Below are positions 1 through 64,000 of a DNA stretch of 64,000 bases, one piece after another. Source of the stretch: an uncultured Acidobacteriota bacterium (GTDB lineage Bacteria > Acidobacteriota > UBA6911); the NCBI GenBank assembly GCA_963827655.1, contig CAWHCF010000026.1, positions 128,001 to 192,000 of the forward strand, written 5' to 3'. Both the position numbers and the translations under genes were made by a program. The notes under the pieces are model-generated. The model did no database searches, was not told the DNA's origin, and saw only the letters and a list, made by a program, of their open reading frames with translations. Within the stretch, counting starts at the first letter, position 1; every line of letters starts with the position of its first letter.

Positions 1-136
1 TTGCGACCATGAGGTGAGACGCTCCGCGGGAACCTACAGTAGAAGCCTTTGCATGTTCCAGATCACTTGAGAAACATTACGCCAAAGTCCGATCTCAAAA
101 TCACGACAGGTTTGGGGAACGCCTAGTCAAAAAAAC

Positions 137-574
137 TTACGCTACCGCCCTCGCTGAACTCTTCGACGCACCCAGTTCGGCGGCAATCTCGCGAATCGTC
201 TTCCCCTCGCCCTGAAGCTGACGTGCCTTCTCGCGATCGAAAATCGCCTTCGGCCGGCCGAGTTGCTTTTTCTGTCTGCGCGCCCGGTACAACCCCATGT
301 TGATGCGCTCGACAATCAGCCTGCGTTCCAACTCCGCCACGGCGCCTAAGACCGTTAAGACGAGCTTCCCCATTGGCGTGCTGGTATCGATGGACTCATT
401 TAGCGAGATGAAGTGAATCCCAAGGCTGTTGAATTCCTCCAACGCCAGCACCAGGTGCTTCACGCTACGGGCAAACCTATCAAAACGCGCCACAACCACC
501 CCGTCAAACTTCCTAGCCCGGGCGTCCTTCATTAGGGCGTCCAGTCGCGGGCGGCTGTCCTTCGTCGCTGTCAT
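137..574 (-). pseudogene. Resolvase/invertase-type small serine recombinase, N-terminus (catalytic Ser region) missing
   Basis: RPRLDAL..DGVVVARFDRFARS, IDTSTPMGKL..AELER and C-terminal HTH; no YARVS motif upstream, where the integrase element begins. Confidence 0.8.
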
Positions 575-577
575 CCC

Positions 578-1424
578 GTTCTGTTCAAAAATACGATTCG
601 GCTAGACAAGGTCGCCAGCGGTGCAGTGCAACCGCGCTTCCTCACGCTACAAGCGATCTAAAATCTGTCGCGACGATGCGTGGAGCGCTGTCTTCCGGGA
701 AGGCTTCAATGATTTGCTGTGCGGCCCAAGATGCCGTCGGGTGTTCCGTGACATTGAAATGAACGACGCGGCGACGGTCGTGTGCCAGAATGACAAGAAC
801 ATACAGCACGCGCAATCGAATCGTCGCCACCGTAAAGAAATCAATGGAGACCATTTGAGCCACGTGATTGCTCAGAAATGTCATCCAATTCTGCATGGGC
901 TGCTTCTCTCTTCTGGGCAACCATCGTGAAACCGTTCGCTCCGAAATATTGAAGCCGAGCTTCAGTAGTTCTCCATGCACCCTCGGCGCGCCCCACAATG
1001 GATTCTCCGACGCCATGGTTCGGACCAGCCGGCGAATCTTCGAAGCTACCGGTGGTCGCCCTGGCGTTTCGGCTGCGACAATTTCCACCAATAACGTTTG
1101 AACCGGTTGCGGTGTCATGCAATCACGGTTTCCGGCCGCACGATGACCAAAGCGGACTTCCAATCCTTCCAGATCGTCCTTAGAACGCCCCAAACAGTCG
1201 ATCATTGCGGCGCAGTTTCGGTCGTTTCAGCTCCCGCTTGAAGACGGCCAACCGCTGGCGGAGTGCGGCATTTTCCAGGGCGACCTGTTGATGCCCACCG
1301 AACACCAGAAAGAGGAACCGAACGGCGGCGAAAACCGCATTCAACATGAGTTCAGGAATCTGCCGCCATATCGCGCAAAATGCAACTACTTAACCGGCGC
1401 ATGAAGTTTTGGCGAAGGACAACG
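578..1424 (-). mobile_element. Decayed integrase-core (rve/DDE) insertion element
   Basis: Frameshifted ORF from ATG 1347 (MLNAVF..VALENAALRQRLAVFKR..RPKLRRNDRLF) to ~650 (GRPP..ENPLWGAPRVHGELLKLG..IDFFTV..HDRRRVVHFNVTEHPTASW); loosely related ends GTTCTGTTCAAAAAT (578) and reverse complement GTTGTCCTTCGCCAAAAC (1424). Confidence 0.75.
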
Positions 1425-1546
1425 GCATTTCGCGTTGAGACTTCCGCGCAAGCCGAACGCGATGCGAATCAATCTTAGAATGGCTTCTCGCCGGAGGGAC
1501 GGGACGGGCCGGCATTGATTGGTTTCTTCGAACTTAAAGAATAAAG

Positions 1547-2170
1547 AATAGGAAATCGCTTTTCGGTGCCGGTGGGAGAATAGCTTAGGTTGGGCCCGTA
1601 GGATCTGGTGAAATGTCTCGGCGGGCTGGGTGAGAGGCCTGTTTGGGAGGGCGATAGGAGTGGGACGAGGGTGGAAGAGCGAGCTTGGGGCTTGAGGGTA
1701 ACTCCTCCGTCCCCATTCGAGTGCTCGACAGGGCACACCTTCCCTCGGTGGCGCTGGCCACGCCACGTGGTTGCTCGGAACAGGAGGCACCGGGAGCTTC
1801 ATCCGATCCGGTGGAACGGCGGGAGGGGATCGTCCCAGGCGGGGAAATCGACGTCATAGTGTAGAATTCTCGGAGGCGGAGTGGGGGGTGGGCGCTCGGG
1901 TTGATCCCAGAGCTTGAGGTGGCGCAGAATTCTTTCGATCACGGCAGGGTTTTCGATCAGGCTGATGATCTTCATGGGGCGCCCGCAGCGCGTGCAGGTC
2001 AACGGGTCGGCCTCATATACCTTCTTAATCAAGCGCGCCCAGGAACTCCTCATCCCGTGTGCAGCATCATCGTCCGCATCGCCCGAGGTCATCGGTCGCG
2101 GAGGGGCTGTTGTTTGTCAGGCGCGGCGGACGTTGGAAAACGCGCCGTAGTACCTGATGAGCTGTTCAAA
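1547..2170 (-). mobile_element. 3' part of an IS91-like (HUH/Y2) rolling-circle transposase gene plus oriIS-like end
   Basis: Minus strand FEQLIRYYGAFSNVRRA* then WARLIKKVYEADPLTCTRCGRPMKIISLIE..VIERILRHL (1799-2092); AAAAGCGATTTCCTATT at 1547-1563 resembles IS91-family oriIS ends. Confidence 0.75.
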
Positions 2171-2171
2171 T

Positions 2172-2597
2172 ACCCATCATAATGCCCATGTTCATGGGAT
2201 AGAGATCACCTATCCATATCATCCGCAGTGTGGCACCGAAGTGGTTGTGCTTCAGCGGCGCAAGCGCTTTGGTGAGGAAGTGTATGAGGTCATCGATGTA
2301 CATGGGGGCCACGGCGGAATTCCTGCATGGATGACAGAGCCCCGCTGGCGAGAACTCCAGGTTGCATCTCGGCCGAGAGTTTCCAGGGCTGTTCTTAATT
2401 TACTTCGTGGATTGCTTAATGCGCTGAACTCCGGTTCGAATGGGAGCGAACAACTTTCATTCGAAGGAGGGGGCGATGAAGGGAGCGAAGCAACGCGCGC
2501 TGCCACCGCACCAGACGGATTACAGGAAGAGAATCAGAGAAGAGAGACGGCCGGAACTGGTGCGCTTGCTGGCGGAACTTCTGATACAGGCATTTAA
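2172..2597 (+). CDS. Small accessory protein of LSR element (DUF5372/Y4bD-like, ITYPYHP motif); no internal start codon before the motif
   Basis: EITYPYHPQCG..IPAWMTEP..VSRAVLNLLRGLL; the only upstream ATG (2157) lies in the IS91 flank; family name from recall. Confidence 0.55.
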   Translation, partial: THHNAHVHGIEITYPYHPQCGTEVVVLQRRKRFGEEVYEVIDVHGGHGGIPAWMTEPRWRELQVASRPRVSRAVLNLLRGLLNALNSGSNGSEQLSFEGGGDEGSEATRAATAPDGLQEENQRRETAGTGALAGGTSDTGI

Positions 2598-2640
2598 GAG
2601 TGAAGCCGCCAGGCAAGGAGGTGCACTATGGAAAAGATAA
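2476..2640 (+). CDS. Small hypothetical protein of LSR element
   Basis: GGAGG SD; MKGAKQRALP..ELVRLLAELL; overlaps the LSR start; positional homologue of 9600-9773. Confidence 0.5.
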   Translation: MKGAKQRALPPHQTDYRKRIREERRPELVRLLAELLIQAFKSEAARQGGALWKR

Positions 2641-4480
2641 CGACGAATCATTTAAACCGTATCGCGTATGTGTATATCCGGCAGTCGACCCTGGCGCAGC
2701 TGCAGCGCAATGTGGAGAGCCGGCGGTGCAAGAACGGCTGGTGGAGCGGGCGTAGGCGTTCGGCTGGTCCAAGCCGCGGATTATTGATGATGATCTTGGA
2801 TGCACTGCCAGTGGCGTCGTGGAGCGCTCTGGTTTTGAGCGGCTTCTTGCCGCGGTATGCGCGGGGGAAGTGGGAGCGATTTTTGCCTTTGAAGCGTCAC
2901 GCCTGGCACGCAATGGCCGAGAATGGCATACGCTGCTGGAACTGTGCGCAGTGGTTGACACCGTGCTCATTGATACCGAGGCGGTGTATGACCCGAAGTT
3001 CACCAATGATCGGCTGCTCTTGGGGCTGAAAGGCACGTTAAGCGAACTTGAGCTCGGGTTGTTTCGCGCGCGTTCGCATGCGGCGATCCGAGAGAAGGCC
3101 AAGCGCGGGGAATTCTATGGCCTGGTAGCTGCGGGATACCGCAAGACCAGAGATGGGCGACTTGAAAAAGAACCCGACCTGCGGGTGCAGCGGGCGCTGG
3201 AGTTCTCTTTGATAAGTTCCCACAATTTGGCAGCGCACGGCAGCTCGTGCGCTGGCTCCGGGAGGAGCAGGTCAAGATCCCCCGAAAAGAACAGAGCACG
3301 GACGACAGCCCAATCTGTTGGCGCCTTCCCACCCAGGCAGCATTGACCTCGATGCGTCTTAGAGCACGGCCGTAAACGCGTCGTGGTCAGTGGTTGTTCC
3401 GACCCGGGCGAATGGGAGATAATCCTTCGGGACCATCACCCCGGCTACATCAGCTGGGAGCAATATGAGCGAAACGTGGAGATGCTCAGACAGAATGTCA
3501 ACATGAAGGGTTACATGAGGGCTGGCGGAATCCGGGGAGGAGCCTCGGTGTTTGCGGGGATACTGCGCTGTGAACAGTGTTGGCGTAAGGTGGTGCACTA
3601 TAGTGGCGTGCACTCGCGAAGTATCGCTATAGTTGCAGCACCAACTGTCGCAATGACGATGGCAAGCGCTGCCTGTCGTTTTCTGCCAATGCACTGGAGC
3701 GCACCCTGCTTGGGCAATTGCTGGAGACCGTGAGTCCTCTGGGGGTGGAAGCGGCGTTGAAGGCGGCGGAGATTTTGGCTGTCCAAGGTCATACCTTGAG
3801 AGAGCAGCGGGAACTTGAGCTTACACAAGCGCGCTACGAGAGTGAGCGGGCGCGGCAACAATATAACTCTGTAGATCCGGCGAACCGTCTTGTCGCAAGC
3901 GAACTGGAGCGGCGCTGGGATGAGGCGCTGCTGAGAGTTGCTTGTCTTGAAGAAGAATTACAAGCCGTTGTTGTTGAAGACGCCGTGTCCGCTGAGGAGC
4001 GTCAAGCGCTGCTGGCGCTCGGCCAAGATCTTGCCGGCGTATGGGACAACCCAGCCACCTCACCTGAAGTAAAGAAGAGAATTGCCAGGACACTGGTAAA
4101 AGAAATCGTGCTCTTCGACGAAGCACACAGCATTAAGGCCATCGTGCATTGGCAAGGCGGAGACCACACAAAAGTGCAGGTGCCGAGGCTCACCTATCGA
4201 GAGAGTGCCTCGCCTACCGACACCGATACAGTGGAGATCATTCGTGCGCTTGCCCGACAGATGGCGGATCGCTTCATCGCTCGGGTGCTTAATCGACTTA
4301 AGATACCTACGGCTAAAGGGTACACATGGAATGAACGAGTGTGTGCCATCCGGCACGGGTATCACATTGCTGTATACCAGGATGGGTGAACGGGAGGGCC
4401 GCGGTGACCTCAATATGCTTGAAGCAGCTAAGGAACTGGGAGTTGAGCGGCGCGTGATCAGCGAGCTGGTACGGTTTCGG
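2628..4480 (+). pseudogene. Large serine recombinase, multiply frameshifted and truncated
   Basis: AYVYIRQST, EASRLARN, NDRLLLGLKGTLSELEL, HHPGYISWE, GILRCEQC, DPANRLVASELERRW spread over several frames; internal deletion near 3350 and TGA at 4387. Confidence 0.85.
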
Positions 4481-4712
4481 CTGCCTGCTCACGGCGGTAA
4501 CATTTCGTCTCGCAAAAATGAAATTGATCGACCCGAAACTTTTTCGCGCAAGGGAAAGGTGTCTTAAAAGAGACGCCTGTTATGATTGAAACAGAGTACG
4601 ATCCTTCAATCACGTTTAGACCAAGGCTCCGAAGATTTTTTTCTTGATGTCTCGGATCGTGGTGTTTGGTGATTGAGTCTCGACTTACCACCTGAGGGGG
4701 CTTCATCCGCTC

Positions 4713-5432
4713 TTAACTTTCTCTTGTATCGGAAGAGTGGGAGGAGTCCAGACGGGGCGGTGTGGCGAGGCCGTGGTTATAGGCGTAAAACACGAGTTCG
4801 AAGCAACTAGAGACACCGAGTTTGTCGAAGATCGAGGTGAGGTGATGCCGCACTGTGGTCTCCGAAATAAACAACCGTTTGGCAAGTCGTCTGGTATTCA
4901 GCCCCTCGCCGATCAGGGTCACGACCTCGCGCTCGCGCCTTGTGAGGGTGGCGATGCTGGCTGCGTCCCAGTTCCTGGTCTTGACTCGCTTCGCAGGTGA
5001 GATTTCGCGGAGCGCTCTTGACAATTTCAAACGGTCCAGCCAGATCTCACCCGCATATATCCTCTCCATTGCCTTGACGAGGACCTCTGCCGGTTTGTCT
5101 TTATGTACAATACCCATAGCGCCGTGGTGCAGGACGTACTGGTCGACGTTGGAGTCATCTGTGCTAGTCAGGATCAGCAGGCCAGCTCCGTTCACGGTCT
5201 CGAGCACCTTGGTTAGCAAGTCGCAGCCGTTGAAAGAGTCGAGGTCGAACAGAATGACGTCAGGTTGCTCGCCATTGGCGGCCAGACCGTCGGCGTAACC
5301 CTTATCGTCGCCCACTATCCTAATCCCCGGCTGTTTCTCCATAATCAGACGCAGTCCCATGCGTGTGATCGCGTGGTTGCTCATAATCAGTACTCGAATC
5401 ACCTTTGAGACGGGTTCGGGCACCATGCCCAT
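4713..5432 (-). CDS. NarL/LuxR-family response regulator
   Basis: Receiver (IRVLI..PDVILFD..LLILT..VHK) plus LTRREREVV..ISETTVRHHLTSIFDKLGV HTH; start uncertain. Confidence 0.85.
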   Translation of the reverse strand: MGMVPEPVSKVIRVLIMSNHAITRMGLRLIMEKQPGIRIVGDDKGYADGLAANGEQPDVILFDLDSFNGCDLLTKVLETVNGAGLLILTSTDDSNVDQYVLHHGAMGIVHKDKPAEVLVKAMERIYAGEIWLDRLKLSRALREISPAKRVKTRNWDAASIATLTRREREVVTLIGEGLNTRRLAKRLFISETTVRHHLTSIFDKLGVSSCFELVFYAYNHGLATPPRLDSSHSSDTRES

Positions 5433-5984
5433 AATTTGTGCTTCCCGGCCAGGGAAATTCGCTGTTTCTAACTGTGCCACTGCCTTTCCCCCATGCAATA
5501 CATGCCGGGGAGCCGAGCGCCGGGCTCGTTCTTCTTCCGACTCGTATTTCAGTCTCACCTGTGGTTCCAATTCGCAGTGAAGTTTGATACCGGGGGCTTT
5601 CTGGCGAGGTGCGCGATCCCACTTGAAGCTGCAGAAATTCCACAGTTCCGAAGATTTTGGAGTTTTCGCCTGAGCTATGAATATAGCATCGAACGTGTCC
5701 GGTAGCCAGCTAAAAGAATTTTACTTTGCACGTAAGCCGGAGGATGCTGAGCAATGACGCCGTATCGAACCGAAATATACGTCACCGTATCCAGATGCCC
5801 TGCCGCCCAACGGTTTCAGCCATGCAAACGAGCATGCACACCAGTCCCTCGGGGCATGGAGGAGCTCCGCGTTGAACTGTGATCAATGTGACCGCACTTG
5901 AATGCCTTTCTACTTCCTTGTGACGACAACCGGTGGAGCGTTTCATGATTTTTTTACGGACTCCCTTTTGGCGGGTTCTTCACG

Positions 5985-6140
5985 TCTTCGTGGTGGATTT
6001 TGATCACCACGAAGACGTCGAAATCCTTTCGAGCCAGAATCATCCTGTTTGCCGCCGAAGGACTCAACTCCATTCTCCTCGCCAGATTGTCCAGTCCCTC
6101 GCCAAAAACCGTTCCGGCTCCGCTAATGTCAAGTGCTGAA
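5985..6140 (+). pseudogene. IS630-like transposase N-terminal remnant
   Basis: RARIILFAAEGLNSILLAR..PKTV, typical of the IS630 HTH region. Confidence 0.5.
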
Positions 6141-6629
6141 GTGTTTTCCCTCAAGAGGTCTAAGAACGGCAGGAGATTCTCGAGCGCCAGTTCCGATTGT
6201 TGCCAGACGGACGTAGGATCAGGCACATTAGCCCGAAGGAAACTTCATATAACTGGCGAACCATCCGCAGGGCTTTACGTCTGAAATGAACAGCACCCAG
6301 TGATACTGGATATCGGCTCAAGCATACCGGGATGAAAGTCCCAGGCATCACAGCCGATCTGGGATCGTTCTTCATCGCCCAAGTTTCAGAAATCTGTTCT
6401 CGTTTGCATCGGGCTATGCGACCTTGAGCTGCAATTGGCCTGTAACCGCAGTATTGGGCTATCTCCACGCGGCTGGTTCAGACCTGGTTCGCCGACGAAC
6501 TTCTCGCTCTGCCCACGGGATTTCTGGGAGCGGTAGAAGTGATATCTCCGGGCGGGGCGCCATTCAGCATCATCGGACTCAACTTCCTGGGCGCCATATT
6601 CATCACCCAAGCTGCAACCGCTCTCCCCT

Positions 6630-6720
6630 GAAATTCGGTGACAGGCACCAGATTGCGCGGCAAGACACCCAGTCGTTTGGCCGCTCTAACCGTGCACTCT
6701 GGTGCCTGTCACCGAATTTC
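6630..6720. repeat. Perfect 23-bp inverted repeat (REP/MITE-like hairpin) directly after the permease stop
   Basis: GAAATTCGGTGACAGGCACCAGA (6630-6652) and TCTGGTGCCTGTCACCGAATTTC (6698-6720). Confidence 0.85.
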
Positions 6721-8600
6721 TCATTCCTGCCGCAGCGCGATCATAGGATCGACGCTGGTCGCGCGGCGAGCGGGCAAATAACTGGCGAACCCCGCGATGG
6801 CGATCAGCAGGACCGATACAAGAAGGAAGGTCAGCGCGTCAGTGGGCTCGATGCCGAACAGCAGCGTGGAAAGAAGACGGGTGAGCGCGAACGCCCCGGC
6901 CAGCCCCAGAAGCACGCCGGCGCAGGCAAGCTTGAATCCATGCCCCACGACCAGGCGCCCGATATCCGCGCCCCCGGCTCCGAGCGCGATGCGGATACCC
7001 ATCTCATGCGTGCGCTGAGTCACCGAGTACGACATAACGCCATAGACGCCGATGGCGGCGAGAACCAGCGCGACGGCGGCAAAGATCGCGAGGAGCAGCA
7101 TGGGGAAGCGGCGCGGAATCATGGCTCGCTCAGCGTAATGGTCCATCGTGCGGACGTTGAACACGGGCAGATCCGCGTCCATGCGCTGGATCTCGCGCCG
7201 AACCGCCTGAGCCAGCGTCTGGGGATCGGACACGGCGGTACGAATCACCAGGGGCGCAGAACCCGGAGCCACCTGCCTGCTTGCTTTATAGGCCTCGGGC
7301 CTGAATGGAACGTCAGGCCGCGGCGTTTGGCGTCGCCCACTACGCCGATCACACTCATCCAGGGACCTTTACCTTCGGGCCAATCCTGCTTGACCCGCTT
7401 GCCGAGCGGATCTTCGGCCGGCCAGTTCTGCCGGGCGAAGGTCTGGTTCACGATGACTACCGGATTGGCGCCCAGCGTATCGCGCTCATCGAAGTCCCGG
7501 CCTTTGAGGATCGGAATTCCCATGGCGCGGAAATAGGCCGGCTGGGCTGTGTTGAAATCGGCATTCGGTAAGTCCTCACGCCGCGGGCTAGGACGCCCAT
7601 CGATCAGGTAGATCGAGTCCCAGCAACCGCTGGTCAGCGGCAGACAGTTAACCGCGCTGGCGGTCTCGACACCGGGAAGAGCGCGGATTTGCTCGAGAAG
7701 GGTTTTGAAGAACAAGACTCGCTGGTCATCCTTCGGATAGCGTGTTCCAGGCAGATTCACCGGCATCGTGAGCACCCGCTCGGTGCGAAAACCCGGGTTG
7801 ACCTTTTGAAGTTCTATCAGACTGCGGATGGTGAGTCCCGCGCCAATCAGCAGCATGAGGGCAAGCGCAATCTCGACGGTAACCAGAACGTTTCGCAAAG
7901 AGCGGCGACGAAAGCCGGAGACCGAAGTCCTGCCGCCTTCTTTGAGGTCGTCCACCAGATCGCCGCGCGTGGTGTGAAACGCGGGCGCGAGGCCGAAAAT
8001 CACGGCGGTCACGAGGGAGATCCCGAGAGTGAAGCCGAGCACGCCCGCGTTGATTCGAATGTCGGCCACGCGGCGAATGTTTTCCGGAATGAGGGCCATC
8101 AGCGAACGCACGCCCCAATCCGCCAGCACCAGGCCCACAGATGCGCCGATCAGCGCGAGCAGCACGCTTTCGGTAAGAATCTGTCGAATGAAGCGCCTGC
8201 GGTCCGCGCCCAGGGCCATGCGAATTGCGACCTCCTTCCGGCGGCCCGCCGCATGCGCAAGCATGAGGTTCGCGACGTTGGCGCAGGCGATCAACAACAC
8301 GAAACCCACAGCTCCGAGCAACACCAGCAGCGGCGTGGACCCGGTCAATCGCTCGCTGAGCGTGACAATGCGGATTCCGTTGCCGCTATTGGATTCCGGA
8401 TATTCTTTTTCCAGGCGCGCGGCGATGGCCTCCATGTCGGCTCGGGCGCGGTCGATCGTGACGCCCGGCTTGATCCGCGCCACAACATTAATTCCGGGGT
8501 GGTTGCCCCGGGGACCCATGTCGTCGCCATTGAGGCCGATGGGAGCAAACATTTCGCTTTCGTAAAAAAATCGAAAGTTGGGCGGAAGCCCAATCCGATC
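6721..8600 (-). pseudogene. MacB/FtsX-type duplicated ABC permease (Acidobacterial ADOP type), 5'-truncated and frameshifted
   Basis: LLVLLGAVGFVLLIACANVANL..RRKEVAIRMALGA, QRTHEMGIRIALGA, PARRATSVDPMIALRQE; break near 7270-7320; N-terminal third absent. Confidence 0.9.
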
Positions 8601-9059
8601 ACGCTGCGGACAAGACAGTGATGGGCGCGGCTGCGCAAGCTCCTATGAGGTCACGGAGCACGGTCGGATCGAACGCCGCACCATAGGACCGGCAGTCGAC
8701 GGATCAACGCAAAGACACTCGTGAGAGGTCAATCCCAAACAGGAGTCAAACTGCCGGTCGCATGGCACAGCGATACGATCTTATTATCACTGTCCCATCA
8801 AGTGCCGTTGCGGCTGATGCTGCAGACGATCCCGAGCTCTGCCAGGGCAGTCCGGCACTGCGCGCTCGCGCACTAGGTCCCTCGGCCCGAATGATAGACG
8901 AGGCGGGCGTTTGGGTGGGATCCCAGAAGACTTTGTGGTAGGCTTTGCGGGTCCTCGGCCGCAGGAGGTGAACTGCGGCCCATGGCTCACCACTCTCTGC
9001 TGCTTGCTCGCGCTCAGAACGTTCCAGCGCAGTACGGGCATTGCTGCAGGCCGGATGCG

Positions 9060-9260
9060 GGCGCTTGGGTTTGCGAGCTCCCCGGTGTTTATCGTGCCCG
9101 CCACCCTGAAGCCTCCATTTTCTACCAGACATTCGAGCAGCACTTCGACAGTTACGTCCGCGCCTATGAGGAGCGCTTCGAGCCCCGCTCAGGACCACTG
9201 CGCCGCGTTGTGCCTGAGAGTGTCGAGCAGTTTCTTGCCTGCGGTCGTCTCCAGGGAGGG
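9060..9260 (+). pseudogene. 5' fragment of an IS91-like transposase (upstream of the zinc-binding domain)
   Basis: VYRARHPEASIFYQTFEQHFDSY..YEERFEPRSGPLRRVV..VEQFLACGRLQGG, ending in TAA where the LSR element starts. Confidence 0.75.
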
Positions 9261-9261
9261 T

Positions 9262-9543
9262 AAGCTGTCACGCACTAAGTATATCCTTCAGAATTCATCG
9301 CCGTATGTGAAGGTAACCCGGCGGCATCATCCCCTATACAACCAGGAACTCGAAGTTCTCAATGCCGACAAGCAAACACTGGTCCTGCGTCTTGCTGACG
9401 GTTCTCCAATGAAAATGCCCCGGGCATGGACCAACGCCGACGGCGGGGCACGGGTCGAGGAGCCTTCAATCTCCTCGGTATTCACCATCGAGGCGCTTCG
9501 CGAACTGATCGCTCTGGTGGGCGCTTTTCAGAATCGCGATTGA
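9262..9543 (+). CDS. Small accessory protein of LSR element (DUF5372/Y4bD-like, RRHHPL motif), frame open to the left end
   Basis: VKVTRRHHPLYNQELEVL..LADGSPMKMPRAWTNA..FTIEALRELIALV; GTG at 9307 has no recognisable SD. Confidence 0.65.
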   Translation, partial: KLSRTKYILQNSSPYVKVTRRHHPLYNQELEVLNADKQTLVLRLADGSPMKMPRAWTNADGGARVEEPSISSVFTIEALRELIALVGAFQNRD

Positions 9544-9599
9544 ACTCCTGACAGCGGCTATGTACGCATGGCTCCAGAAGCCCATACGTGGAGGAGCCC

Positions 9600-9773
9600 A
9601 TGCACCGACAAAGAACATTGCCGCTGGATGGTCAGGAATCTCTGGAGGCGCTTTGGCGGCGATTTCCCGAAGAAGGCCGCCGCAAGGTCATCGCAATCTA
9701 TGCGCGTCTGCTGGCCCTGGCCGTCCACGGCGAGAGGAAAAAGGAGAAGAGCAGTGACAAACTCAAAGATTGA
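9600..9773 (+). CDS. Small hypothetical protein of LSR element
   Basis: GGAGG SD then MHRQRTLPL..LWRRFPEEGRRKVIAIYARLL; overlaps the LSR start. Confidence 0.6.
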   Translation: MHRQRTLPLDGQESLEALWRRFPEEGRRKVIAIYARLLALAVHGERKKEKSSDKLKD

Positions 9774-12036
9774 TACCGGTACCAAGATCCGTTCCGAGCA
9801 TCTCCAACGGAAAGCTTTTGTATACATACGACAGTCTTCACTCAGGCAAGTTCGAGACCATGTCGAGGGCAGAGTGAGGCAATATCAAATGGTGGACTGG
9901 GCCGAGCGAACAGGTTGGCCCAAAGAGCGTATCGTCGTGATTGACGAAGACCAGGGCAAAAGCGCAGCCGTGGCCGAGGCCCGCATTGGATTCGGACAGT
10001 TGATCACCGCGGTGGGCCGAGGCGAGGGGGGAATCGTAATCAGCCTGGAAGTTTCCCGCCTGGCGCGCAACAGCCCGGATTGGCACCACCTGATCTACCT
10101 CAGTCGCTGGACCGATACGCTCATCACGGATGGGGAAACGATCTACGATCCCAAGTTGAGCGCCGACCGCATGGTCTTAGGGATTCGCGGGCAGGTGAGC
10201 GAGCTCGAGCTTGACCATTCGATCCAGCGCATGATCGACGCTCGCTGGAACAAAGCTCGCCGTGGTGAACTGATGACGATCCCACCCGCGGGGTACGATC
10301 TGGATGAGCTGAATGAGCTGGTTCTCACGGTCGATGAATCTGTCTCTCACGCCATCAAGACGGTGTTCGCAAAACTGGATGAGCTGGGGAGCGGGAGGCA
10401 GGTGTTTTTGTGGTGGAAGCAACAGGGGCTGAAGTATCCTGTGCGCCGGGTGGAGTTGCGCACGCATCCCGTCGTGTGGCTGGAGCCGAACTACGGCATG
10501 ATCCTGAGGACCCTGCACAATCCTATATATGCCGGAGTCTACGTCTTTGGCCGCATCGAGACCGTGCGCGAGCTCGACCAGGACAATCCCAACCGGCTTC
10601 GAGTGCGCAGGGTTCAACGGCGGAATCCATGGCCGGTGTTGATCGAAGATCATCACGCGGCTTACGTTTCCTTCAAGAAGTATTTGAAGAATCAAGAGCT
10701 GCTTGGGAACAACGCGATGATGAAGGCACGTGCTACCAACAATGCCGGTGCGGCGCGCGAGGGCGAAGCCTTGCTGCAGGGCCTGGTTCGATGCGGCCGT
10801 TGTGGGCGGCCGATGACGGTCGGTTACGGCGGCAATCGTGCGGGCAAGTCCAGCCGAACGATGCAATATCGCTGTCAGGAATCCCGCAGCCGTGTGGGAG
10901 AGAGGGGTTGCCAAACGATTGGAGGGAAGCGCATCGATGCGGCGGTGGTGCAGGCGTTTTTGGAGGCAACGGCTTCGGCAGGGATCGCAGCCGTGGGCCA
11001 GATGCAAGAGCAGTTGCGGGCTGAGAACGAAGCCAGCGAGCGTGCTTGGGCGCTGCAAGTAGAAAAGGCCGAATACGAGGCGAAGCGAGCCGAGAGGCAA
11101 TTCCACGCCGCTGAGCCCGAGAATCGGCTTGTGGCTAGAGAGCTGGAGAGGAGATGGAACGAACGGCTGACGGAACTGGAAGTCGTACGACAAAAGGCGC
11201 AGGCGGCGCACCGGAAAATTCTCTGGCTCAACGAGGAGGAAATGGCGCGAGCCAAACAGTTGGCGGAGAACCTCCAAGAGGTCTGGCGCAGTGAGACGAC
11301 GGCCAATCGGGACCGCAAACGTCTGCTCCGCTGCCTCATCGAAGAGGTCCAGCTCACTACGGAAGAGACACGTTATCTGGTGCGCATTATCTGGAAGGGT
11401 GGAGCGGTCACCGAGCGAGAGGTGGTTCGACACCCGGCGGGCAGCGCTTTTACCAAGACATCAGAGGATGACATCGAGCTGGTACGGCAACTGGCTCGAG
11501 AGTTTGAAGACGCTCAGATTGCCCGAATTTTGAATAAGCAAGGGCGGCGCACCGGATTCGGTAATCCTTTCACGCAGGCGAATGTGCTGTCGCTGCGCGG
11601 CCGCCACCAGATCCCAAAGTGTCGAGCTTATCGAGCCAAAGATCCGAAAGAGGGCCCGTTCACCGCCGACGAAGCTGCGGCGGAACTCGGCGTAGCCATG
11701 AGCACGATTCACCGCTGGCTGCGCGAAGGGGTTTTAGCCGGAGAGCAAATGACGCCCGGAGCGCCATGGAGAATCGTGCTCAGTGATGACGTGCGCCGTA
11801 AGCTTTCCGGTGGCAATGCTCCGGAAGGTTGGGCAGGTCTGACCGAAGCCGCCAGAAGACTGGGCTTGTCCAAATCCCACGTTGTCTATCTAATCAAGAC
11901 CGGCCGGCTTGAAGCGATGCAGGTTGCTTTCCGCACTCGGCGAAGTTGGAGGATCAACCTGGACTCAGCCACGTGTGGCCGGCAAGCGGGGATGTTTGAC
12001 GAGAAGGGAAATGATGATTCCAAGGACGCGCAGTAG
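9754..12036 (+). CDS. Large serine recombinase (catalytic, recombinase, Zn-ribbon, coiled coil, C-terminal HTH repeats)
   Basis: AFVYIRQSS, EVSRLARN, LLQGLVRCGRCG..YRC, PENRLVARELERRW, two C-terminal HTHs; GTG start after an AAGGAG SD. Confidence 0.92.
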   Translation: MTNSKIDTGTKIRSEHLQRKAFVYIRQSSLRQVRDHVEGRVRQYQMVDWAERTGWPKERIVVIDEDQGKSAAVAEARIGFGQLITAVGRGEGGIVISLEVSRLARNSPDWHHLIYLSRWTDTLITDGETIYDPKLSADRMVLGIRGQVSELELDHSIQRMIDARWNKARRGELMTIPPAGYDLDELNELVLTVDESVSHAIKTVFAKLDELGSGRQVFLWWKQQGLKYPVRRVELRTHPVVWLEPNYGMILRTLHNPIYAGVYVFGRIETVRELDQDNPNRLRVRRVQRRNPWPVLIEDHHAAYVSFKKYLKNQELLGNNAMMKARATNNAGAAREGEALLQGLVRCGRCGRPMTVGYGGNRAGKSSRTMQYRCQESRSRVGERGCQTIGGKRIDAAVVQAFLEATASAGIAAVGQMQEQLRAENEASERAWALQVEKAEYEAKRAERQFHAAEPENRLVARELERRWNERLTELEVVRQKAQAAHRKILWLNEEEMARAKQLAENLQEVWRSETTANRDRKRLLRCLIEEVQLTTEETRYLVRIIWKGGAVTEREVVRHPAGSAFTKTSEDDIELVRQLAREFEDAQIARILNKQGRRTGFGNPFTQANVLSLRGRHQIPKCRAYRAKDPKEGPFTADEAAAELGVAMSTIHRWLREGVLAGEQMTPGAPWRIVLSDDVRRKLSGGNAPEGWAGLTEAARRLGLSKSHVVYLIKTGRLEAMQVAFRTRRSWRINLDSATCGRQAGMFDEKGNDDSKDAQ

Positions 12037-12499
12037 GGTTGCCGCCGAAGGTCAAAGCAGGGCGGTGATCGGAGAAACACCTGTGGGCATGGCGCAGGAT
12101 ATTGTGAGCAGTTACGAGCGTCGGCTGGAAAAAACCACTCGATAAGGCTCTGAAAGTAGACAGGCGATTAGAGGCGATGCAGCCGAAGCCAGCCTTGGGA
12201 AACAGAGCGAAGCAACATTGGAAGACACCTTGTTGTCCGGCAGTTTGCGCCAGCCGATTTATCTGGGCATCGAGATTGCGATCCTAAAAGGGTATGCTCA
12301 ATTCCAGCGAGGTCACCGTGAGCAGGCAAACTCGACGTTACCTATTTGGTCAAAACTTTGTGGTGCGAATGAACTCGGAAACCAAACCACCTTGCAAAAC
12401 AGAAGAATCAATGTGAATGCAGGCGCTTGCAGCCGGCAAGTGGAGAGATTTTACCAAATGACAAACACCAATATCAGGGAGGCGTAGTATGCACGGGAC

Positions 12500-12690
12500 A
12501 ACGGCTTCGCCCGCGAACGTTGCCCTCCGTCAGCCAGTAGGTGCCCACGGTCAACGCCGGGAACGAGAACGCTCCGTCCCGGGTGTTCATATCGGTTCGG
12601 GTGAAGCCGGCGTCCTGGTTCAGCACGGTAACCTTAGCCGGCGGGCATCGAGGGCGCCAGTCGCATCCACCACGATGCCTCCCCGGCCAA
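12500..12690 (-). pseudogene. Short N-terminal fragment of a TonB-dependent receptor (carboxypeptidase-regulatory-like domain)
   Basis: AKVTVLNQDAGFTRT..DGAFSFPALTVGTYWLT, similar to the start of the TBDR at 56167. Confidence 0.6.
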
Positions 12691-12765
12691 ATCAAGGGTG
12701 AACTGTCCGAGACAAGAAGAAGCTTGGTCGTCTTCCTTTCAGGAGGCTCCCTAATACCCTAGGTT

Positions 12766-12812
12766 TTCGGGGTCCTTCAGGTTTTTTCAGCATTCTTCAG
12801 CCGGACTTTCAG
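12766..12812. promoter_or_regulatory. Helically phased TTCAG direct repeats, putative transcription-factor array
   Basis: TTCGG 12766, TTCAG 12776, 12786, 12796 (10-bp period) and 12808. Confidence 0.45.
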
Positions 12813-13169
12813 GACTTTGGGATCAGGCCATTATATACGTGACAATGCTCCCCACATAACAATAAGCCGGTATCCGATGGTGCTGTTGGCAAAGGCTGGC
12901 CATGCGATCGACGCAAACCGCGCGGATATTCAAGTTCCCGACAGAAACCAATTAGGCTATTAGAGCTCGGGTCTCTTCGTCCCGACATTCGTCAAGCAAT
13001 TGGGTTTTGCGAAAGGCGTATCTCGCTTGCATGGCAAGCTCCTTCTGTGACGCCTACGTTTTGGTCAATCACAGAAGTGACTCCTATACAACGGCTTAGG
13101 CCATATCAACCCGTAAAGACAGTCGAACTACGCGATCAGCGTGTAGTCTCGACAGCAGAAAGGTGTTTT

Positions 13170-14546
13170 ATGCGCTCACGTAAACGGTTAGTACCCGTTA
13201 TGGCCCTTGTGGCCGCCGTATTCACCCAACTACCCAGTTCGCTGGATCCTAAGACTCAAGCCGCATTCGCGGCTCCGGCCGACGGCGACGCAGTCACCGT
13301 CTGGAACGCAAACGCCGGCGCGGCCGCCACTGCGGCATGCATAGCTCCTCTCGACAACCCACTCCACGAATCGCGTATGTACGCAATGATGCACGTAGCC
13401 ATCCACGATGCACTGAATGCTATCGATCGCCGGTCTCGTCCTTACACTTTCGACATGCAGGCGAGACCAGGCGCTTCTCCGGATGCCGCAGTTGCTGCGG
13501 CGGCACGAGATGTCCTGGTTCCGCTCATCGGTCAACTCCCTCTTGAGCTCGTCTCCCAGTCTTGCATCGATGCAGGCATTGCACGCGTCGAAGCCGACTA
13601 TACCGCGGCGCTTGCCGCCATCCGCGACAGTCCGGCCAAGGCGCAGGGTATCGCGGTGGGACAGGCCGCGGCGGCGGTGATCCTCGCTCTGAGAGCCGAG
13701 GACGGGGCGCAGTTGGACCAGTTTCTTAATCCCAGCTGCCCGCAGGATACTAATCCCGGCGAGTACCAGTGCACACCAGGTACCCCGTTCATCGCCTTTG
13801 AGGGATGGGAAAATGTTGACCCCTTCGTTCTGAATCACAGCTCACAGTTCCGTCCGGGGCCGCCCTACGCAGTGGACAAGAAGAAGTACACGGCTGACTT
13901 CAACGAAGTGAAATCTCTCGGCGGTGATGGCATGACCACTCCCAGCGCACGCACTGCCGACCAGACCGAAATCGCCCTCTACTGGTGGGAAAGCTCCCCG
14001 CTGAAGTGGAACCGAATTGCAAGAATCGTCTCCGGCCAGACCCGGCTCGACCTGTGGGAGAACGCGCGGCTATTCGGCCTGCTCAATTTGGCGCTTGCGG
14101 ATGGCTACATCGCCATGGTCTCTACCAAGAACCATTACAACTACTGGCGACCGGTCACCGCTATTCAGACCGGGGACACGGACGGCAATCCAGACACGAC
14201 CGGTGACCCGCGCTGGACACCGTTGCGCGGGACTCCTCCGAACCAGGACTACGCCTCGGGTCACTCAATCGAAGGGGGTGCGGGTGCTGAAGTGCTGAAG
14301 CAGTTCTTCGGCACCGACCGGATCAGCTTCCAGGACTGTAGCGTGACGCTACCTGCCGGTAGCACCTGCAGCGATAGGTCACCAAAGCTCCGCTCGTATA
14401 CCAGCTTCTCCCAGGCGGCAGTCGAGAATGCGTACTCGCGCATCCTCATTGGGTTCCACTTCCGCAAATCGATCGAAGAAGGGACCGATTACGGTCGAAA
14501 AATTGGCAAGCGTGCCGCCAATCTCTACCTCCGGCCTGTGCACTGA
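13170..14546 (+). CDS. Vanadium-dependent haloperoxidase / PAP2-superfamily secreted protein
   Basis: KNHYNYWRP, PPNQDYASGH and SRILIGFHF active-site motifs; signal-like N-terminus; GAAAGG SD. Confidence 0.85.
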   Translation: MRSRKRLVPVMALVAAVFTQLPSSLDPKTQAAFAAPADGDAVTVWNANAGAAATAACIAPLDNPLHESRMYAMMHVAIHDALNAIDRRSRPYTFDMQARPGASPDAAVAAAARDVLVPLIGQLPLELVSQSCIDAGIARVEADYTAALAAIRDSPAKAQGIAVGQAAAAVILALRAEDGAQLDQFLNPSCPQDTNPGEYQCTPGTPFIAFEGWENVDPFVLNHSSQFRPGPPYAVDKKKYTADFNEVKSLGGDGMTTPSARTADQTEIALYWWESSPLKWNRIARIVSGQTRLDLWENARLFGLLNLALADGYIAMVSTKNHYNYWRPVTAIQTGDTDGNPDTTGDPRWTPLRGTPPNQDYASGHSIEGGAGAEVLKQFFGTDRISFQDCSVTLPAGSTCSDRSPKLRSYTSFSQAAVENAYSRILIGFHFRKSIEEGTDYGRKIGKRAANLYLRPVH

Positions 14547-14699
14547 GTTGTGCGCGAGGTCTCACCATTCGGGGTGGGGTGTGGATGGCTTCGCTGACGA
14601 ACTGAATGGCAGCTTCTACTCACAACTCACCCAAACAAACTTTAGGCCCTCGCCTGAGAAATGAAAGGAGCACCACAATGAAACGGACTCAAAATCGCC
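14448..14699 (+). repeat. ~250-bp imperfect direct repeat, copy 1 (haloperoxidase 3' end, spacer, RBS, first codons of the next gene)
   Basis: Aligns end to end with 16292-16545. Confidence 0.95.
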
Positions 14700-16034
14700 A
14701 TCCCCTGAACGATCAGGACCTGTCCCGCCGTGCCTTGTTGAAGGGAGGGGGTGCCGCCCTGGCCGGCCTGTCGGTGCTGCAGCTGGCAGGTCCGGCGGAC
14801 GCTTTCCCTGGGCAAGCCGATAAGGGGGACGACGCCCCCTGGGACGACGAACGGCCCACAACGAGGGACGACTACCCGGGCCAACCTGGCGACGAGGTCA
14901 TCAGGTGGACGGATCAGCCTCCCCCGCTCCCGTTCCCGCCCCCCCACCCCCCCCAGTTGGTGTGGGAAGAGCTCGACACACGGTGGATTCCCAACGACGA
15001 GTTCCATGTCGTCAGCCACTATGACCAACCTGTGCTTAGCGCGCAGGACTGGCGTCTCGCCATCGATGGTCTGGTTCGTCATCCCCGAAGGCTGTCTCTG
15101 GCCGACCTCAAGGTCCGACCGCGCCGCGACGTCGAGTTCACCCTCGAGTGCTCGGGCAACACCGGCTTTCCCTTCGTAAGCGGCTTCGTCGGCAACGCCA
15201 TATGGGCTGGCGCAGAGCTCGCCTCGCTGTTGAAGGAGGCTGACGTTCTCGACGAGGCCACCGAGGTAGTGTTCTGGGGCGCCGACCGCGGGAGGGTGAC
15301 GATCCGCGACAACGTCGGAGTGCTCGGGGGCGGCAACACCGGGGTCGTCGTCGACGATGGTGAAGGCGGTCTCGATCTAACGATCACGGAACAGTTCGCC
15401 CGCAGCATGTCGCTCAAAGACGCGCTGGGCCGCGCCAACCTGCTGTGTTACGAGATGAACGGCGAACCCCTCCCCGCCGCGCACGGTTTCCCCGTCCGCC
15501 TGATCGCCCCGGGCTGGTACGGGGTTGCCAACGTCAAGTGGCTAACCCGCATCCAGGTGGTCGACCGGCGCTACCAGGGTCGTTTCATGGCCCGTGACTA
15601 TGTCACGATCCGTGAGCTCAAAGACCCCAACGGTCAGGTAGTCTGGACGATCACGAGCGTCGGGCTCGGCCGGCTCAAGTCGGCACCGGCGAAGGTCGTT
15701 CGTCGTGACGGCCGGTACACGATCATCGGCGTAGCCTGGGGCGCTCCCATCAGCCGCGTCGAGGTCAAGATCGACGATCGGGACTGGACCGCTGCGACGC
15801 TGTACGGCCGCCAGCCACGTAATCGTGGCTCACGGGGCTACGCCTGGAGATTCTGGACGTTCGACTGGGGGACGCCCACACCGGGACCACACTCGGTTGC
15901 GTCCCGCGCGATTCGACGTCGACGGGAACGTCCAGCCGACGCCTGATGACCCCGTCATTGCCGCGAGGAGGACGTTCTGGGAGAACAACGGGCAGATCAC
16001 CCGGCGGATCGCCATCCCCGCGGGGGCGCGGTGA
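14678..16034 (+). CDS. Tat-exported sulfite-oxidase-family molybdoenzyme (one frameshift near 15910)
   Basis: SRRALLK Tat motif; LECSGN, GNAIWAG, MNGEPLPAAHGFPVRLIAPGWYGVANVKWL; C-terminus DVDGNVQP.. in another frame. Confidence 0.85.
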
Positions 16035-16081
16035 ACGACCGGGACACGATCATGATCGTTGGGCCGAGCCCGGCGACCGCG

Positions 16082-16285
16082 TCAGAAGTCGAAGCCGCCG
16101 TGTCCTCCCGTGCGATCGGCCAGTAGGCCGGCCAGCGTAGCGATGGCGATCTCGGCCGGCGTGCGCGACCCGATTTTCAGCCCGATGGGTTAGTGGACGC
16201 GGGCGATCTGCTCGGCCGGCACGCCCAGCGACTCCCGCGCGGCGATGTGAGGCACGGTGTGGCGGGGCTGCCCATGATCCCGACC
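16082..16285 (-). pseudogene. XdhC/CoxI-family C-terminal fragment
   Basis: LGVPAEQIARVH*PIGLKIGSRTPAEIAIATLAGLLA on the minus strand. Confidence 0.7.
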
Positions 16286-16291
16286 CACCGG

Positions 16292-16545
16292 ATTGGGTTC
16301 CACTTCCGCAAATCGATTGAAGAAGGAACCGACTACGGTCGAAAAATTGGCAAGCGTGCCGCCAATCGCTACCTCAGGCCTGTGCACTGAGTTGTGCGCG
16401 CGCTCTCACCATTCGGGGCGGGGTGTGGATGGCTTCGCTGACGAACTGAATGGCAGCTTCTACTCACAACTCACCAAAACAAACCTTAGGCCCTCGCCTG
16501 AGAAACGAAAGGAGCACCACAATGAAACGGACTATCAAAATTGCC
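16292..16545 (+). repeat. ~250-bp imperfect direct repeat, copy 2
   Basis: Aligns with 14448-14699; carries an orphan haloperoxidase C-terminus IGFHFRKSIEEG..RPVH*. Confidence 0.95.
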
Positions 16546-17133
16546 CTGTTTACTGTAGCCCTGGCTATTCTCGCCGGCCTGCCCGGTTTCTTGCCCGGCT
16601 TCAGACCTCTGGTTGAACTGCAAGGTATTGTGAAGGCCGCCAATAAACATACCCTCACCTTCGATGTAGCGTGCGACTGCCGCATGGCCTCACCGGCATT
16701 CTTCGGTGGGAACCGAGGCGACGCGTGGATTGTTAGCGGCAAGATCTTTCCTGCCGGGACGCTTCCATCCGGAACCGCCACCAACGATCCGACCCTACCC
16801 GTCCGCGGAGTCGCCCCGATCGGCGAGTGGACCTGTCGCGGCCAAAGCGCTCTCCCATTTCCGCCCGCCGTCGCCGCGGCTTACAGCGCTACACCCTTCG
16901 CCTTCAACACCCAGTACTTCATCCTGAACGACGGCCGGGCGTTGACCGTAGAAGGATATGCACTTTCCGATCTAACCGGAGAGCGACTGTCGCTGACAGG
17001 TGGCATCGGCGGCTTCAGTGGCGCCGCCGGTGACGTCGAAGAAGGGCCAATCGGCACCAATGCCAGCACCAATGCCACCGGATGTCCGAACTTCCGCGCC
17101 ACGTTCACTATCCGGCCCGGCTCTGTGCATTAG
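16522..17133 (+). CDS. Secreted hypothetical protein (possible dirigent/allene-oxide-cyclase-like beta barrel)
   Basis: AAAGGAG SD, signal peptide, RGD..IVSGKIFP and LTGGIGGFSGAAG motifs; fold is a guess. Confidence 0.6.
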   Translation: MKRTIKIALFTVALAILAGLPGFLPGFRPLVELQGIVKAANKHTLTFDVACDCRMASPAFFGGNRGDAWIVSGKIFPAGTLPSGTATNDPTLPVRGVAPIGEWTCRGQSALPFPPAVAAAYSATPFAFNTQYFILNDGRALTVEGYALSDLTGERLSLTGGIGGFSGAAGDVEEGPIGTNASTNATGCPNFRATFTIRPGSVH

Positions 17134-17159
17134 AGGGGCCGCGAGTATGCTCGCTCGAC

Positions 17160-17310
17160 GACATCCTCGGTTCAGTGGGCCAGGCCGCCGCTGCGCTGGC
17201 CGAGGCACACGCCCGCGGCGTTGCACCGCGACATCAGGCCCTCGAACCTGGTGGTGTCGCAGGGGCGTTTGAAGATTCTCGATTTTCGGGCTGGCGCAGA
17301 TGCAACCGCG
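17160..17310 (+). pseudogene. Ser/Thr protein kinase catalytic-loop fragment
   Basis: ALAEAHARGV/HRDIRPSNLVV..LKILDF/GLA across frameshifts. Confidence 0.6.
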
Positions 17311-17422
17311 CCAGCCCGATGACTCGTTGACTTGGATTCGAGATGCAAAACGAACCCCTCGATGGGGGTCTCGGCGGCACGCCAAGCAGAGTGCGGCCGG
17401 CGTGCAGCTATTTCCGCGCGAG

Positions 17423-17459
17423 CCTTAGCGTTTCTTCGAGTCTTCGCTTTTTTGCGGTT
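17423..17459 (-). repeat. 9-bp-periodic repeat family copy
   Basis: Reverse complement AACCGCAAAAAAGCGAAGACTCGAAGAAACGCTAAGG. Confidence 0.65.
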
Positions 17460-18606
17460 GAGCCTTTTGCCGCTCGAAGTCTATCTGTTCGAAAAGAAAA
17501 AGTCCCGATTTCCCCGGGGCAACAATGTCCAGGTCGCCGTCACCGTCCAGGTCCAGAACCGGGATCTGCATGCCTCCTCCAGCTTTGCTTCCGAAGTCGA
17601 TGACGTGTTTCACGTAGGTTGAACCTGGAGTCGACCGATACCAGTACAGCCCGAGCGGTTCGTAGGCTCCGGGATCCGTATCGTGGGCCAGATAACGCTT
17701 GCCGGTTACGATATCAAGCTTCCCGTCTCCATCCATGTCGGCCAGAGTCAGGGCATGAGCTTGCGACCAGCTGTCGTCAATCAGGTGTTCCTGCCAGGAA
17801 CCGTTCCGGCTCTCCAGCCAGAATAGTCCGTAGTGATGACCGGCGCCGTAGATCAGGTCATTCTTGCCATCGCGGTTGACATCGTCGACGTAAAGCGGAC
17901 TGCATTGACCGCGAGGCGGCAACAAGCGAAAAGCCGGGTGATACTTCCAGGCGGGAGCTTCGAACCATCCATACGACGTCAGGATGTCCGGACGCCGGTC
18001 GCCGTTGAGATCCCCTGCCCCGATTCCGTGCAAACCCTTGACGTCCGGAACCGTTCCGACGACGTGCCGCACCCAATCACCCTTCGTGAAGGGCCGCGCG
18101 CGCTCGAACCAGACGACTTCCCCGCTGCTGCCGTAATTCGGGAGTATCTCCTCGGCTTTTCCGTCTCCGTTGATGTCGACTAGAAGGATCAGTTCATAAT
18201 TGAAACCGCTCTCGATGGGATGTTCTTTCCACAAAGAATCGCTGCTGCTCTTGCCCGGGTTCTGATACCAGGACATCTTTTTGCTGAACCAGGAGCTCGC
18301 GATCACATCGGGATAACCATCGTCATTAACATCCAAGGCGAAATTGCTGAGATCGTCGATGTAACCTGAAATGAATGGTATTTCTCGAATGCGGTGCTTC
18401 GTCCATTGAGGAGCTTCATACCAGTTTTCACCGGCAAAGATGTCCAGCCGGCCATCCTTGTTGATGTCGGCCACGGCCGCCGATTCGTTGGCCCCGCTGT
18501 CCAGCACGTGTTTGCGGAACATCGGCCAGCGTGGTTGCGCGTCATTCCTCTGCGGATAAAAGGAAAGAGCGCAGTAAAGCAGAAACAGCGTGATAATTTT
18601 CCTCAT
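17425..18606 (-). CDS. Secreted FG-GAP/VCBS-repeat protein
   Basis: Multiple DxNxDGxxD motifs, signal peptide. Confidence 0.85.
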   Translation of the reverse strand: MRKIITLFLLYCALSFYPQRNDAQPRWPMFRKHVLDSGANESAAVADINKDGRLDIFAGENWYEAPQWTKHRIREIPFISGYIDDLSNFALDVNDDGYPDVIASSWFSKKMSWYQNPGKSSSDSLWKEHPIESGFNYELILLVDINGDGKAEEILPNYGSSGEVVWFERARPFTKGDWVRHVVGTVPDVKGLHGIGAGDLNGDRRPDILTSYGWFEAPAWKYHPAFRLLPPRGQCSPLYVDDVNRDGKNDLIYGAGHHYGLFWLESRNGSWQEHLIDDSWSQAHALTLADMDGDGKLDIVTGKRYLAHDTDPGAYEPLGLYWYRSTPGSTYVKHVIDFGSKAGGGMQIPVLDLDGDGDLDIVAPGKSGLFLFEQIDFERQKAQPQKSEDSKKR

Positions 18607-18723
18607 AAATCGTTCCGCACCAGTTGCGGTATACAATATCCTAATTGAATTGTGTTGTCCGTAGTGGTTTTTGCGAGACGGGCGTCCGCCGCGTCTTCGC
18701 GTCTCAGTGGTGGAGGAGTTGCG

Positions 18724-19893
18724 ATGCAGTCTATTACTCGATTAACCCTGATGCTCGCCGCCGCGCTGTTCGCAGGTATTTTCGAAGGGTCTTCGGCACA
18801 ATCCGGCCCTCGAGTGACCGTCATTCGAACACCCGAACAGGGCGTTCAGCCCCAGACCGCGGTCGATTCAAAGGGGAGGCTTCATCTGATTTACCTCAGC
18901 GGGGATCCTGCGGCTGCGGATATCTTCTACGTGCGCCGCGATCATGGCGGGGATGATTTTACCCCGCCGCTGCGCGTTAATAGCAAGTCCGGGAGCGCGA
19001 TCGCGATCGGCACCGTTCGCGGCGCTCACATTGCGCTGGGAAAGGGGGATCGGGTCCACGTGTCGTGGATGGGTTCCAAAACGGCAGAACCGAGGGGCCC
19101 GCTTGATTCAACGCCCATGCTGTATGCGCGTCTGAACGACGAGGGTAAGGCCTTCGAACCGCAGCGCAACTTGCTCCAGTTCGCGGCCGGGCTCGATGGA
19201 GGCGGCTCAGTCGCTGCGGACGGTCTGGGCAATGTCTATGTAGCGTGGCACGCTGGGGCGGGGATGCAGGGAGAAGCGAATCGCCGCGTCTGGATAACTC
19301 GATCAAATGATGACGGCAGGACATTCACCCGCGAGGTCGCCGTTAGTGATCAACGGACGGGAGCTTGCGGGTGCTGCGGGATGCGAGCTGCCGCAGACGA
19401 CATGAATCGCGTTTATATGCTCTACCGGGGCGCTGCAGCAGAAATCAACCGAGACATATTCCTCCTGAAGTCAGAAGCGGGCGGGGAGAGCTTTGGTGGA
19501 ACCCGGCTTCACGATTGGAAGATCAATGCCTGCCCTATGAGCACGGCCTCGATAAGCCCCGGCGGCCGGGGCGTGATGCTTGGCTGGGAAACAGAGGGGC
19601 AGGTCTACTATGCGACGTTTGACACGGCCACCGGAAAGGTCGGGCCTGCAGTGTCGCCCCCGGGAGGCACCGGCCGGCGAAAACATCCGGCGGTGGCCGC
19701 CAATGCGCGAGGCGAGACGATTCTGGTTTGGACCGAGGGGACTGGCTGGCAGCGGGGAGGATCGGTGGCATGGCAGCTGTTTGATGGCGCTGGCCGGCCT
19801 GTTGCGGAAAGGGGAGAACTGCCGGGCGTTCCGGTTTGGAGCCTGGCCACTGTCGCGCCTCGCCCCGACGATGGGTTCGTTATCGTGTATTAG
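18724..19893 (+). CDS. Secreted BNR/sialidase-like beta-propeller protein
   Basis: Signal peptide, SNDDGRTF Asp-box, GACGCC and INACP motifs. Confidence 0.7.
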   Translation: MQSITRLTLMLAAALFAGIFEGSSAQSGPRVTVIRTPEQGVQPQTAVDSKGRLHLIYLSGDPAAADIFYVRRDHGGDDFTPPLRVNSKSGSAIAIGTVRGAHIALGKGDRVHVSWMGSKTAEPRGPLDSTPMLYARLNDEGKAFEPQRNLLQFAAGLDGGGSVAADGLGNVYVAWHAGAGMQGEANRRVWITRSNDDGRTFTREVAVSDQRTGACGCCGMRAAADDMNRVYMLYRGAAAEINRDIFLLKSEAGGESFGGTRLHDWKINACPMSTASISPGGRGVMLGWETEGQVYYATFDTATGKVGPAVSPPGGTGRRKHPAVAANARGETILVWTEGTGWQRGGSVAWQLFDGAGRPVAERGELPGVPVWSLATVAPRPDDGFVIVY

Positions 19894-19957
19894 GATCGGA
19901 GCAAGTACGCGTAATCATTCAGATGAATCCTGGTTACCGTTTGCGACCGGCGAACAG

Positions 19958-20005
19958 CGTGTCTTAGTGTTTCTTCGTGTCTTCGTGTCCTAGTGGTATT
20001 TGTTT
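19958..20005 (-). repeat. 9-bp-periodic repeat family copy
   Basis: Reverse complement AAACAAATACCACTAGGACACGAAGACACGAAGAAACACTAAGACACG. Confidence 0.85.
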
Positions 20006-20079
20006 CGTACTTGGGGAGTGCGACAGCCTGCTGCCGCCCGGGATAGACAAAACCGCCAAGCTTTGCTAGATTCCAGGTC

Positions 20080-20754
20080 ATGCGGCTGCCGATCTTGATT
20101 CTCTTGGCCGGCGCGGCGCTATCCCTCGCGCAGACCCAGACAAAAACCTTTCCTCTCGACTCGCTGGACAATCTCAAAGCGCACAAAGTGAAAGCTGAGC
20201 CCACGACCTTCAAGGGTCGCAAGGCTCTTCGCGTTACGGACGCCGTACAGCAAGGTGGCGAAGGAAGTGAAGACAGACTGGTAATTCTCACGGGCGCCGA
20301 GTTCCAGAACGGCGTTATCCAGGTCGACCTCGCCGGTGAGCCTGGCCCCGGCGCCGCCGAGCAGGCGCGGGGATTTGTCGGCGTCGCCTTCCGTCTGATG
20401 CCGGATGCCTCGAAGTTCGAGTGCATCTACCTGCGGCCCACCAATGGCCGTGCCGAGGACCAGGTGCGGCGTAATCATTCCGTGCAGTACTTCTCATTCC
20501 CCGAGTTTCCATGGTTCCGCCTCCGCAAGGAAAACCCCGAGAAGTACGAGACCTATGTCGATCTGGTGCCGGGTGAGTGGACCAGGATGAAAATCGAGGT
20601 CCAGGGCGCCAAGGCGCGCCTCTTCGTCCACGATAATGGACAACCGACCCTGCTGGTCAACGATCTCAAGCACGGCGATGCTAAAGGATCAATCGCTCTC
20701 TGGATTGGCCCCGGGACCGTCGCCCACTTTTCGAACCTGCGGCTCACGCCGTAA
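20080..20754 (+). CDS. Secreted DUF1080-like (ConA-like beta-sandwich) protein
   Basis: Signal peptide; FQNGVIQVD, RGFVGVAFR, YLRPTNGR, IALWIGPGTVAHFSNL. Confidence 0.75.
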   Translation: MRLPILILLAGAALSLAQTQTKTFPLDSLDNLKAHKVKAEPTTFKGRKALRVTDAVQQGGEGSEDRLVILTGAEFQNGVIQVDLAGEPGPGAAEQARGFVGVAFRLMPDASKFECIYLRPTNGRAEDQVRRNHSVQYFSFPEFPWFRLRKENPEKYETYVDLVPGEWTRMKIEVQGAKARLFVHDNGQPTLLVNDLKHGDAKGSIALWIGPGTVAHFSNLRLTP

Positions 20755-20788
20755 GCCTTCGCCAATACGCCCCACCCATCGACAGCTC

Positions 20789-20821
20789 TAACCACAAAGA
20801 CGCGAAGACACGAAGGAACAC
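20789..20821 (+). repeat. 9-bp-periodic repeat family copy
   Basis: TAACCACAAAGACGCGAAGACACGAAGGAACAC. Confidence 0.85.
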
Positions 20822-20886
20822 CTCCGGATGTCAACGCCGACGATGTGTTAACATGCTGTCTTTGCTCGACACTTTCACGACCGAAG

Positions 20887-22437
20887 ATGCCAGAGAAAAA
20901 ACTAAGACTGACACGGAAAGAATTTCGGGAGGGCCTGCCCGGCACCGACCAGGTGTTTTTCGTGCACGGCGATGAAAAGGTGCCGGCGGGGCGGTCAGGG
21001 GTAAACTTGGGGGTCGCCAAAGCCTGTTACCTTGCCTTGCTCGATCCGGGCCTTTTGCAAGAGCTATGCCGTTCGGTTGAGTTTCAGCCCCCTGGATTTC
21101 GCCTCAACAAAATGGATCCAGCGGAATTGTTCAGCCAGTTCGTGCGGCATGTGCAGAGAAGGGGTTACGGAACAGACGTGCTCGTGAGGCTCATCGATGA
21201 CGCGGCTCTCGATATGGCACAGATTGATCCAATGGTGTTCAAGGTAGACATCCTATCACCCCCTCAAGGCGCCTGGGTCACCGAGTCTGACGCAGAATGC
21301 TGGGCCGCCGCGGCATGGTTAAAAGCCCGCCTCGGAAGACTTGACGAAAATACGGGCTCGAGAGTAGCCGAGATCGGCAGCCAGTGGCGCTTCGAAATAC
21401 CTGCATCAACCAGGCCTCCCGACATCGATTCCCGGCCGCCTCAGAACGGCGCGGCCCAGAAGGCCAAGGAGAAGGCGACAGCGTGGAGGGACCGAGCGCT
21501 CAAGGCGGAGAAAGCCCTGGCAAGCCTGCGCAGTTCCCGAGACAGTTTTGAGAGAGAGCTGCGAGACGCGAAAGGGGAGAGCCGCTCGCTTCAGATAGAA
21601 GTTTCGCGGCTTCGAGAGGAATTGGGGCAGCGAGTCTCCTCGCAAAAAAGCGCGGAAGAAAAGCATGCTACGATGGCCGCACAGTTGAAGGAGGGGCGCG
21701 CTACCATCGTTCGCCTCGAAGCGGAACTTCAAGAATTGAGAGCCCGGCGGCAAGCGGACTCTTTCCCTCAATCAAGTCGGCCGCCGGAGTCGCATGATAA
21801 CGAGCTTTTGCAGAAGCTGGAACGGTTGCAGAAATCCCTGGACGGTGTAGCCGCGCGGCTCAATGAGTTCTTGACAGCGCCCACGCAGGGGCCGGTGGCG
21901 GCCAGGCATTCAGAGCGCGTGATGGCATTCATCGATGTGGCTAATCTCGACTGGGGAGCCAGCACCTATTTCCACGGCAGGGTGGATTACGAACTGCTGG
22001 CTCGTTTTCTCACCTCCCGCACTCCGACGGGACGGGCCCGAACCTGTGAGAATGTCGCGTTTATTTGCCTGGACGGACGCTCCAGCACGAGCGCGTTCGC
22101 GCAGACTCTCAAATCGCTGGGGTACCGCGTCGTCTCCCGCATTATGAAAGTCTTCGCCGACGGGAATACCAAGCGCAATGTCGACGTCCAGCTTGCCGTC
22201 TATGCCATGCGGCAGACCGAAAGGCTGGACACCGCAGTTATCGTTTCCGGGGATAGTGATTTTGGCTGTCTGGCCGAATCCTTCGCTTCCTGTGGAAAGC
22301 GGGTGGAGGTTCTATCATTTCCTAATCTGGGAGCGGAGCTGCGGCGCTTCGCCGACGAAGTCGTCATTCTGGACCAGCGGATTCTTCTTCCGGGAGCCCA
22401 GAGAGAGATTCCCTGGGAGAGGCAGGCGCCATCTTAG
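20887..22437 (+). CDS. NYN/LabA-DUF88 PIN-like nuclease with a long N-terminal and coiled-coil extension
   Basis: C-terminal FIDVANL, KRNVDVQL, VIVSGDSDF, GKRVEV, ELRRFADE; central heptad-rich region. Confidence 0.8.
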   Translation: MPEKKLRLTRKEFREGLPGTDQVFFVHGDEKVPAGRSGVNLGVAKACYLALLDPGLLQELCRSVEFQPPGFRLNKMDPAELFSQFVRHVQRRGYGTDVLVRLIDDAALDMAQIDPMVFKVDILSPPQGAWVTESDAECWAAAAWLKARLGRLDENTGSRVAEIGSQWRFEIPASTRPPDIDSRPPQNGAAQKAKEKATAWRDRALKAEKALASLRSSRDSFERELRDAKGESRSLQIEVSRLREELGQRVSSQKSAEEKHATMAAQLKEGRATIVRLEAELQELRARRQADSFPQSSRPPESHDNELLQKLERLQKSLDGVAARLNEFLTAPTQGPVAARHSERVMAFIDVANLDWGASTYFHGRVDYELLARFLTSRTPTGRARTCENVAFICLDGRSSTSAFAQTLKSLGYRVVSRIMKVFADGNTKRNVDVQLAVYAMRQTERLDTAVIVSGDSDFGCLAESFASCGKRVEVLSFPNLGAELRRFADEVVILDQRILLPGAQREIPWERQAPS

Positions 22438-22479
22438 AGGCTTGGCCTGGGCGACATTCTCCGAGAGCGACCTGGGTTA

Positions 22480-22884
22480 TCACAACCATAGAATTCTTAT
22501 CTCTTTTTCCACTTGCTTGAACTCCTTATCCCCGGTTACCAACTCAACGCGGCGTTGTTTTGCCAAGGCAGCAGCGAAGCAATCGGCATAGGACATTTTT
22601 TTACTGGACTTGAAGATGGCGGCCTGTTTGGCCGCCTCCAGATCCGCCGGAACGATATGAACAGGCAGCGTAGAAATCAGATGGGCAACTTCGTCTGCAC
22701 GCTGCTGACTCGTCTCGCGGAGGGTGATGTAGTAGACCTCACCCCAATTCACCACCGAAAGGAGACAAGCTTTCCGGGAGTCTCTCGCCGAGCGGAAGAT
22801 CTCGATCATCGTATCCTTGCCGTCTTCAGCTTCGATATAGGCGATGAGGCTGTAGCTGTCCAAAACCCTGACGGCGGCTCTCAA
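22480..22884 (-). CDS. vapC: VapC-family PIN toxin
   Basis: VLDSYSLIA, VNWGEVYY, MSYADCFAAALA, LVTGDKEF. Confidence 0.9.
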   Translation of the reverse strand: MRAAVRVLDSYSLIAYIEAEDGKDTMIEIFRSARDSRKACLLSVVNWGEVYYITLRETSQQRADEVAHLISTLPVHIVPADLEAAKQAAIFKSSKKMSYADCFAAALAKQRRVELVTGDKEFKQVEKEIRILWL

Positions 22885-23111
22885 AGTTCGCGCTCCCTCG
22901 CCTTTTCCTCCATCAAAGCCTTCAGAAGCTTGCCCTTAGTGCCCGCCATGCCGGCCATATTTCGAATATAGTCGTCGGTGATGGGCCTTATCGCGATTTC
23001 ACCGTCACGCTCATACACATAAACCTGCGTCCCTTTTTTGATGCCGAACTTGCGGCGCAGCCTGGAAGGAATCACGATCTGACCCTTAACCGTTACAACT
23101 GCCCTATCCAT
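22881..23111 (-). CDS. AbrB/MazE/SpoVT-family antitoxin
   Basis: VTVKGQIVIPSRLRRKFGIKKG; overlaps vapC. Confidence 0.9.
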   Translation of the reverse strand: MDRAVVTVKGQIVIPSRLRRKFGIKKGTQVYVYERDGEIAIRPITDDYIRNMAGMAGTKGKLLKALMEEKAREREL

Positions 23112-23338
23112 AAAAAACCCCTTGGGTATCATTTTGGCTTAGGTGTATCAACCTGAATAAAGTAAGTCAATTGATATTTTGTTATACCAGAGGCTCCTTA
23201 GTATCCAGTGGGATCCGGTTGTTACTCCCTGCTTCTTTCCAGACGTTTTTGTGTCACTGGAGTTGGACATTTTCGTGGGGCCACAGCAACTCGAGACGCA
23301 GCAGGCCCGAAGGCCCGGCAGTGAATTTGCCCCCCGAG

Positions 23339-23512
23339 AAGCTGTGAAGAAATTCGGCGAACGGCTCTCGATTGACCGTCAGTCCCAGCCTTAGGGCGCG
23401 GGTCATCTTCAGCCCGGGCCACGTGAAAAGCTGTGAAAAAATTCAGCGAACGGCTCTCGATTGACCGGCAGCCCTTTTGTTTGTGGCGCGGGTCATCATG
23501 AGACCGGGCAAA
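23339..23512 (+). repeat. Two tandem ~89-90-bp units, each containing an IS-end-like motif and a REP-like palindrome
   Basis: AAGCTGTGAA(G/A)AAATTC(G/A)GCGAACGGCTCTCGATTGACC at 23339 and 23428; GGCGCGGGTCATC at 23395 and 23485. Confidence 0.85.
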
Positions 23513-23579
23513 ACTCAGCTCTACCCTGGAATGCGGCTCAGCATGCTCGGAATCAACCGCCGCCACTGCAGGTCATCGC

Positions 23580-23630
23580 CAATCGTCAATCGTCAATCGT
23601 TAATCGGCTTAACCGTCAATAGTTCAATCG
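23580..23630 (+). repeat. Heptamer tandem repeat (AATCGTC)n
   Basis: CAATCGTCAATCGTCAATCGTTAATC..CGTCAATAGTTCAATCG. Confidence 0.7.
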
Positions 23631-23722
23631 TGCCCATCGGGTCATCGCATCGCAATCGAGGCGAGTCTTCCTTGTGTCGCTCAGGACACTTTCCGAAGCG
23701 ACTCATGTGTGCGACGGTGTCA

Positions 23723-23847
23723 ATCAGACCTGTCGCAAGTAACTGTGATCGGGAGGATTTAGCCTTAAAAAGTTCATTTGTGCCACCAGGGGGCCGGACG
23801 GGTGATAGCCCGTTCGCACATAAACCCGGCGACTTTTGCAACTCTTC
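23723..23847 (+). mobile_element. ~125-bp MITE, copy 1
   Basis: Aligns with 63812-63938 (GTCGCAAGTA..GGATTTAGCCTTAAAA..GGGGGCCGGACGGG..GATAGCCCG..TTTTGC). Confidence 0.75.
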
Positions 23848-23891
23848 CAAAAAAATTCCTGGCGTTTTCTTCGCGCAACCCAGCCTGACGT

Positions 23892-24836
23892 CTACCCGGG
23901 TTTGCGGGCGATCGTGGTTGCCATTCCATATTTTCCAGAGAGCTGCTCGACAAGTGGAAAGCCAAAGAGCAGCGGCTTCAACAGGTAATATGGAATCCGG
24001 CTGTTGAACCGTTCCTGCGACCAGTTCAGCAAGCTGTGCTTCAGGCAGTGGAAGTTTACCAGCCGGGAAAAGAACAGATGGCTTTCCACTCTCACGCCTG
24101 AATTCGCCAGGAGCAGGTCCAAGGCTGCGCGTGAGAAATGATGAAGGTGCCGGGGCACATCATCGAAGGCGTACCAGTAGCGGCGGAACATCCGGGCCTG
24201 GAGACTGTCGAACGCCGGCAGCGAAATCAGAACACGGCCGCCGGGGCGCAAGAGATCGTGGGCCCTGGCCAGGACGCGTTCCGGATGGGATACATGTTCC
24301 AGCGCATGCCAGAACGTGACGGCATCGAAAGAACCGGCTTCGAGCTCGGCGCAGAAAATGTCGCCGCTGATCAGAGAAAGACCTGTTATTTTGGAGCGCA
24401 CCAGTTCGACAGCCGCTCGAGCGAGATCGACCCCGGTGCGTTCCCATCGTTCACCGTCCAAAGCCCAGAGAAACCGACCGTCGCCGCAGCCGACGTCCAG
24501 AATCTTTCCACGTGGCAGGTAGCGCTCGAGCAGCCGGACCTTCTCCGTCTCCTTGCGCCAGGAGCGGGTTCGAACCAGTCTCCCGGAACGGAATTCTTCG
24601 ATGGCGCGCGCCGTTTCACCAAGATAATCGGGCGCGTAATACGCCTCGACCTCCCGCTCCGCCAGCTGGGGAGAGGTCCAGCCGAAACCGCAATGCAGAC
24701 AACGCAGAATGTCCCAAAGCCTCTCCTTGCGTCTTTGCACGCGATCGAACACTCTGCAGAAGAGCTCGACTCTCGTACGGTTGCAGATTGGACAGGCATA
24801 CAGCGATGCCTCACACGTACGCGTCAAGGGAATCAC
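23892..24836 (-). CDS. Class I SAM-dependent methyltransferase with N-terminal Zn-finger
   Basis: CPIC..RCLHCG, ILDVGCGDG, FDAVTFWHALEHV, LRPGG, DVPRHLHHF. Confidence 0.9.
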   Translation of the reverse strand: MIPLTRTCEASLYACPICNRTRVELFCRVFDRVQRRKERLWDILRCLHCGFGWTSPQLAEREVEAYYAPDYLGETARAIEEFRSGRLVRTRSWRKETEKVRLLERYLPRGKILDVGCGDGRFLWALDGERWERTGVDLARAAVELVRSKITGLSLISGDIFCAELEAGSFDAVTFWHALEHVSHPERVLARAHDLLRPGGRVLISLPAFDSLQARMFRRYWYAFDDVPRHLHHFSRAALDLLLANSGVRVESHLFFSRLVNFHCLKHSLLNWSQERFNSRIPYYLLKPLLFGFPLVEQLSGKYGMATTIARKPG

Positions 24837-24882
24837 GTTAGCTCAGACCGTTATATCGATCGTCACATGAATTCGGTTGGCG

Positions 24883-25009
24883 TTAGAAGCAAGAAGCCAG
24901 AATATTCGGGTCTCACTCAGCCTTGGGCGAGCCGCGATTTGGAGCAAGACAGGCGTTACTGGATGCTTATGCCCGAGCCATTCCTGCTTCTGACTTCTGA
25001 CTCCTGACT
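24883..25009. repeat. Inverted pair of heptamer-repeat arms (AGTCAGA type)
   Basis: TTAGAAGCAAGAAGCCAGAAT (24883-24903) facing ATTCCTGCTTCTGACTTCTGACTCCTGACT (24980-25009). Confidence 0.75.
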
Positions 25010-25137
25010 TCCAACCACCGAGGCGCGCGAAGCACTCCGGCCGGATTTTGGGTTTTCATTGAAGAGAGCGGCGGATATAATCGCATGCTGGCAAGGTAAA
25101 GTACGCCGCGCACGGCGTTTCGCGATCTACACGGCTG

Positions 25138-27431
25138 TTGCGGCCTGAAAGGATACCTTTGGGTTCCGGCACGCTTCCTGAGAAGAGCGGATCACGCACT
25201 CGTCGATTCGTCCTGGCCACTATCGCCATCCTGTCACTCGCCCTGATTGCTACCCAGATCTTTCTGCATCAGACCTCCGTGGGGAGTCGGAAGTTCGTTG
25301 GAAACACGTTTCTGCTCTGGACCGCCACAGTCCTGGTAATCCTCGCGCTCTTGATCCTCGCTACCGTATTGGTGCGCAATCTGGTGCGGCTCTATTTTGA
25401 CCGCAAAAGCGGGCAGGTCGGCAGCCGCTTCAGAGTCACGATGGTCACGACCTTTGTCGTGCTGTCGCTCTTGCCGGCGGTGCTGCTCTTTTTTCTCGCT
25501 TACGGACTGATCAATTTTTCAATCGATCGCTGGTTCGGCGCGCCGGCAGCCCAGATGGTGGAGAACAGCCGGGATATAGCCGCTCAATACTACGGTGAAT
25601 TACAGCGCGATGCCAGCCACTTTGCCGAAAGGATCGCCGCCTCGGTTTCGATCGAGGATTCGCTGAATCCCGAGTCGCGAACGTTCGCTGAACGAAAAGC
25701 TGGAGAGACTGCGCCAGGAGTACCGGCTCGAGGGCGCGCGGGTCTTTGACAGCGAGGGCGCCGAGGCTGCGCAGGCCGGTGAAAGAGTCTCGACCAAGAG
25801 TCATCAGGCGCAGATAGCCACGCTGATATCCGCTACTCTGCGAGGCAAGCCGGATTTCCAGGTCAAGCGGATCACGCCCCAGGATGCGCTCAGGGAAGTC
25901 GTCTGGGCCACGGCGCCGATTCGGAATGCGCAAGGGAAAATCGTGGGCGCGGTTTTGACCGAATCGCTGATTCCCAGCAGCGTGAATTTCAAAGCCTATT
26001 CGGTGATGGAGGCTTACGGCAAGTACGTTGAGCTTCAGAGAGAAAAGACGGCGCTTCAGTTTCAGTTCATCCTTATGCTGGCTCTCTCGACCTTGCTCAT
26101 CGTCTTTGCGTTTTCGTGGTTCGGCATGTACCTGGCGAAACGGATAACCGGCCCGATCAAGGCGCTGGCCGAAGGGTCTGCGGCCGTGGCGTCCGGCAAC
26201 CTGAACCATCGGGTCGAGTGTGAGGCTTTCGATGAGCTGGGCGACCTGGTCGCCTCCTTCAATCGCATGACGGGCGAGCTTCAGGAGCACAAGGCTCATA
26301 TCGAGATCGCTCAGAACACCCTGCAGGCAGGCCAACGTAGAGCTTGACGATCGCAGACGCTACATCGAAACCATCTTGCAGACCATCTCCACGGGCGTGA
26401 TATCGCTCGACGGCAACTATCGAATTCACACCATGAACAGGGCGGCCGCGCAGATGTTGGAGGTTCAGGGTCCGGTAGCGGACGTGAAGCTCGAACAGGT
26501 AGTGAAGGAACCGGCCGCCGGTACTTTATTCATGCTGCTGCACAAGTCTGCCGTACTTGGAGTGGTCGTCCGCACGATCGAGATCGAGCTTCCCGGGAGA
26601 ACGCTTCATGTCGCGACCACCGTGACCCCTTTGCTTGACAGTTCGGGACAGCGGACGGGTTGGGTCCTGGTGCTGGACGACGTGACGGAGCTTTTGAGAG
26701 TGGAGAAGATGGCTGCCTGGCAGGAGGTTGCGCGGCGCCTGGCTCATGAGATCAAGAACCCCTTGACCCCGATTCAGCTCTCGGCCAGCCGGGTCTTGAG
26801 GCGTTACCGACAGATCATGAGCACGTCCGCGGGCGACAACGGCTCATGGCACAACGAATTTGTCTCGTTCGAAAACCTGCTCGAGGAATGTGTGCAGGTG
26901 ATCAGGCAGGAGGCGAATTCCCTCAAAGACCTCGTGGATGAATTCTCGCGGTTCGCCCGTCTTCCCCAGGTAAAGTTGGAAGAGGCGGATGTGCACCGGA
27001 TACTGGAATCGACTCTGAGTCTTTATAACGGGCGTTTTCACGACGTCCGGCTCACGAAAGAGTTCGGGCCGGATGTGCCTTCGCTGAAGCTTGATCCAGA
27101 ACAGATGAAGCGCGTCTTCATTAATCTCTTTGATAATGCTCTGGAGGCAATGGCGGATAATTCCCATGCCAAGCTCTTGCGGATACGGACGTATCGCAGT
27201 GTCCTGAAGGCCTCGATTCGTATCGAAGTCAGCGACACGGGTCGTGGTTTCCCTCCCGAGTACCGCGACAGTCTTTTTCTCCCTTATTTCTCAACCCGCA
27301 AGGATGGGACCGGCCTGGGGCTGGCCATCGTCCGGCAGATAATTTCCGATCACCACGGCCAGGTCAGCGCCGAAGTCAACACCCCCCTGGGCACGAAGAT
27401 CGTCATCGATTTACCCTTGGCGCCTTCCTAG
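25138..27431 (+). CDS. ntrY: NtrY-like sensor histidine kinase (HAMP-PAS-HisKA-HATPase); two frameshifts near 25680 and 26330
   Basis: GSRFRV..LSLLP, HAMP ITGPIKALAEG, AWQEVARRLAHEIKNPLTPIQL, GTGLGLAIV. Confidence 0.8.
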
Positions 27432-27528
27432 AGAAAGATCAAAATAACGAGACGTTGCGTCTTGCTGTCTTCGTGAAAGAGGCGTGAAACAAATTCACTG
27501 CCGGCACGCGAAGACATCGGGGAATTGT

Positions 27529-28911
27529 ATGACTCGAGCGATGATCCTCGTAGTGGATGATGAGAAGGGCGTGCAAGCTTCGCTCGTGGGAATTCTCGAA
27601 GACGAGGGATTTGACGCGCGCGCAGTTTCTTCGGGCGAAGAGTGTCTGTCCGCGCTCGCCGAAAGATATTTCCCCGTGATCCTTCTCGACGTCTGGCTGC
27701 CCGGAATGGACGGGCTGCAAGTATTGGAACAGATCCGGAGACTTTCTCCCTTGACGAGCGTCATAATGATCTCCGGACATGCATCCATTGAGTCTGCCGT
27801 GCGAGCGACCAAGCTGGGCGCCTTCGATTTCGTCGAAAAACCCTTGTCCCTGGAAAAGACACTCCTGGTGGTGAAGAACGCGCTGCACCAGCGCCACCTG
27901 GAGGAGGAGAACCGCCTCTTACGGGAACAGATCTACGAGCGGTATGTGATGATCGGCGACTCTGTCCCGATGCAGGCTTTGCGCCAGCAGATAGAGTTTG
28001 CCGCCCCGACGAACGGGAGAGTGCTTATTTGCGGCGAAAACGGCACGGGAAAGGAGCTGGTGGCAAATTTGCTGCACATCCGGAGCCAGCGTCGCCAGCG
28101 GCCGTTCATCGCGATGAACTGCGCAGCCATACCGGAGGAGCTGATCGAGAGCGAGCTGTTTGGCCACGTGAAGGGGTCGTTTACGGGCGCATCTGAGGAT
28201 AAGGAGGGGAAGTTCGCCCAGGCTGATTCCGGCACTCTTTTCCTGGATGAAGTGGGCGACATGAGCTCGAGAACCCAATCCAAGGTTCTTCGTGTGCTCG
28301 AGGATCAGTGTTTCACGCCTGTCGGAGGAAACACTCCCCTCAGAGTGGACGTGCGCGTGATCGCCTCGACCAACAAGAATCTCGAGAAGGAAATCGAACT
28401 GGGCAGTTTCCGCGAGGACCTTTACTACCGATTGAATGTCATTCCTTTTCAGCTTCCGTCCTTGAGGGAACGCAAGGAAGATGTCGCGGTACTGACTCAT
28501 TATTTTCTCGGGGACTTCGCCCGGCGATACGGCAGAAAACCACCGGTATTGACGCGTCATGCTCTGGAGGTGCTGGAAGGCTATGCCTGGCCCGGAAATG
28601 TGCGCGAGCTCCGGAATACCATGGAACGATTCATCATCATGTCGCCCAACAACCGGATCGATGCGTTCGACTTGCCGGAACAGATCCTCCGGCGAACGAT
28701 GCTGGCATCGCCCGGACCTGATGACGCCGCTTCTCTTCAGGATGCGCGCGACAGGTTCGAAAGAGAGTTCATTCTCCAGAAGCTGGCCGAATACAAGGGG
28801 AATGTGAGCCGCACGGCTCAGGCTCTCAAGATCGAGCGCAGCAATCTCTATCGCAAAATGAGGCAATTAGGAATCCCGTATTCCGCGACGATTGAACGAG
28901 AGGAAGTATGA
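27529..28911 (+). CDS. ntrX: NtrX/NtrC-like sigma54-type response regulator
   Basis: Receiver, GENGTGKE, ESELFGHVKGSFTGA, WPGNVREL, Fis HTH; follows the ntrY-like gene. Confidence 0.85.
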   Translation: MTRAMILVVDDEKGVQASLVGILEDEGFDARAVSSGEECLSALAERYFPVILLDVWLPGMDGLQVLEQIRRLSPLTSVIMISGHASIESAVRATKLGAFDFVEKPLSLEKTLLVVKNALHQRHLEEENRLLREQIYERYVMIGDSVPMQALRQQIEFAAPTNGRVLICGENGTGKELVANLLHIRSQRRQRPFIAMNCAAIPEELIESELFGHVKGSFTGASEDKEGKFAQADSGTLFLDEVGDMSSRTQSKVLRVLEDQCFTPVGGNTPLRVDVRVIASTNKNLEKEIELGSFREDLYYRLNVIPFQLPSLRERKEDVAVLTHYFLGDFARRYGRKPPVLTRHALEVLEGYAWPGNVRELRNTMERFIIMSPNNRIDAFDLPEQILRRTMLASPGPDDAASLQDARDRFEREFILQKLAEYKGNVSRTAQALKIERSNLYRKMRQLGIPYSATIEREEV

Positions 28912-30605
28912 GTCATTTCATCCGGACACTGTTATTCATCATCCTGTTATCAATTCCTTTTTCCATCAGCCTTCCGGCGCAAGAGAGCCGGCCGGCGCAA
29001 CCTGGCGAGCTGCCTCGCCCGCAATTTCTGGGCGCTTACAAACAGCCTGCGATCCACGCGCTTGAACCTCGGGGGGACCGATTTCTGGAATCGATGATCC
29101 AGGAAGGAAAGCTGCGCCTCACCGAGTCGGATGCGGTGCGTTTGGCGCTGGAAAGCAACGTCGACATAAACGTGGAGCGCTATGGCCCTTATTTCAGCCT
29201 TTGGGATGTTGAGAAAGGGCGCGGCGTGTTGAATCCTTCGATTCTCTTTAACACCAACGTGAATCGTCTCGTGACGCCCTCTACCAGCGTGCTGCAGGGC
29301 GGAGATACCGTGCTGGATCTGAACTCGCTTTATGAACTTGCCATCCGTAAGCCCTTCGAGAAGGGCCTGGACCTCGATTTCAACTTCAGCACCCGCCGCG
29401 CCCGGAGTTCCAGCTTTTTCTTGAGCCTGAACCCGTCCTTTGGTACGGGCTTCGGCCTGACCCTCACTCAGCACCTGCTGAAGGATTTCGGCAGTATCAG
29501 CCGAGGGCGCTTCGTGCGCATTGCACGAAACAACTATGGCATGTCCGAGGAAGAGTTCGTGGTGCAGACCACCGAGATAGTCAACAACGTTCTCAATGCC
29601 TATTGGAATCTGGTTTTTAACGATGAGGACATCAAGACCAGGGAAGCCTCCAAAAAGCTGGCGGAAGTCATTCTCGAGCATAACAAAATTCAGCTGGAAG
29701 TTGGAACCATGTCGTCACTGGACGTAGTTCAGGCTGAGGCTGAAGTCGCGGCACGCGAGGAGGAACTTGTAGTCTCCCGCCACACTCGGCGGCTCACAGA
29801 GGACCAGCTTAAAAAGCTGATCTCCTCGAACCCGGATCCGGGCCTGATCACTGCGACCATTGAACCACTGAGCAAGCCGGATACCCCTCGAGCGCCGGCT
29901 GACGACATCAACCAGGCAATCCGGCGCGCATTGGAGATTCGTCCTGAAGTAAAGCAACTGCTTCTGGATCAGGAGAACCGGAAAATCAACGTGGACTACA
30001 CCCGCAATCAATTACGCCCCACGCTGGACCTGGTCGCTTCCTATTCTCAAAACGGACTGGGGGGTCTGGGCATTGTCCGAGATTATTCCCAGGGATTTTT
30101 TGGCGCTCCGGTGATTGGCACGGTACCGGGCGGGTTCGGTGATTCGCTCGATTCTCTCTTCAGCCAGAGATTCGTCGGGTATACCGTTGGGTTCAACTTC
30201 AGATTGCCTATTGGAAACGATGAAGCTCGATCCAACAATGCTCAAGCGCAGATCTCACTGAAGCAAGGGGAGGAACGGCTCCGGTCATTGCGGCAGAGGA
30301 TTGCCCTCGAGGTTCGTGACGCTTACGGACGCTTTGAAATGAACCGGGCTCGGGTGGATGCCGCTCAAATCACGGTCCGCTTCGCCGACAGGAAGCTGCA
30401 GGGAGAACAGGAGAAGTACAACATGGGAGCTTCCCCCACGCGATCTGTCATTGAAGGGCAGAGGGACCTGCTGGTGGCGCAGAACCGGCTGCTGCAAGCG
30501 AAACTGGACATGATCAAGAGCCGGATTGCGATGGATAAAGCAGTCGGGGATATCTTCGCGGCCTACAATATTGAATTGACGAAGACGCTGGGCCTGTTCA
30601 AGTAG
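28908..30605 (+). CDS. TolC-family outer-membrane protein
   Basis: Signal peptide, two OEP-like helical repeats. Confidence 0.85.
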   Translation: MSHFIRTLLFIILLSIPFSISLPAQESRPAQPGELPRPQFLGAYKQPAIHALEPRGDRFLESMIQEGKLRLTESDAVRLALESNVDINVERYGPYFSLWDVEKGRGVLNPSILFNTNVNRLVTPSTSVLQGGDTVLDLNSLYELAIRKPFEKGLDLDFNFSTRRARSSSFFLSLNPSFGTGFGLTLTQHLLKDFGSISRGRFVRIARNNYGMSEEEFVVQTTEIVNNVLNAYWNLVFNDEDIKTREASKKLAEVILEHNKIQLEVGTMSSLDVVQAEAEVAAREEELVVSRHTRRLTEDQLKKLISSNPDPGLITATIEPLSKPDTPRAPADDINQAIRRALEIRPEVKQLLLDQENRKINVDYTRNQLRPTLDLVASYSQNGLGGLGIVRDYSQGFFGAPVIGTVPGGFGDSLDSLFSQRFVGYTVGFNFRLPIGNDEARSNNAQAQISLKQGEERLRSLRQRIALEVRDAYGRFEMNRARVDAAQITVRFADRKLQGEQEKYNMGASPTRSVIEGQRDLLVAQNRLLQAKLDMIKSRIAMDKAVGDIFAAYNIELTKTLGLFK

Positions 30606-30659
30606 CTGTAGTGCTTCAGTGTTGCGTGACCAGGTCGGCAAGTCTTGGCGGTCTTGGGG

Positions 30660-30872
30660 GTGTGGCATTACACAACGTTCGATTCCAAGACATGATCAGC
30701 CTACTGAGGGTTTCGGATTTCAACTCGTTCGAATCGAAGGAGCCATCATGTGTTTACACATCCGACTATCCAAGAACTGGTCAACCTCCAAGACGTCCGA
30801 GGAGAGGCTAAGCCATATCAGATTCGCCAGTTCCTGCGAATAATTGAGCGCGATGATCGAATGGAGGATTAG
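30660..30872 (+). pseudogene. hicA: HicA-family toxin remnant
   Basis: HNVRFQDMISLL/EGFGFQLVRIEG/SHHVFTHPTIQELVNLQ/EAKPYQIRQFL across frames; no start. Confidence 0.75.
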
Positions 30873-30875
30873 CAA

Positions 30876-31094
30876 ATGCGCGACTATCACATCAACATAT
30901 TCTTCAGCGAAGAAGACGGAGCTTATATCGCTGATATCCCGGACTTGGTATCTTGTTCAGCTTTCGGGGAAACTCCTGAAGAAGCTCTGGCTGAGTTGGA
31001 GCGTGCTAAGACAGCTTGGCTCGAAGCTGCTCGTAAGAACGGTAAGCCAATTCCTGCTCCTAGATACCGTCCTCTGATTTATCAGGCTAGATAA
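30876..31094 (+). CDS. hicB: HicB-family antitoxin
   Basis: YIADIPDL..CSAFGETPEEAL..WLEAAR..PIPAP. Confidence 0.9.
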   Translation: MRDYHINIFFSEEDGAYIADIPDLVSCSAFGETPEEALAELERAKTAWLEAARKNGKPIPAPRYRPLIYQAR

Positions 31095-31117
31095 TCAACC
31101 GGGTGACAAGAGCTAAA

Positions 31118-32491
31118 ATGAAGCCGGATGTGACTGTAATCGGCGGAGGGCTGGCAGGCACCGAAGCGGCCTGGCAAATTGCCCGCGCCGGGGGGCGAGT
31201 CCGCCTGTGTGAAATGCGCCCCAAGGTTGCGACCGCGGCCCACAAGACGGATCGCCTGGGCGAACTGGTCTGCAGCAACTCGCTGAAGTCGGATCTTGCC
31301 GGGAGCGCTCCCTACCTGCTCAAAGAAGAGCTGCGCCGTCTCGACAGCCTGCTGATACGAGTCGCCGATGAAGTAAAGGTGCCTGCGGGCCACGCGCTGG
31401 CAGTCGATCGGGATCGCTTCGCGCAGCGCCTGACGGACGAGATCGCTCGCGAGCCGCGCATCGAACTGGTGCGAGAGGAAGTGAGAGCGCTTCCCGAGGA
31501 TGGGGTCACGATTGTGGCCACGGGTCCTCTGACTTCGGGGTCTCTCTCGGCATCCGTGGCGAAGTTTACCGGCGCGGAGAACCTGTATTTCTATGACGCC
31601 ATTTCACCGATCGTCGATGCGACCACACTCGATGAATCCAGGCTTTTCCGGGCTTCGCGCTATGGAAAAGGGGGCGAGGACTATCTCAACGCTCCACTGA
31701 ATGAGGAGGAGTATCTGCGCTTCTACCAGGCCTTGATCGGCGCAGAATCCGTCCCGCTGCACGAATGCGAGAAGGCGATGTATTTCGAGGGCTGTCTCCC
31801 GCTGGAGGAACTGGCCCGGCGAGGCGTCGACACGCTGCGCTTCGGTCCGATGAAGCCTGTCGGGCTGATGGATCCTCAAACTGGCCGCAGGGCCTACGCA
31901 ATCGTGCAGTTGCGCCTCGAGAATCTCATGGCCGACAGTTACAACCTGGTGGGTTTTCAGAATCATCTCAAGTTTCCCGAGCAGAAACGGGTCTTCCGGC
32001 TGATTCCGGGACTCGAGAAGGCAGAATTCCTGCGTTTTGGCCAGATTCATCGTAATACCTTTATCCAGTCACCCAGGCTTCTCGAGCCGACGCTGCAAGC
32101 GAAGGCGCGGCCCGATTTGTTTTTTGCCGGTCAGATCTGCGGAGTCGAGGGATACGTCGAATCCATCGCTACCGGGCTGCTGGCGGCGATCAATGCCTGC
32201 CGGCTGGCCGAAGGACGCGATCCAGTGGTGCCGCCGGCCGCCACGGCCTGCGGGAGCTTGTTGCGCTACATCGCGTTTGCAGATCCCGGTGGGTTCCAGC
32301 CGGCGAATATCAGCTTCGGTTTGCTTCCTCCCGCCTCTGAAGAGCTGAAGCGAAGAATGCGGGATCGTAAGGAGCGACACCGGGTTCAGGTTGAGCAGGC
32401 GCTCGAGGCGATGGAACTCTGGATCGATTCGCTCCACAACGGTGAAAGCGCCGGGAGGCAATGCTTCACAGGCACAAATTGCGTTTTATGA
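31118..32491 (+). CDS. trmFO: Methylenetetrahydrofolate-tRNA-(uracil-5)-methyltransferase
   Basis: VIGGGLAGTEAAWQ, ELVCSNSL, YFYDAISPI, FGPMKPVGL, AGQICGVEGY. Confidence 0.95.
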   Translation: MKPDVTVIGGGLAGTEAAWQIARAGGRVRLCEMRPKVATAAHKTDRLGELVCSNSLKSDLAGSAPYLLKEELRRLDSLLIRVADEVKVPAGHALAVDRDRFAQRLTDEIAREPRIELVREEVRALPEDGVTIVATGPLTSGSLSASVAKFTGAENLYFYDAISPIVDATTLDESRLFRASRYGKGGEDYLNAPLNEEEYLRFYQALIGAESVPLHECEKAMYFEGCLPLEELARRGVDTLRFGPMKPVGLMDPQTGRRAYAIVQLRLENLMADSYNLVGFQNHLKFPEQKRVFRLIPGLEKAEFLRFGQIHRNTFIQSPRLLEPTLQAKARPDLFFAGQICGVEGYVESIATGLLAAINACRLAEGRDPVVPPAATACGSLLRYIAFADPGGFQPANISFGLLPPASEELKRRMRDRKERHRVQVEQALEAMELWIDSLHNGESAGRQCFTGTNCVL

Positions 32492-32536
32492 GGGGCCAAA
32501 GATCGGAGTTTTGCAACGCAATTTGGTGTTTCAGAA

Positions 32537-32567
32537 TTCGTGGCTTTGTGTCCTCGTGGTATTGTTT
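32537..32567 (-). repeat. 9-bp-periodic repeat family copy (degenerate) between trmFO and xerC
   Basis: Reverse complement AAACAATACCACGAGGACACAAAGCCACGAA. Confidence 0.65.
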
Positions 32568-32576
32568 GGGTTTCCT

Positions 32577-33569
32577 GTGAATAATTTGCGAGATTGGATC
32601 GAAAAGTACCTGACCTACCTGCAATTCCAGAAGAATGCCTCGCCCCATACGGTTCGGAACTACCGCTCCGATCTCGAGCAGTTTTATCAATATCTTACGC
32701 AAACGCCCGAAGGAAAACCCCGTCCGGAACCCGGCCTGGAGCAGATCGATAACCTGACCATACGCGAATTTCTTGGCGTCCTCTATAAGCACCAGAATCG
32801 GAAGTCCTCGGTGGCGCGGAAGCTCGCCAGCCTCCGTTCGTTCATGAATTTCCTTTCGGCTCAACAGGCCGTCCAGACGAATCCCGCGAAAATCGTGGCT
32901 TCCCCCCGCCTGGAAAAAAGATTGCCGGAATACTTGATGACCGATGCCGTTACGAGTCTGGTCGAGGCTCCGGAGACCTCGACCCCTCTCGGGAAGCGCG
33001 ATCGCGCGATTCTGGAGCTGCTCTACGCTGCGGGACTGCGCGTCAGCGAACTGGTGGGAATGGACGTTGGAGACATCGATCTGGGCGAAGGCCTGGTGAG
33101 GGTCCTGGGCAAGGGACGCAAGGAGCGGATGGTTCCCTTCGGCGACAAGGCGCGGGATGCGCTTGAAGATTATCTGGGGGCGCGACCGGAGCTGCTGAAA
33201 CGAATTCCCACGCTATCGGCGATCCCGGAGCGACACGAGGGCCGTCGGGTTACTCGACGAGGAACCTCGCCTCAGACGGAAGCAGACGCAGTCTTCCTGA
33301 ACGCTCGCGGAGGAAGGCTGACAACGCGAAGCGTGGCCAATATCATCGACCGGTATGTCGCCCGGCTCGCCCAGAGGATGAAAGTCCATCCCCACACGCT
33401 ACGCCACACCTTTGCCACCCACATGCTGAACGCGGGGGCGGATCTCCGCTCCATCCAGGAGTTGCTCGGACACGAGAGCCTGTCGACCACCCAGAGGTAC
33501 ACGCACGTCTCGACCGAGCAGCTGGTCCGCATCTACCAGGCCTGCCATCCGCGGGCCCGGAAGATCTGA
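32577..33569 (+). CDS. xerC: Tyrosine recombinase XerC
   Basis: RDRAILELLYAAGLRVSEL, GKGRKER, HPHTLRHTFATH, QELLGHESLSTTQRYTH; downstream of trmFO. Confidence 0.9.
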   Translation: MNNLRDWIEKYLTYLQFQKNASPHTVRNYRSDLEQFYQYLTQTPEGKPRPEPGLEQIDNLTIREFLGVLYKHQNRKSSVARKLASLRSFMNFLSAQQAVQTNPAKIVASPRLEKRLPEYLMTDAVTSLVEAPETSTPLGKRDRAILELLYAAGLRVSELVGMDVGDIDLGEGLVRVLGKGRKERMVPFGDKARDALEDYLGARPELLKRIPTLSAIPERHEGRRVTRRGTSPQTEADAVFLNARGGRLTTRSVANIIDRYVARLAQRMKVHPHTLRHTFATHMLNAGADLRSIQELLGHESLSTTQRYTHVSTEQLVRIYQACHPRARKI

Positions 33570-33603
33570 CGGAGCCAGACCCCACTGCGAAGGAACTGGG
33601 ACG

Positions 33604-34149
33604 TTACCCCTTCCACTCATTGCGAAGCAACCCAAACCACACCTCATCTACGTACTCTTCGTGGACGATGCGATTCTGCCGGAGGATACCTTCCTTCGAC
33701 ATTCCCACTTTTTCTAAAACCTTCTGGGAGGCGACGTTCCTCAGATCCGTCATTGCACGAATGCGATTCAGGTCAGGATGTACGCGGAAGGCGGATTCGA
33801 CCACGGCTTGAGCCGCCTCGGAGGCAAAACCCTGTCTCCAGTAATGGCGCGCAATGCTGTAACCCATCTCAGCCAATCGATTCTCGAAATTGAACCGAAT
33901 GTTTATGCCGCCGATCGCCGAATTTTTGAAAACAATTGCCCAGCTTGGATGGACCGTTCGGTCCATCAGGATCTGGCCCGCAATGAATCTCTCTGCGTCT
34001 TTCCGGACGTATGGCCGAGGGAGTGGCAGGTAGCGACTCCATTCCTCGTCGGCAGCATACGAAAACACTGCGTCAACATCGCCCAAACTGTATGGCCGCA
34101 GAACGAGACGTGCGGTGTTGATGATATCCGGCAAGGGGACTCTTTCCAT
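33604..34149 (-). CDS. GNAT (RimJ/RimL-like) N-acetyltransferase
   Basis: TARLVLRP, AEMGYSIARHYWRQGFASEA, NVASQKVLEKVGM. Confidence 0.9.
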   Translation of the reverse strand: MERVPLPDIINTARLVLRPYSLGDVDAVFSYAADEEWSRYLPLPRPYVRKDAERFIAGQILMDRTVHPSWAIVFKNSAIGGINIRFNFENRLAEMGYSIARHYWRQGFASEAAQAVVESAFRVHPDLNRIRAMTDLRNVASQKVLEKVGMSKEGILRQNRIVHEEYVDEVWFGLLRNEWKG

Positions 34150-34160
34150 TGGCGCTGTCC

Positions 34161-34289
34161 GTCGAATAGTCGCAGTCTGCGGCAGACGGCAGCGACCGCA
34201 GTCATGCTGACGATTCGGCAAGTGACACAGATCAGCCCCTGCCTCTGCGACGAGGTCGAACTGCAGCCGCGCGCTGCGAGAGGTTAGAC
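34161..34289 (-). other. Degenerate integron attC-like site between brnA and the GNAT gene
   Basis: Minus strand GTCTAAC..GCGGCTGCAG..GCCGCAGACTGCGACT-ATTCGAC; R'' perfect, R' degenerate; 129 bp. Confidence 0.4.
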
Positions 34290-34567
34290 CCTCGGCTGAT
34301 GCCGTATGGAGCGAGCTCCTCCCGGACCACCTGACGCACGAGGTCGAGGGTCGAACGCCGGTGGATGTGTTCAAGCAAAGCGTCGTTGATGAGCGTTTGG
34401 TAGTTCCCTCCACCGGCCATATCCACGAGACCCCGGAAGTACTCCAGTATCGCGTTATCCAGCCGAATAGAGATCTTTGTCTTGCCCGGTTCACCTTTTA
34501 CAATAGAACCGCGACTCGCGCGCGAGAAATCGATGTCGCGGTACTTCTCAGCTACGACCTTTTTCAT
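34232..34567 (-). CDS. brnA: BrnA-family antitoxin
   Basis: DFSRASRG..KTKISIRLDNAILEYFR..NYQTLINDAL. Confidence 0.88.
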   Translation of the reverse strand: MKKVVAEKYRDIDFSRASRGSIVKGEPGKTKISIRLDNAILEYFRGLVDMAGGGNYQTLINDALLEHIHRRSTLDLVRQVVREELAPYGISRGSNLSQRAAAVRPRRRGRG

Positions 34568-34826
34568 AAACGACCTTCTGGCGTTTGTTCGCCTTCCAAC
34601 CTGAGATCACACGGATGATATCCGGTTCGCGGTATGTATAGACCAGAACCAGCAGATTACCAAGATTGCTGAGACCTAGCGTCACGAAGCGTTCCTCGTC
34701 GACGGCGTCGGGATCTTCACGAGTCAGAGCGAAATCGTCCTCCAAGACCGTGACCGCTTCTGCGAAACTGACCCGATGGGTGCGTAGATTCGCCACCGCT
34801 TTGCGTGGATCCCATTCGAACCGCAC
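34548..34826 (-). CDS. brnT: BrnT-family toxin
   Basis: FEWDPRKAVANLRTHRVSFAEA..EERFVTLG..IRVIS. Confidence 0.92.
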   Translation of the reverse strand: MRFEWDPRKAVANLRTHRVSFAEAVTVLEDDFALTREDPDAVDEERFVTLGLSNLGNLLVLVYTYREPDIIRVISGWKANKRQKVVYEKGRS

Positions 34827-34832
34827 CTCGAT

Positions 34833-34861
34833 AGTGTATAGACAATTGTCTTACGGGGCAA
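34833..34861 (-). promoter_or_regulatory. sigma70-like, probably leaderless promoter with palindromic operator for brnTA
   Basis: TTGCCC-17-TACACT, 6 nt before the GTG; palindrome AGACAATTGTCT in the spacer. Confidence 0.6.
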
Positions 34862-34887
34862 GTTTGCGATAGCTGGCGCGTTCTTGG

Positions 34888-34929
34888 AACAAATACCACA
34901 AAGACACGAAGACACGGAGAAACACCAAG
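34888..34929 (+). repeat. 9-bp-periodic repeat family copy
   Basis: AACAAATACCACAAAGACACGAAGACACGGAGAAACACCAAG. Confidence 0.85.
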
Positions 34930-34932
34930 CCT

Positions 34933-36297
34933 TTACCGGACAGCTTTCTTCCTCTTGCCCGCCGCATATGTGACCATGCCCAGGACGAGCGGCAACAAAC
35001 TGAGCCCGGCTATTTTCAAGACCGCGAGCGCTTTGTTGACTTCCTGCTCGGAGGGAACCATCGCCAGTACGATCGAGACCGCAGTGGTCGCAAATCCCAC
35101 CGCGGCCACCGCCACGGCGACGGTCGCGCCTCCCGGAACGCGCAGTATCTCGGCACCCGCCGGCTCGCTCTGAAGCTTGATCATCGCGGCAAACATGAAC
35201 AGGAAGGGAATGAAATACGAAATGACGCTCGCGCTCACCAGGATGTCGTAGGCCCCCTTGACGGTGGTGCCGGCCTGCCCCAGGACAATGAAGACGGCCG
35301 CAATCACCGCCTGGGTGATCAATGCCACGTGGGGCGTATTCCAGCGCGGATGAAGTCGCCCGAAAGCGGAAGGAAGAAAGCGATCGATGCCGGCCACGAA
35401 TGGGAGACGGGCGGTTGCAGCGAACCAGGCGCCCACGGCTCCCAAATTACTGACTGTGAGGAGAAGGGCCGCGAGGGGACCCAGCTGAAAGCCGACCCGC
35501 GCTCCGGTTCCTGTGATGGCCTGCGTAATTCCCTGAAGACCGCTGACCTCATTTTGAGGCAGCGCAAGAAGAGTCGAAAGAGTGCCGAGGATATACAGAC
35601 CGGCAATGATGATTCCGGCAAGGACTATGGCGCGTGGAATGACGCGGCGAGCATTTTCGATCTCGGCGGACATGGTCGAAGCGGCCTCCAGCCCGCCGAA
35701 AGCAAAGGCAATCGTAGACCAGAAGATCACGTCTTGGAGCCGGGTGCTCGGAATCAGATTGGCGACGTCGAACTCGGTTGCCGGTCCGAATCGGATCCCG
35801 GCGACTATTCCCATCACGATAAGGATAGCGAGCGGGATCCAGGTGGCGAAGGCGCCGATGTTATGGAGCCACTTGCCTATATCAAGACCGATGATATTGA
35901 GCGCAGCCGCAAGAAGGAGCCCCAGGAGCGAGAAGCCGATGTAGTAGGACCCGGAATGAGAAAGGGACTGCCAGCGATCCGCATCGATGAAGAGCGCGCT
36001 GCCGGCGGCGAAATAAAGCACGGCGGGGAAATAAGGGAGGTTGCTGGTCCAGTAGCTCCAGCCGGTGATGAAGCCGGCGAAATCCCCGAAGGCGCGTTTG
36101 CTCCAGACGTAAACACCCCCTTCTTCCGGGTAGCGTGACGAAAGCTCGATCACGCAAAACGCCAGGGGAATGAAGAGCGCGATCAGTGCAATGGCCCAGA
36201 TCACCAGGGCGCTGGGTCCTACCGCCGCGGCGGTGGCGATCCAGCGAGGTGAGAGGACCGCTGCAACGTAGAAGAGCACGACGTCCCTGAACCCCAT
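34933..36297 (-). CDS. APC-family amino-acid permease
   Basis: About 12 hydrophobic segments, ELSSRYPEEGGVYVW, FAFGGLE, RLHPRWNTP. Confidence 0.9.
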   Translation of the reverse strand: MGFRDVVLFYVAAVLSPRWIATAAAVGPSALVIWAIALIALFIPLAFCVIELSSRYPEEGGVYVWSKRAFGDFAGFITGWSYWTSNLPYFPAVLYFAAGSALFIDADRWQSLSHSGSYYIGFSLLGLLLAAALNIIGLDIGKWLHNIGAFATWIPLAILIVMGIVAGIRFGPATEFDVANLIPSTRLQDVIFWSTIAFAFGGLEAASTMSAEIENARRVIPRAIVLAGIIIAGLYILGTLSTLLALPQNEVSGLQGITQAITGTGARVGFQLGPLAALLLTVSNLGAVGAWFAATARLPFVAGIDRFLPSAFGRLHPRWNTPHVALITQAVIAAVFIVLGQAGTTVKGAYDILVSASVISYFIPFLFMFAAMIKLQSEPAGAEILRVPGGATVAVAVAAVGFATTAVSIVLAMVPSEQEVNKALAVLKIAGLSLLPLVLGMVTYAAGKRKKAVR

Positions 36298-36490
36298 CGT
36301 GCGGCGCAGCCGTCCCTCATTTGCTTCATTTTCAAATTCCTACCTTCGGAGTCTGACTGGATTGCTTTCGACTGCCCGATCGATCGTGGATTGTGGCAAA
36401 GCGTCCCGGGTGTTTAGGTGCTTAGTGAAACGTTCAAACCAACATGTTGTCGTTCACAAGGGCCTTCGTTCGTGCGAAGTGCCGAACGAA

Positions 36491-36519
36491 CCTTAGTGTC
36501 TTCGAGTCTCCGTGGTGAA
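36491..36519 (-). repeat. 9-bp-periodic repeat family copy
   Basis: Reverse complement TTCACCACGGAGACTCGAAGACACTAAGG. Confidence 0.7.
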
Positions 36520-36640
36520 TGCAGGATAACAGTCTGAATTGAAACTCGCAAAGCAAGCTTCGCCCTGTGGATGTGCAAGCTTGCTGCCGCGCCAGATCGG
36601 GCTGAGATCCACAAATCCCGAGTATCTCCCGTCGGGAAGC

Positions 36641-36670
36641 TTGATTTCAGTGTATATACAGGCGTATAGT
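36641..36670 (+). promoter_or_regulatory. sigma70-like promoter with palindrome for the second brnTA
   Basis: TTGATT-18-TATAGT, with TGTATATACA in the spacer; start codon a few nt downstream. Confidence 0.55.
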
Positions 36671-36672
36671 CA

Positions 36673-37250
36673 ATGGTGCGCTTCGAGTGGACCACGCTGA
36701 AGAGCGAAGCGAACCTGCGCAGCGAGGATTCGATTTCGAGTTTGCGACCCTCATCTTTGATGGTCCGCCGTTCGAGGTGGAGGATCGCCGGAAGGACTAC
36801 GGCGAGCGCGGATGGTGGCAATTGGCATCGCCGACCGAATTCATCTGACGATCGTCTACACGGACCGGCAGAGCATCTATGGATGAAAGTCCGGGGAATC
36901 ATTTCAGCACACAGGAGCAATCGTCGTGAAGAGAGCGGTCTAGCAAAAAGCGATCAAGGAAGCCGAAGCGCGCGAGCCGGGGTCGGGCTGACCTGGCGCG
37001 ACTTAGCGGGATGACGGAAGCAGAAACCCGGCGAACGGCGCCGCCGGAGCTGACCCACTTGCCAGCAGGATTTCTGGGACGAGGGCGCGCTCGTAATGCC
37101 GGCCGCGAAGCAGGCCATTTCACTGCGGGTCGACGAGGACGTGCTGGACTGGTTCAAGCGGACGGGTCCGAGGTATCAGACGCGCATGAATGCAGTCCTC
37201 CGGTCATACATGGCTCGGATGCGGAAGCCTGGGCGCCCTCCCGAGCGATA
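36673..37250 (+). pseudogene. Decayed BrnT-BrnA toxin-antitoxin pair
   Basis: VRFEWTTLKSEANL..IISAHRSNRRE then KQAISLRVDEDVLDWFKRTGPRYQTRMNAVLRSY; many frameshifts. Confidence 0.8.
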
Positions 37251-37419
37251 GCTCCATCGGGGAAGCGCGGCAGCGGCCGCAACAGCGAAACATGATTATG
37301 GTGGGTATATAGCTGCGAGTTCACGGGATTCAGGGTATTCGCCCGGAGGCCATATCTCTTTCCTTTTTGATGCGGTAGAATCCGCAGGCACCTGACTTCC
37401 GGAGGCAGTGAGAGCGCGC

Positions 37420-37518
37420 CCCGAATGAAACGCTGAAGCCGTCGGCAGCAGCCCCATCGGTTGCCGCGTGAGTTGAATGTCCCTGAAGGTCGCCGCAGCA
37501 GTAGCTTTATCGTTAGCT
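37420..37518 (+). other. Degenerate integron attC-like site
   Basis: CCCGAAT-GAAACGCTGAAGCCGTCGGCAGC..GTCGCCGCAGCAGTAGCTTTATC-GTTAGCT; size and box layout of attC sites. Confidence 0.55.
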
Positions 37519-37562
37519 GCGCGTTGGTGACTCCTGTAGAAATATTCGCGGGAGCCTGAGAG

Positions 37563-38095
37563 ATGATTCGGACAATCGAAGCTGTCATCGATTCGAAGGG
37601 CAATGTGCGTCTTCTCGAGGAAGTCCAGCTTCCAGGGCCGCGCCGAGCGCTCGTTACGATTCTGCAGGACGCACCACGTGCGCACGAAACGGCGTTGCTT
37701 AGCGAGCCGGTACTCGCTGCCGACTGGAATCGACCCGAGGAGGATGCAGGCGTGGTCGATTCGTACAAGTACGGCGCGGTAGCTCGAGCCATTCCCGTTG
37801 GCGGATCTATCGGAGTCTAATGTGCGGCCAGCCGTTGGTGTTGGCGGCCGCGGGACGCGGGGACTGGATTCTACGCCAGGTTACGAGCTGGCCAATGGCA
37901 CCCGCGCGCTGCGGCTTGGGGGGCGCAGACACGATGATCCCTTGATGAGAGCTGGAGATGTGTCCACTGTTCACTGCGCGCCTGGAACTCATGATGGTCC
38001 TAGTCGCCGATCTGCAGCCCGAATCGCTCGGCCGGGTTGTCGAGGCAGTGGTCGCGATTCTCCGGAGGCAGTGATACCACTGCGATCAAAAGATG
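37563..38095 (+). pseudogene. Antitoxin plus decayed PemK/MazF toxin
   Basis: MIRTIEAVID..ETALLSEPVLAADWNRPEED, then fragments PLADLSESNVRPAV/AGRGDWIL.QVTS. Confidence 0.7.
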
Positions 38096-38288
38096 TAAAC
38101 CGTTCGGACGGTTAACGTGCTAAGCGCGAGCTCCAAATCGTTCGGCCATTCAGCGCCTGCGTTCCCACGGTTGCCGAAGCGCCCGAAATCGCCGCTGGCC
38201 GTGCCCGTCCATATTAACCCCGAAGACGGCGTGAGGCACCACAAGTTACCCTTGCCAGGGCCCAGCGCGAGGTGCTACAAGTCAACCG

Positions 38289-41200
38289 ATGGACCTGTCT
38301 CGAAGAGGCTTCCTTCAAGCCGCGTTGTCCGGCGCGTCTCTCACGACCGCATTGGGCTTTGATGCCCGTCCGGCGCTGGCGCAGGCGCGCGAGCTGAAGA
38401 TCTCGCGCACCACTCAGACCCATAGCATCTGCCCTTATTGCGCCGTTGCCTGCAGCGTAATCATTCATACTCTGGGCGACAAAGCCCGCAACGTTACGCC
38501 CACCGTGGTGCACGTAGAGGGCGATCCGGATAGCCCGATCAACCGCGGCACGCTCTGTCCCAAGGGGATTACCCTCCGGCAATTCGTTGTGAATGACCGG
38601 CGTCTCACGCGCCCCCTGTACCGGGCGCCAGGCTCAGCCGAGTGGCGGGCGATTTCCTGGGACGAGGCGCTTGAACGGATGGCGCGCCTGATCAAGAAAG
38701 CGCGAGACGCCGGCTTCGAGGAGAAAGACTCGCAGGGACGGCTGGTCAACCGCCTCACGAACGTCGCGATCATCGGCGGATGCACCGACACCAATGAGAT
38801 CAACTATCTGCTCGGCAAATTCCGCTTCGGCCTGGGAATCGTGGCTTACGAAAACCAGGCCCGGCTTTGACACGGCCCCACGGTGGCCAGTCTGGCCGCC
38901 ACCTTCGGACGCGGTGCCATGACCAATGGCTGGACCGACGTGGCCAATGCGGACGTGATTCTGGTAATGGGGGGCAATCCGGCCGAGAATCATCCCGTCG
39001 GCTTCCGTTACGCCATAGAGGCGAAACGCGCCCGGAAGGCCAGGCTGGTTACCATCGACCCTCGCTTTAACCGCACCGCCGCCGTCTCCGATTGCTATGT
39101 CCCGATACGCGCGGGGACCGACATTGCCTTTCTCGGCGGGCTGATCAACTACGTTCTGGCGCACAACCTCTACCAGGAAGACTATGTCAAGCTGCACACG
39201 AATGCCTCTTTTCTGATTCAGGAGAGTTTCTCGTTCAAAGACGGTCTCTTTTCCGGCTGGGACGACGAGAAGAAGAGTTATGACAAGTCGAGCTGGGGTT
39301 ACCAGCTCGACGCCGCGGGCTACGCCAAGGTCGATCCGGCGCTCGAGAATCCTCGTTCGGTCTTCCAGCTCATGAAGCATCACTACGCGCGTTATACCCC
39401 CGAGATGGTAGCCAGGATCTGCGGCTGTTCGGTCGAGGAATTCCAGAAAGCAGCCGCGATAATTTGCTCTACCGGCAGGCCGGACCGGCAGGGGACGATC
39501 CTGTATGCTCTCGGGTGGACGCAGCACAGCCACTCCGTGCAGCTGATCCACACGGCGGCCATGCTCCAGCTTCTTCTGGGGAACATCGGAGTGCCGGGGG
39601 GCGGCGTCAATGCCCAGCGTGGTCACTCCAATATTCAAGGGGCGACCGACATGGGAGCGTGGAATATGCTTCCCGGTTACCTGCGCGTCCCGCGCGCGCA
39701 CCAGGTGTCGCTCAACAAATACCTGGAGGAGAACACGCCCAGGCCGCTGCGCCCGAACTCGATGAATTACGGGGCAAACACGCCCAAGTTCATGACCAGT
39801 CTGCTCAAAGCCTATTATGGCGAGGCCGCGAGCCGGCAGAACGGCTTCGGCTATGACTACGTGCCGAAGCTGGGCGAGGCGGACAATTACTCCTGGGGTT
39901 ACATCTTCGACCGCATGTATGCCGGCCAGGTTGAGGGAATGATCTCGTTCGGCATGAACCCGGTCGCGAACGGCCCGAACACGCCCAAGATGCTCGCCGC
40001 GCTTGCCAAATTGAAGTGGCTCATCGTCGCCGAGTGTTTCGAGACCGAAACCGCCGCCTTCTGGAAGGCGCGCCAGCTGGCCGAAAAGTATTATGCTTCC
40101 GCCCCGGATGCCTCGGCGGTCAACACCGAGGTCTTCTTGCTTCCTGCGGCCTGCTTCGCGGAAAAAGACGGTTCGTTCGTCAATTCGTCACGCTGGGTGC
40201 AGTGGAAGTATGCCGCCCTCGATCCGCCGGGACAGGCCCTGCGGGATCAGGATCTCATTGCGCGCCTGTTCTTGAAGATTCGCCAGCTCTACCAGGAGGA
40301 AGGAGGGACGTCGCCCGGACCGCTGTTGAGCATGGCCTGGAACTGGCAGAATCCTGCATCACCCGAGCTAGCGGAGGTGGCACGAGAGATTAACGGCCGC
40401 GACGCGGCCGGCCAGCAGGTGCCGGGGTTCGGCGCCCTCAAGGACGACGGCTCGACCGCCTGCGGCAACTGGCTCTACGCCGGCTCATTCACCGAGGCCG
40501 GCAACATGATGGCCCGGCGAGGGCAGGAAGACCCCACCGGGCTGGGACTGTACCCGAACTGGGCGTGGAACTGGCCGGCCAACCGGCGCATTCTCTACAA
40601 TCGCGCCTCGGCCGATGCGGCCGGTAAACCCTGGGATCCCAGCCGCGCTCTCCTGCGCTGGAACGGAGCAAACTGGACGGGCGATGTCCCGGACTACAAG
40701 GCCGACGCGAGTCCGGATGCGTTCGGCGCTTTCATCATGTTGCCCGAAGGTGTAGCCAAGCTCTATGCCGCCGATTTCGTCGAGGGCCCTTTTCCGGAAC
40801 ATTACGAACCGGTCGAGTCGCCGGTGGAGAACGCGCTTCATCCTGGAGTCGGCTCTAATCCCCTCGCCAAGATCTTCCGCAGCGACCTCGACCCGCTCGG
40901 CTCCTCGAAGGAATTTCCCTACGTCGGGACCACCTATCGTCTGACCGAACATTTTCACTACTGGACCAAGCACATAGCGGCCAACAACCAGTTGCAGCCG
41001 CATTTCTTCGTCGAGATTCCCGAGGCGCTGGCCCGGGAGAAACAAATCCAGAGTGGCGACACGGTGCGGGTCCGTTCGGCGCGCGGGTCGGTTGAAGGCA
41101 AGGCCATGGTGACGCGCCGCATGCGCGGTCTTCGCGTAGGGGACAAGGTCGTCTACCAGATCGGACTGCCGATCCACTGGGGCTTTGTCGGACGCGTCAC

Positions 41201-41297
41201 CGGCCCCCTGGTCAACAATCTCAGCCCCTCGGTACTCGATCCCAATTCGGGAACTCCCGAGTACAAGGGATTCCTGGTAAACATCGAGAAGATATGA
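38289..41297 (+). CDS. fdnG: Formate dehydrogenase-N/O alpha subunit, selenocysteine-containing (UGA 38868-38870)
   Basis: Tat SRRGFL, CPYCAVAC, ENQARL-U-HGPTVASLA..GRGAMTN, RGHSNIQG, TTYRLTEHFHYWT; the two ORFs are in frame across the TGA. Confidence 0.93.
38882..38900 (+). promoter_or_regulatory. Bacterial SECIS hairpin
   Basis: GGTGGCC-AGTCT-GGCCGCC starting 11 nt after the UGA, as in fdnG-type SECIS. Confidence 0.75.
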
Positions 41298-42157
41298 CCT
41301 CGACTTCCCTGAAGGCGATCTCGGCCACACCGGGCGGTTCCTCCGGCGCATCCGGGCAGGGTACAACGGTTGCCAAGCTGATCGACACCACCACCTGCAT
41401 CGGCTGCAAGGCCTGCGAGGTTGCCTGCCAGGAATGGAACAATCAGCAGTTCACGATCGGGACCTTCGAAGGAACCTATCAGACGCTCCCGGACCTGACC
41501 CACAGTTTCTGGAATCTGATCAAGTTCAACGAGACGGAGCAGAACGAGCAGCCGGTCTGGCTCATGGCCAAATACCAGTGCATGCACTGCGTCGATCCGG
41601 GATGTCTGCGGGCTTGCCCCGCGCCCGGGGCCATCGTCCAGAATGTCAACGGAATCGTCGATTTCAACCAGGACCAGTGCATCGGCTGCGGCTACTGCAT
41701 GACCGGTTGTCCATTCGATGTGCCCAAGCTCAATCCGATTACGAAGAAGGTTCACAAGTGCACGCTGTGCACCGACCGCGTCTCCGTGGGGTTGGAACCC
41801 GCCTGCATCAAAGCGTGTCCGACCGGGTGCCTCAGTTTCGGGACGCGCGAGGATCTGCTGCTCAAAGCCGAGGAGCGCGTTGTGGCTTTGAAGGAAGATG
41901 GACGTAGCAGCGCGGGTATCTACAATCCGGATGGGGTCGGCGGCACGCACGTCCTCTATGTCCTGGCCCAGGCCGATCACCCCGAGCAGTACGGTCTTCC
42001 GAGAGATCCGCAGATTCCGTGGACGGTCTCGCTCTGGAAAGGGCCTGTGAAGTGGCTGGGGAACGCCCTGTTGCTGGGCGGCATTTTCGGCACGATCCTG
42101 CACTACCTGCGCTATGGCCCGCAGCAGACCCGGGAGATCCAGGATGATGCCGAGTGA
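41294..42157 (+). CDS. fdnH: Formate dehydrogenase Fe-S beta subunit
   Basis: CIGCKACEVAC, CMHCVDPGC, CIGCGYCMTGCP, KCTLCTDR; C-terminal TM. Confidence 0.93.
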   Translation: MTSTSLKAISATPGGSSGASGQGTTVAKLIDTTTCIGCKACEVACQEWNNQQFTIGTFEGTYQTLPDLTHSFWNLIKFNETEQNEQPVWLMAKYQCMHCVDPGCLRACPAPGAIVQNVNGIVDFNQDQCIGCGYCMTGCPFDVPKLNPITKKVHKCTLCTDRVSVGLEPACIKACPTGCLSFGTREDLLLKAEERVVALKEDGRSSAGIYNPDGVGGTHVLYVLAQADHPEQYGLPRDPQIPWTVSLWKGPVKWLGNALLLGGIFGTILHYLRYGPQQTREIQDDAE

Positions 42158-42764
42158 CGCAAGAATCCCGCGCTTCAGCGTGACCGAGCGCATGACTCAT
42201 TGGGTTGTGGCGCTGGCTTTCCTTTACGCCGCGCTAACCGGACTCGCGCTCTGGTCCCCGCGGTTGTTCTGGTTGGCGGCGATCTTCGGCGGAGGCACGA
42301 CCGTGCGCGCCTGGCACCCGTGGGGAGGCGTGCTCTTTGTGCTTTTCTTCGCCGGCATGTTTCGGATCTGGCAGCGGCAGATGCGGCTCGACCGGGACGA
42401 CTGGCGCTGGCTGCGCCGCGCGCACCGTTATGCGGCGCACGATGAATCGGGGCTCCCGGAGTCAGGCCGCTTCAATGGCGGACAGAAGGCCCTGTTCTGG
42501 ATCCAGGGAATGAGCGGCATGGTCCTGCTTTTGACCGGCCTCGTGCTCTGGTGGCCGGAAATCACGCCGCGCCCGCTGCGGGAAATCTCCATCCTGTTGC
42601 ACCCGATCGCCGCCGTGATCTCGATCGGGGGGCTCATCATTCACATCTACATGGGGACGGCGGCTATTCCCGGGGCTTTCCGCGGCATGGTCCAGGGCTG
42701 GGTCAGGCCGTCGTGGGCCGCTTCCCACCATGCCAAATGGTATCGCCAGGTACGTCGCGGCTGA
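42144..42764 (+). CDS. fdnI: Formate dehydrogenase cytochrome b gamma subunit
   Basis: ERMTHW, RAWHPW, GRFNGGQK, IIHIYM, WAASHH. Confidence 0.92.
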   Translation: MMPSDARIPRFSVTERMTHWVVALAFLYAALTGLALWSPRLFWLAAIFGGGTTVRAWHPWGGVLFVLFFAGMFRIWQRQMRLDRDDWRWLRRAHRYAAHDESGLPESGRFNGGQKALFWIQGMSGMVLLLTGLVLWWPEITPRPLREISILLHPIAAVISIGGLIIHIYMGTAAIPGAFRGMVQGWVRPSWAASHHAKWYRQVRRG

Positions 42765-42766
42765 CA

Positions 42767-43459
42767 ATGTGGGAACTTCGAGCCGCCCGCGCGCGCTTGC
42801 TGGCCGACCGCTATCCTGCCACACGCGAAATTCTCCTCTTCTATTCCGGCCTGGCCGAGTGGCAAGGAGTGGTTTCGGGTCAGTCGAGTACTCTTGCGGA
42901 ACTTGAGCAGTTTTTGCCTTCGCTGGTGGACCTCGTAGCCCGGACCGGACCGGCGCTGCTCGCCGGTGCGGCGCACGAGCTCGAACCGGGCCAGGGACGC
43001 GCTCTGGTCGAAGAATACTGGGATCGGCGAGCGCCCGCCTCCCCGCTCGATTTTTTCGCCCGGGCGCTCCTGCAGCCTTATGCGGCCGGTCTGCCCGCCG
43101 GCCATGAGTGCCCCTGGTGCCGGCAGCCTCCGCAGGCCGGCTGCCTGCGTCCCGAGGGCGAAGGACTTGCGCTTGATGTTGTGTGTTCCCTCTGCCTGCG
43201 CCGCCGCCCGTTTCCGCGCGGCCGTTGCCCCGGCTGCGGCGAGTCGGCCGAAGTCAAGCTTCCCAGCTTCTCCGCCCCGGAGTTCTCGCACCTGCGCCTT
43301 CAGGCGTGCGACACATGCGGAGCCTACCTTCCGCTGGTCGATCTGGCTCGCGATCCGCTTGCCATTCCCGAAGTCGATGAGCTGGCCGGCCTTCCCCTGG
43401 ACCTTTGGGCGGCGGAGCAGGGTTATCGAAAGCTCCAGCCCAACCTGGCCGGGATCTAA
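42767..43459 (+). CDS. fdhE: Formate dehydrogenase accessory protein
   Basis: CPWC, CSLC, CPGCG, CDTC, VDELAGLPLDLWA. Confidence 0.9.
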   Translation: MWELRAARARLLADRYPATREILLFYSGLAEWQGVVSGQSSTLAELEQFLPSLVDLVARTGPALLAGAAHELEPGQGRALVEEYWDRRAPASPLDFFARALLQPYAAGLPAGHECPWCRQPPQAGCLRPEGEGLALDVVCSLCLRRRPFPRGRCPGCGESAEVKLPSFSAPEFSHLRLQACDTCGAYLPLVDLARDPLAIPEVDELAGLPLDLWAAEQGYRKLQPNLAGI

Positions 43460-43474
43460 TCATTAATCATTCAT

Positions 43475-43502
43475 CACTAAGACGCCAAGACGCGAAGAGA
43501 CT
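43475..43502 (+). repeat. 9-bp-periodic repeat family copy overlapping the proS stop
   Basis: CACTAAGACGCCAAGACGCGAAGAGAC. Confidence 0.65.
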
Positions 43503-45189
43503 TCAGCTTATCCGAGATGATGGACGGAACGGACGAGATGTCGACGAGGTCCGTCTTTTTGGTCGCGCGGTCGAATAGCTCGACCTTGCCTTGCTTCAGT
43601 TTTTCCGCGCCCAACACGACACGATATGGGATTCCGATCAGGTCGGCATCTTTAAACTTCACCCCGGGCCGCTCGGCGCGATCGTCGAGCAAGACATCGA
43701 TTCCTGCTTCCTGGAGGCTGAGGTAGAGCTGGTCGGCGGCGGCCTTGATCTCGTTTTTGTAGTTGATGGGCGTCAGGATCACCGAGAAAGGAGCGATGGA
43801 CAGCGGCCAGATGATCCCGTCGTCGTCATGGTACAGTTCGACGGCGGACGACATGATTCGCTCCAGTCCTATGCCGTAGCTCCCCATTACGATGGGGGTC
43901 TGCTTGCCGTCGGCCGTGAGGACCATCGCTCCCATGCTCTCCGAGTATTTTGTCCCCAGCTTGAAGATATGGCCCACCTCGACCGCCTTGAAGACCTCGA
44001 GGGGCTTCCCGCAATTCACGCAAGCCTCTCCCTTTTCGACCGAGCGAAGATCGACCCACTCGGGTTTGAAATGCACGTCGGGGGTCACGCCTTGGAGGTG
44101 ATAGTCGTCTTTGTTGGCGCCGCAGGTGAGGTTCTGCCGGCCGCGAAGCTCGAGGTCGGCGTAGATCGGGATCTGGCTGACGCCGACCGGCCCCAGGCTG
44201 CCGGCCGCTGCGCCGAAGACCTGGCGAATCTCGTCAGGATGCGCCGGGCGCACCTGCATGCTTTTCAGGGTTGCCATGACCTTGGCTTCGTTCAACTGGT
44301 GATCACCCCGAACCAGAAAAAGTTGCGGTTTGTCGTTGACGATATAGACCAGCGATTTGATCTGGTGCGTCGGAGGGACCTTCAGGAACTCTGCGATCTC
44401 GGCAATGGTTTTTTGACTTGGGGTGTGTACCTCGCGCGGCTCTCCACCGCCGGCCTGGTCGGAAATCTTCGGCAGCCTGGAAACGGCGCGCTCCAGGTTC
44501 GCGGCATAACCGCACTCGCAGGTGACGACGAAATCTTCACCGGCCTCCATCCGTACCATGAATTCCTGCGACTGGCTTCCCCCCATCGCGCCCGAGCTGG
44601 CTTCGACCGCGACGAACTTCAGCCGGCAGCGTGTAAAGATCCGGCAATAGAGATCGTGGTGAATCTGATAACTGCGGTCCAGGCCTTCCCCGTCCACGTC
44701 AAAAGAGTATGAATCCTTCATGATGAACTGGCGCAGGCGCATCAGCCCCGATTTCGGGCGGGGCTCGTCACGAAACTTGGTCTGGATCTGGTACCAGATC
44801 TGGGGCAGGTCCTTATAAGAACGGACTTCTTTGCGCGCGATTTCGGTGAACACTTCTTCATGAGTCATCCCAAGACAGAGGTCGCGCCCGGAGCGGTCCT
44901 TCAGCCGGAACATGTCGTCACCGATATCGTTCCAGCGGCCGGTCTCTTGCCAGAGATCGGCCGGATGCAGCGCCGGCAGCAGAAACTCCTGGCCGCCGAC
45001 CGCGTCGAGCTCTTCGCGGATAATCTTCGCGATCTTGAGCAGTGTGCGCTGAGCCAGGGGAAGATGAGAATAGATGCCGGCTGCGAGTTGCCGAATGAAG
45101 CCGCCCCGTATCAGCAATTGATGCGAGGGAAACTCTGCATCCGAGGGATTCTCGCGCAGGGTTGGAATGAAGGTCTTAGACCATCGCAT
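43477..45189 (-). CDS. proS: Proline-tRNA ligase (with INS editing domain)
   Basis: GMTHEE, QTKFRDEPRPKSGLMR, EVGHIFKLGTKYS, MGSYGIG, PGVKFKDADLIG. Confidence 0.96.
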   Translation of the reverse strand: MRWSKTFIPTLRENPSDAEFPSHQLLIRGGFIRQLAAGIYSHLPLAQRTLLKIAKIIREELDAVGGQEFLLPALHPADLWQETGRWNDIGDDMFRLKDRSGRDLCLGMTHEEVFTEIARKEVRSYKDLPQIWYQIQTKFRDEPRPKSGLMRLRQFIMKDSYSFDVDGEGLDRSYQIHHDLYCRIFTRCRLKFVAVEASSGAMGGSQSQEFMVRMEAGEDFVVTCECGYAANLERAVSRLPKISDQAGGGEPREVHTPSQKTIAEIAEFLKVPPTHQIKSLVYIVNDKPQLFLVRGDHQLNEAKVMATLKSMQVRPAHPDEIRQVFGAAAGSLGPVGVSQIPIYADLELRGRQNLTCGANKDDYHLQGVTPDVHFKPEWVDLRSVEKGEACVNCGKPLEVFKAVEVGHIFKLGTKYSESMGAMVLTADGKQTPIVMGSYGIGLERIMSSAVELYHDDDGIIWPLSIAPFSVILTPINYKNEIKAAADQLYLSLQEAGIDVLLDDRAERPGVKFKDADLIGIPYRVVLGAEKLKQGKVELFDRATKKTDLVDISSVPSIISDKLKSLRVLAS

Positions 45190-45275
45190 GGCGCTCCTCA
45201 ACGCGCGTCGGAATAAACGCGCAGCCGGATAATTCTAGGGGAGTGTCGCGAGTAGTCAAGATGTTCCCCGGAATA

Positions 45276-45310
45276 CTTTGTGTTTCTTCGCGTCTTTGCG
45301 TCTTGGTGGT
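45276..45310 (-). repeat. 9-bp-periodic repeat family copy
   Basis: Reverse complement ACCACCAAGACGCAAAGACGCGAAGAAACACAAAG. Confidence 0.8.
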
Positions 45311-45352
45311 GGTCTTGACGGCTGCGTTGAGCGTGGCTAACATCCGTGGCGC

Positions 45353-46913
45353 ATGGACGCCCCCATCATCAGTATTCCTGATACATTCAACGCCGCCGCC
45401 GAGTTCGTGGACCGGCATGTCGCGGAAGGGCGGGGAGAGAGGATCGCGTTGCGCTGCCGGGAGCGCGCGGTCACGTATCAGCAGGTTGCCGAGATGGTGA
45501 ACCGGACCGGAAATGCGCTCGGCTCTCTGGGCGTTGAGATGGAGAATCGCGTCCTTCTCCTCCTGTACGATTCGCCCGAATTCGTGGCGAGTTTTTTCGG
45601 AGCCATCAAGATCGGAGCCGTTCCCGTCCCGGTCAACACCATGATGCGCCCGGCTGATTATGAGTATCTCCTGAACGACAGCCGGGCCAAGGCGCTCATA
45701 GTGCAGCGGGAGTTGTGGGACCAGGTGGCCGCGGTGCGCGCACCGGCTGAAGTATCTGAAGCACGTGGTGATCGCCGGCGCGCCCGAGCCCGGTCTTCAT
45801 TACTTTACGGACTGGATCGCCGGCGCGTCTCCTGAGCTGGAGCCGGCCGCGACCTGCAAGGATGACGCGGCATTCTGGCTCTACAGTTCGGGCAGTACCG
45901 GCTTTCCCAAGGGAGCCGTGCACCTCCAGCACGATATGGTCTACTGCGCCGACTTGTACGCCGGGCCGGTTCTCGGCATTCGACCGGATGATGTGGTTTT
46001 TTCGGCTGCCAAGCTGTTCTTCGCGTACGGGCTGGGCAATAGCCTTTACTTTCCATTCCGCGCCGGAGCCTCCGCAATCTTGTTTCCGGGGCGGCCGCAA
46101 CCACAGACGGTGTTCGAAATTATATCCCGCGAAAGACCGACACTTTTCTTCGGGGTCCCGACGTTGTACGCATCCATGCTGGCGATGTCAGAGGGCGAGA
46201 GGAGCTATGATCTCTCTTCTCTGCGCCTGTGCGTCTCGGCGGGGGAGCCGCTGCCGGCGGAACTCTACCGGCGTTGGAAAAACCGCTTCGGCATCGAGAT
46301 CCTGGACGGGATCGGAACTACCGAGGTCTTGCACATCTTCATTTCGAATCGTCCGGGCCAGGTGAGAGCCGGCAGTTCAGGAAAGGTGGTCCCAGGCTAC
46401 GATGTCAGAATCGTCACCGAACAGGGCGTGCCGGCAGGTCCGGGTGAGATTGGCAATCTGGCCGTGAAGGGCGACAGCACCTGCGCTTTCTACTGGAATC
46501 AGCACGAGAAGACCAAGCAGGCGATGCAGGGCGAATGGATCCTGACCGGCGACAAATACTACCGGGATGAGGAAGACTATTACTGGTACTGCGGGCGGTC
46601 AGACGACATGATGAAAGTCGGAGGAATCTGGGTCTCGCCCATCGAAGTCGAGAACACGTTGATCCAACACGCCGCGGTATTGGAGGCGGCGGTCGTGGGC
46701 CGGGACCTGGATGGTCTGACCAAGCCTGAAGCCTTCGTGGTTCTGAAGCCCGGTCATACGGCTGATCCCGGCCTGGAAGAGGAGTTGAAGCATTTCGTCA
46801 AAGACAAGATTGCGCCCTACAAGTACCCGCGCAAGATAACCTTTGTTCCGGATCTTCCCAAGACCGCCACGGGAAAGATCCAAAGGTTCAAGCTCCGCGC
46901 GATGGAGGATTGA
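45353..46913 (+). CDS. Benzoate-CoA-ligase-family AMP-binding enzyme (frameshift near 45740)
   Basis: FWLYSSGSTGFPKG, KLFFAYGLGN, DGIGTTE..HIF, PKTATGKIQRFKLR. Confidence 0.88.
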
Positions 46914-47373
46914 CCAGGCTGGAGGATCTATTCGGTACGGACGACGCGCGCAAGCACCGATGATACATGGAGGCTCGGCTCGTGACCGTGCACGACCGGT
47001 ACGCGTTTAACAAGGACATGGTCGTCTCGATCGAGCCGTTCATCGATATTGTCGGGCGCCAATTCAATCAGCCGAAGGAAGGGCTAGGGTTCGACGGAAG
47101 CCCGGTGGCGCACATGTGGCGGACGCTGATCTACCCCGACAATCCGTTGTAGGCGTTCACGATCCTGGTCGGCCTGTCCCGCCATTTAGGTCGTTCGTGA
47201 TTTTTGCTGCGTTATCTCTCAGGTCGCTCTCCGTCCAATCCCGTTGAATCCCAACGCCAATCGGACCGCCGGATGCGATCCAAACCCTGGAGACTATGAT
47301 GAGGGGGCAGCGGCCTCCCGCCGATTTCGACCAGCAATGCGTTGAATTCACTCAGGATCAACCAGGCAATACA

Positions 47374-48690
47374 TTAGCGGACCCGCTTCGGTTGCGACTG
47401 ATCCCATTCCGTGGCGCTGACCTTCCGGGCCTGCTGAAGAAAGACGAACGTGCCGTTCTTGTTGCCGATCACGAAGTCCAGCATGCCGTCGCCGTTCAGG
47501 TCGCCCGTCGCGAGCTGACGGCCCACTCCGGACTGGTCGTCGATCCGGTGCGGAACGTACTCCACGTTGCCGTCCCGTCGAGTCAGTCTGAAGTAGTAGA
47601 TCACCGGAGGTTGGCGAGACCCTGGATCGGCAAAATCGTGCGAGCGGTAGCACTTCCCCGTGAGAATATCCTTCAGTCCGTCTCCGTCCATGTCAACGAG
47701 GGCAACCGCGTGCAGCTCGGAGAATTGAACTCCGTAGGGATTGTCGAGATTCTCCTCGCCCTTGCTCATCAGCACGTGCTCCTTGAAGCTGATGCCGCCG
47801 TCGGTCGCCCGGATCTGCTCGAACCAGCTCAGCCCCCAGGCATGGGCATTCAGGCTCGTGATAACGTCATTGCGGCCGTCCCCGTTGACGTCATAGGTGA
47901 ACATCTGCGCGCCGCCGCGCTCGGTGAACTGGAACGCGTGGAACTTCCACTCCGGATCGCCGGCGAGAGACGGCGGCTGGCGCCACCAACCGTCCTTCGA
48001 CAGGAAGTCCGCGCGGCCGTCCGCGTCGACATCGCCATAACCGAGGCCATGCGTGTAGTGATGCGGGAGCGTCTTTTCTGCGGAAATCGCGTGGAACGTC
48101 CAAGGCTTCGCAGGATCCGTCGGGTGCGGCGTGGCGTAGCCCAGGCGGTCTCGATAACCCATAATCAACTCGGGGCGCCCGTCGCCCGTGATATCGCCGA
48201 AGTCCGGGGATTCGTTGTTGACCTGGTCAATCACGTCGTGGCGCTTCCAGTGGACCGGAGGGCCGGGCGGTCCGCTGAACCGAAGCTTCGGGTTCTCGTA
48301 CCAGTACGCCGCTGTGCTCGGCAGTCCGATGGTCAGGATGTCGGCCCACCCGTCCGCGTTGAAGTCGTAGACGAACGAAAAGAAGTTGTCGAGAGCGTAA
48401 ATCTGCATGTCATTCGGCCCGCGCTTGGTCGGGGCCACGGCCGGGTAGAACTCGTGCCGGAACTTGTAGTCCGGTCCAAGATAGACGTGAGGGCCACAGA
48501 CCACATCTACAGTCCCGTCGCGGTTGAAGTCGGCGAAGTTCGCCCCCTCCGACCAGTAGATCGGAGTCAGGTGAAACTTCCTGAATTCGCGCAGCACGTG
48601 CTCGCTCTCGTTGCTTGCAGCAACGCCAAGCGACAGGCCAAAAAGCGCTCCCAGTACGCGAAGCCGAGTTGGGCGGATCATGGCGCGCAT
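47374..48690 (-). CDS. Secreted FG-GAP/VCBS-repeat protein
   Basis: Repeated DxNxDG motifs, signal peptide. Confidence 0.85.
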   Translation of the reverse strand: MRAMIRPTRLRVLGALFGLSLGVAASNESEHVLREFRKFHLTPIYWSEGANFADFNRDGTVDVVCGPHVYLGPDYKFRHEFYPAVAPTKRGPNDMQIYALDNFFSFVYDFNADGWADILTIGLPSTAAYWYENPKLRFSGPPGPPVHWKRHDVIDQVNNESPDFGDITGDGRPELIMGYRDRLGYATPHPTDPAKPWTFHAISAEKTLPHHYTHGLGYGDVDADGRADFLSKDGWWRQPPSLAGDPEWKFHAFQFTERGGAQMFTYDVNGDGRNDVITSLNAHAWGLSWFEQIRATDGGISFKEHVLMSKGEENLDNPYGVQFSELHAVALVDMDGDGLKDILTGKCYRSHDFADPGSRQPPVIYYFRLTRRDGNVEYVPHRIDDQSGVGRQLATGDLNGDGMLDFVIGNKNGTFVFLQQARKVSATEWDQSQPKRVR

Positions 48691-48919
48691 TCTACCCCCA
48701 CTCGTTCCAAGCAGGCATGAAATCTGATTGTGGAGATTGCCGTCGTCCGGTCGGGGCCGAGTCGACGCCGCTCGACCTCACGAGGACGATGGCGCATGAC
48801 TGTAACCGAACGGGTCATCCGGGATGCAATCGGTAACGACCGTGGCATCGAACCACCAACCTTGCGGCAACAAAAGTTCTAGCGAAAGCAATTTTGGAGG
48901 AACGCTGGCGAGCGAGGGT

Positions 48920-49939
48920 TTAGCCGACCTTGGGCAGCGCCCGAATTGTGAGAGTCAACGCCTGTCTGGGATTTTCGATCAGCAGCTTGCGAATTTGCTC
49001 GTCCGTCACTCCCGTCTTCTTGAGGGCCGGAATGAAGTGGGTGAAAAGGAGTTCGTAATTGCGAAAGGTTCCCCCGCCCGGTTCGCCCACGTGGTACCAG
49101 CCGGAGTCCTGCGAGATCAGGATTCGGTTAATAAATCCGCGATCGATCATCGCCTTGACGAATTGCACATGCCGGTCCAGGGATTTCTCGTTTATTCCGT
49201 CGAACTCAACCCAGGCTCCCTGCTCGGCCGCCTTGGCGTGGAGCGAAGTGTCGGATTCACTCTGGGCATGCACCCAGATGAAAGCCGAAGCTGCCACCCC
49301 TTCGCCCTTCAACAAAGCGAGTTCCTCCATCGCCGCGACGCCGTCACCGGTGTGAGAAGCGATGGTGAGGCCCGTTTGCAGGTGAGTCCTGGCGGCTGCC
49401 CGAACCAGCTTGGCATCGATGTCCGAGAGAGCCCCCTTGTCGACTCCCGTCTTGATGATTCCCGGCTTGATCCCGGTCTGCTCGATGCCGTTGGTAAACT
49501 CGGTCCTCCACCGGACGGCGAGCTGCTCCGCACTCTCCTGATAGGCATGCTGCGGGACAAACTTGTCGTTAGCCGCGCCGTAGTACCCGGTAGTCGTCAG
49601 GAGATGCAACCCGCTTGCCGCCGACAGCTCTTTTAACAGGACCGGATCGCGTCCTATGTACGCCGGCGTGCACTCGACCAGGGTATGGCAGCCGAGGCCG
49701 CGCACCTGCTTCAGGAACGGGAGGGCGGTACGAAACACTTCATCCCGGTTGTAACGTTCCCTGCTAACCTTGTCGGCGCCGACAAAATCCACCATCACGT
49801 GCTCATGCATTAAAGTCATGCCGAGTTTCTCCGCCGGGAGCGGACCTTGAACCGACTGGACCTGAGGGGCCTGAGACGGAAGAAACTTCGGCAGCAGGAG
49901 CGTTGCCGGCAGAGACTTCAGGAAATGGCGTCTGTTCAT
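48920..49939 (-). CDS. Phosphotriesterase-family amidohydrolase with Tat-like signal
   Basis: MNRRHFL; TLMHEH, GIIKTG, SHTG, WVHAQ, ISQDSG. Confidence 0.9.
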   Translation of the reverse strand: MNRRHFLKSLPATLLLPKFLPSQAPQVQSVQGPLPAEKLGMTLMHEHVMVDFVGADKVSRERYNRDEVFRTALPFLKQVRGLGCHTLVECTPAYIGRDPVLLKELSAASGLHLLTTTGYYGAANDKFVPQHAYQESAEQLAVRWRTEFTNGIEQTGIKPGIIKTGVDKGALSDIDAKLVRAAARTHLQTGLTIASHTGDGVAAMEELALLKGEGVAASAFIWVHAQSESDTSLHAKAAEQGAWVEFDGINEKSLDRHVQFVKAMIDRGFINRILISQDSGWYHVGEPGGGTFRNYELLFTHFIPALKKTGVTDEQIRKLLIENPRQALTLTIRALPKVG

Positions 49940-50028
49940 TTTGACTTTTCCGCTTCAATGTTATACTTCCCGCGCTTCGGGCGATCCACTCAAAAACGGA
50001 GCGGGACAAGCCTGGAGGCTGGGTTCGC

Positions 50029-50114
50029 GTCAGAAGCCAGGAGCCAGAATTTCTTCGACAATCTCTCAGCCGCTGACGAGCCATTCTGGATTCTGACTCC
50101 TGACTTCTGACTCC
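50029..50114. repeat. Inverted pair of heptamer-repeat arms (AGTCAGA type)
   Basis: GTCAGAAGCCAGGAGCCAGAAT (50029-50050) facing ATTCTGGATTCTGACTCCTGACTTCTGACTCC (50083-50114). Confidence 0.8.
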
Positions 50115-50161
50115 GGCTTTTGGCGGAACCAGATCCGGTCGGCATAACGCGGGGGGTCTCT

Positions 50162-51321
50162 ATGGGTCAAGTCAATGTGGGTTTGATCGGATACAAGTTC
50201 ATGGGCAAGGCCCATTCGAACGCTTACAAGTCCGTAGGAATGTTCTTTCCGCTGCAAAACCGTATCGTGATGAAGGCAATCTGCGGGCGCGACCCGGAGG
50301 GAGTCAAGAAGGCTGCGGAGAGCTGGGGGTGGGAATCCTACGAGACCGACTGGAAGAAACTCATCAAGCGTTCGGACATCGACGTGATCGATGTTTCCAC
50401 GCCGGGCAACCTGCACAAGGAGATGGCTGTTGCCGCAGCTCGTGCCGGCAAGCACGTCGTGTGCGAAAAGCCGCTCGCCAACTCGCTTTCAGAGGCTCGC
50501 GAAATGGTGAAGGCGGTCGATAAAGCCGGCGTGAAAAACATGGTCTTTTACAACTATCGCCGCGTTCCGGCGGTCAGTTTTGCCCGGCAGATGATTCGAG
50601 AAGGAAAGCTCGGGGATATTTACCATTTCCGCGCCGCTTACCTCCAGGATTGGATCGTCGATCCCGAATTCCCTCTGGTGTGGCGCCTGGACAAAAAGAC
50701 CGCCGGTAGTGGCGCGCTTGGCGACATTGGAGCGCATATCATCGATCTCTCCTTGTTCCTGGTCGGGGAGATCGCGGAAGTGGTGGGTGACATGAAGACA
50801 TTCGTCAAGAACGCCCTCTGCTGGAATCGGGCAGCGCTTTTTTTGCCACGAGAAAGTCGGGGCCGCCCAAGCTGGGAACCGTGACCGTCGACGATGCCGC
50901 CCTGTTCATCGCCCGTTTCAAGAACGGCGCCATGGGTTCTTTTGAAGCTACTCGCTTCGCCACGGGCCGCAAGAATGCCAACCAATTCGAAATCTACGGC
51001 AGCAAGGGATCTCTGGCCTTCAACCTCGAGTCGCTCAACGAACTCCATCACTACAGCAAGGGGGACGCGGCAACGGAGCAGGGCTTCAAGAAGATACTGA
51101 TAACAGAGGCCGGCCATCCCTACCTGAAGGCCTGGTGGCCCCCAGGACACATTATCGGCTACGAGCACACTTTCACCAACGCGCTCTCGGATTTCTTCCG
51201 CGCGCTGGAGAAGGACGAATCCATCTCTCCCGACTTTCGAGAGGGTGCCAGGGTCCAGGCAGTGCTGGAGGCGGTAGAAAGATCGGCCAAACGGGGCAAG
51301 TGGGTCAAGGTTGAACACTAG
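50162..51321 (+). CDS. Gfo/Idh/MocA oxidoreductase (frameshift near 50810)
   Basis: [43 protein letters not shown]. Confidence 0.9.
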
Positions 51322-51399
51322 AGGGAATCGAGCGTTTTCGAGCTCTCTCAGGTCAGTGAACAAACATCGACCGCCAAGATGCAAAGAAACTGGTGATTC

Positions 51400-51762
51400 A
51401 TGCCGAAACCCGAGCTCGAGTTTCATGTGCCCGACGACAGCGGCTGGGAGCAATTAAATGATCGACGCCCCGGGATCTTCCAGAAAAATCTCACGAAGGA
51501 TGAAGAGGTCGGAAACGTCACCCGCCTGCTGAAATTCGAGAAGGGGGCCGACTTCCGCTACGCCGGCGTTCTCACCCACGAGTTCTGGGAAGAAGTCTGG
51601 ATCCTGGAAGGATCGCTCACAGACGTGACGCTCTCCCGGACATTTTCCGCGGGGAGCTACTGCTGCCGGCCTCCTGGAATGAAGCACGGACCCTACGTGT
51701 CCGAGACCGGCGCCTTGTTATTCGAGGTGCGCTACTACCTTCCCGGCCAGAAGAGGACTTGA
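51400..51762 (+). CDS. Cupin (ChrR-like) protein
   Basis: HEFWEEVWILEG, CRPPGMKHGP. Confidence 0.85.
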   Translation: MPKPELEFHVPDDSGWEQLNDRRPGIFQKNLTKDEEVGNVTRLLKFEKGADFRYAGVLTHEFWEEVWILEGSLTDVTLSRTFSAGSYCCRPPGMKHGPYVSETGALLFEVRYYLPGQKRT

Positions 51763-52694
51763 TGCGAAGGATGTCCGCCTGGTATGTGACGATCCTCCTT
51801 GCCGCGTCCGTTTTGCCGGCTCAGGAATCGATCACCTGGCCGTCGGTTTCCGAACAGGTTTCGCCCCTGGAGGAAATCAGCCTAAAGGCCGCGGAAGGCC
51901 ATACCGTGGTCGCTGTGGCGCGAAAGCCCCCGGGCAAGGGACCTTTCCCGGCCATCATCTATTTGCACGGCGGACTGGCGACAACCCCCATGGAGCGCCT
52001 GAAGGACCTGGCGCTGCGCCGGCCTAATCCTTCTCGGTACCTGGCGGCCGGCTACGTGATCGTGATCCCGACGTTCCGCAGCCGTCAGCAGGATCCGCAG
52101 ACCCGGGACGCCCTGGCGGACTGCCTGACTGTTGTCGACCACGTCAAGAAGATGCCCGACGTGGATCCGAACAGCGTGGTGGTCTATGGGTGCAGCGGCG
52201 GGGGGAGTCTCGCCCTGGAGCTGGCTGGGGAGGTCCGGCTCAGCGCCATTGCTGCGGAAGAGCCGGCAACCGTTCTATACACCGGGATGTTCACCCGCAA
52301 CACCCCCAGGCGGGGCACGGTGGCTCAGGCCAGCGATGCGGAGTCTATCATGGAGGATCCGAAGCGGTTCTACACTGAAGAGGCGCAGAAGTTCACCCGC
52401 GAGAAGATCCGCAAGATCGCGTGCCCCATTCTGATCGTCCAGGGGGACCAGCACATAATCAACAAGATCAACAACGAGCTTTTCATTCCGGAACTGAAGA
52501 CGCAGGGAAAGAAGATCGAAGTCATCACCTATGCCGGCGAGCGGCACTGTTTCGGCTTCGCAGGAGATGGCAGCCCTCAGGCGGCGAGCCGGCTCTTTTC
52601 CGACTGTCAGGCTTTTTTTCTGAAGCATCTGCCGCGCCGGCCAAGGCCAATCGCTGAGTCGCTGATCCGGTGGGCGCCGGTGCAGACCCAGTAG
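51759..52694 (+). CDS. Secreted alpha/beta hydrolase (S9/dienelactone-hydrolase-like)
   Basis: HGG, GCSGGG nucleophile motif, QGDQ, ERHCF. Confidence 0.85.
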   Translation: MMRRMSAWYVTILLAASVLPAQESITWPSVSEQVSPLEEISLKAAEGHTVVAVARKPPGKGPFPAIIYLHGGLATTPMERLKDLALRRPNPSRYLAAGYVIVIPTFRSRQQDPQTRDALADCLTVVDHVKKMPDVDPNSVVVYGCSGGGSLALELAGEVRLSAIAAEEPATVLYTGMFTRNTPRRGTVAQASDAESIMEDPKRFYTEEAQKFTREKIRKIACPILIVQGDQHIINKINNELFIPELKTQGKKIEVITYAGERHCFGFAGDGSPQAASRLFSDCQAFFLKHLPRRPRPIAESLIRWAPVQTQ

Positions 52695-52710
52695 CCGCCA
52701 CAGGTGGTTC

Positions 52711-52748
52711 TAACCGCTAAGACACGAAGTCGCCAAGGAACACAAAGG
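52711..52748 (+). repeat. 9-bp-periodic repeat family copy
   Basis: TAACCGCTAAGACACGAAGTCGCCAAGGAACACAAAGG. Confidence 0.75.
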
Positions 52749-52761
52749 CGGCCTCCCCTCG

Positions 52762-55493
52762 TCATTCATGGCGCAAGGCCGTCATCGGATCGATGCGCGC
52801 GGCCCGGCGGGCAGGGACGCAGGCGGCGGCCATTGCCGCAACCGCAAGCACCAGGCCGGCGAACACAAGAGTCGCCGGATCGTGCGGCGCGACTTCGAAT
52901 AAAAAGGCGCGCAGCGCGTAGCCGACCGCGATGGTGAACGGAAGTCCGGCCACAAACGCCCATGCGACCAGGCGCGCAGCTTCAGCGAGAATCAGTTGCA
53001 GAACTTCTCCGCGGGTGGCGCCAAGTGCCAGGCGCAAGCCGATCTCGCGAGTCCGGCGCCCGACCGCATAGGCCAGCGTGCCATAGAGGCCGACAACGGC
53101 CAGCACGAGCGCCAGTCCGCCGAAGCCCAGGGCCAGGCCCAGCAGCAGACGTTCACGCGATGTCCTTTCCGCCATCCGAGCGGAAAGGGTGGTAGTCCTC
53201 TGGACCATCAGCTGCGGATCGGCTTCGGCGAGCGCCTTGCGCGCCTCGCGCAATACACCGGCTTGCGTACCCGGTTCGATCCGCAACGAGACAGAGCTGA
53301 TGTGAAATGGCGCTTGTGCCAGAGGCGCCCACATCATGGGTTCCGCTCTGGCCTCGCGCAAATCGTTATACTTGGAATCTCGCACCACGCCGATCACGGT
53401 GAAAGGCCGCCTTTCCTCGCCCGGATAGTCGAGCGCGAGCCTTCGACCGAGCGCCTCCCCATCGCCGAAGCGCTTCCGTACCAGCGCCTCGTTGACCAGG
53501 GCGACCCGAAGTGTGCCCTCACGGTCGTAACTCGTGAAGCTCCGGCCGCGGACCAGCTGCATGCCGACGGTGTCGAAGTAACGCGGCGAGACATAGTCCA
53601 CAAGACCAAAGCTCCGATCGTCGGGCTGCTCCGGGTCGATCAGGCTCAAGCCGAGGTAATTTCCTCCAAACAGGCCGAGCCAGGAGAGGCTCGCCGCGCG
53701 CACTCCAGCCAGAGCGTTCAGGCGCTCTTCGAGAGCGAGATACAGAGCCGCGCGCCGTGACTTCTCCTCGGGACCGTCGACCACGCCGAAGGACGGACCG
53801 TCCCGCTCGTGGCGCACGTCCAGGACCACGACTTGCTCCGGCTGAAACCCGGGGTCGACGCCGTAAATCCGGACGATCGTTTGCAGCAGCAGCCCTGCGC
53901 CTGATACGAGCAGGAACGACAGCGCCAGCTGCGCCGCTACCAGAGTACGCATGAGCCGCAGCGCGGGTCGGCTGCTTGTGGTGCGCCCCACCCCGGCCAT
54001 CGCACCCTGCAGGTTGGCGCCGCTCAATCGAAGGGCCGGCAGAATCCCGGTCAGCAGCGCGCTGAATCCGGTTGCGATCGAGCGCCATGGCCAGGACGCG
54101 ATAGTCCGGCCTGGTATCGAGCGAGATGGGCAGATAGGGAAGTGAGACCAGCGCGGCCAGAGCGGGAGTTCCTGCCCAGGCCAGTCCGATTCCGGTGAAC
54201 CCGCCGATTGCGGCCAGCAGCGCGCCTTCCGTGGCAAGCTGGCGAATCAGCCGGACCCGATCGGCGCCGAGCGCCGCACGCGTCGCCAGCTCCGAAGCGC
54301 GCGCTGCGCCACGCGCAAGAGAAAGGTTGGCAACGTTGACCGCGGCGATCAGCAGCACCACGCCTACAACCGCGAGCACGAGTATCAGTGGCCGGGCGAA
54401 CGCTCGCCGTACCGCCTCGAGACCGCGATCTCCCGGCAAGAGCCGCATCGTGAAATCCCCGGCCGTGGCAGGCTGACGGTCCGGCCCCACGGACCGGGGA
54501 GGCGCAGCCGCCACGAGCCGCTGGTAGATCATTGTCAGCTCCAGTTCGGCCTGCGTGATCGTTACGCCAGCGGCGGAGACGGCCCATGACTCCGGAAAAG
54601 AAAGCCATGCCCTGGCTGGCCAGCAAGTTAGGGTCTGTCAGAGGCCGCAAAGGAACCCACAGGTCAGGCGCATAACCGGGTTGATGGCCCCGAAACTGTC
54701 GCGGCGCCACCCCCACGATGGCGCAATCGGTGCTTTTGACCCGCAGGGTGCGCCCGAGCACGGTCGGATCTTGCTGGTAGCGCCGCATCCAGAGGCTGTG
54801 GCTGATAACCGCCCCGCACCCCCCGCTGCCCGACTCTCCGGGAAGCAGGTCATCGTTCTCGCTCAACAGTCGGCCCAGGGCGGGCGACACACCGAGAAGA
54901 GGGAAGTAGCCGCCCGAAACATAGCTCCCGCTCACGTAACTCGGAGTTGAGTCGCCGTCCAGGGTAACCTTGAGATAGGGCTGGTCGCTGACGGCAAACA
55001 CTCCCTGGAGCGTGGTCTGCGTTCGGCGGAGCTCTTCGAACAGCGGATTGAACAGCACGAAGCGCTGCCCTCGAAGATGGGGGGAGAGAATGACCAACCG
55101 GTCCGGTTCAACCACGGGCAAGGGACGAAGCACGGCTGCATCGAGCACGCTGAACACCGCCGTGGTCGCGCCAATCCCCAGGGCGAGCGAGATCACTGCC
55201 ACGACGGTAAACCCTGGATTTTTGCGCAGCATCCGCAGCGCGTAGCGCAGGTCTTGTTCGAGACGTTCGAGTGATGACCAGCCCCACATCTCCCGAGTCA
55301 CCTCCTTTATGAGTGGAACGTTGCCGAAGTCCTTCAACGCCCCGGCTCGAGCGATTGCCGGCATTTCACCGGCTTCGATTCGCTGCCGGATCTCGATTTC
55401 CAGATGCGCGCGGATTTCCGCATCGAGTTCCTCGTCCGCCCGTTGGCTTCGGATGAAGCGCCCAAGCAGTCTCGTGAATCGCCCAAGGTCCAT
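52762..55493 (-). CDS. Duplicated MacB/FtsX ABC permease (ADOP type); frameshifts near 54570 and 54070
   Basis: ELDAEIRAHLE, QDLRYALRMLRKNPGF, NVANL..RASELATRAALGA, RTREIGLRLALGA, PARRAARIDPMTALRHE. Confidence 0.88.
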
Positions 55494-55502
55494 TTCGGGT
55501 CC

Positions 55503-55853
55503 TCACTGCGCGGGCTTCATGACGCCGGTTATCGCCTTCACGAGCAGCTCCCACTTCGACTGCTCGGCCAGCAGTTGCTTCTTCCCAGCCGGGGTCAACC
55601 GATAGTATTTGGCTTTCTGGTTGTTTTCCGTGATCTTCCATTCGGAGGAGAGCCAGCCTTGTCTTTCCAGGCGATGGAGAGCGGGATAGAGCGAACCGGT
55701 CTCCACCTGAAGCAATTCGCCCGAGTTGGCCCGGATCGCCTGGCCGATTCCGTGACCGTGTTGCGGCCCCCACTGAAGGGTCTGGAGGATCAGCATGTCC
55801 AGGGTTCCCTGGAGCAGCTCGATCCGGTTCTGATATCGTGCCTTGTCCGCCAT
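55503..55853 (-). CDS. PadR-family transcriptional regulator
   Basis: LLQGTLDMLIL..HGHGI..GSLYPALHRLE..KYYRLTPAG. Confidence 0.93.
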   Translation of the reverse strand: MADKARYQNRIELLQGTLDMLILQTLQWGPQHGHGIGQAIRANSGELLQVETGSLYPALHRLERQGWLSSEWKITENNQKAKYYRLTPAGKKQLLAEQSKWELLVKAITGVMKPAQ

Positions 55854-55859
55854 AAGGTC

Positions 55860-55900
55860 GTAGAATATCTACTACCATGGCGAGCCGTAGATTGTCTACG
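55860..55900. promoter_or_regulatory. Two palindromic operator boxes upstream of padR
   Basis: GTAGAATATCTAC (55860-55872) and GTAGATTGTCTAC (55887-55899). Confidence 0.65.
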
Positions 55901-56166
55901 TAAATCCGTAGTGTCCCTGGCTACGGCACTCGAGTTCGTGCCTTGAAATGTCCAACTCCAGGCCCTACGAGCCTTGCGGCAGCTTGCTGAGCGCGCGCGA
56001 AAGGGCCAAACTCCTCGGCCAGGCCCTTTGACCTTCCCCCTCTTCGTTCTCGGCCATCAAGCACTGTCTGAATCGCAGTCATCCATTGACAGTCCTCGGC
56101 AACGGGATCACACTTACCGGATCCGTTTGAGCACGCGAGCGCCGCGTCCGGCGCGAAAGGGAGCAG

Positions 56167-59100
56167 TTGATGCAGATGGTCACGCGTCTTTTTTTGTTCA
56201 TTGCGCTTTGGTCGAGCTTTTCAACAACGCAGCTTTTGGCCCAGTTCACTCAGAGCAGCATACTTGGCGCCGTCACCGACCCGTCCGGGGCCGGGGTGGT
56301 CGGAGCCGAGATCAAGGTAACCAACGAGGGCACAAACTTCGTGCGTGCTGTCAATACCGACGAGCGTGGTGATTACCGGGTCTCCGGGCTGGAGCCGGGA
56401 TTCTACCGCGTCACTGTAACGGCTGGCGGTTTTACCACGTTCGATCAGACCCGCATCGACCTGGCCAGTAATCAGGCCAAGCGCGTGGATGTCCGGCTCC
56501 AGGTCGGCGAGGTCGCCACCACGGTCACGGTAGAAGGCGGCGTGACGCAGGTGGAGACTGAAACCGCGTCGCTGTCCAACATCAAAACGGCGCGGGACTT
56601 CGCCCAGCTTCCGCTCAGCATCTTCGGTCGCGGCTGGGCTAATGTCACCAACGTCACTGCCGGCATCCAGAGCACCAGCGGCTTCGAAGTCAACGGGGCG
56701 CGCGACACCGCCAACAACTTCACGGCCGACGGCATATCGGTCAACGACATGATCAGCAGCCGCAACACGGCCAATGGATTCTCCGGCGATATCGAGACGT
56801 TCCAGGAAATCAAGATCCTCACCGCAAACTCCTCGGCCGAGTATGCGCAGGTGGCGCAGTTCGCCGCAGTCAGTAAACAGGGCACCAATGCCTACCACGG
56901 CTCGCTCTACTGGGGAAACTTCAACAGCTACTTCTCCGCGCGCGCCTGGTCCGACACCCAGCCGCCGTCCTTCACCAATCACAACATGTTCGCGATCACT
57001 GGCGGCGGTCCTGTCGTCATCCCCAATCTGTATGACGGGAGGGATCGGACTTTCTTCTTCGCCTCTTACAGCGGGGCGCGCTATCGAGTAGGCAACCGCC
57101 TTTTCCTGATTGTGCCCACGCCGGCGATGCGACAGGGGAACTTTTCCGCGCTTGCCGGAGCCGGACGGATCAACCTGGTCGATCCGCTCAACAACATGGA
57201 GCCCTTTCCCAACAACACGATTCCGGCCAGCCGCATCAGCTCCGTTTCGCGGACGTTGCAGGATTTACTCTATCCCGACCCTAATCAGGTGGGACAGGGT
57301 ACCTATGGCATGGCCAACAACTTCTATGCCGATCCGGGCGGCGCGTACGATTCCAACGTCTACTCATTCCGCGGGGACCAGAAGATCAGCGATAAGAACC
57401 TGCTGTTTGCCCGCGTGGGTTTGACCATGACCAATGGAGACACGTATCTCGGAGGTCTCAAAAGCGGCTATGGCTCGGGCAGCATACTGAGCAATATCCC
57501 GGGCCGGAGCGTGGTCATTTCCGATACCCACACCTTCAGTGCGAACCTGCTGAACGAGGTGAAGCTGGGGTTTAACCGCACGTACAGCGAATCCAAGGAC
57601 TACAACTTCGGGGTCGACGTGCAATCGCAACTCGGAATCCAGGGCATCGACAATCCGGGCAACGATCCGTCCATCAGCAGCATGCCCCAGTTCACTTACG
57701 GAGGCGCTATCCCGATTGCCGCCAGTACCGGTAGAAATCAGGCCTATACCGCGCAGAATACCTACCAGGTGATCGACAACGTGTCCTTGCACAAGGGACG
57801 TCACAACATGAAATTCGGCGGGGAGGTGCGTCGCTTGCAGGTCAACAATCAGAACAAGCCCCTCAATGTCCGCGGCGCCTACTCCTTCGACGATCGCCTC
57901 ACCGGTCTTGCCTACGCGAACTTTTTGCTCGGCTGGCCGTCCGGCGCCACGCGCGGCATCGCCCGTCCTAACGCATATCCGCGGAGCACCTACTGGGGTT
58001 TCTACTGGCAGGACGATCTCAAACTGCACTCTCGAGTCACTCTGAACTTCGGCGTGCGCTACGAGTACCAGACGCCGTGGGTGGAAAAGTACGACCGCAT
58101 GTTCACGTTTGATCCAACCACCGGCAGCCTGGTTACCGCCGGCTCTACTATCCCTACGGACCTGGTGCCGCAGGTGGCGGCGACGCTGCCGATCCGCACC
58201 GCCAGCGACGCCGGCCTGCCCGAGCGCAGCCTGATGTTCAACGACGGCAACAACTGGAGCCCGCGCATCGGTCTGGCGATCCGGCCATTTGGCGACGCCA
58301 CCACGGTAGTGCGCGCCGGCTACGGAGTTTATGCGCAGTTCTGGCCGGGGCTGCTGGCGCTCAACGCGACCGGCGGGCCGTGGCAGTCCACCGAGTCATT
58401 CATACTCGAGAATCCGAATACACCGGCCATTCAGTTCCCGGCGCCGTTCGTCGCCACTTCGACCTTTTCCGGCGTGCAGACCATAAACAGCACGAGCCCA
58501 CACTTTCCCAGTGAGAACACCCATCAATGGAATTTCTCTTTCGGACGACAGATCCTCGGAATGGCCGTCGACATCGCCTACGTCGGCACGCGCTCGCTGA
58601 ATGTTCCCTATAGCGAGGACCTCAATCTGCTGCGGCCGAGCACGACGCCGTTCAGCGCGGCCCGCCGGCCCTATTCTCGATACAACGCGGCCAACCTCGT
58701 ACAGGCCGGAGGCTCGGCCACTTATCATGGGTTCACGATCCAGGCCGACCGCCGTATGTCGCGCGGTCTCTGGTTCAACGTCAACTACACCTTGGCCAAA
58801 GGGCTCACCGATGTTGACCTGCGCGGATACAGCACGGGCGCGCAGCAGAACCAGTACGCCCGGTTCCTGGAACGAGCCGACGATTCCAACCTGCGCCGCC
58901 AGCAGCTTCGCTTCAGCTACGTGTTCGATCTGCCGGTTGGACGCGGCCAGCGGTTCCTCAACGGCATCTCGAGCCCACTCGACTTTGTCATCGGCGGATG
59001 GCAACTGTCCGGCATCACGACAATGGTCACTGGACAGCGGTTGAGTCCGGCCTACTCGAATGCCGATCCGGCGTTCACCAACCAGTTCAGCGGCCGTCCC

Positions 59101-59457
59101 GACCGTACCGGCGACGGCAACTTCGAGTCGGACGCGATGCGGGACTCCATCAAGAGCCGGGTGCCAATCTTCGATCGCTCCGCATTCGTGCTTCCGGCCA
59201 CCGGCCGCGGCTTCTACGGCAACTCCGCACGGTACGTCCTGACCGGCCCAGGCCAGTCAATCTGGAATCTGGCCATTCACAAGAACTGGAAGCTCGGTGA
59301 AGAGCGCGCGTTCCAGTTCCGCTGGGAAATGTTCAACGCCTTTAACCGCGCCAACTTCAACAACCCGACGACCAACATCCAGGCCGGCGATTTCGGCCTT
59401 GTTACCACCGCTCAAGCGGGCCGCTCGATGCTCTTCGGTCTCAGGTTCGATTTCTAA
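56167..59457 (+). CDS. Oar-like TonB-dependent receptor with carboxypeptidase-regulatory-like N-domain
   Basis: GAVTDPSGA..PGFYRVTV, NNWSPRIG, FRWEMFNAFN, C-terminal GLRFDF. Confidence 0.92.
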   Translation: MMQMVTRLFLFIALWSSFSTTQLLAQFTQSSILGAVTDPSGAGVVGAEIKVTNEGTNFVRAVNTDERGDYRVSGLEPGFYRVTVTAGGFTTFDQTRIDLASNQAKRVDVRLQVGEVATTVTVEGGVTQVETETASLSNIKTARDFAQLPLSIFGRGWANVTNVTAGIQSTSGFEVNGARDTANNFTADGISVNDMISSRNTANGFSGDIETFQEIKILTANSSAEYAQVAQFAAVSKQGTNAYHGSLYWGNFNSYFSARAWSDTQPPSFTNHNMFAITGGGPVVIPNLYDGRDRTFFFASYSGARYRVGNRLFLIVPTPAMRQGNFSALAGAGRINLVDPLNNMEPFPNNTIPASRISSVSRTLQDLLYPDPNQVGQGTYGMANNFYADPGGAYDSNVYSFRGDQKISDKNLLFARVGLTMTNGDTYLGGLKSGYGSGSILSNIPGRSVVISDTHTFSANLLNEVKLGFNRTYSESKDYNFGVDVQSQLGIQGIDNPGNDPSISSMPQFTYGGAIPIAASTGRNQAYTAQNTYQVIDNVSLHKGRHNMKFGGEVRRLQVNNQNKPLNVRGAYSFDDRLTGLAYANFLLGWPSGATRGIARPNAYPRSTYWGFYWQDDLKLHSRVTLNFGVRYEYQTPWVEKYDRMFTFDPTTGSLVTAGSTIPTDLVPQVAATLPIRTASDAGLPERSLMFNDGNNWSPRIGLAIRPFGDATTVVRAGYGVYAQFWPGLLALNATGGPWQSTESFILENPNTPAIQFPAPFVATSTFSGVQTINSTSPHFPSENTHQWNFSFGRQILGMAVDIAYVGTRSLNVPYSEDLNLLRPSTTPFSAARRPYSRYNAANLVQAGGSATYHGFTIQADRRMSRGLWFNVNYTLAKGLTDVDLRGYSTGAQQNQYARFLERADDSNLRRQQLRFSYVFDLPVGRGQRFLNGISSPLDFVIGGWQLSGITTMVTGQRLSPAYSNADPAFTNQFSGRPDRTGDGNFESDAMRDSIKSRVPIFDRSAFVLPATGRGFYGNSARYVLTGPGQSIWNLAIHKNWKLGEERAFQFRWEMFNAFNRANFNNPTTNIQAGDFGLVTTAQAGRSMLFGLRFDF

Positions 59458-59465
59458 GCGCGCAC

Positions 59466-59504
59466 TAACCACAAAGACACGAAGACACGAAGAAACGCGA
59501 AGAA
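59466..59504 (+). repeat. 9-bp-periodic repeat family copy (near consensus)
   Basis: TAACCACAAAGACACGAAGACACGAAGAAACGCGAAGAA. Confidence 0.9.
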
Positions 59505-59530
59505 TCTTAACGGGAGAAAGGGGAAGGTCT

Positions 59531-59782
59531 ATGAGCTGGATCTGGACAATCTTGATCGGGTTTATCGCGGGGGCGGTGGCCAAGCTGCTCATGCCGGGGA
59601 AAGATCCCGGAGGGTTCATCGTGACGACCCTGTTGGGCATCGGTGGAGCGCTTGCCGCCACGTGGATTGGCAGAGCCGTCGGATGGTACGACGAAGGCGG
59701 CGGGGCCGGGTTTATTGCTGCCATCGTTGGAGCCGTCCTGATTCTCTGGGTCTACCGGAAATTTATCAAGAAGACAGGGTGA
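59531..59782 (+). CDS. GlsB/YeaQ/YmgE (transglycosylase-associated) membrane protein
   Basis: IGFIAGAVAKLLMPGKDPGG..LLGIGGA..IVGAVLIL. Confidence 0.9.
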   Translation: MSWIWTILIGFIAGAVAKLLMPGKDPGGFIVTTLLGIGGALAATWIGRAVGWYDEGGGAGFIAAIVGAVLILWVYRKFIKKTG

Positions 59783-59796
59783 AAGAGCGCGCCTTT

Positions 59797-59820
59797 GGAG
59801 TGCGCAAGCTTGCTGCTGCT
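59797..59820 (+). repeat. REP-like motif GGAGTGCG.(C/A)AGCTTGCTGC; related copies near 20015, 36570 and 55975
   Basis: GGAGTGCGCAAGCTTGCTGCTGCT; GGAGTGCGACAGCCTGCTGCCGC; GGATGTGCAAGCTTGCTGCCGC; TGCGGCAGCTTGCTG. Confidence 0.55.
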
Positions 59821-59823
59821 CTG

Positions 59824-61386
59824 CTACGGCAGCTTGAGGAATTGCGGCAGGCTTTCCGCAACGCTCCCGATCGCGCGCGCCAGACTGAGCTTCGCTACGT
59901 TGTGGGCAAATACGCTGTTGATGTAGTCCAGCTCCGCGGTCGCCACTGACTCCTGGGATTGCACGACTTCAACCGAGTCGGTTACACCGGCCTCGAACCG
60001 TTGGCGCGTCAGGTCGAGGGTTTCTCCCGTAACCTGTTGGTTCATCGTGGCCACTTCCACCTGGCTGGCTGCCGCCTCGAGGTCCAGAAAGGCCCCACGC
60101 ACCTCGCTCTCGACCCGCCCGCGAAGGTCTTCAAGCTCCGCTTGCCGCTGCGCCAGCGCGGCCTCCGCCTGTTCGATGTCGGCGTCGATGCGACCCCCTT
60201 GCCAGATCGGGAAGCGGAGTGTGGCGACGACGGAAAATGTGCCGTGCGACTGGGCCGGGTTGGTTCCGATGACGCCGTAATCGGCGTTCAATGATAGCGA
60301 GGGAAGGCGTTGGGCGCGAGCGGCCGAGCGTACCCGGTCGGCGGCTCGAACCTGCGCTTCAGCGGCTTTCAGGTCCGAACGCTGCTCGAAGGCGCGATTC
60401 AGCGCTTCTTCAAGACCGAGCAGAGCTGCAGCGGCGAACGGCACATTGTCTGACGTGTCGTATTGATCATTCGGAGGCAGACCGGTCAGCCGCGCCAGAT
60501 TGATCTTCTGTTTGGCAAGATCATTCTTTAGCGAAACCAGCCGCTGCTGTTGCGTTTGCGCCTGGACCTGACTTCGATTCACGTCGATCTGCGCCACCAG
60601 ACCCACGCTGCGCCGTTGTGAGGTCTGTTGATAAAGAGTATTGGCGGTCTCGAGCTGGGCGCGTGCCGATTCCACTCTCGCTTTGGCCGCAATCAGCTGA
60701 AGATAAGCGCCGCCGACGGCAAGGACAACAAGATCCCGCGCATCCTGTACCGAGAGTTCGTTGGCGCGCAAGGTTTCGTCGGCCGAACGATAGTTGTGCC
60801 AGGCCGTGAGATCGACCAGGGTCTGCGAGAGCGTGGCCCGGAGGTCAAAGTAATTGAAGGGACCGACAATAGTCGGCACCGAGAGGCCCGGAATGGAGGA
60901 CCCGATTGGAACTCCCAGCGCCTTCAGATTGATCTGCTGCACGGTTTCGCTTAGCCTGCCGTTGAGGTTCGGCAGCAAGGCGCTTCGAGCCGCCTTGCTT
61001 TGACCGCGCGCCTGGCGCACCGCCTGGGTCAGGCCGACCGTGCCGAGGTTGTGCTCGAGCCCGCGCTGGACGGCTTCGCGCAGCGATAGCCGGCCCGAGA
61101 ATGGAATTCTGCCGGTGCTTCCAACACTTCCGGCATAAGGACCCTGCACCTGGATCGCGGGGTTGATGGTGTTGACACTGGTGGTTGTCCCGGGCACCGG
61201 CGATTGCGTGGCGGTGACCGACCCGCCCTGGAGGCTTCGGCCCGAAAGCGGAAGCTGATTTGCGTGGGCGCCTTCCGATTGACTGCCTGCTGATCCAGGC
61301 TGAGCGAATGTAGTATGCGCGATCGTGAATGTCAGGATCGCAACGAGTCCGCTGATCCGAAGTGCTGCTTTTGCCCGTCTTCTCAT
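59824..61386 (-). CDS. TolC-family outer-membrane efflux protein
   Basis: Signal peptide, LSLREAVQRGLEHNL, two OEP repeats. Confidence 0.88.
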   Translation of the reverse strand: MRRRAKAALRISGLVAILTFTIAHTTFAQPGSAGSQSEGAHANQLPLSGRSLQGGSVTATQSPVPGTTTSVNTINPAIQVQGPYAGSVGSTGRIPFSGRLSLREAVQRGLEHNLGTVGLTQAVRQARGQSKAARSALLPNLNGRLSETVQQINLKALGVPIGSSIPGLSVPTIVGPFNYFDLRATLSQTLVDLTAWHNYRSADETLRANELSVQDARDLVVLAVGGAYLQLIAAKARVESARAQLETANTLYQQTSQRRSVGLVAQIDVNRSQVQAQTQQQRLVSLKNDLAKQKINLARLTGLPPNDQYDTSDNVPFAAAALLGLEEALNRAFEQRSDLKAAEAQVRAADRVRSAARAQRLPSLSLNADYGVIGTNPAQSHGTFSVVATLRFPIWQGGRIDADIEQAEAALAQRQAELEDLRGRVESEVRGAFLDLEAAASQVEVATMNQQVTGETLDLTRQRFEAGVTDSVEVVQSQESVATAELDYINSVFAHNVAKLSLARAIGSVAESLPQFLKLP

Positions 61387-61415
61387 TGGTTTTGAACCAT
61401 ACCTTTCCGCCTGGT

Positions 61416-62582
61416 CTAGCTGAGCTGTTTTCGGAAGCGCCACACGCTCAATGAGAAAAGAACGAGCGTAAAAGCGAGTAGAGCCAGGAAATTGGGCCAC
61501 AGGGCCGCGAGCCCGCTTCCTTTGAGCATGCTCGCGCGCACAATGGTCGCGAAATGATGAATCGGGTTGAGGATCGTGAGAGGCTGCAACCACGCGGGCA
61601 TCGCCTCTACCGGATTAAGGGCTCCTGACAATGAGGCCATCGGAGGATTCACGAAGAAACTCGTCAGTATTGCCTGCTGCGCCGATTTGCTGAATGTGGC
61701 GATGACTGTGCCGAGGCCGATGCCTGACAGGACGCACAGAGCCGCGCCGCACAGCACGAGCATCAGGCTGCCATGAAAGGGGACTCTGAAGGCGACCACG
61801 ATGACTCCGACTGCGAAGAGCGCCATCAGAGACAGCAGGATAAATAACGGCGCGATCTTGGCTATGATGATTTCGGATGTGCCGGCCGGTGACATGAGCA
61901 GCTGTTCGATCGTCCCGGCCTCGCGCTCTTTGACCATCGCCCCGGATGCGACCAGCGAGCTGTTCAGGATCAAGAGCAGGCCGAAGACGCCCGTCACGAT
62001 AAACCACGAGTCGACCAGACCGGGGTTATACAGGAAGGCGGGGCGCAGCAGCACCTGACCGCGCCGGCTCGCGCCCGGCGCCGCGGTCTGCTGAAGACCG
62101 GCATGAACTCCTTCTGCGCGAAGAGCATGGTTGTACGTCTGGATCACACCTTCCGCATAACCCTGACTGATCGCGGCCGTATTCGCGTTCATTGCGTTCA
62201 AGAGAAACTGCACCGTTGCCGGGCGTCCGCGCTGCAGATCGCGGGCATAGTCGTACGGAATCGCAACCCCGGCGTCGAGATCGCCCCGGCTGATCGCATC
62301 ACCGAGCCGATCGGCGGAAGCGTAGTAACCGGTCAAGCGAAAACTCTTGCTCTCGCTCAGCGCTGCGACCAGCTCTCGGCTCTCGGGCGTCCTGCTGCCG
62401 TCGACGACGCCGAGCCGGACGTTCGATACCTCCGCGCTCAAGGCGAAGCCGAAGAGCAACAGCTGGAGCGTGGGCGGGAGAATCAGAGAAACCGCGAGGC
62501 GCCGGTCGCGCCGGATCTGATTGAACTCTTTTCGAATCAAGGCCCGGACGCGGTAGTTGAAGAGTCGTTGTAACAGTCTCAT
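61416..62582 (-). CDS. ABC-2 exporter permease (YbhR-like)
   Basis: ALIRKEFNQIRRDRR, YNPGL, KEREAGTIEQLLMSP. Confidence 0.9.
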   Translation of the reverse strand: MRLLQRLFNYRVRALIRKEFNQIRRDRRLAVSLILPPTLQLLLFGFALSAEVSNVRLGVVDGSRTPESRELVAALSESKSFRLTGYYASADRLGDAISRGDLDAGVAIPYDYARDLQRGRPATVQFLLNAMNANTAAISQGYAEGVIQTYNHALRAEGVHAGLQQTAAPGASRRGQVLLRPAFLYNPGLVDSWFIVTGVFGLLLILNSSLVASGAMVKEREAGTIEQLLMSPAGTSEIIIAKIAPLFILLSLMALFAVGVIVVAFRVPFHGSLMLVLCGAALCVLSGIGLGTVIATFSKSAQQAILTSFFVNPPMASLSGALNPVEAMPAWLQPLTILNPIHHFATIVRASMLKGSGLAALWPNFLALLAFTLVLFSLSVWRFRKQLS

Positions 62583-62585
62583 CGT

Positions 62586-63691
62586 TCATGCCTTGAGCTG
62601 CATGCGCCGCATGCTGCGCCACGCCAGCGTGTAGAAGATCGCTCCGATCAAACCAACGATCAGGACCTGGAACCAGGTTGCCGGCCAGCCGCCGCCCTGC
62701 AACAGGGCATCGCGCACGATTTCGATGTAGTACTTGCCCCAGATGAAGTGGGAGAGCCAGCGCAACCCGGCCGGAATGTTCTCGACCGGAAAAATCAAAC
62801 CGGAAAGGAGGAACACGAGCAGGAATCCCCCCAGGGCAACGGCCTGCATGGCGGCCGCCTGATTGGGAATGGCGGCCCCGACCATGGTTCCGAACGAAGC
62901 CACGCAGAATGTGTACAGGAGAGTAGCCACGATGAAAGGAACCGGGTCGCCCGCCAGACTGAGGCCGAAGTACGTAAACAGCAGCGCGAGCATGAGCAGG
63001 CATTCCGAGAGCGCCACAGCCATGAAGGCAAAGATTTTTCCCAGCAGGAATTCGTGAGCCGAGATGCTCGAGACGTAGACCTGAAGAATCGTTTTCTGCT
63101 CGCCCTCTTTCGACATGGCGAGCGAGGCCAGCAGAGGCGGAAACATCGACATGGCGAGAACGAAAATTCCCGGACCGTAGAATTTCTTGGATGAACGCCC
63201 CGGGTTGTACCAGAGCCGGATCGCCGCCTGGACCGGTTCAGGCACGCCCCACCTGCCGTGCGCTGGTTGTGCGCCCGCGCGATCTGGCTGGCATAGCCGG
63301 AAATCAGCTTGGCTGTGTTTGCGTCGGAGGCGTCTACCAGCACCTGGACCGGTGAGTCGACGCCGCGCGCGACATCTCGTCCAAAGTGCGCAGGTATGAT
63401 GAGCGCGGCGCGCGCGGTATTGGAGGCGAAAGCCTCTTCGGGTTGTTGATCCGCCGTCCAGGGCACGACGTGAAACGTGATCGAGGCGCGGAAGGAGTCT
63501 ATCAACTCGTGCGAAGCCGGCGAATCGTCAAAATCCTGCACGATGATGGGAAGGCGGTTCACCGTCAGCGAGATCGCGTTCCCCATCAGCATGAGCAGAA
63601 CCAGCGGAAGTCCCAGGGCCAGGGCGAGCGTGCGCCAATCCCTGACGATCTGGGTCAGTTCTTTGCGTGTCTGCGCGAGGATTCGTCTCAT
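62586..63691 (-). CDS. ABC-2 exporter permease (YbhS-like); frameshift near 63245
   Basis: MRRILAQTRKELTQIVRD, WYNPG, LSGLIFPVENIP. Confidence 0.88.
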
Positions 63692-63745
63692 TGCCCCATT
63701 TCCTGGCGCCGGCTCATGACGGAGAGGCCGGACATATTTCACCGG

Positions 63746-63784
63746 TAGGCCCGTAGGGCCGACAGAGCGTAGCCCCGGCCGTAA
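63746..63784 (+). repeat. REP-like remnant, related to 23303-23333
   Basis: AGGCCCGTAGGGCCGACAGAGCGTAGCCCC vs AGGCCCGAAGGCCCGGCAGTGAATTTGCCCC. Confidence 0.45.
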
Positions 63785-63796
63785 GAACGTGCCTCA

Positions 63797-63953
63797 TGTG
63801 GCGACGGGTCATCAGACCCGTCGCAAGTAGCGTGATCGGGCGGATTTAGCCTTAAAACGTTCTTTCGTGCCATTAGGGGGCCGGACGGGCTTGATAGCCC
63901 GTCCGCACTTGGATCGGGTCGTTTTGCGACAGCCTCTGATGACCCGCGCCACA
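63797..63953. mobile_element. ~125-bp MITE (copy 2) nested in the centre of a palindrome
   Basis: Outer arms TGTGGCGACGGGTCATCAGA / TCTGATGACCCGCGCCACA; inner ends GTCGCAAG / TTTGCGAC; interior matches 23723-23847. Confidence 0.75.
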
Positions 63954-64000
63954 GACCTCAATCCTCAACTTCACACTCTTCTCCCACGGGCGGAACTATT

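What the first reader, a model, noticed from the sequence alone, without database searches (positions are those of the whole stretch)
9257..12045. Compact serine-recombinase element whose first gene may be completed only on the excised circle
Seen: a ~2.8-kb unit of HP-motif ORF, ~57-aa ORF and a 760-aa LSR that ends exactly at the right boundary. The HP-motif ORF has no SD-supported start and is open right to the left boundary. The same is true in the divergent copy A (no ATG/GTG/TTG between 2172 and the YHP motif). Seen: inside the last LSR codons, in another frame, is AAGGG-AA-ATG-ATG-ATT-CCA-AGG-ACG-CGC-AGT (12004-12034). Joining the ends at the shared GTA (12033-35 / 9260-62) gives MMIPRTRS-KLSRTKYILQ.. 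in frame and also a TAA stop for the LSR. Known: LSRs excise circles and usually need a directionality factor. Inference: the accessory gene is split by the att site, giving a recombination-state switch. Caveat: joining at the alternative AGGGT microhomology is out of frame, and GTG 9307 could be a weak start.
Basis: partly seen in the sequence, partly recalled or inferred. Interest (0 to 1): 0.78.

Follow-up and report, generated by a model that had tools for sequence, protein, structure and literature searches.

The report
Serine-recombinase element with a split cofactor gene
This is a 2.8-kb mobile element whose small helper gene lacks a start codon while the element sits in the chromosome, and in its relatives that start is supplied by the element's other end once the two ends are joined, which looks like a built-in sensor of whether the element is inserted or excised.

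Summary
The described parts are real. They are a start-less DUF5372 ORF (9259-9543), a 57-aa ORF and a 760-aa large serine recombinase (LSR, 9754-12036). The element sits in an IS91-type transposase gene, and uninterrupted copies of that gene in three soil metagenomes fix the left crossover at GG 9258-59.

In 15 of 15 related insertions (about 11 lineages) where the target gene is readable on both flanks, a Shine-Dalgarno plus start codon at the right end is in frame with the DUF5372 ORF after the ends are joined. In 7 of 14 elements examined, each a separate lineage, the ORF has no ATG/GTG/TTG before its conserved motif.

A complex model places DUF5372 on the LSR zinc ribbon and coiled-coil base, score 0.63 against a best control of 0.00. 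That is where recombination directionality factors bind.

For this copy the details differ. The GTA crossover is excluded. The family's start ATG reads AGG, and the right flank is not IS91. With the most likely right crossover (12050-51), ATG 12011/12014 is out of frame and only TTG 12039 is in frame. No circle was observed.

The parts
8912..9257 (+). Left flank and target: N-terminal remnant of an IS91-type transposase gene, ending in the codons for ..ACGRLQG before the crossover.
   Evidence: 85% identical to G000:C38:185515-185170. Uninterrupted continuation (G-F-A-R-I-R-C-P-A-C coding) seen in metagenome contigs of X1, X3 and X6. Relatives L036, L046, L050, L039 and L043 are inserted at the same motif of other IS91 copies.
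9258..9259 (.). Left crossover dinucleotide GG. It forms codon positions 1-2 of the Gly codon of the IS91 motif CGxLxxG-F.
   Evidence: Empty-site contigs match up to 9259 and differ from 9260 on. Same geometry in L043, L039 and L048, where IS91 is readable on both flanks.
9260..9285 (+). Left recombinase-binding arm (P'), overlapping the first codons of the DUF5372 frame. Contains the ..TCAC..ACTAAG.. motif.
   Evidence: Only 2 mismatches to L036 over about 26 nt. Aligns without gaps to the L038/L039/L043 arms. Assignment as a binding arm is inferred.
9259..9543 (+). DUF5372 ORF with no start of its own at the boundary. Stop is TGA 9541-43. Small beta-barrel plus C-terminal helix.
   Evidence: Pfam PF17342, E 8e-5. 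275 representatives at E<=1e-3. AF2 mean pLDDT 82.9. KOW/SH3-like matches only, best E 0.039.
9307..9309 (+). GTG, the only canonical in-frame start inside the element before the HHP motif. No SD seen by eye. Possible internal start.
   Evidence: Conserved as GTG in L036, L046 and L050, but GTC in L038, L039 and L043.
9600..9773 (+). 57-aa ORF overlapping the LSR start. No family match. A small ORF with a similar W..LP...R..L..L pattern sits in the same place in relatives.
9754..12036 (+). Large serine recombinase, 760 aa, GTG start behind AGGAG 9742-46, stop TAG 12034-36.
   Evidence: Resolvase, Recombinase, Zn_ribbon_recom and 2x HTH_17. 19-sequence alignment with invariant Y24, R26, Q27, S28.
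12004..12016 (+). In frame with the DUF5372 ORF only if the right crossover is GG 12037-38.
12032..12038 (+). AGTAGGG, standing where relatives carry AGTATGG, which holds their start ATG. In this copy the ATG reads AGG.
   Evidence: alignment by eye from those outputs.
12039..12041 (+). TTG, two bases after the LSR stop. It is the only start-capable right-end codon in frame with DUF5372 if the right crossover is 12050-51.
12029..12049 (+). Probable right recombinase-binding arm (P). A 23-nt stretch ending at the GG aligns without gaps to L036 (16 of 23 identical) and ends ..CCGAA like ..CCGAC of L042.
   Evidence: Counted by hand. Inferred.
12050..12051 (.). Most likely right crossover dinucleotide GG (my estimate about 70%). 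Alternatives are GG 12037-38 or 12036-37.
   Evidence: Likeness of arms to L036 and L042. L036 homology runs to 12054. No empty site for this side.
2165..4606 (+). Copy A, a decayed second element. Parts: TT core 2165-66; start-less DUF5372 ORF to 2597; frameshifted LSR remnants 2628-4389; right-end ATG 4582 behind AAGAGA; TT core 4605-06. The ATG is in frame with the left ORF after joining.
   Evidence: Left homology to C10 ends at 2166. Frame test. Pfam PF17342, E 2e-4.
1534..2166 (-). Left flank of copy A: C-terminal part of another IS91-type transposase gene, cut next to its ..RYYG.. motif.
   Evidence: 88% identical to G000:C10:270400-269762, which continues uninterrupted.

Best explanation
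Element B (9258-12051) belongs to a family of compact (2.4-3.5 kb) cut-and-paste elements moved by a large serine recombinase.

SHOWN:
- The family inserts at a 2-bp crossover inside codons for conserved motifs of genes, most of them genes of other mobile elements. Here the target is the CGxLxxG-F motif of IS91-type transposases.
- The first gene (DUF5372) begins at the left end without a start codon.
- The right end carries an outward-reading SD plus start codon, next to or overlapping the recombinase stop codon.
- In every testable relative this start is in frame with the DUF5372 ORF once right and left ends are joined.

INFERRED:
- The recombinase excises the element as a circle, or makes a head-to-tail joint. 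Only then is full-length DUF5372 translated, coupled to recombinase translation.
- DUF5372 binds the recombinase at the zinc-ribbon/coiled-coil junction. This rests on a model only.
- Bound there, it acts as a directionality cofactor. I favour that it promotes insertion of the circle or blocks re-excision. A classical excision factor made only after excision would trap the circle.

For copy B itself the switch looks degraded. The family's ATG reads AGG, and the arm is one base longer than in relatives. Only TTG 12039 is in frame for the likeliest crossover. The right flank has also been exchanged.
For: (1) Frame test. Assuming only that the interrupted target ORF was continuous, 14 of 14 insertions plus L012 have the right-end start in frame with the DUF5372 ORF. 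That is 15 of 15, in about 11 lineages, where chance gives 1 in 3 each. The start-to-crossover and crossover-to-motif distances vary between lineages.

(2) L006 and L009 share 9-nt microhomologies at the two ends, both in register. L038 and copy A are also in frame.

(3) No in-frame ATG/GTG/TTG lies between the crossover and the HP motif in 7 of the 14 elements examined, each a different lineage (L006, L007, L015, L025, L028, L011, L009).

(4) SD-like motifs stand before all 14 right-end starts examined. Two lineages use GTG in place of ATG, at the same spot in L031 and within a less alike motif in L017.

(5) Gene callers give this family inconsistent N-termini: lengths of 43-293 aa among the 150 best representatives.

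(6) Empty-site contigs show that the target is restored or intact elsewhere.

(7) Complex model: ipSAE 0.62/0.66/0.63, best of 3 controls 0.00. The mark was reached by 58 of 80 solved complexes and 2 of 110 mismatched pairs. Runs agree in at least 74% of contacts, and partner pLDDT is at least 66. The interface is LSR 346-352, 405-421, 490-528 and 544-553 with DUF5372 22-26 (RHHPL) and 69-93. This is the DBD2/coiled-coil junction named as the RDF hotspot in PMC11795197 (passages read).
Against: - No circle or joint was observed. The four runs laid were contigs, and none joined 12050 to 9258.
- The right-end ATG lies inside a motif (AGTATGG) that mirrors CCACACT in the left arm (13 of 23 positions symmetric in L038, by hand). 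Part of its conservation may therefore be recombinase binding.
- Some lineages have an in-frame GTG or TTG near the motif: L029, L031, the L038 group, L048, and B's GTG 9307.
- In several IS91 insertions the flank itself creates an in-frame ATG at the left junction, and gene callers start there (MG.. N-termini).
- The eight codons before GTG 9307 show only weak coding bias: pairwise differences of 58/42/79 at codon positions 1/2/3, against 197/82/399 in the domain.
- For B and its closest full relative L036, the canonical start is lost or one base out of frame.
- No sigma-70-like promoter was found.
- The lineages share descent, so the 15 tests are not fully independent.
Confidence: 0.72

Rival explanations
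1. The DUF5372 gene is an ordinary gene translated in the integrated state from an internal or non-canonical start (GTG 9307 here). The right-end SD/ATG is merely part of the recombinase-binding arm, or a leftover of translational coupling, and the shared frame has no function.
For: GTG 9307 is conserved in the closest relatives, and gene callers produce 78-aa proteins from it. The Pfam profile starts 2-3 residues after it. The N-terminal 15 residues are predicted disordered and weakly constrained. The ATG lies in a motif with dyad symmetry to the left arm (by hand).
Against: 15 of 15 in-frame joints across lineages with different arm lengths. 7 of the 14 elements examined lack any canonical start before the motif. 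The SD sits at proper spacing in all of them. In two lineages the start is GTG instead of ATG, which keeps start function but changes the DNA motif. No SD stands before GTG 9307 (by eye).
Confidence: 0.15
2. Copy B is a fossil. After a rearrangement of its right side and decay of its right arm it can no longer excise or complete the gene. What the reader saw (ATG-ATG near the end) is coincidence in this copy.
For: The right flank is not IS91. The family ATG reads AGG, and the arm spacing is 11 nt instead of 10 (by hand). The ATG 12011 frame stops at the joint for crossover 12050-51. Copy A beside it is clearly decayed. No second copy of B exists in the genome, nor in 136 other genomes of the class.
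Against: All three ORFs of B are intact. B and L036 share the short right end but have different right flanks, so this form has moved or recombined since it arose. TTG 12039 is in frame, two bases after the LSR stop.
Confidence: 0.35
3. The outward-reading start at the right end serves to restart translation of the interrupted target gene, to soften the insertion, and has nothing to do with the left-end ORF.
For: Outward-reading signals at element ends are known from other insertion sequences (recalled, no call).
Against: In 11 of 15 tested insertions the target gene is on the opposite strand. In the IS91-targeting clade the start's frame differs from the IS91 frame: the crossover sits at codon positions 3,1 against 1,2 (by hand). 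The right-end ORFs hit stops after 2-22 codons in several flanks.
Confidence: 0.03
4. The gene is completed not on a free circle but in head-to-tail tandem copies or replicative joints. The switch would then report copy arrangement rather than excision.
For: The joint sequence is the same in both cases, and nothing here tells them apart.
Against: No tandem copy was seen in any of the loci fetched. LSRs are known to excise circles (established knowledge; title of Lyras and Rood 2000, seen in the reference list of PMC13023037).
Confidence: 0.08

Closest known systems
Tn4451/Tn4453 (TnpX) and Tn5397 (TndX): transposons moved by a large serine recombinase through a circle
   Same: An LSR does excision and insertion at a 2-bp crossover. 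Joining the ends creates an expression signal: the Tn4451 circle forms a promoter for tnpX (title of Lyras and Rood 2000, seen only as a reference entry in PMC13023037). [quoted passage not shown]
   Different: Here the joint completes an open reading frame (SD and start on one end, body on the other) of a separate small protein, rather than a promoter for the recombinase. The elements carry no cargo. DUF4368, common in the TndX-like clade, is not among the Pfam hits of this LSR. The targets are conserved coding motifs, mostly of other mobile elements.
Integration-dependent immunity of mycobacteriophage BPs and relatives (attP inside the repressor gene)
   Same: The attachment site lies inside one of the element's own genes, so integrated and excised forms encode different products. 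This is a recombination-state switch (PMC4557955, start of abstract in the search listing).
   Different: That system uses a tyrosine integrase in a phage, and integration truncates the 3' end of a repressor (recalled). Here a serine recombinase element loses the 5' end (start codon and SD) of a recombinase-binding cofactor.
Recombination directionality factors (RDFs) of large serine integrases (phiC31 gp3, TG1, Bxb1 gp47, SPbeta SprB)
   Same: They are small, structurally unrelated proteins that bind the integrase at the DBD2(zinc)/coiled-coil junction (PMC11795197 passages; PMC5814800 title). The model puts DUF5372 on that same region.
   Different: Known RDFs are whole genes expressed from the prophage to trigger excision. 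DUF5372 would be made after the ends are joined, which suggests the opposite logic. There is no sequence or fold likeness to a known RDF. Its activity is untested.
Circle- or state-dependent promoters of ICEs and insertion sequences (Pcirc of ICEclc, P3'end of ICEKp1)
   Same: A signal at one end drives a gene at the other end only in the excised form (PMC13023037 discussion passage).
   Different: Those act at the level of transcription of the integrase gene. Here a translation start is supplied for a split cofactor gene. No promoter could be found.

Membership tests
Large serine recombinases | N-terminal resolvase-type catalytic domain with the serine nucleophile | tested here: met
   PF00239, E 5e-14, residues 21-172. 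Invariant Y24, R26, Q27, S28 in 19 family members.
Large serine recombinases | Recombinase domain followed by a zinc beta-ribbon domain | tested here: met
   PF07508, E 6e-14 (197-318). PF13408, E 5e-10 (340-401). Invariant C347, C350, C374, C386.
Large serine recombinases | Coiled-coil inserted in the zinc domain | not tested
   Residues about 405-530 are heptad-rich by eye and form the modelled interface. No coiled-coil predictor was run.
Pfam DUF5372 (PF17342) | Match to the family profile above the gathering score | tested here: inconclusive
   B scores 23.0 bits against a cut-off of 25. Copy A scores 21.7. 10 of the 30 close relatives carry a precomputed PF17342 hit.
RDFs of serine integrases (functional class) | Binds its integrase at the DBD2/coiled-coil junction | tested here: met
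   By model only: ipSAE 0.63, best control 0.00, interface LSR 346-352/405-421/490-528/544-553. This is not a measurement.
RDFs of serine integrases (functional class) | Stimulates attL x attR and inhibits attP x attB | not testable with these tools
   Needs recombination assays.
TndX/TnpX-like multi-targeting LSR transposases | DUF4368 domain (in 63% of that clade, per 10.1101/2021.11.05.467528) | tested here: not met
   DUF4368 is not among the 11 Pfam families hit by the LSR.
XisF (fdxN element excision recombinase) | NCBIfam equivalog score of at least 375 | tested here: not met
   62.8 bits.
IS607-family serine transposases | NCBIfam score of at least 110; small protein with an N-terminal HTH | tested here: not met
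   20.7 bits, matching only a C-terminal HTH stretch.
IS91-family transposase (the interrupted target) | Zn_Tnp_IS91 and Y2_Tnp domains | tested here: met
   Met for the relatives' right flanks: L041 has PF14319 E 2e-14 and PF04986 E 5e-24. For B only the N-terminal remnant is present and Pfam is silent on it. The continuation is read from the empty-site contigs.

The most novel reading that the evidence does not exclude
DUF5372 is an inverse directionality factor. It is made only by the excised circle, because its start codon and ribosome-binding site lie on the other end of the element. It switches the recombinase from excision mode to insertion mode and is shut off again by insertion. This would give a self-timed, cargo-free serine-recombinase transposon, and whole lineages of it have specialised on conserved coding motifs. 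Most of those motifs lie in other mobile elements (IS91, IS21 IstA and IstB, IS3-like DDE transposases, IS66 TnpB, reverse transcriptases). One lies in the P-loop of a helicase-like ATPase.
Probability: 0.35. Interest if true: 0.9.

Novelty: new variant of a known kind. Interest (0 to 1): 0.74.

Why it matters
Three reasons.

First, state-dependent expression through end-joining is known at the level of promoters, and from phage repressor genes that contain attP. A recombinase cofactor gene whose translation start is physically separated from its body by the att site would be a new and very economical way for a mobile element to sense whether it is inserted or free.

Second, it gives DUF5372 a testable role. 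One search found 275 cluster representatives, and no paper holds the family's name. It also offers new LSR-cofactor pairs with short, readable att sites, which matters for genome engineering with serine integrases.

Third, the family shows recombinases specialised on conserved protein-coding motifs, mostly of other mobile elements. This is a clear case of parasites of parasites. It also explains why gene callers give this family inconsistent N-termini.

Tried and rejected
Literature. 'DUF5372' gave 0 papers. y4bD, y4pK, y4bA and y4pH gave only unrelated hits; my link of DUF5372 to those Rhizobium ORF names is recalled and untested. Searches on serine recombinase with circular intermediate, split gene, start codon or 'across the junction' found no description of this arrangement.

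Circle evidence. The four soil runs laid (X1, X2, X3, X6) are contigs only. They showed no joint between the right and left ends, and no alternative right flank. This says nothing about absence.

Promoters. No sigma-70-like site was found at the right end of L039 or anywhere in element B.

Fold search. Only KOW/SH3-like small barrels came up, with no E<=0.001, so it gives no functional lead.

More copies of B. None was found in the own genome or in 136 other genomes of the class. The genome-contig scan gave one relative at 60%.

Microhomology alone is too noisy to place 2-bp crossovers (that script also stopped with an index error after 12 loci).

Dyad symmetry did not decide between B's candidate right crossovers (by hand).

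The codon-position test of the segment before GTG 9307 was inconclusive. One search had a one-base offset error and is void.

Rows dropped from the frame test:
- L010: decayed, target unclear. The one 4-nt microhomology I saw was out of frame.
- L014, L018, L013: cut by contig ends.
- L016: the right flank is the start of another transposase gene.
- L017, L021: no DUF5372 ORF found upstream. L021 has one downstream.
- L019, L022: right end missing or LSR broken.
- L036 and B: the flanks come from different genes.
- L035, L042: left or right end incomplete or atypical.

I considered and rejected a crossover two bases right of GGGT (CA/AA/AG/CG), because it fails for the L041 and L043 flanks.

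Full report
WHAT IS IN THE WINDOW.

Between 9258 and about 12051 lie three co-oriented ORFs:
- A frame open from far upstream (8818) to TGA 9543, which carries an HHP motif.
- A 57-aa ORF (ATG 9600..9773).
- A 760-aa ORF (GTG 9754..TAG 12036) behind AGGAG.

Pfam names the last one a large serine recombinase (LSR). It has Resolvase, Recombinase and Zn_ribbon_recom domains plus two C-terminal HTH_17 stretches. Pfam gives the first ORF a weak DUF5372 match, E 8e-5 at 23 bits against a cut-off of 25. NCBIfam places the LSR in no named equivalog: XisF 62.8 against 375, IS607 20.7 against 110.

A second copy (A, 2165-4606) has the same order of parts, but its LSR is broken into several frames.

BOUNDARIES AND TARGET.

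The left flank of B (8912-9257) recurs at 85% identity on contig C38 of the same genome, and the likeness stops at 9257-9259.

Contigs from three soil metagenomes of three studies (X1, X3, X6) follow this flank to 9259. They then continue with a sequence that reads G-F-A-R-I-R-C-P-A-C in the flank's frame (table 7). This is the uninterrupted zinc-finger region of an IS91-type transposase, that is, an empty site.

Sixteen metagenome relatives of B (59-92% LSR identity) show the same picture. L036, L046, L050, L039 and L043 sit at the same CGxLxxG codons of different IS91 copies. In L041, L043, L039, L042, L048 and L037 the right flank continues the IS91 zinc finger (Pfam Zn_Tnp_IS91 and Y2_Tnp for L041).

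The left flank of copy A is the C-terminal part of another IS91-type gene on the opposite strand. It is 88% identical to an uninterrupted copy on C10, with likeness ending at 2166.

B's right flank is not the IS91 continuation. The same holds for copy A (nothing else in window 1-7000 matches the C10 copy) and for L036, whose right flank is an IS3-type rve gene. These three copies have flanks from different genes, most simply through later recombination between copies. That last point is inference.

THE FAMILY AND ITS ENDS.

An LSR search in 401 genomes of the phylum found 22 genomes with relatives, several with two copies. Copy pairs define complete elements:
- 2605 bp at 99.7% identity in G260.
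- 3492 bp at 99.9% identity in G279.

Nearly all members carry, at or just after the LSR stop, an SD-like motif, about 6 nt, and then ATG (GTG in L031 and L017). This often reads ..GGTGCAGTATG.. and points out of the element 10-30 nt before the right boundary. The DUF5372 frame is open to the left boundary in each.

Different lineages sit in different conserved coding motifs (flanks confirmed by Pfam; L011 read by hand):
- the IstB_IS21 Walker A motif;
- the P-loop of an AAA_11/19/30 helicase-like ATPase;
- rve of IS3-, IS21- and IS481-like transposases;
- TnpB_IS66;
- RVT_1 (reverse transcriptase);
- IS91 Y2_Tnp and Zn_Tnp.

THE DECISIVE TEST.

Whether the right-end start and the left-end ORF share a frame after joining depends only on the element length modulo 3. 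The same number is fixed by the frames of the interrupted target ORF on the two flanks. It therefore does not depend on where exactly I place the 2-bp crossover.

In 14 of 14 insertions where both flank frames could be located by peptide motifs, the two numbers agree. L012, added later, agrees too. That makes 15 of 15, from about 11 lineages. Eleven of the 15 targets lie on the opposite strand.

Further support:
- L006 and L009 share 9-nt microhomologies at both ends, in register.
- L038, which has a non-IS91 target, is in frame through its CTG overlap (by hand).
- Copy A is in frame with its TT core.

Chance gives one in three per lineage. The lineages share descent, so the joint probability (about 6e-6 if they were independent) overstates the case. 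However, the distances from the start to the crossover and from the crossover to the HP motif differ between lineages. Keeping the frame across those differences needs selection.

In 7 of the 14 elements examined, each a separate lineage, there is no in-frame ATG/GTG/TTG between the crossover and the HP motif. Gene callers accordingly give the family lengths of 43-293 aa, with starts in the flank, at the junction, or inside the domain.

WHAT SPEAKS AGAINST.

- The ATG lies inside a motif that mirrors the left arm, so DNA binding may add to its conservation.
- Some lineages do have a GTG or TTG close to the motif. In B that is GTG 9307, conserved in its nearest relatives.
- In IS91 targets ending ..AAT/CAT GG, the flank itself makes an in-frame ATG at the left junction.
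- The eight codons before GTG 9307 show only weak coding bias.
- No circle was seen, and no promoter was found.

COPY B IN DETAIL.

In the nearest clade (L037, L038, L039, L041, L042, L043, L048) the geometry is constant: AGTATG, one further base, 10 more nt, the crossover (GG, or TG in L038), then the flank.

B and L036 lack the roughly 250-nt spacer that L037 and the L038 group have after the LSR stop. In B the motif reads AGTAGGG (12032-38). The stretch from there to GG 12050-51 aligns without gaps to L036 (16 of 23 identical) and ends like the arm of L042. It is one base longer than in the other relatives (by hand).

With the left crossover fixed at 9258, one search gives three cases:
- Right crossover 12050-51: the ATG 12011/12014 frame stops after 14 codons at the joint, and TTG 12039, two bases after the LSR stop, is in frame.
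- Right crossover 12037-38: ATG 12011 is in frame.
- Right crossover 12036-37: nothing but GTG 9307 is in frame.

I rate these about 70, 12 and 12 in 100. In L036 the corresponding ATG is one base out of frame, and the in-frame codon at B's TTG position is CTG.

So in this copy the switch is weakened or lost, although all three ORFs are intact.

WHAT DUF5372 MAY DO.

AF2 on 43 sequences gives a small four-to-five-strand barrel with a C-terminal helix (mean pLDDT 82.9) and a disordered N-terminal 15 residues. Foldseek finds only KOW/SH3-like barrels, best E 0.039.

The complex model of the LSR (19-row alignment) with DUF5372 (43 rows) scored 0.62, 0.66 and 0.63, against 0.00 for the best of three controls. 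That mark was reached by 58 of 80 solved complexes and 2 of 110 mismatched pairs. The runs agree in at least 74% of contacts, and the partner's pLDDT is at least 66. My own alignments were used, so these counts hold only roughly.

The invariant RHHPL touches the CxxC loop of the zinc ribbon (346-352). [quoted passage not shown] Passages of PMC11795197 and the title of PMC5814800 name this junction as the common binding site of directionality factors.

The model supports binding but does not show it.

A classical excision factor made only after excision would block re-insertion. I therefore favour a factor that promotes insertion or prevents re-excision. This is inference.

COMPARISON WITH WHAT IS KNOWN.

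The closest systems are:
- TnpX/TndX transposons. The circle forms a promoter (title only). The TndX-like clade was read.
- Circle-specific promoters of ICEs (PMC13023037 passage).
- attP inside the repressor gene of phage BPs (PMC4557955, abstract start).
- RDFs.

None of them combines an LSR, a cofactor ORF split at its 5' end by the att site, and targeting of conserved coding motifs, mostly of other mobile elements. Five literature searches found no description of this.

VERDICT.

The exact joint proposed for this copy is wrong, and this copy is probably a weakened member. It is a new variant of a known kind.

Noticed in passing
L006-L031, L036-L048 (flanks); window 8912-9257 and 1534-2166: Different lineages of this LSR family are each inserted in codons for a conserved motif. 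The motifs are: IS91 CGxLxxG-F, HxH and RYYG/C-terminal CPxC; the IstB Walker A; IS21 IstA KGxVE; IS3 DNAxxES; IS3/IS481 YNxxRxH; IS66 TnpB; RT motifs; and the P-loop of a helicase-like ATPase. Most of these are genes of other mobile elements, so the family behaves as parasites of parasites.
   Followed up: partly
G000:C38:185170-185327 (locus L002 1344-1846, minus strand): The same IS91 N-terminal remnant as left of B ends at the same position on another contig. There it is followed by unrelated DNA encoding two AAA-type ATPases. Something else has broken or entered the same site.
   Followed up: partly
window 9258-9265 (loose ends at 9265 in X3 and X6): Metagenome contigs share B's left flank and the first 8 bases of the element and then diverge (AGCAACACACTCC..). 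This may be a different family member inserted at the same IS91 site.
   Followed up: no
window 11640-11970 (LSR residues about 630-740): The LSR carries two C-terminal excisionase/MerR-type HTH_17 stretches (TIGR01764 E 1e-12). This is unusual for large serine recombinases. Only part of this tail is shared by the shorter (about 690-aa) relatives.
   Followed up: no
L036, L046, L050, L035 left junctions; proteins P0008, P0013, P0019, P0026: Where the IS91 target reads ..AAT GG or ..CAT GG, insertion creates an in-frame ATG for the DUF5372 ORF exactly at the left junction. Gene callers start there (MG.. N-termini). It is unclear whether this is used.
   Followed up: partly
L011, L015, L030, L031 (between the DUF5372 ORF and the LSR): Some lineages carry an extra ORF of about 160-290 aa with a conserved ..PHPEAV..FFDP.D..QVKYEM.. 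stretch. This makes those elements about 3.5 kb long.
   Followed up: no
window 14448-14689 and 16292-16533: A 242-nt direct repeat, 95% identical, 1844 nt apart.
   Followed up: no
window 6630-6720: A 36-nt inverted repeat, 89% complementary, with a 19-nt loop.
   Followed up: no
Near-identical words of the 9000-12300 stretch occur in 20 public runs of 18 studies, almost all of them soil metagenomes. Only four runs were laid. The others are not evidence of habitat.
   Followed up: partly

Follow-up and report, generated by a model that had tools for sequence, protein, structure and literature searches.

Gene-boundary repeats built of 8-nt words in an Acidobacteriota genome are probably selfish repeats of a little-known type and not a gene-capture system

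A REP unit is an imperfect palindrome of 20-40 nt that forms a stem-loop and bears the tag GTAG or CGTC. In BIMEs, Y and Z REPs are joined in a fixed way, and a replication-strand bias is typical of single-stranded DNA transposition by HUH enzymes. Integrons have a dedicated integrase, and recombination sites in consistent orientation bound their cassettes. MITEs (miniature inverted-repeat transposable elements) have terminal inverted repeats like those of an autonomous element and produce target-site duplications. Tn7 TnsA is a PD-(D/E)XK nuclease that acts in DNA mobility. REP, BIME and REPIN elements have been described together with genes for RAYT, the REP-associated Y1 HUH transposase (PMC3116915, PMC3337134, PMC2817692, PMC3733652). 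A 2012 survey of the PD-(D/E)XK superfamily labels PDDEXK_2 a 'putative transposase' family and gives the function of PDDEXK_3 as 'Unknown' (PMC3424549).

We searched the window (the whole stretch of DNA analyzed, 64,000 nt) with a 16-nt repeat core, allowing up to 3 mismatches. Fourteen matches were found against 0.40 expected, and none of 100 shuffles reached 14, so the family of oriented repeats proposed in an earlier note is real. Only nine of the 14 sites listed there passed E<0.01 in a profile search: 51370, 25013, 27455 and 30635 gave no profile match at E<=10, and 32537 was faint (E=3.7). The profile was built from eight window copies and used at a threshold of E<0.01. Because these eight supplied the profile, they match it by construction, and the ninth copy, at 43469, is an independent match. 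All nine lie at gene boundaries, as the note had stated, and in two cases, the FG-GAP gene (17425) and proS (43477), the arm runs over the final codons and the stop (Table 1).

Table 1. Repeat arms in the window, with their profile matches and neighboring genes.
Feature	Coordinates	Strand	Profile match	Setting
Single arm, head ACCGC, three to four 8-nt words	17424..17462	-	E=3.6e-6; seed	Supplies last ~12 codons and stop of FG-GAP gene 17425-18636(-)
Weak partial arm, absent from the earlier note's list	18690..18714	-	E=0.04	
Single arm, A-type head AACAAATACCAC	19963..19999	-	E=6.2e-7; seed	Between ORF 18652-19893(+) and 20080-20754(+)
Single arm, B-type head AGCTCTAACCAC	20785..20821	+	E=7e-7; seed	Between 20080-20754(+) and NYN-domain gene 20845-22437(+)
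Faint, decayed A-type arm	32528..32561	-	E=3.7, below threshold	Between TrmFO and XerC
Single arm, A-type head	34893..34929	+	E=1.3e-5; seed	Ends 3 nt before stop of amino-acid permease gene 34933-36297(-); BrnT gene opposite
Single arm, small extra hairpin module at tail	36486..36522	-	E=4.3e-6; seed	Upstream of amino-acid permease gene 34933-36297(-)
Single arm	43469..43501	+	E=0.0088; not seed	Over last codons and stop of proS (43477-45201, -)
Single arm	45275..45312	-	E=5.2e-5; seed	Divergent gap between proS and AMP-dependent ligase gene 45765-46913(+)
Single arm, B-type head	52707..52747	+	E=1.4e-7; seed	Between convergent hydrolase (51759-52694,+) and FtsX permease (52762-54237,-) genes
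Single arm, B-type head	59462..59502	+	E=4e-7; seed	5 nt past stop of 1096-aa outer-membrane barrel gene; ~30 nt before small membrane-protein ORF

According to the profile consensus, each arm opens with an ACCAC or ACCGC head, behind which come three or four words of the CACGAAGA type. These words have a period of 8 nt, not the 9 bp first reported. Two arm types were distinguished by their heads, AACAAATACCAC for A and AGCTCTAACCAC for B. A scan of the 8.2-Mb genome with the profile yielded 767 arms at E<0.01. With nine copies, where the genome averages 6.1 per 64 kb, the window is only mildly rich in arms; at least nine were present in 21% of 64-kb windows. The first 17 kb indeed gave no matches, but gaps of more than 17 kb account for 14.5% of all inter-copy gaps genome-wide. 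A search of the whole window against Rfam at gathering thresholds returned a SECIS element as the sole match and nothing at the repeats. The family is not CRISPR, in agreement with the note. In the literature searched, four word strings were absent and no description of this repeat family was found.

The window carries single arms only and no doublets, and its units are non-palindromic as had been claimed, but many copies elsewhere in the genome form palindromic pairs. Of 198 adjacent '-+' (head-to-head) pairs, 85 were separated by 30 nt or less, compared to 0-2 for each other orientation; compact doublets are heads-in in 85 cases and tails-in in only 2. Among 87 compact doublets typed by head, 56 were A/B heterodimers, none was A/A and one was B/B. 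Larger mosaics span 110-180 nt. At least 100 nt were shared with one mosaic at 58 loci, of which about ten, on different contigs, were 92-96% identical, and this identity suggests that the mosaics were copied recently. The mosaic ends were ragged, and target-site duplications were not seen there. The same arms also occur in metagenome-assembled genomes (MAGs) of Proteobacteria and Acidobacteria. At four Proteobacteria loci (L002, L004, L008, L009), the arms stand heads-out around a common non-coding core of about 140 nt, and no GxxExxY gene was found in the 200-nt flanks of the loci in other phyla.

The family resembles REP/REPIN-RAYT systems in comprising hundreds of short extragenic repeats with lineage-specific expansion, in its inverted doublets with a short spacer, many singlets and larger mosaics, in the regular joining of two arm types, comparable to the Y and Z REPs of BIMEs, and in one or a few small enzyme genes flanked by the same repeats. 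Unlike a REP, each arm is a tandem row of 8-nt words that lacks both an internal palindrome (z 0.24) and the GTAG or CGTC tag; the arm-flanked gene has a PD-(D/E)XK rather than an HUH Y1 fold, and near-identical arms are found in different phyla. Heads-out terminal inverted repeats in the Proteobacteria MAGs and the GxxExxY gene cassette, which shares this layout, recall MITEs, but the doublets of this genome are mostly heads-in (85 vs 2 tails-in), no target-site duplication was identified, and the putative enzyme of the arms is not a known transposase. As in integrons, imperfect inverted repeats are found in the gaps separating genes, and 20080-20754 has an A arm on one side and a B arm on the other; unlike in integrons, there is no integron integrase, arm orientation is random, arms show no co-variation, and they are dispersed genome-wide rather than held in one array. 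Tn7 TnsA and PDDEXK_2 share the PD-(D/E)XK fold and provide a precedent for enzymes of this fold that cut the ends of elements, whereas the GxxExxY protein, at 131 aa, is small and lacks an added DNA-binding domain, and no partner genes were seen in its cassette.

We further examined the position of the arms relative to genes. Copies occupy about 10% of intergenic gaps and lean to gene 3' ends, and 627 of 767 were intergenic by crude gene calls. Density was 0.49 per kb between convergent and 0.28 per kb between divergent genes (chi-square p=1.5e-5), and in co-directional gaps 65% of copies lay in the stop-proximal half. Doublets fold as strong hairpins (mean -37.9 kcal/mol, z ~ -7). These features, together with the conservation of the same words across phyla, are consistent with a host function in which the arms end or stabilize transcripts or bind a host nucleoid or regulatory protein. 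We consider such a function quite unlikely. Single arms, the sole form in the window, are unstructured (median z 0.24; z<-2 in 4% of singlets), and only 18 of 363 singlets carried TTTT no more than 20 nt from the tail. Because they have no fold and no T-run, single arms are not terminators. An intrinsic terminator, a GC-rich hairpin with a T-run that is oriented with the upstream gene, was the alternative raised by the earlier note against its own reading, and it was rejected for them. Orientation was independent of the flanking genes (classes 182/180/156/109). Selection for hairpins in doublets was rejected, since no co-variation preserving arm pairing was found (identity 0.627 within vs 0.639 between doublets). 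Copies were absent from 23 of 30 relatives, from 296 of 300 genomes sampled from the phylum, and from 80 metagenomic proS loci (415 kb; proS at most 80% identical in amino acids).

The earlier note had proposed a DNA capture or exchange system acting in trans, with the arms as its ends or landing pads. Genes between arms would then be exchangeable cassettes, and copies would mark borders between accessory and core DNA. We now regard this as very unlikely. Neighboring singlets showed random orientation (++123, +-126, -+111, --117; p=0.77), as did pairs enclosing a single gene (13/16/18/17; p=0.83), and no replication-strand (GC skew) bias was found (98/104 vs 99/103, p=1). Because orientation is random toward genes, neighbors and GC skew, the inward-facing pairs said to bracket genes are attributable to chance. 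The arms at 19963(-) and 20785(+) look as if a single gene, 20080-20754, had split the loop of a doublet, as capture might produce. As a general process, splitting of doublets by loop insertion was rejected: seven A-/B+ or B-/A+ pairs lay 60-3000 nt apart, compared to about four expected by a hand estimate from type frequencies.

Gene order was compared with G002, G005 and G007. None of the 30 relatives is of the same genus; G007 belongs to a sister genus. The genes xerC and proS are adjacent in G002, G005 and G007 and are separated in this genome by a 9.9-kb block. At the right border of this block lies the copy at 43469; the formate-dehydrogenase part of the block is located elsewhere in G007, where it again precedes the same repeats. 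A copy in G007 also follows the AMP-ligase gene where the adjacency of G002 is broken. These findings favor capture, but no copy was present at the left border of the block, nor at either border of a 3.2-kb extra block (46.9-50.1 kb). One synteny break (proS) coincides with a copy and other breaks lack one; a general placement of copies at accessory/core borders was not supported. At this evolutionary distance most window junctions differ from G002, G005 and G007 (the last in 800 contigs) with or without a copy, and repeats that avoid operon-internal gaps would fall at breakpoints anyway. Copies differ between this genome and G007 at orthologous junctions, and G007 has none upstream of proS. 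Neither target-site duplications nor empty sites were found, with the closest relatives at about 80% proS identity. No integrase could be tied to the copies; the XerC-like gene (32.6-33.6 kb) is a conserved neighbor of TrmFO in G002, G005 and G007.

The note had also named a link to GxxExxY genes while finding none in the window, and both statements were borne out. TIGR04256 and PF13366 each matched one locus in the genome, C19:35523-35905(-), outside the window. This gene is broken, being split over three frames with one TAA, and weak arms (E=0.022 and 0.13) border it on both sides with their tails inward. G007 carries an intact GxxExxY gene that is flanked by GAAGACGC arms; compared by eye, it shares about 76% identity with the first of the broken gene's fragments. 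Dispersed pattern matches numbered 152 in G007 and at most 10 in each of the other 29 relatives; exact-pattern counts were 277 in this genome and at most 4 in each of the 300 phylum genomes. At 15 of 20 GxxExxY loci of relatives, the upstream and downstream flanks formed an inverted word array that beat all 200 shuffles. The other five failed this test, and some arrays were one-sided or absent. G010 had 10 pattern matches and no GxxExxY match (genome 86% complete), and G019 had a gene with near-identical words, yet no match to the three-word pattern.

Word types were then compared with the proteins. Nearest GxxExxY protein neighbors carry similar words, and word type, as labeled by eye, tracks protein subgroup. 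Shared inheritance of gene and arms as one unit would equally yield this correlation. The GAAGAC word type is abundant in G007 and in this genome, where the matching gene is the broken one. A second G007 gene has CACGGAGGA words, with 22 matching sites in G007 and none in four other genomes. A third, with CAGAGACG words, has no dispersed family, and one of its two sites is the gene's own arm.

The GxxExxY protein matched Pfam PDDEXK_3 (E=3e-35). Among 16 sequences, E82 and K84 were invariant and D72 was present in at least 90%. The AlphaFold2 model (pLDDT 94.7) showed 131 residues with no added DNA-binding domain, and its best Foldseek neighbors were all PD-(D/E)XK nucleases, although these were weak, general matches (best E=0.01). 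A PDB sequence search gave no match, partner genes were not seen in the cassette, and 'GxxExxY' never occurred in a title or abstract of the papers searched. On the reading favored below, a protein with this predicted fold and these conserved D/E/K residues would bind or cut the word arrays and move them.

Another enzyme, either a RAYT-type Y1 or an unrecognized transposase, might instead move the arms, with GxxExxY genes as passengers or as homing genes that prefer the arrays. The sole GxxExxY gene is broken while near-identical mosaics exist, which would fit such an enzyme, as would the five loci that failed the array test and the presence of one Y1_Tnp gene (PF01797, C35:41745-42074). We nevertheless judge it unlikely. 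No octamer arms occur within 2 kb of the Y1_Tnp gene or in its immediate flanks, and the RAYT link was rejected. The units also have neither the hairpin nor the GTAG/CGTC tag used by RAYTs, and the replication strands are balanced. Word type follows GxxExxY subgroup, and two word types are dispersed in G007, which carries the matching genes, the CACGGAGGA type occurring only there among five genomes.

We think it probable that a PD-(D/E)XK nuclease serves a genome-wide family of REPIN/BIME-like selfish repeats, of which the window copies are single arms lacking a gene. The full-length form would be a cassette of about 0.55 kb, with a 131-aa GxxExxY/PDDEXK_3 putative nuclease gene between two arms, heads outermost. 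The nuclease, probably as several protomers, would read the phased words and cut near the head. Host repair or recombination would then place copies of the arms, doublets and mosaics at other permissive sites, presumably mostly just past stop codons. Local rearrangements at copies, as at proS, may be a by-product of many dispersed repeats rather than the work of a dedicated capture system. Because the only cognate gene in the assembly is broken, the roughly 770 arms would now be stranded, unless the unassembled 10% contains a copy that serves them. The state of this gene counts against the selfish-repeat reading, as the 92-96% identical mosaics suggest recent spread. The abundant doublets are heads-in and the gene cassettes heads-out, so doublets are not simple internal-deletion derivatives of the cassette. 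A tentative and rather doubtful extension is that the words form a modular address, with one 131-aa protomer per word and nuclease subgroups matched to word types. Cassette, doublets and mosaics would then represent an undescribed cross-phylum class of mobile DNA that seeds rearrangements and gene relocation, as at xerC/proS.

If the link holds, the large orphan family PDDEXK_3/GxxExxY would gain a first role. It would also add a second repeat-plus-enzyme system in several bacterial phyla, one of REPIN-RAYT-like build that differs in its enzyme fold and in the logic of its repeats, which use tandem words rather than a hairpin. The arms themselves break assemblies, create spurious ORFs such as the 'LRVFVV'-type reading, and may mark rearrangement-prone sites. 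They also rewrite gene 3' ends, as observed for proS and the FG-GAP gene.

A 16-nt core of the repeat, searched with up to three mismatches, matched the window 14 times against 0.40 expected, and none of 100 shuffles reached 14, confirming the motif described in the earlier note. Its period, previously read as 9 nt, was 8 nt in both the consensus and the information profile. In motif orientation, one copy (an arm) consisted of an ACCAC or ACCGC head and, after it, three or four CACGAAGA-type words at 8-nt spacing. A profile seeded with eight window copies recovered nine copies in the window at E<0.01; eight of these were the seeds, which match by construction, and the copy at 43469 was independent. 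The listed sites were retained in part: the profile search gave no match at E≤10 for 51370, 25013, 27455 and 30635, and one further site was faint (see table). Single arms were the only form present in the window. The first 17 kb carried no copies, as had been noted, and this stretch is unremarkable because 14.5% of inter-copy gaps are longer.

Copies in the window distinguished by strength or by position at a gene end
Feature	Position	Basis or role
Weak copy	18690-18714	Profile search of window
Faint copy	32528-32561	Profile search of window
Copy at gene 3' end	17425-17462	Provides last codons and stop of FG-GAP protein gene
Copy at gene 3' end	43477-43501	Provides last codons and stop of proS

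The alignment of proS to that of G007, a genome of the sister genus, covered 564 residues of the 574-residue query. Downstream of the copy at 59462, the proposed brnTA pair was rejected; the real gene there is likely a small membrane protein with a start near 59531, which may be GlsB/YeaQ-like. Two long ORFs that look spurious, 59257-59724 (-) and 59297-59782 (+), cross the repeat and yield peptides of the 'LRVFVV' kind.

Across the whole assembly (G000; 8.18 Mb, 53 contigs, 90% complete), of which the window is C26:128001-192000, the profile gave 767 matches at E<0.01, and 366 of them passed E<1e-4. The mean density was 6.1 copies per 64 kb, and 21% of 64-kb windows held nine or more. The repeats had been called not palindromic, which did not extend to the genome, as 85 of 198 adjacent minus-plus pairs lay within 30 nt with heads facing across a spacer of ~18 nt; close pairs in the other three orientations numbered 0-2. 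Head type A (AACAAATACCAC) accounted for 294 copies, type B (AGCTCTAACCAC) for 151 and other types for 321. The 87 compact doublets (two arms head-to-head) included 56 A/B heterodimers, no A/A and one B/B. The two arms of one doublet were no more alike than random arms (identity 0.627 vs 0.639), and pairing is therefore not upheld by compensation. The fixed difference between A and B arms points to the words, not the stem, as the conserved feature. Doublets were also contained in larger mosaics; at least 100 nt in common with one 180-nt mosaic was found at 58 loci, and about 10 of these, on different contigs, were 92-96% identical, a sign that units of several modules were copied fairly recently.

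Placement was examined against crude home-made gene calls (6145 genes, 80% of the genome), by which 627 of 767 copies were intergenic. The four combinations of flanking-gene orientation were similar in size (182, 180, 156 and 109), and ~10% of intergenic gaps held a copy. Density was 0.49 copies per kb in convergent, 0.39 in co-directional and 0.28 in divergent gaps (chi-square p=1.5e-5), and 65% of the copies in co-directional gaps lay in the half closer to the upstream stop. Repeats that are tolerated away from promoters would be expected to show such a slight lean towards 3' ends. The alternative raised in the earlier note, that the copies are terminators matching transcript 3' ends, was ruled out for single arms, which were unfolded (median z 0.24) and had TTTT within 20 nt of the tail in only 18 of 363 cases. 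Doublets folded strongly (-37.9 kcal/mol, z about -7). Orientation showed no link to local GC skew in G000 (98/104 against 99/103, p=1). The inward-facing pairs reported around the permease and proS were at chance level: neighboring singlets (lone arms) were oriented ++ 123, +- 126, -+ 111 and -- 117 times (p=0.77), and pairs enclosing exactly one called gene numbered 13, 16, 18 and 17 by orientation (p=0.83).

Synteny was compared with three same-family genomes, G007 being in 800 contigs. The conserved order was histidine kinase, sigma-54 regulator, TrmFO, XerC and then convergent proS. xerC and proS are adjacent in G002, G005 and G007; in G000, a 9.9-kb block (33.6-43.46 kb) with a GNAT gene, brnT, an amino-acid permease and a SECIS-bearing cluster lies between them. 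Its right border is copy 43469, and its left border has no copy. The putative formate-dehydrogenase half of the block is sited elsewhere in G007 and G002, with the same repeats after it in G007; no copy was found upstream of proS in G007. A 3.2-kb block with three ORFs (46.9-50.1 kb; 46913-50120) is absent from G002, where the flanking AMP-ligase and GFO/IDH/MocA oxidoreductase genes are only 68 nt apart, and has no octamer copies at either end. Neither G002 nor G007 conserves the proS/AMP-ligase junction, which in G000 carries copy 45275. Most junctions differ at the evolutionary distance of these relatives, and the gene orders are anecdotally compatible with the idea that copies may lie at synteny breakpoints. 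Within the 9.9-kb block, an Rfam SECIS_3 match at 38865-38923 (+) (66.9 bits; gathering score 63) lies where ORFs 38289-38870 and 38883-41297 join, and these are therefore probably one selenocysteine-containing gene whose stop is read through. The neighbors suggest a formate dehydrogenase; the larger ORF shares 86% identity with a gene of G007. An NtrY-like sensor kinase at 25138-27431 appeared as three ORFs (NtrY_N; HAMP; PAS-HisKA-HATPase), with one block in the G007 match; the gene may be broken, or the split may be an artefact of the home-made ORF calls.

Other word arrays were found in comparable positions. The TrmFO/XerC gap of G007 holds an array of 7-nt words, GATTGCG/GATTGAC (L034 480-590), the gap after proS in the closest metagenome locus holds a different element with GGCAGTG words (L044 4180-4370), and a CTGACTTC-type array lies at a gene junction at 24983-25012 of the window. 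Two of these three families occupy junctions that have octamer copies in G000. The proS and TrmFO/XerC gaps therefore look like permissive sites where several such families can land.

The link to GxxExxY genes (TIGR04256/PF13366), which the earlier note had raised, was borne out. Each model matched G000 at a single place, C19:35523-35905(-), where the gene is broken (three frames, one TAA) and flanked by weak arms with tails towards it (E=0.022 and 0.13). The family was found in 16 of 31 related genomes, G000 counted; the unpublished G028 is among the 31 but bears on none of the conclusions. By far the richest was G019 (same class, other family; 5.3 Mb), with 19 matches, several with internal stops. 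Among 20 loci from relatives, an inverted repeat between upstream and downstream flanks beat 200 of 200 shuffles in 15 and failed this test in five; the aligned stretch was the head with phased words. The words vary among these loci, and the closest protein neighbors share similar words, as labeled by eye. G007 has an intact gene of 131 aa with GAAGACGC arms (C689, locus L025), whose product shares ~76% identity, by eye, with the first piece of the broken gene in G000. The three-word pattern matched 402 times in G000, 152 times at dispersed sites in G007 and 10 times in G010, each of the remaining 28 relatives having 0-2 matches. Another G007 gene carries CACGGAGGA words, for which 22 sites were counted in G007 and zero across four further genomes; for a third, the search for matching sites gave no dispersed family. 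The arms are tied to GxxExxY cassettes by architecture and co-occurrence.

The 131-aa protein belongs to PDDEXK_3 (E=3e-35), for which the function is given as 'Unknown', with 'multiple transfers' (PMC3424549). In 16 aligned sequences, E82 and K84 were invariant and D72 was present in at least 90%. The predicted structure (pLDDT 94.7) showed a nuclease fold, its neighbors, all weak (best E=0.01), being lambda exonuclease, Cas4, restriction-endonuclease-like proteins and Hjc.

Among 300 genomes sampled evenly from the phylum, exact matches numbered 277 in G000 and at most 4 in the others, and 80 metagenomic proS loci (415 kb) contained no octamer copy. The exact 31-nt pattern (head and three words) occurred at nine loci in MAGs labeled Acidobacteria, Alpha- and Betaproteobacteria. 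At four of these, the arms formed heads-out terminal repeats around a common ~140-nt core; the others were two compact tails-in hairpins, one heads-in doublet and two tandem direct arrays. In the latter (L005 and L007, MAG 'uncultured bacterium'), arms recurred every ~80 nt, separated by a C-rich spacer that was itself repeated, a layout not seen in G000. Patchy presence among relatives and near-identity of arms between distant phyla are together consistent with a horizontally moving element.

The nuclease would read the phased words, and the 8-nt phase with three to four words per arm suggests several protomers. It would cut near the head, with host repair or recombination then placing copies of arms, doublets and mosaics in gaps that tolerate them. 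Doublets in G000 are heads-in and GxxExxY cassettes heads-out. In G000, near-identical mosaics and the broken gene coexist, perhaps because the gene was inactivated recently or because the unassembled 10% of the genome contains an intact one.

In the openly accessible articles searched, there was no description of the repeat family, 'GxxExxY' was absent from titles and abstracts, and the word strings were in no paper. The features defining REP/RAYT membership were absent: the octamer unit has no palindrome, the arms carry no GTAG/CGTC tag, and the sole Y1 transposase gene of G000 is not associated with arms. The closest known system is nevertheless REP/BIME/REPIN with RAYT, which likewise has doublets, singlets, two arm types, mosaics and a repeat-flanked enzyme gene.
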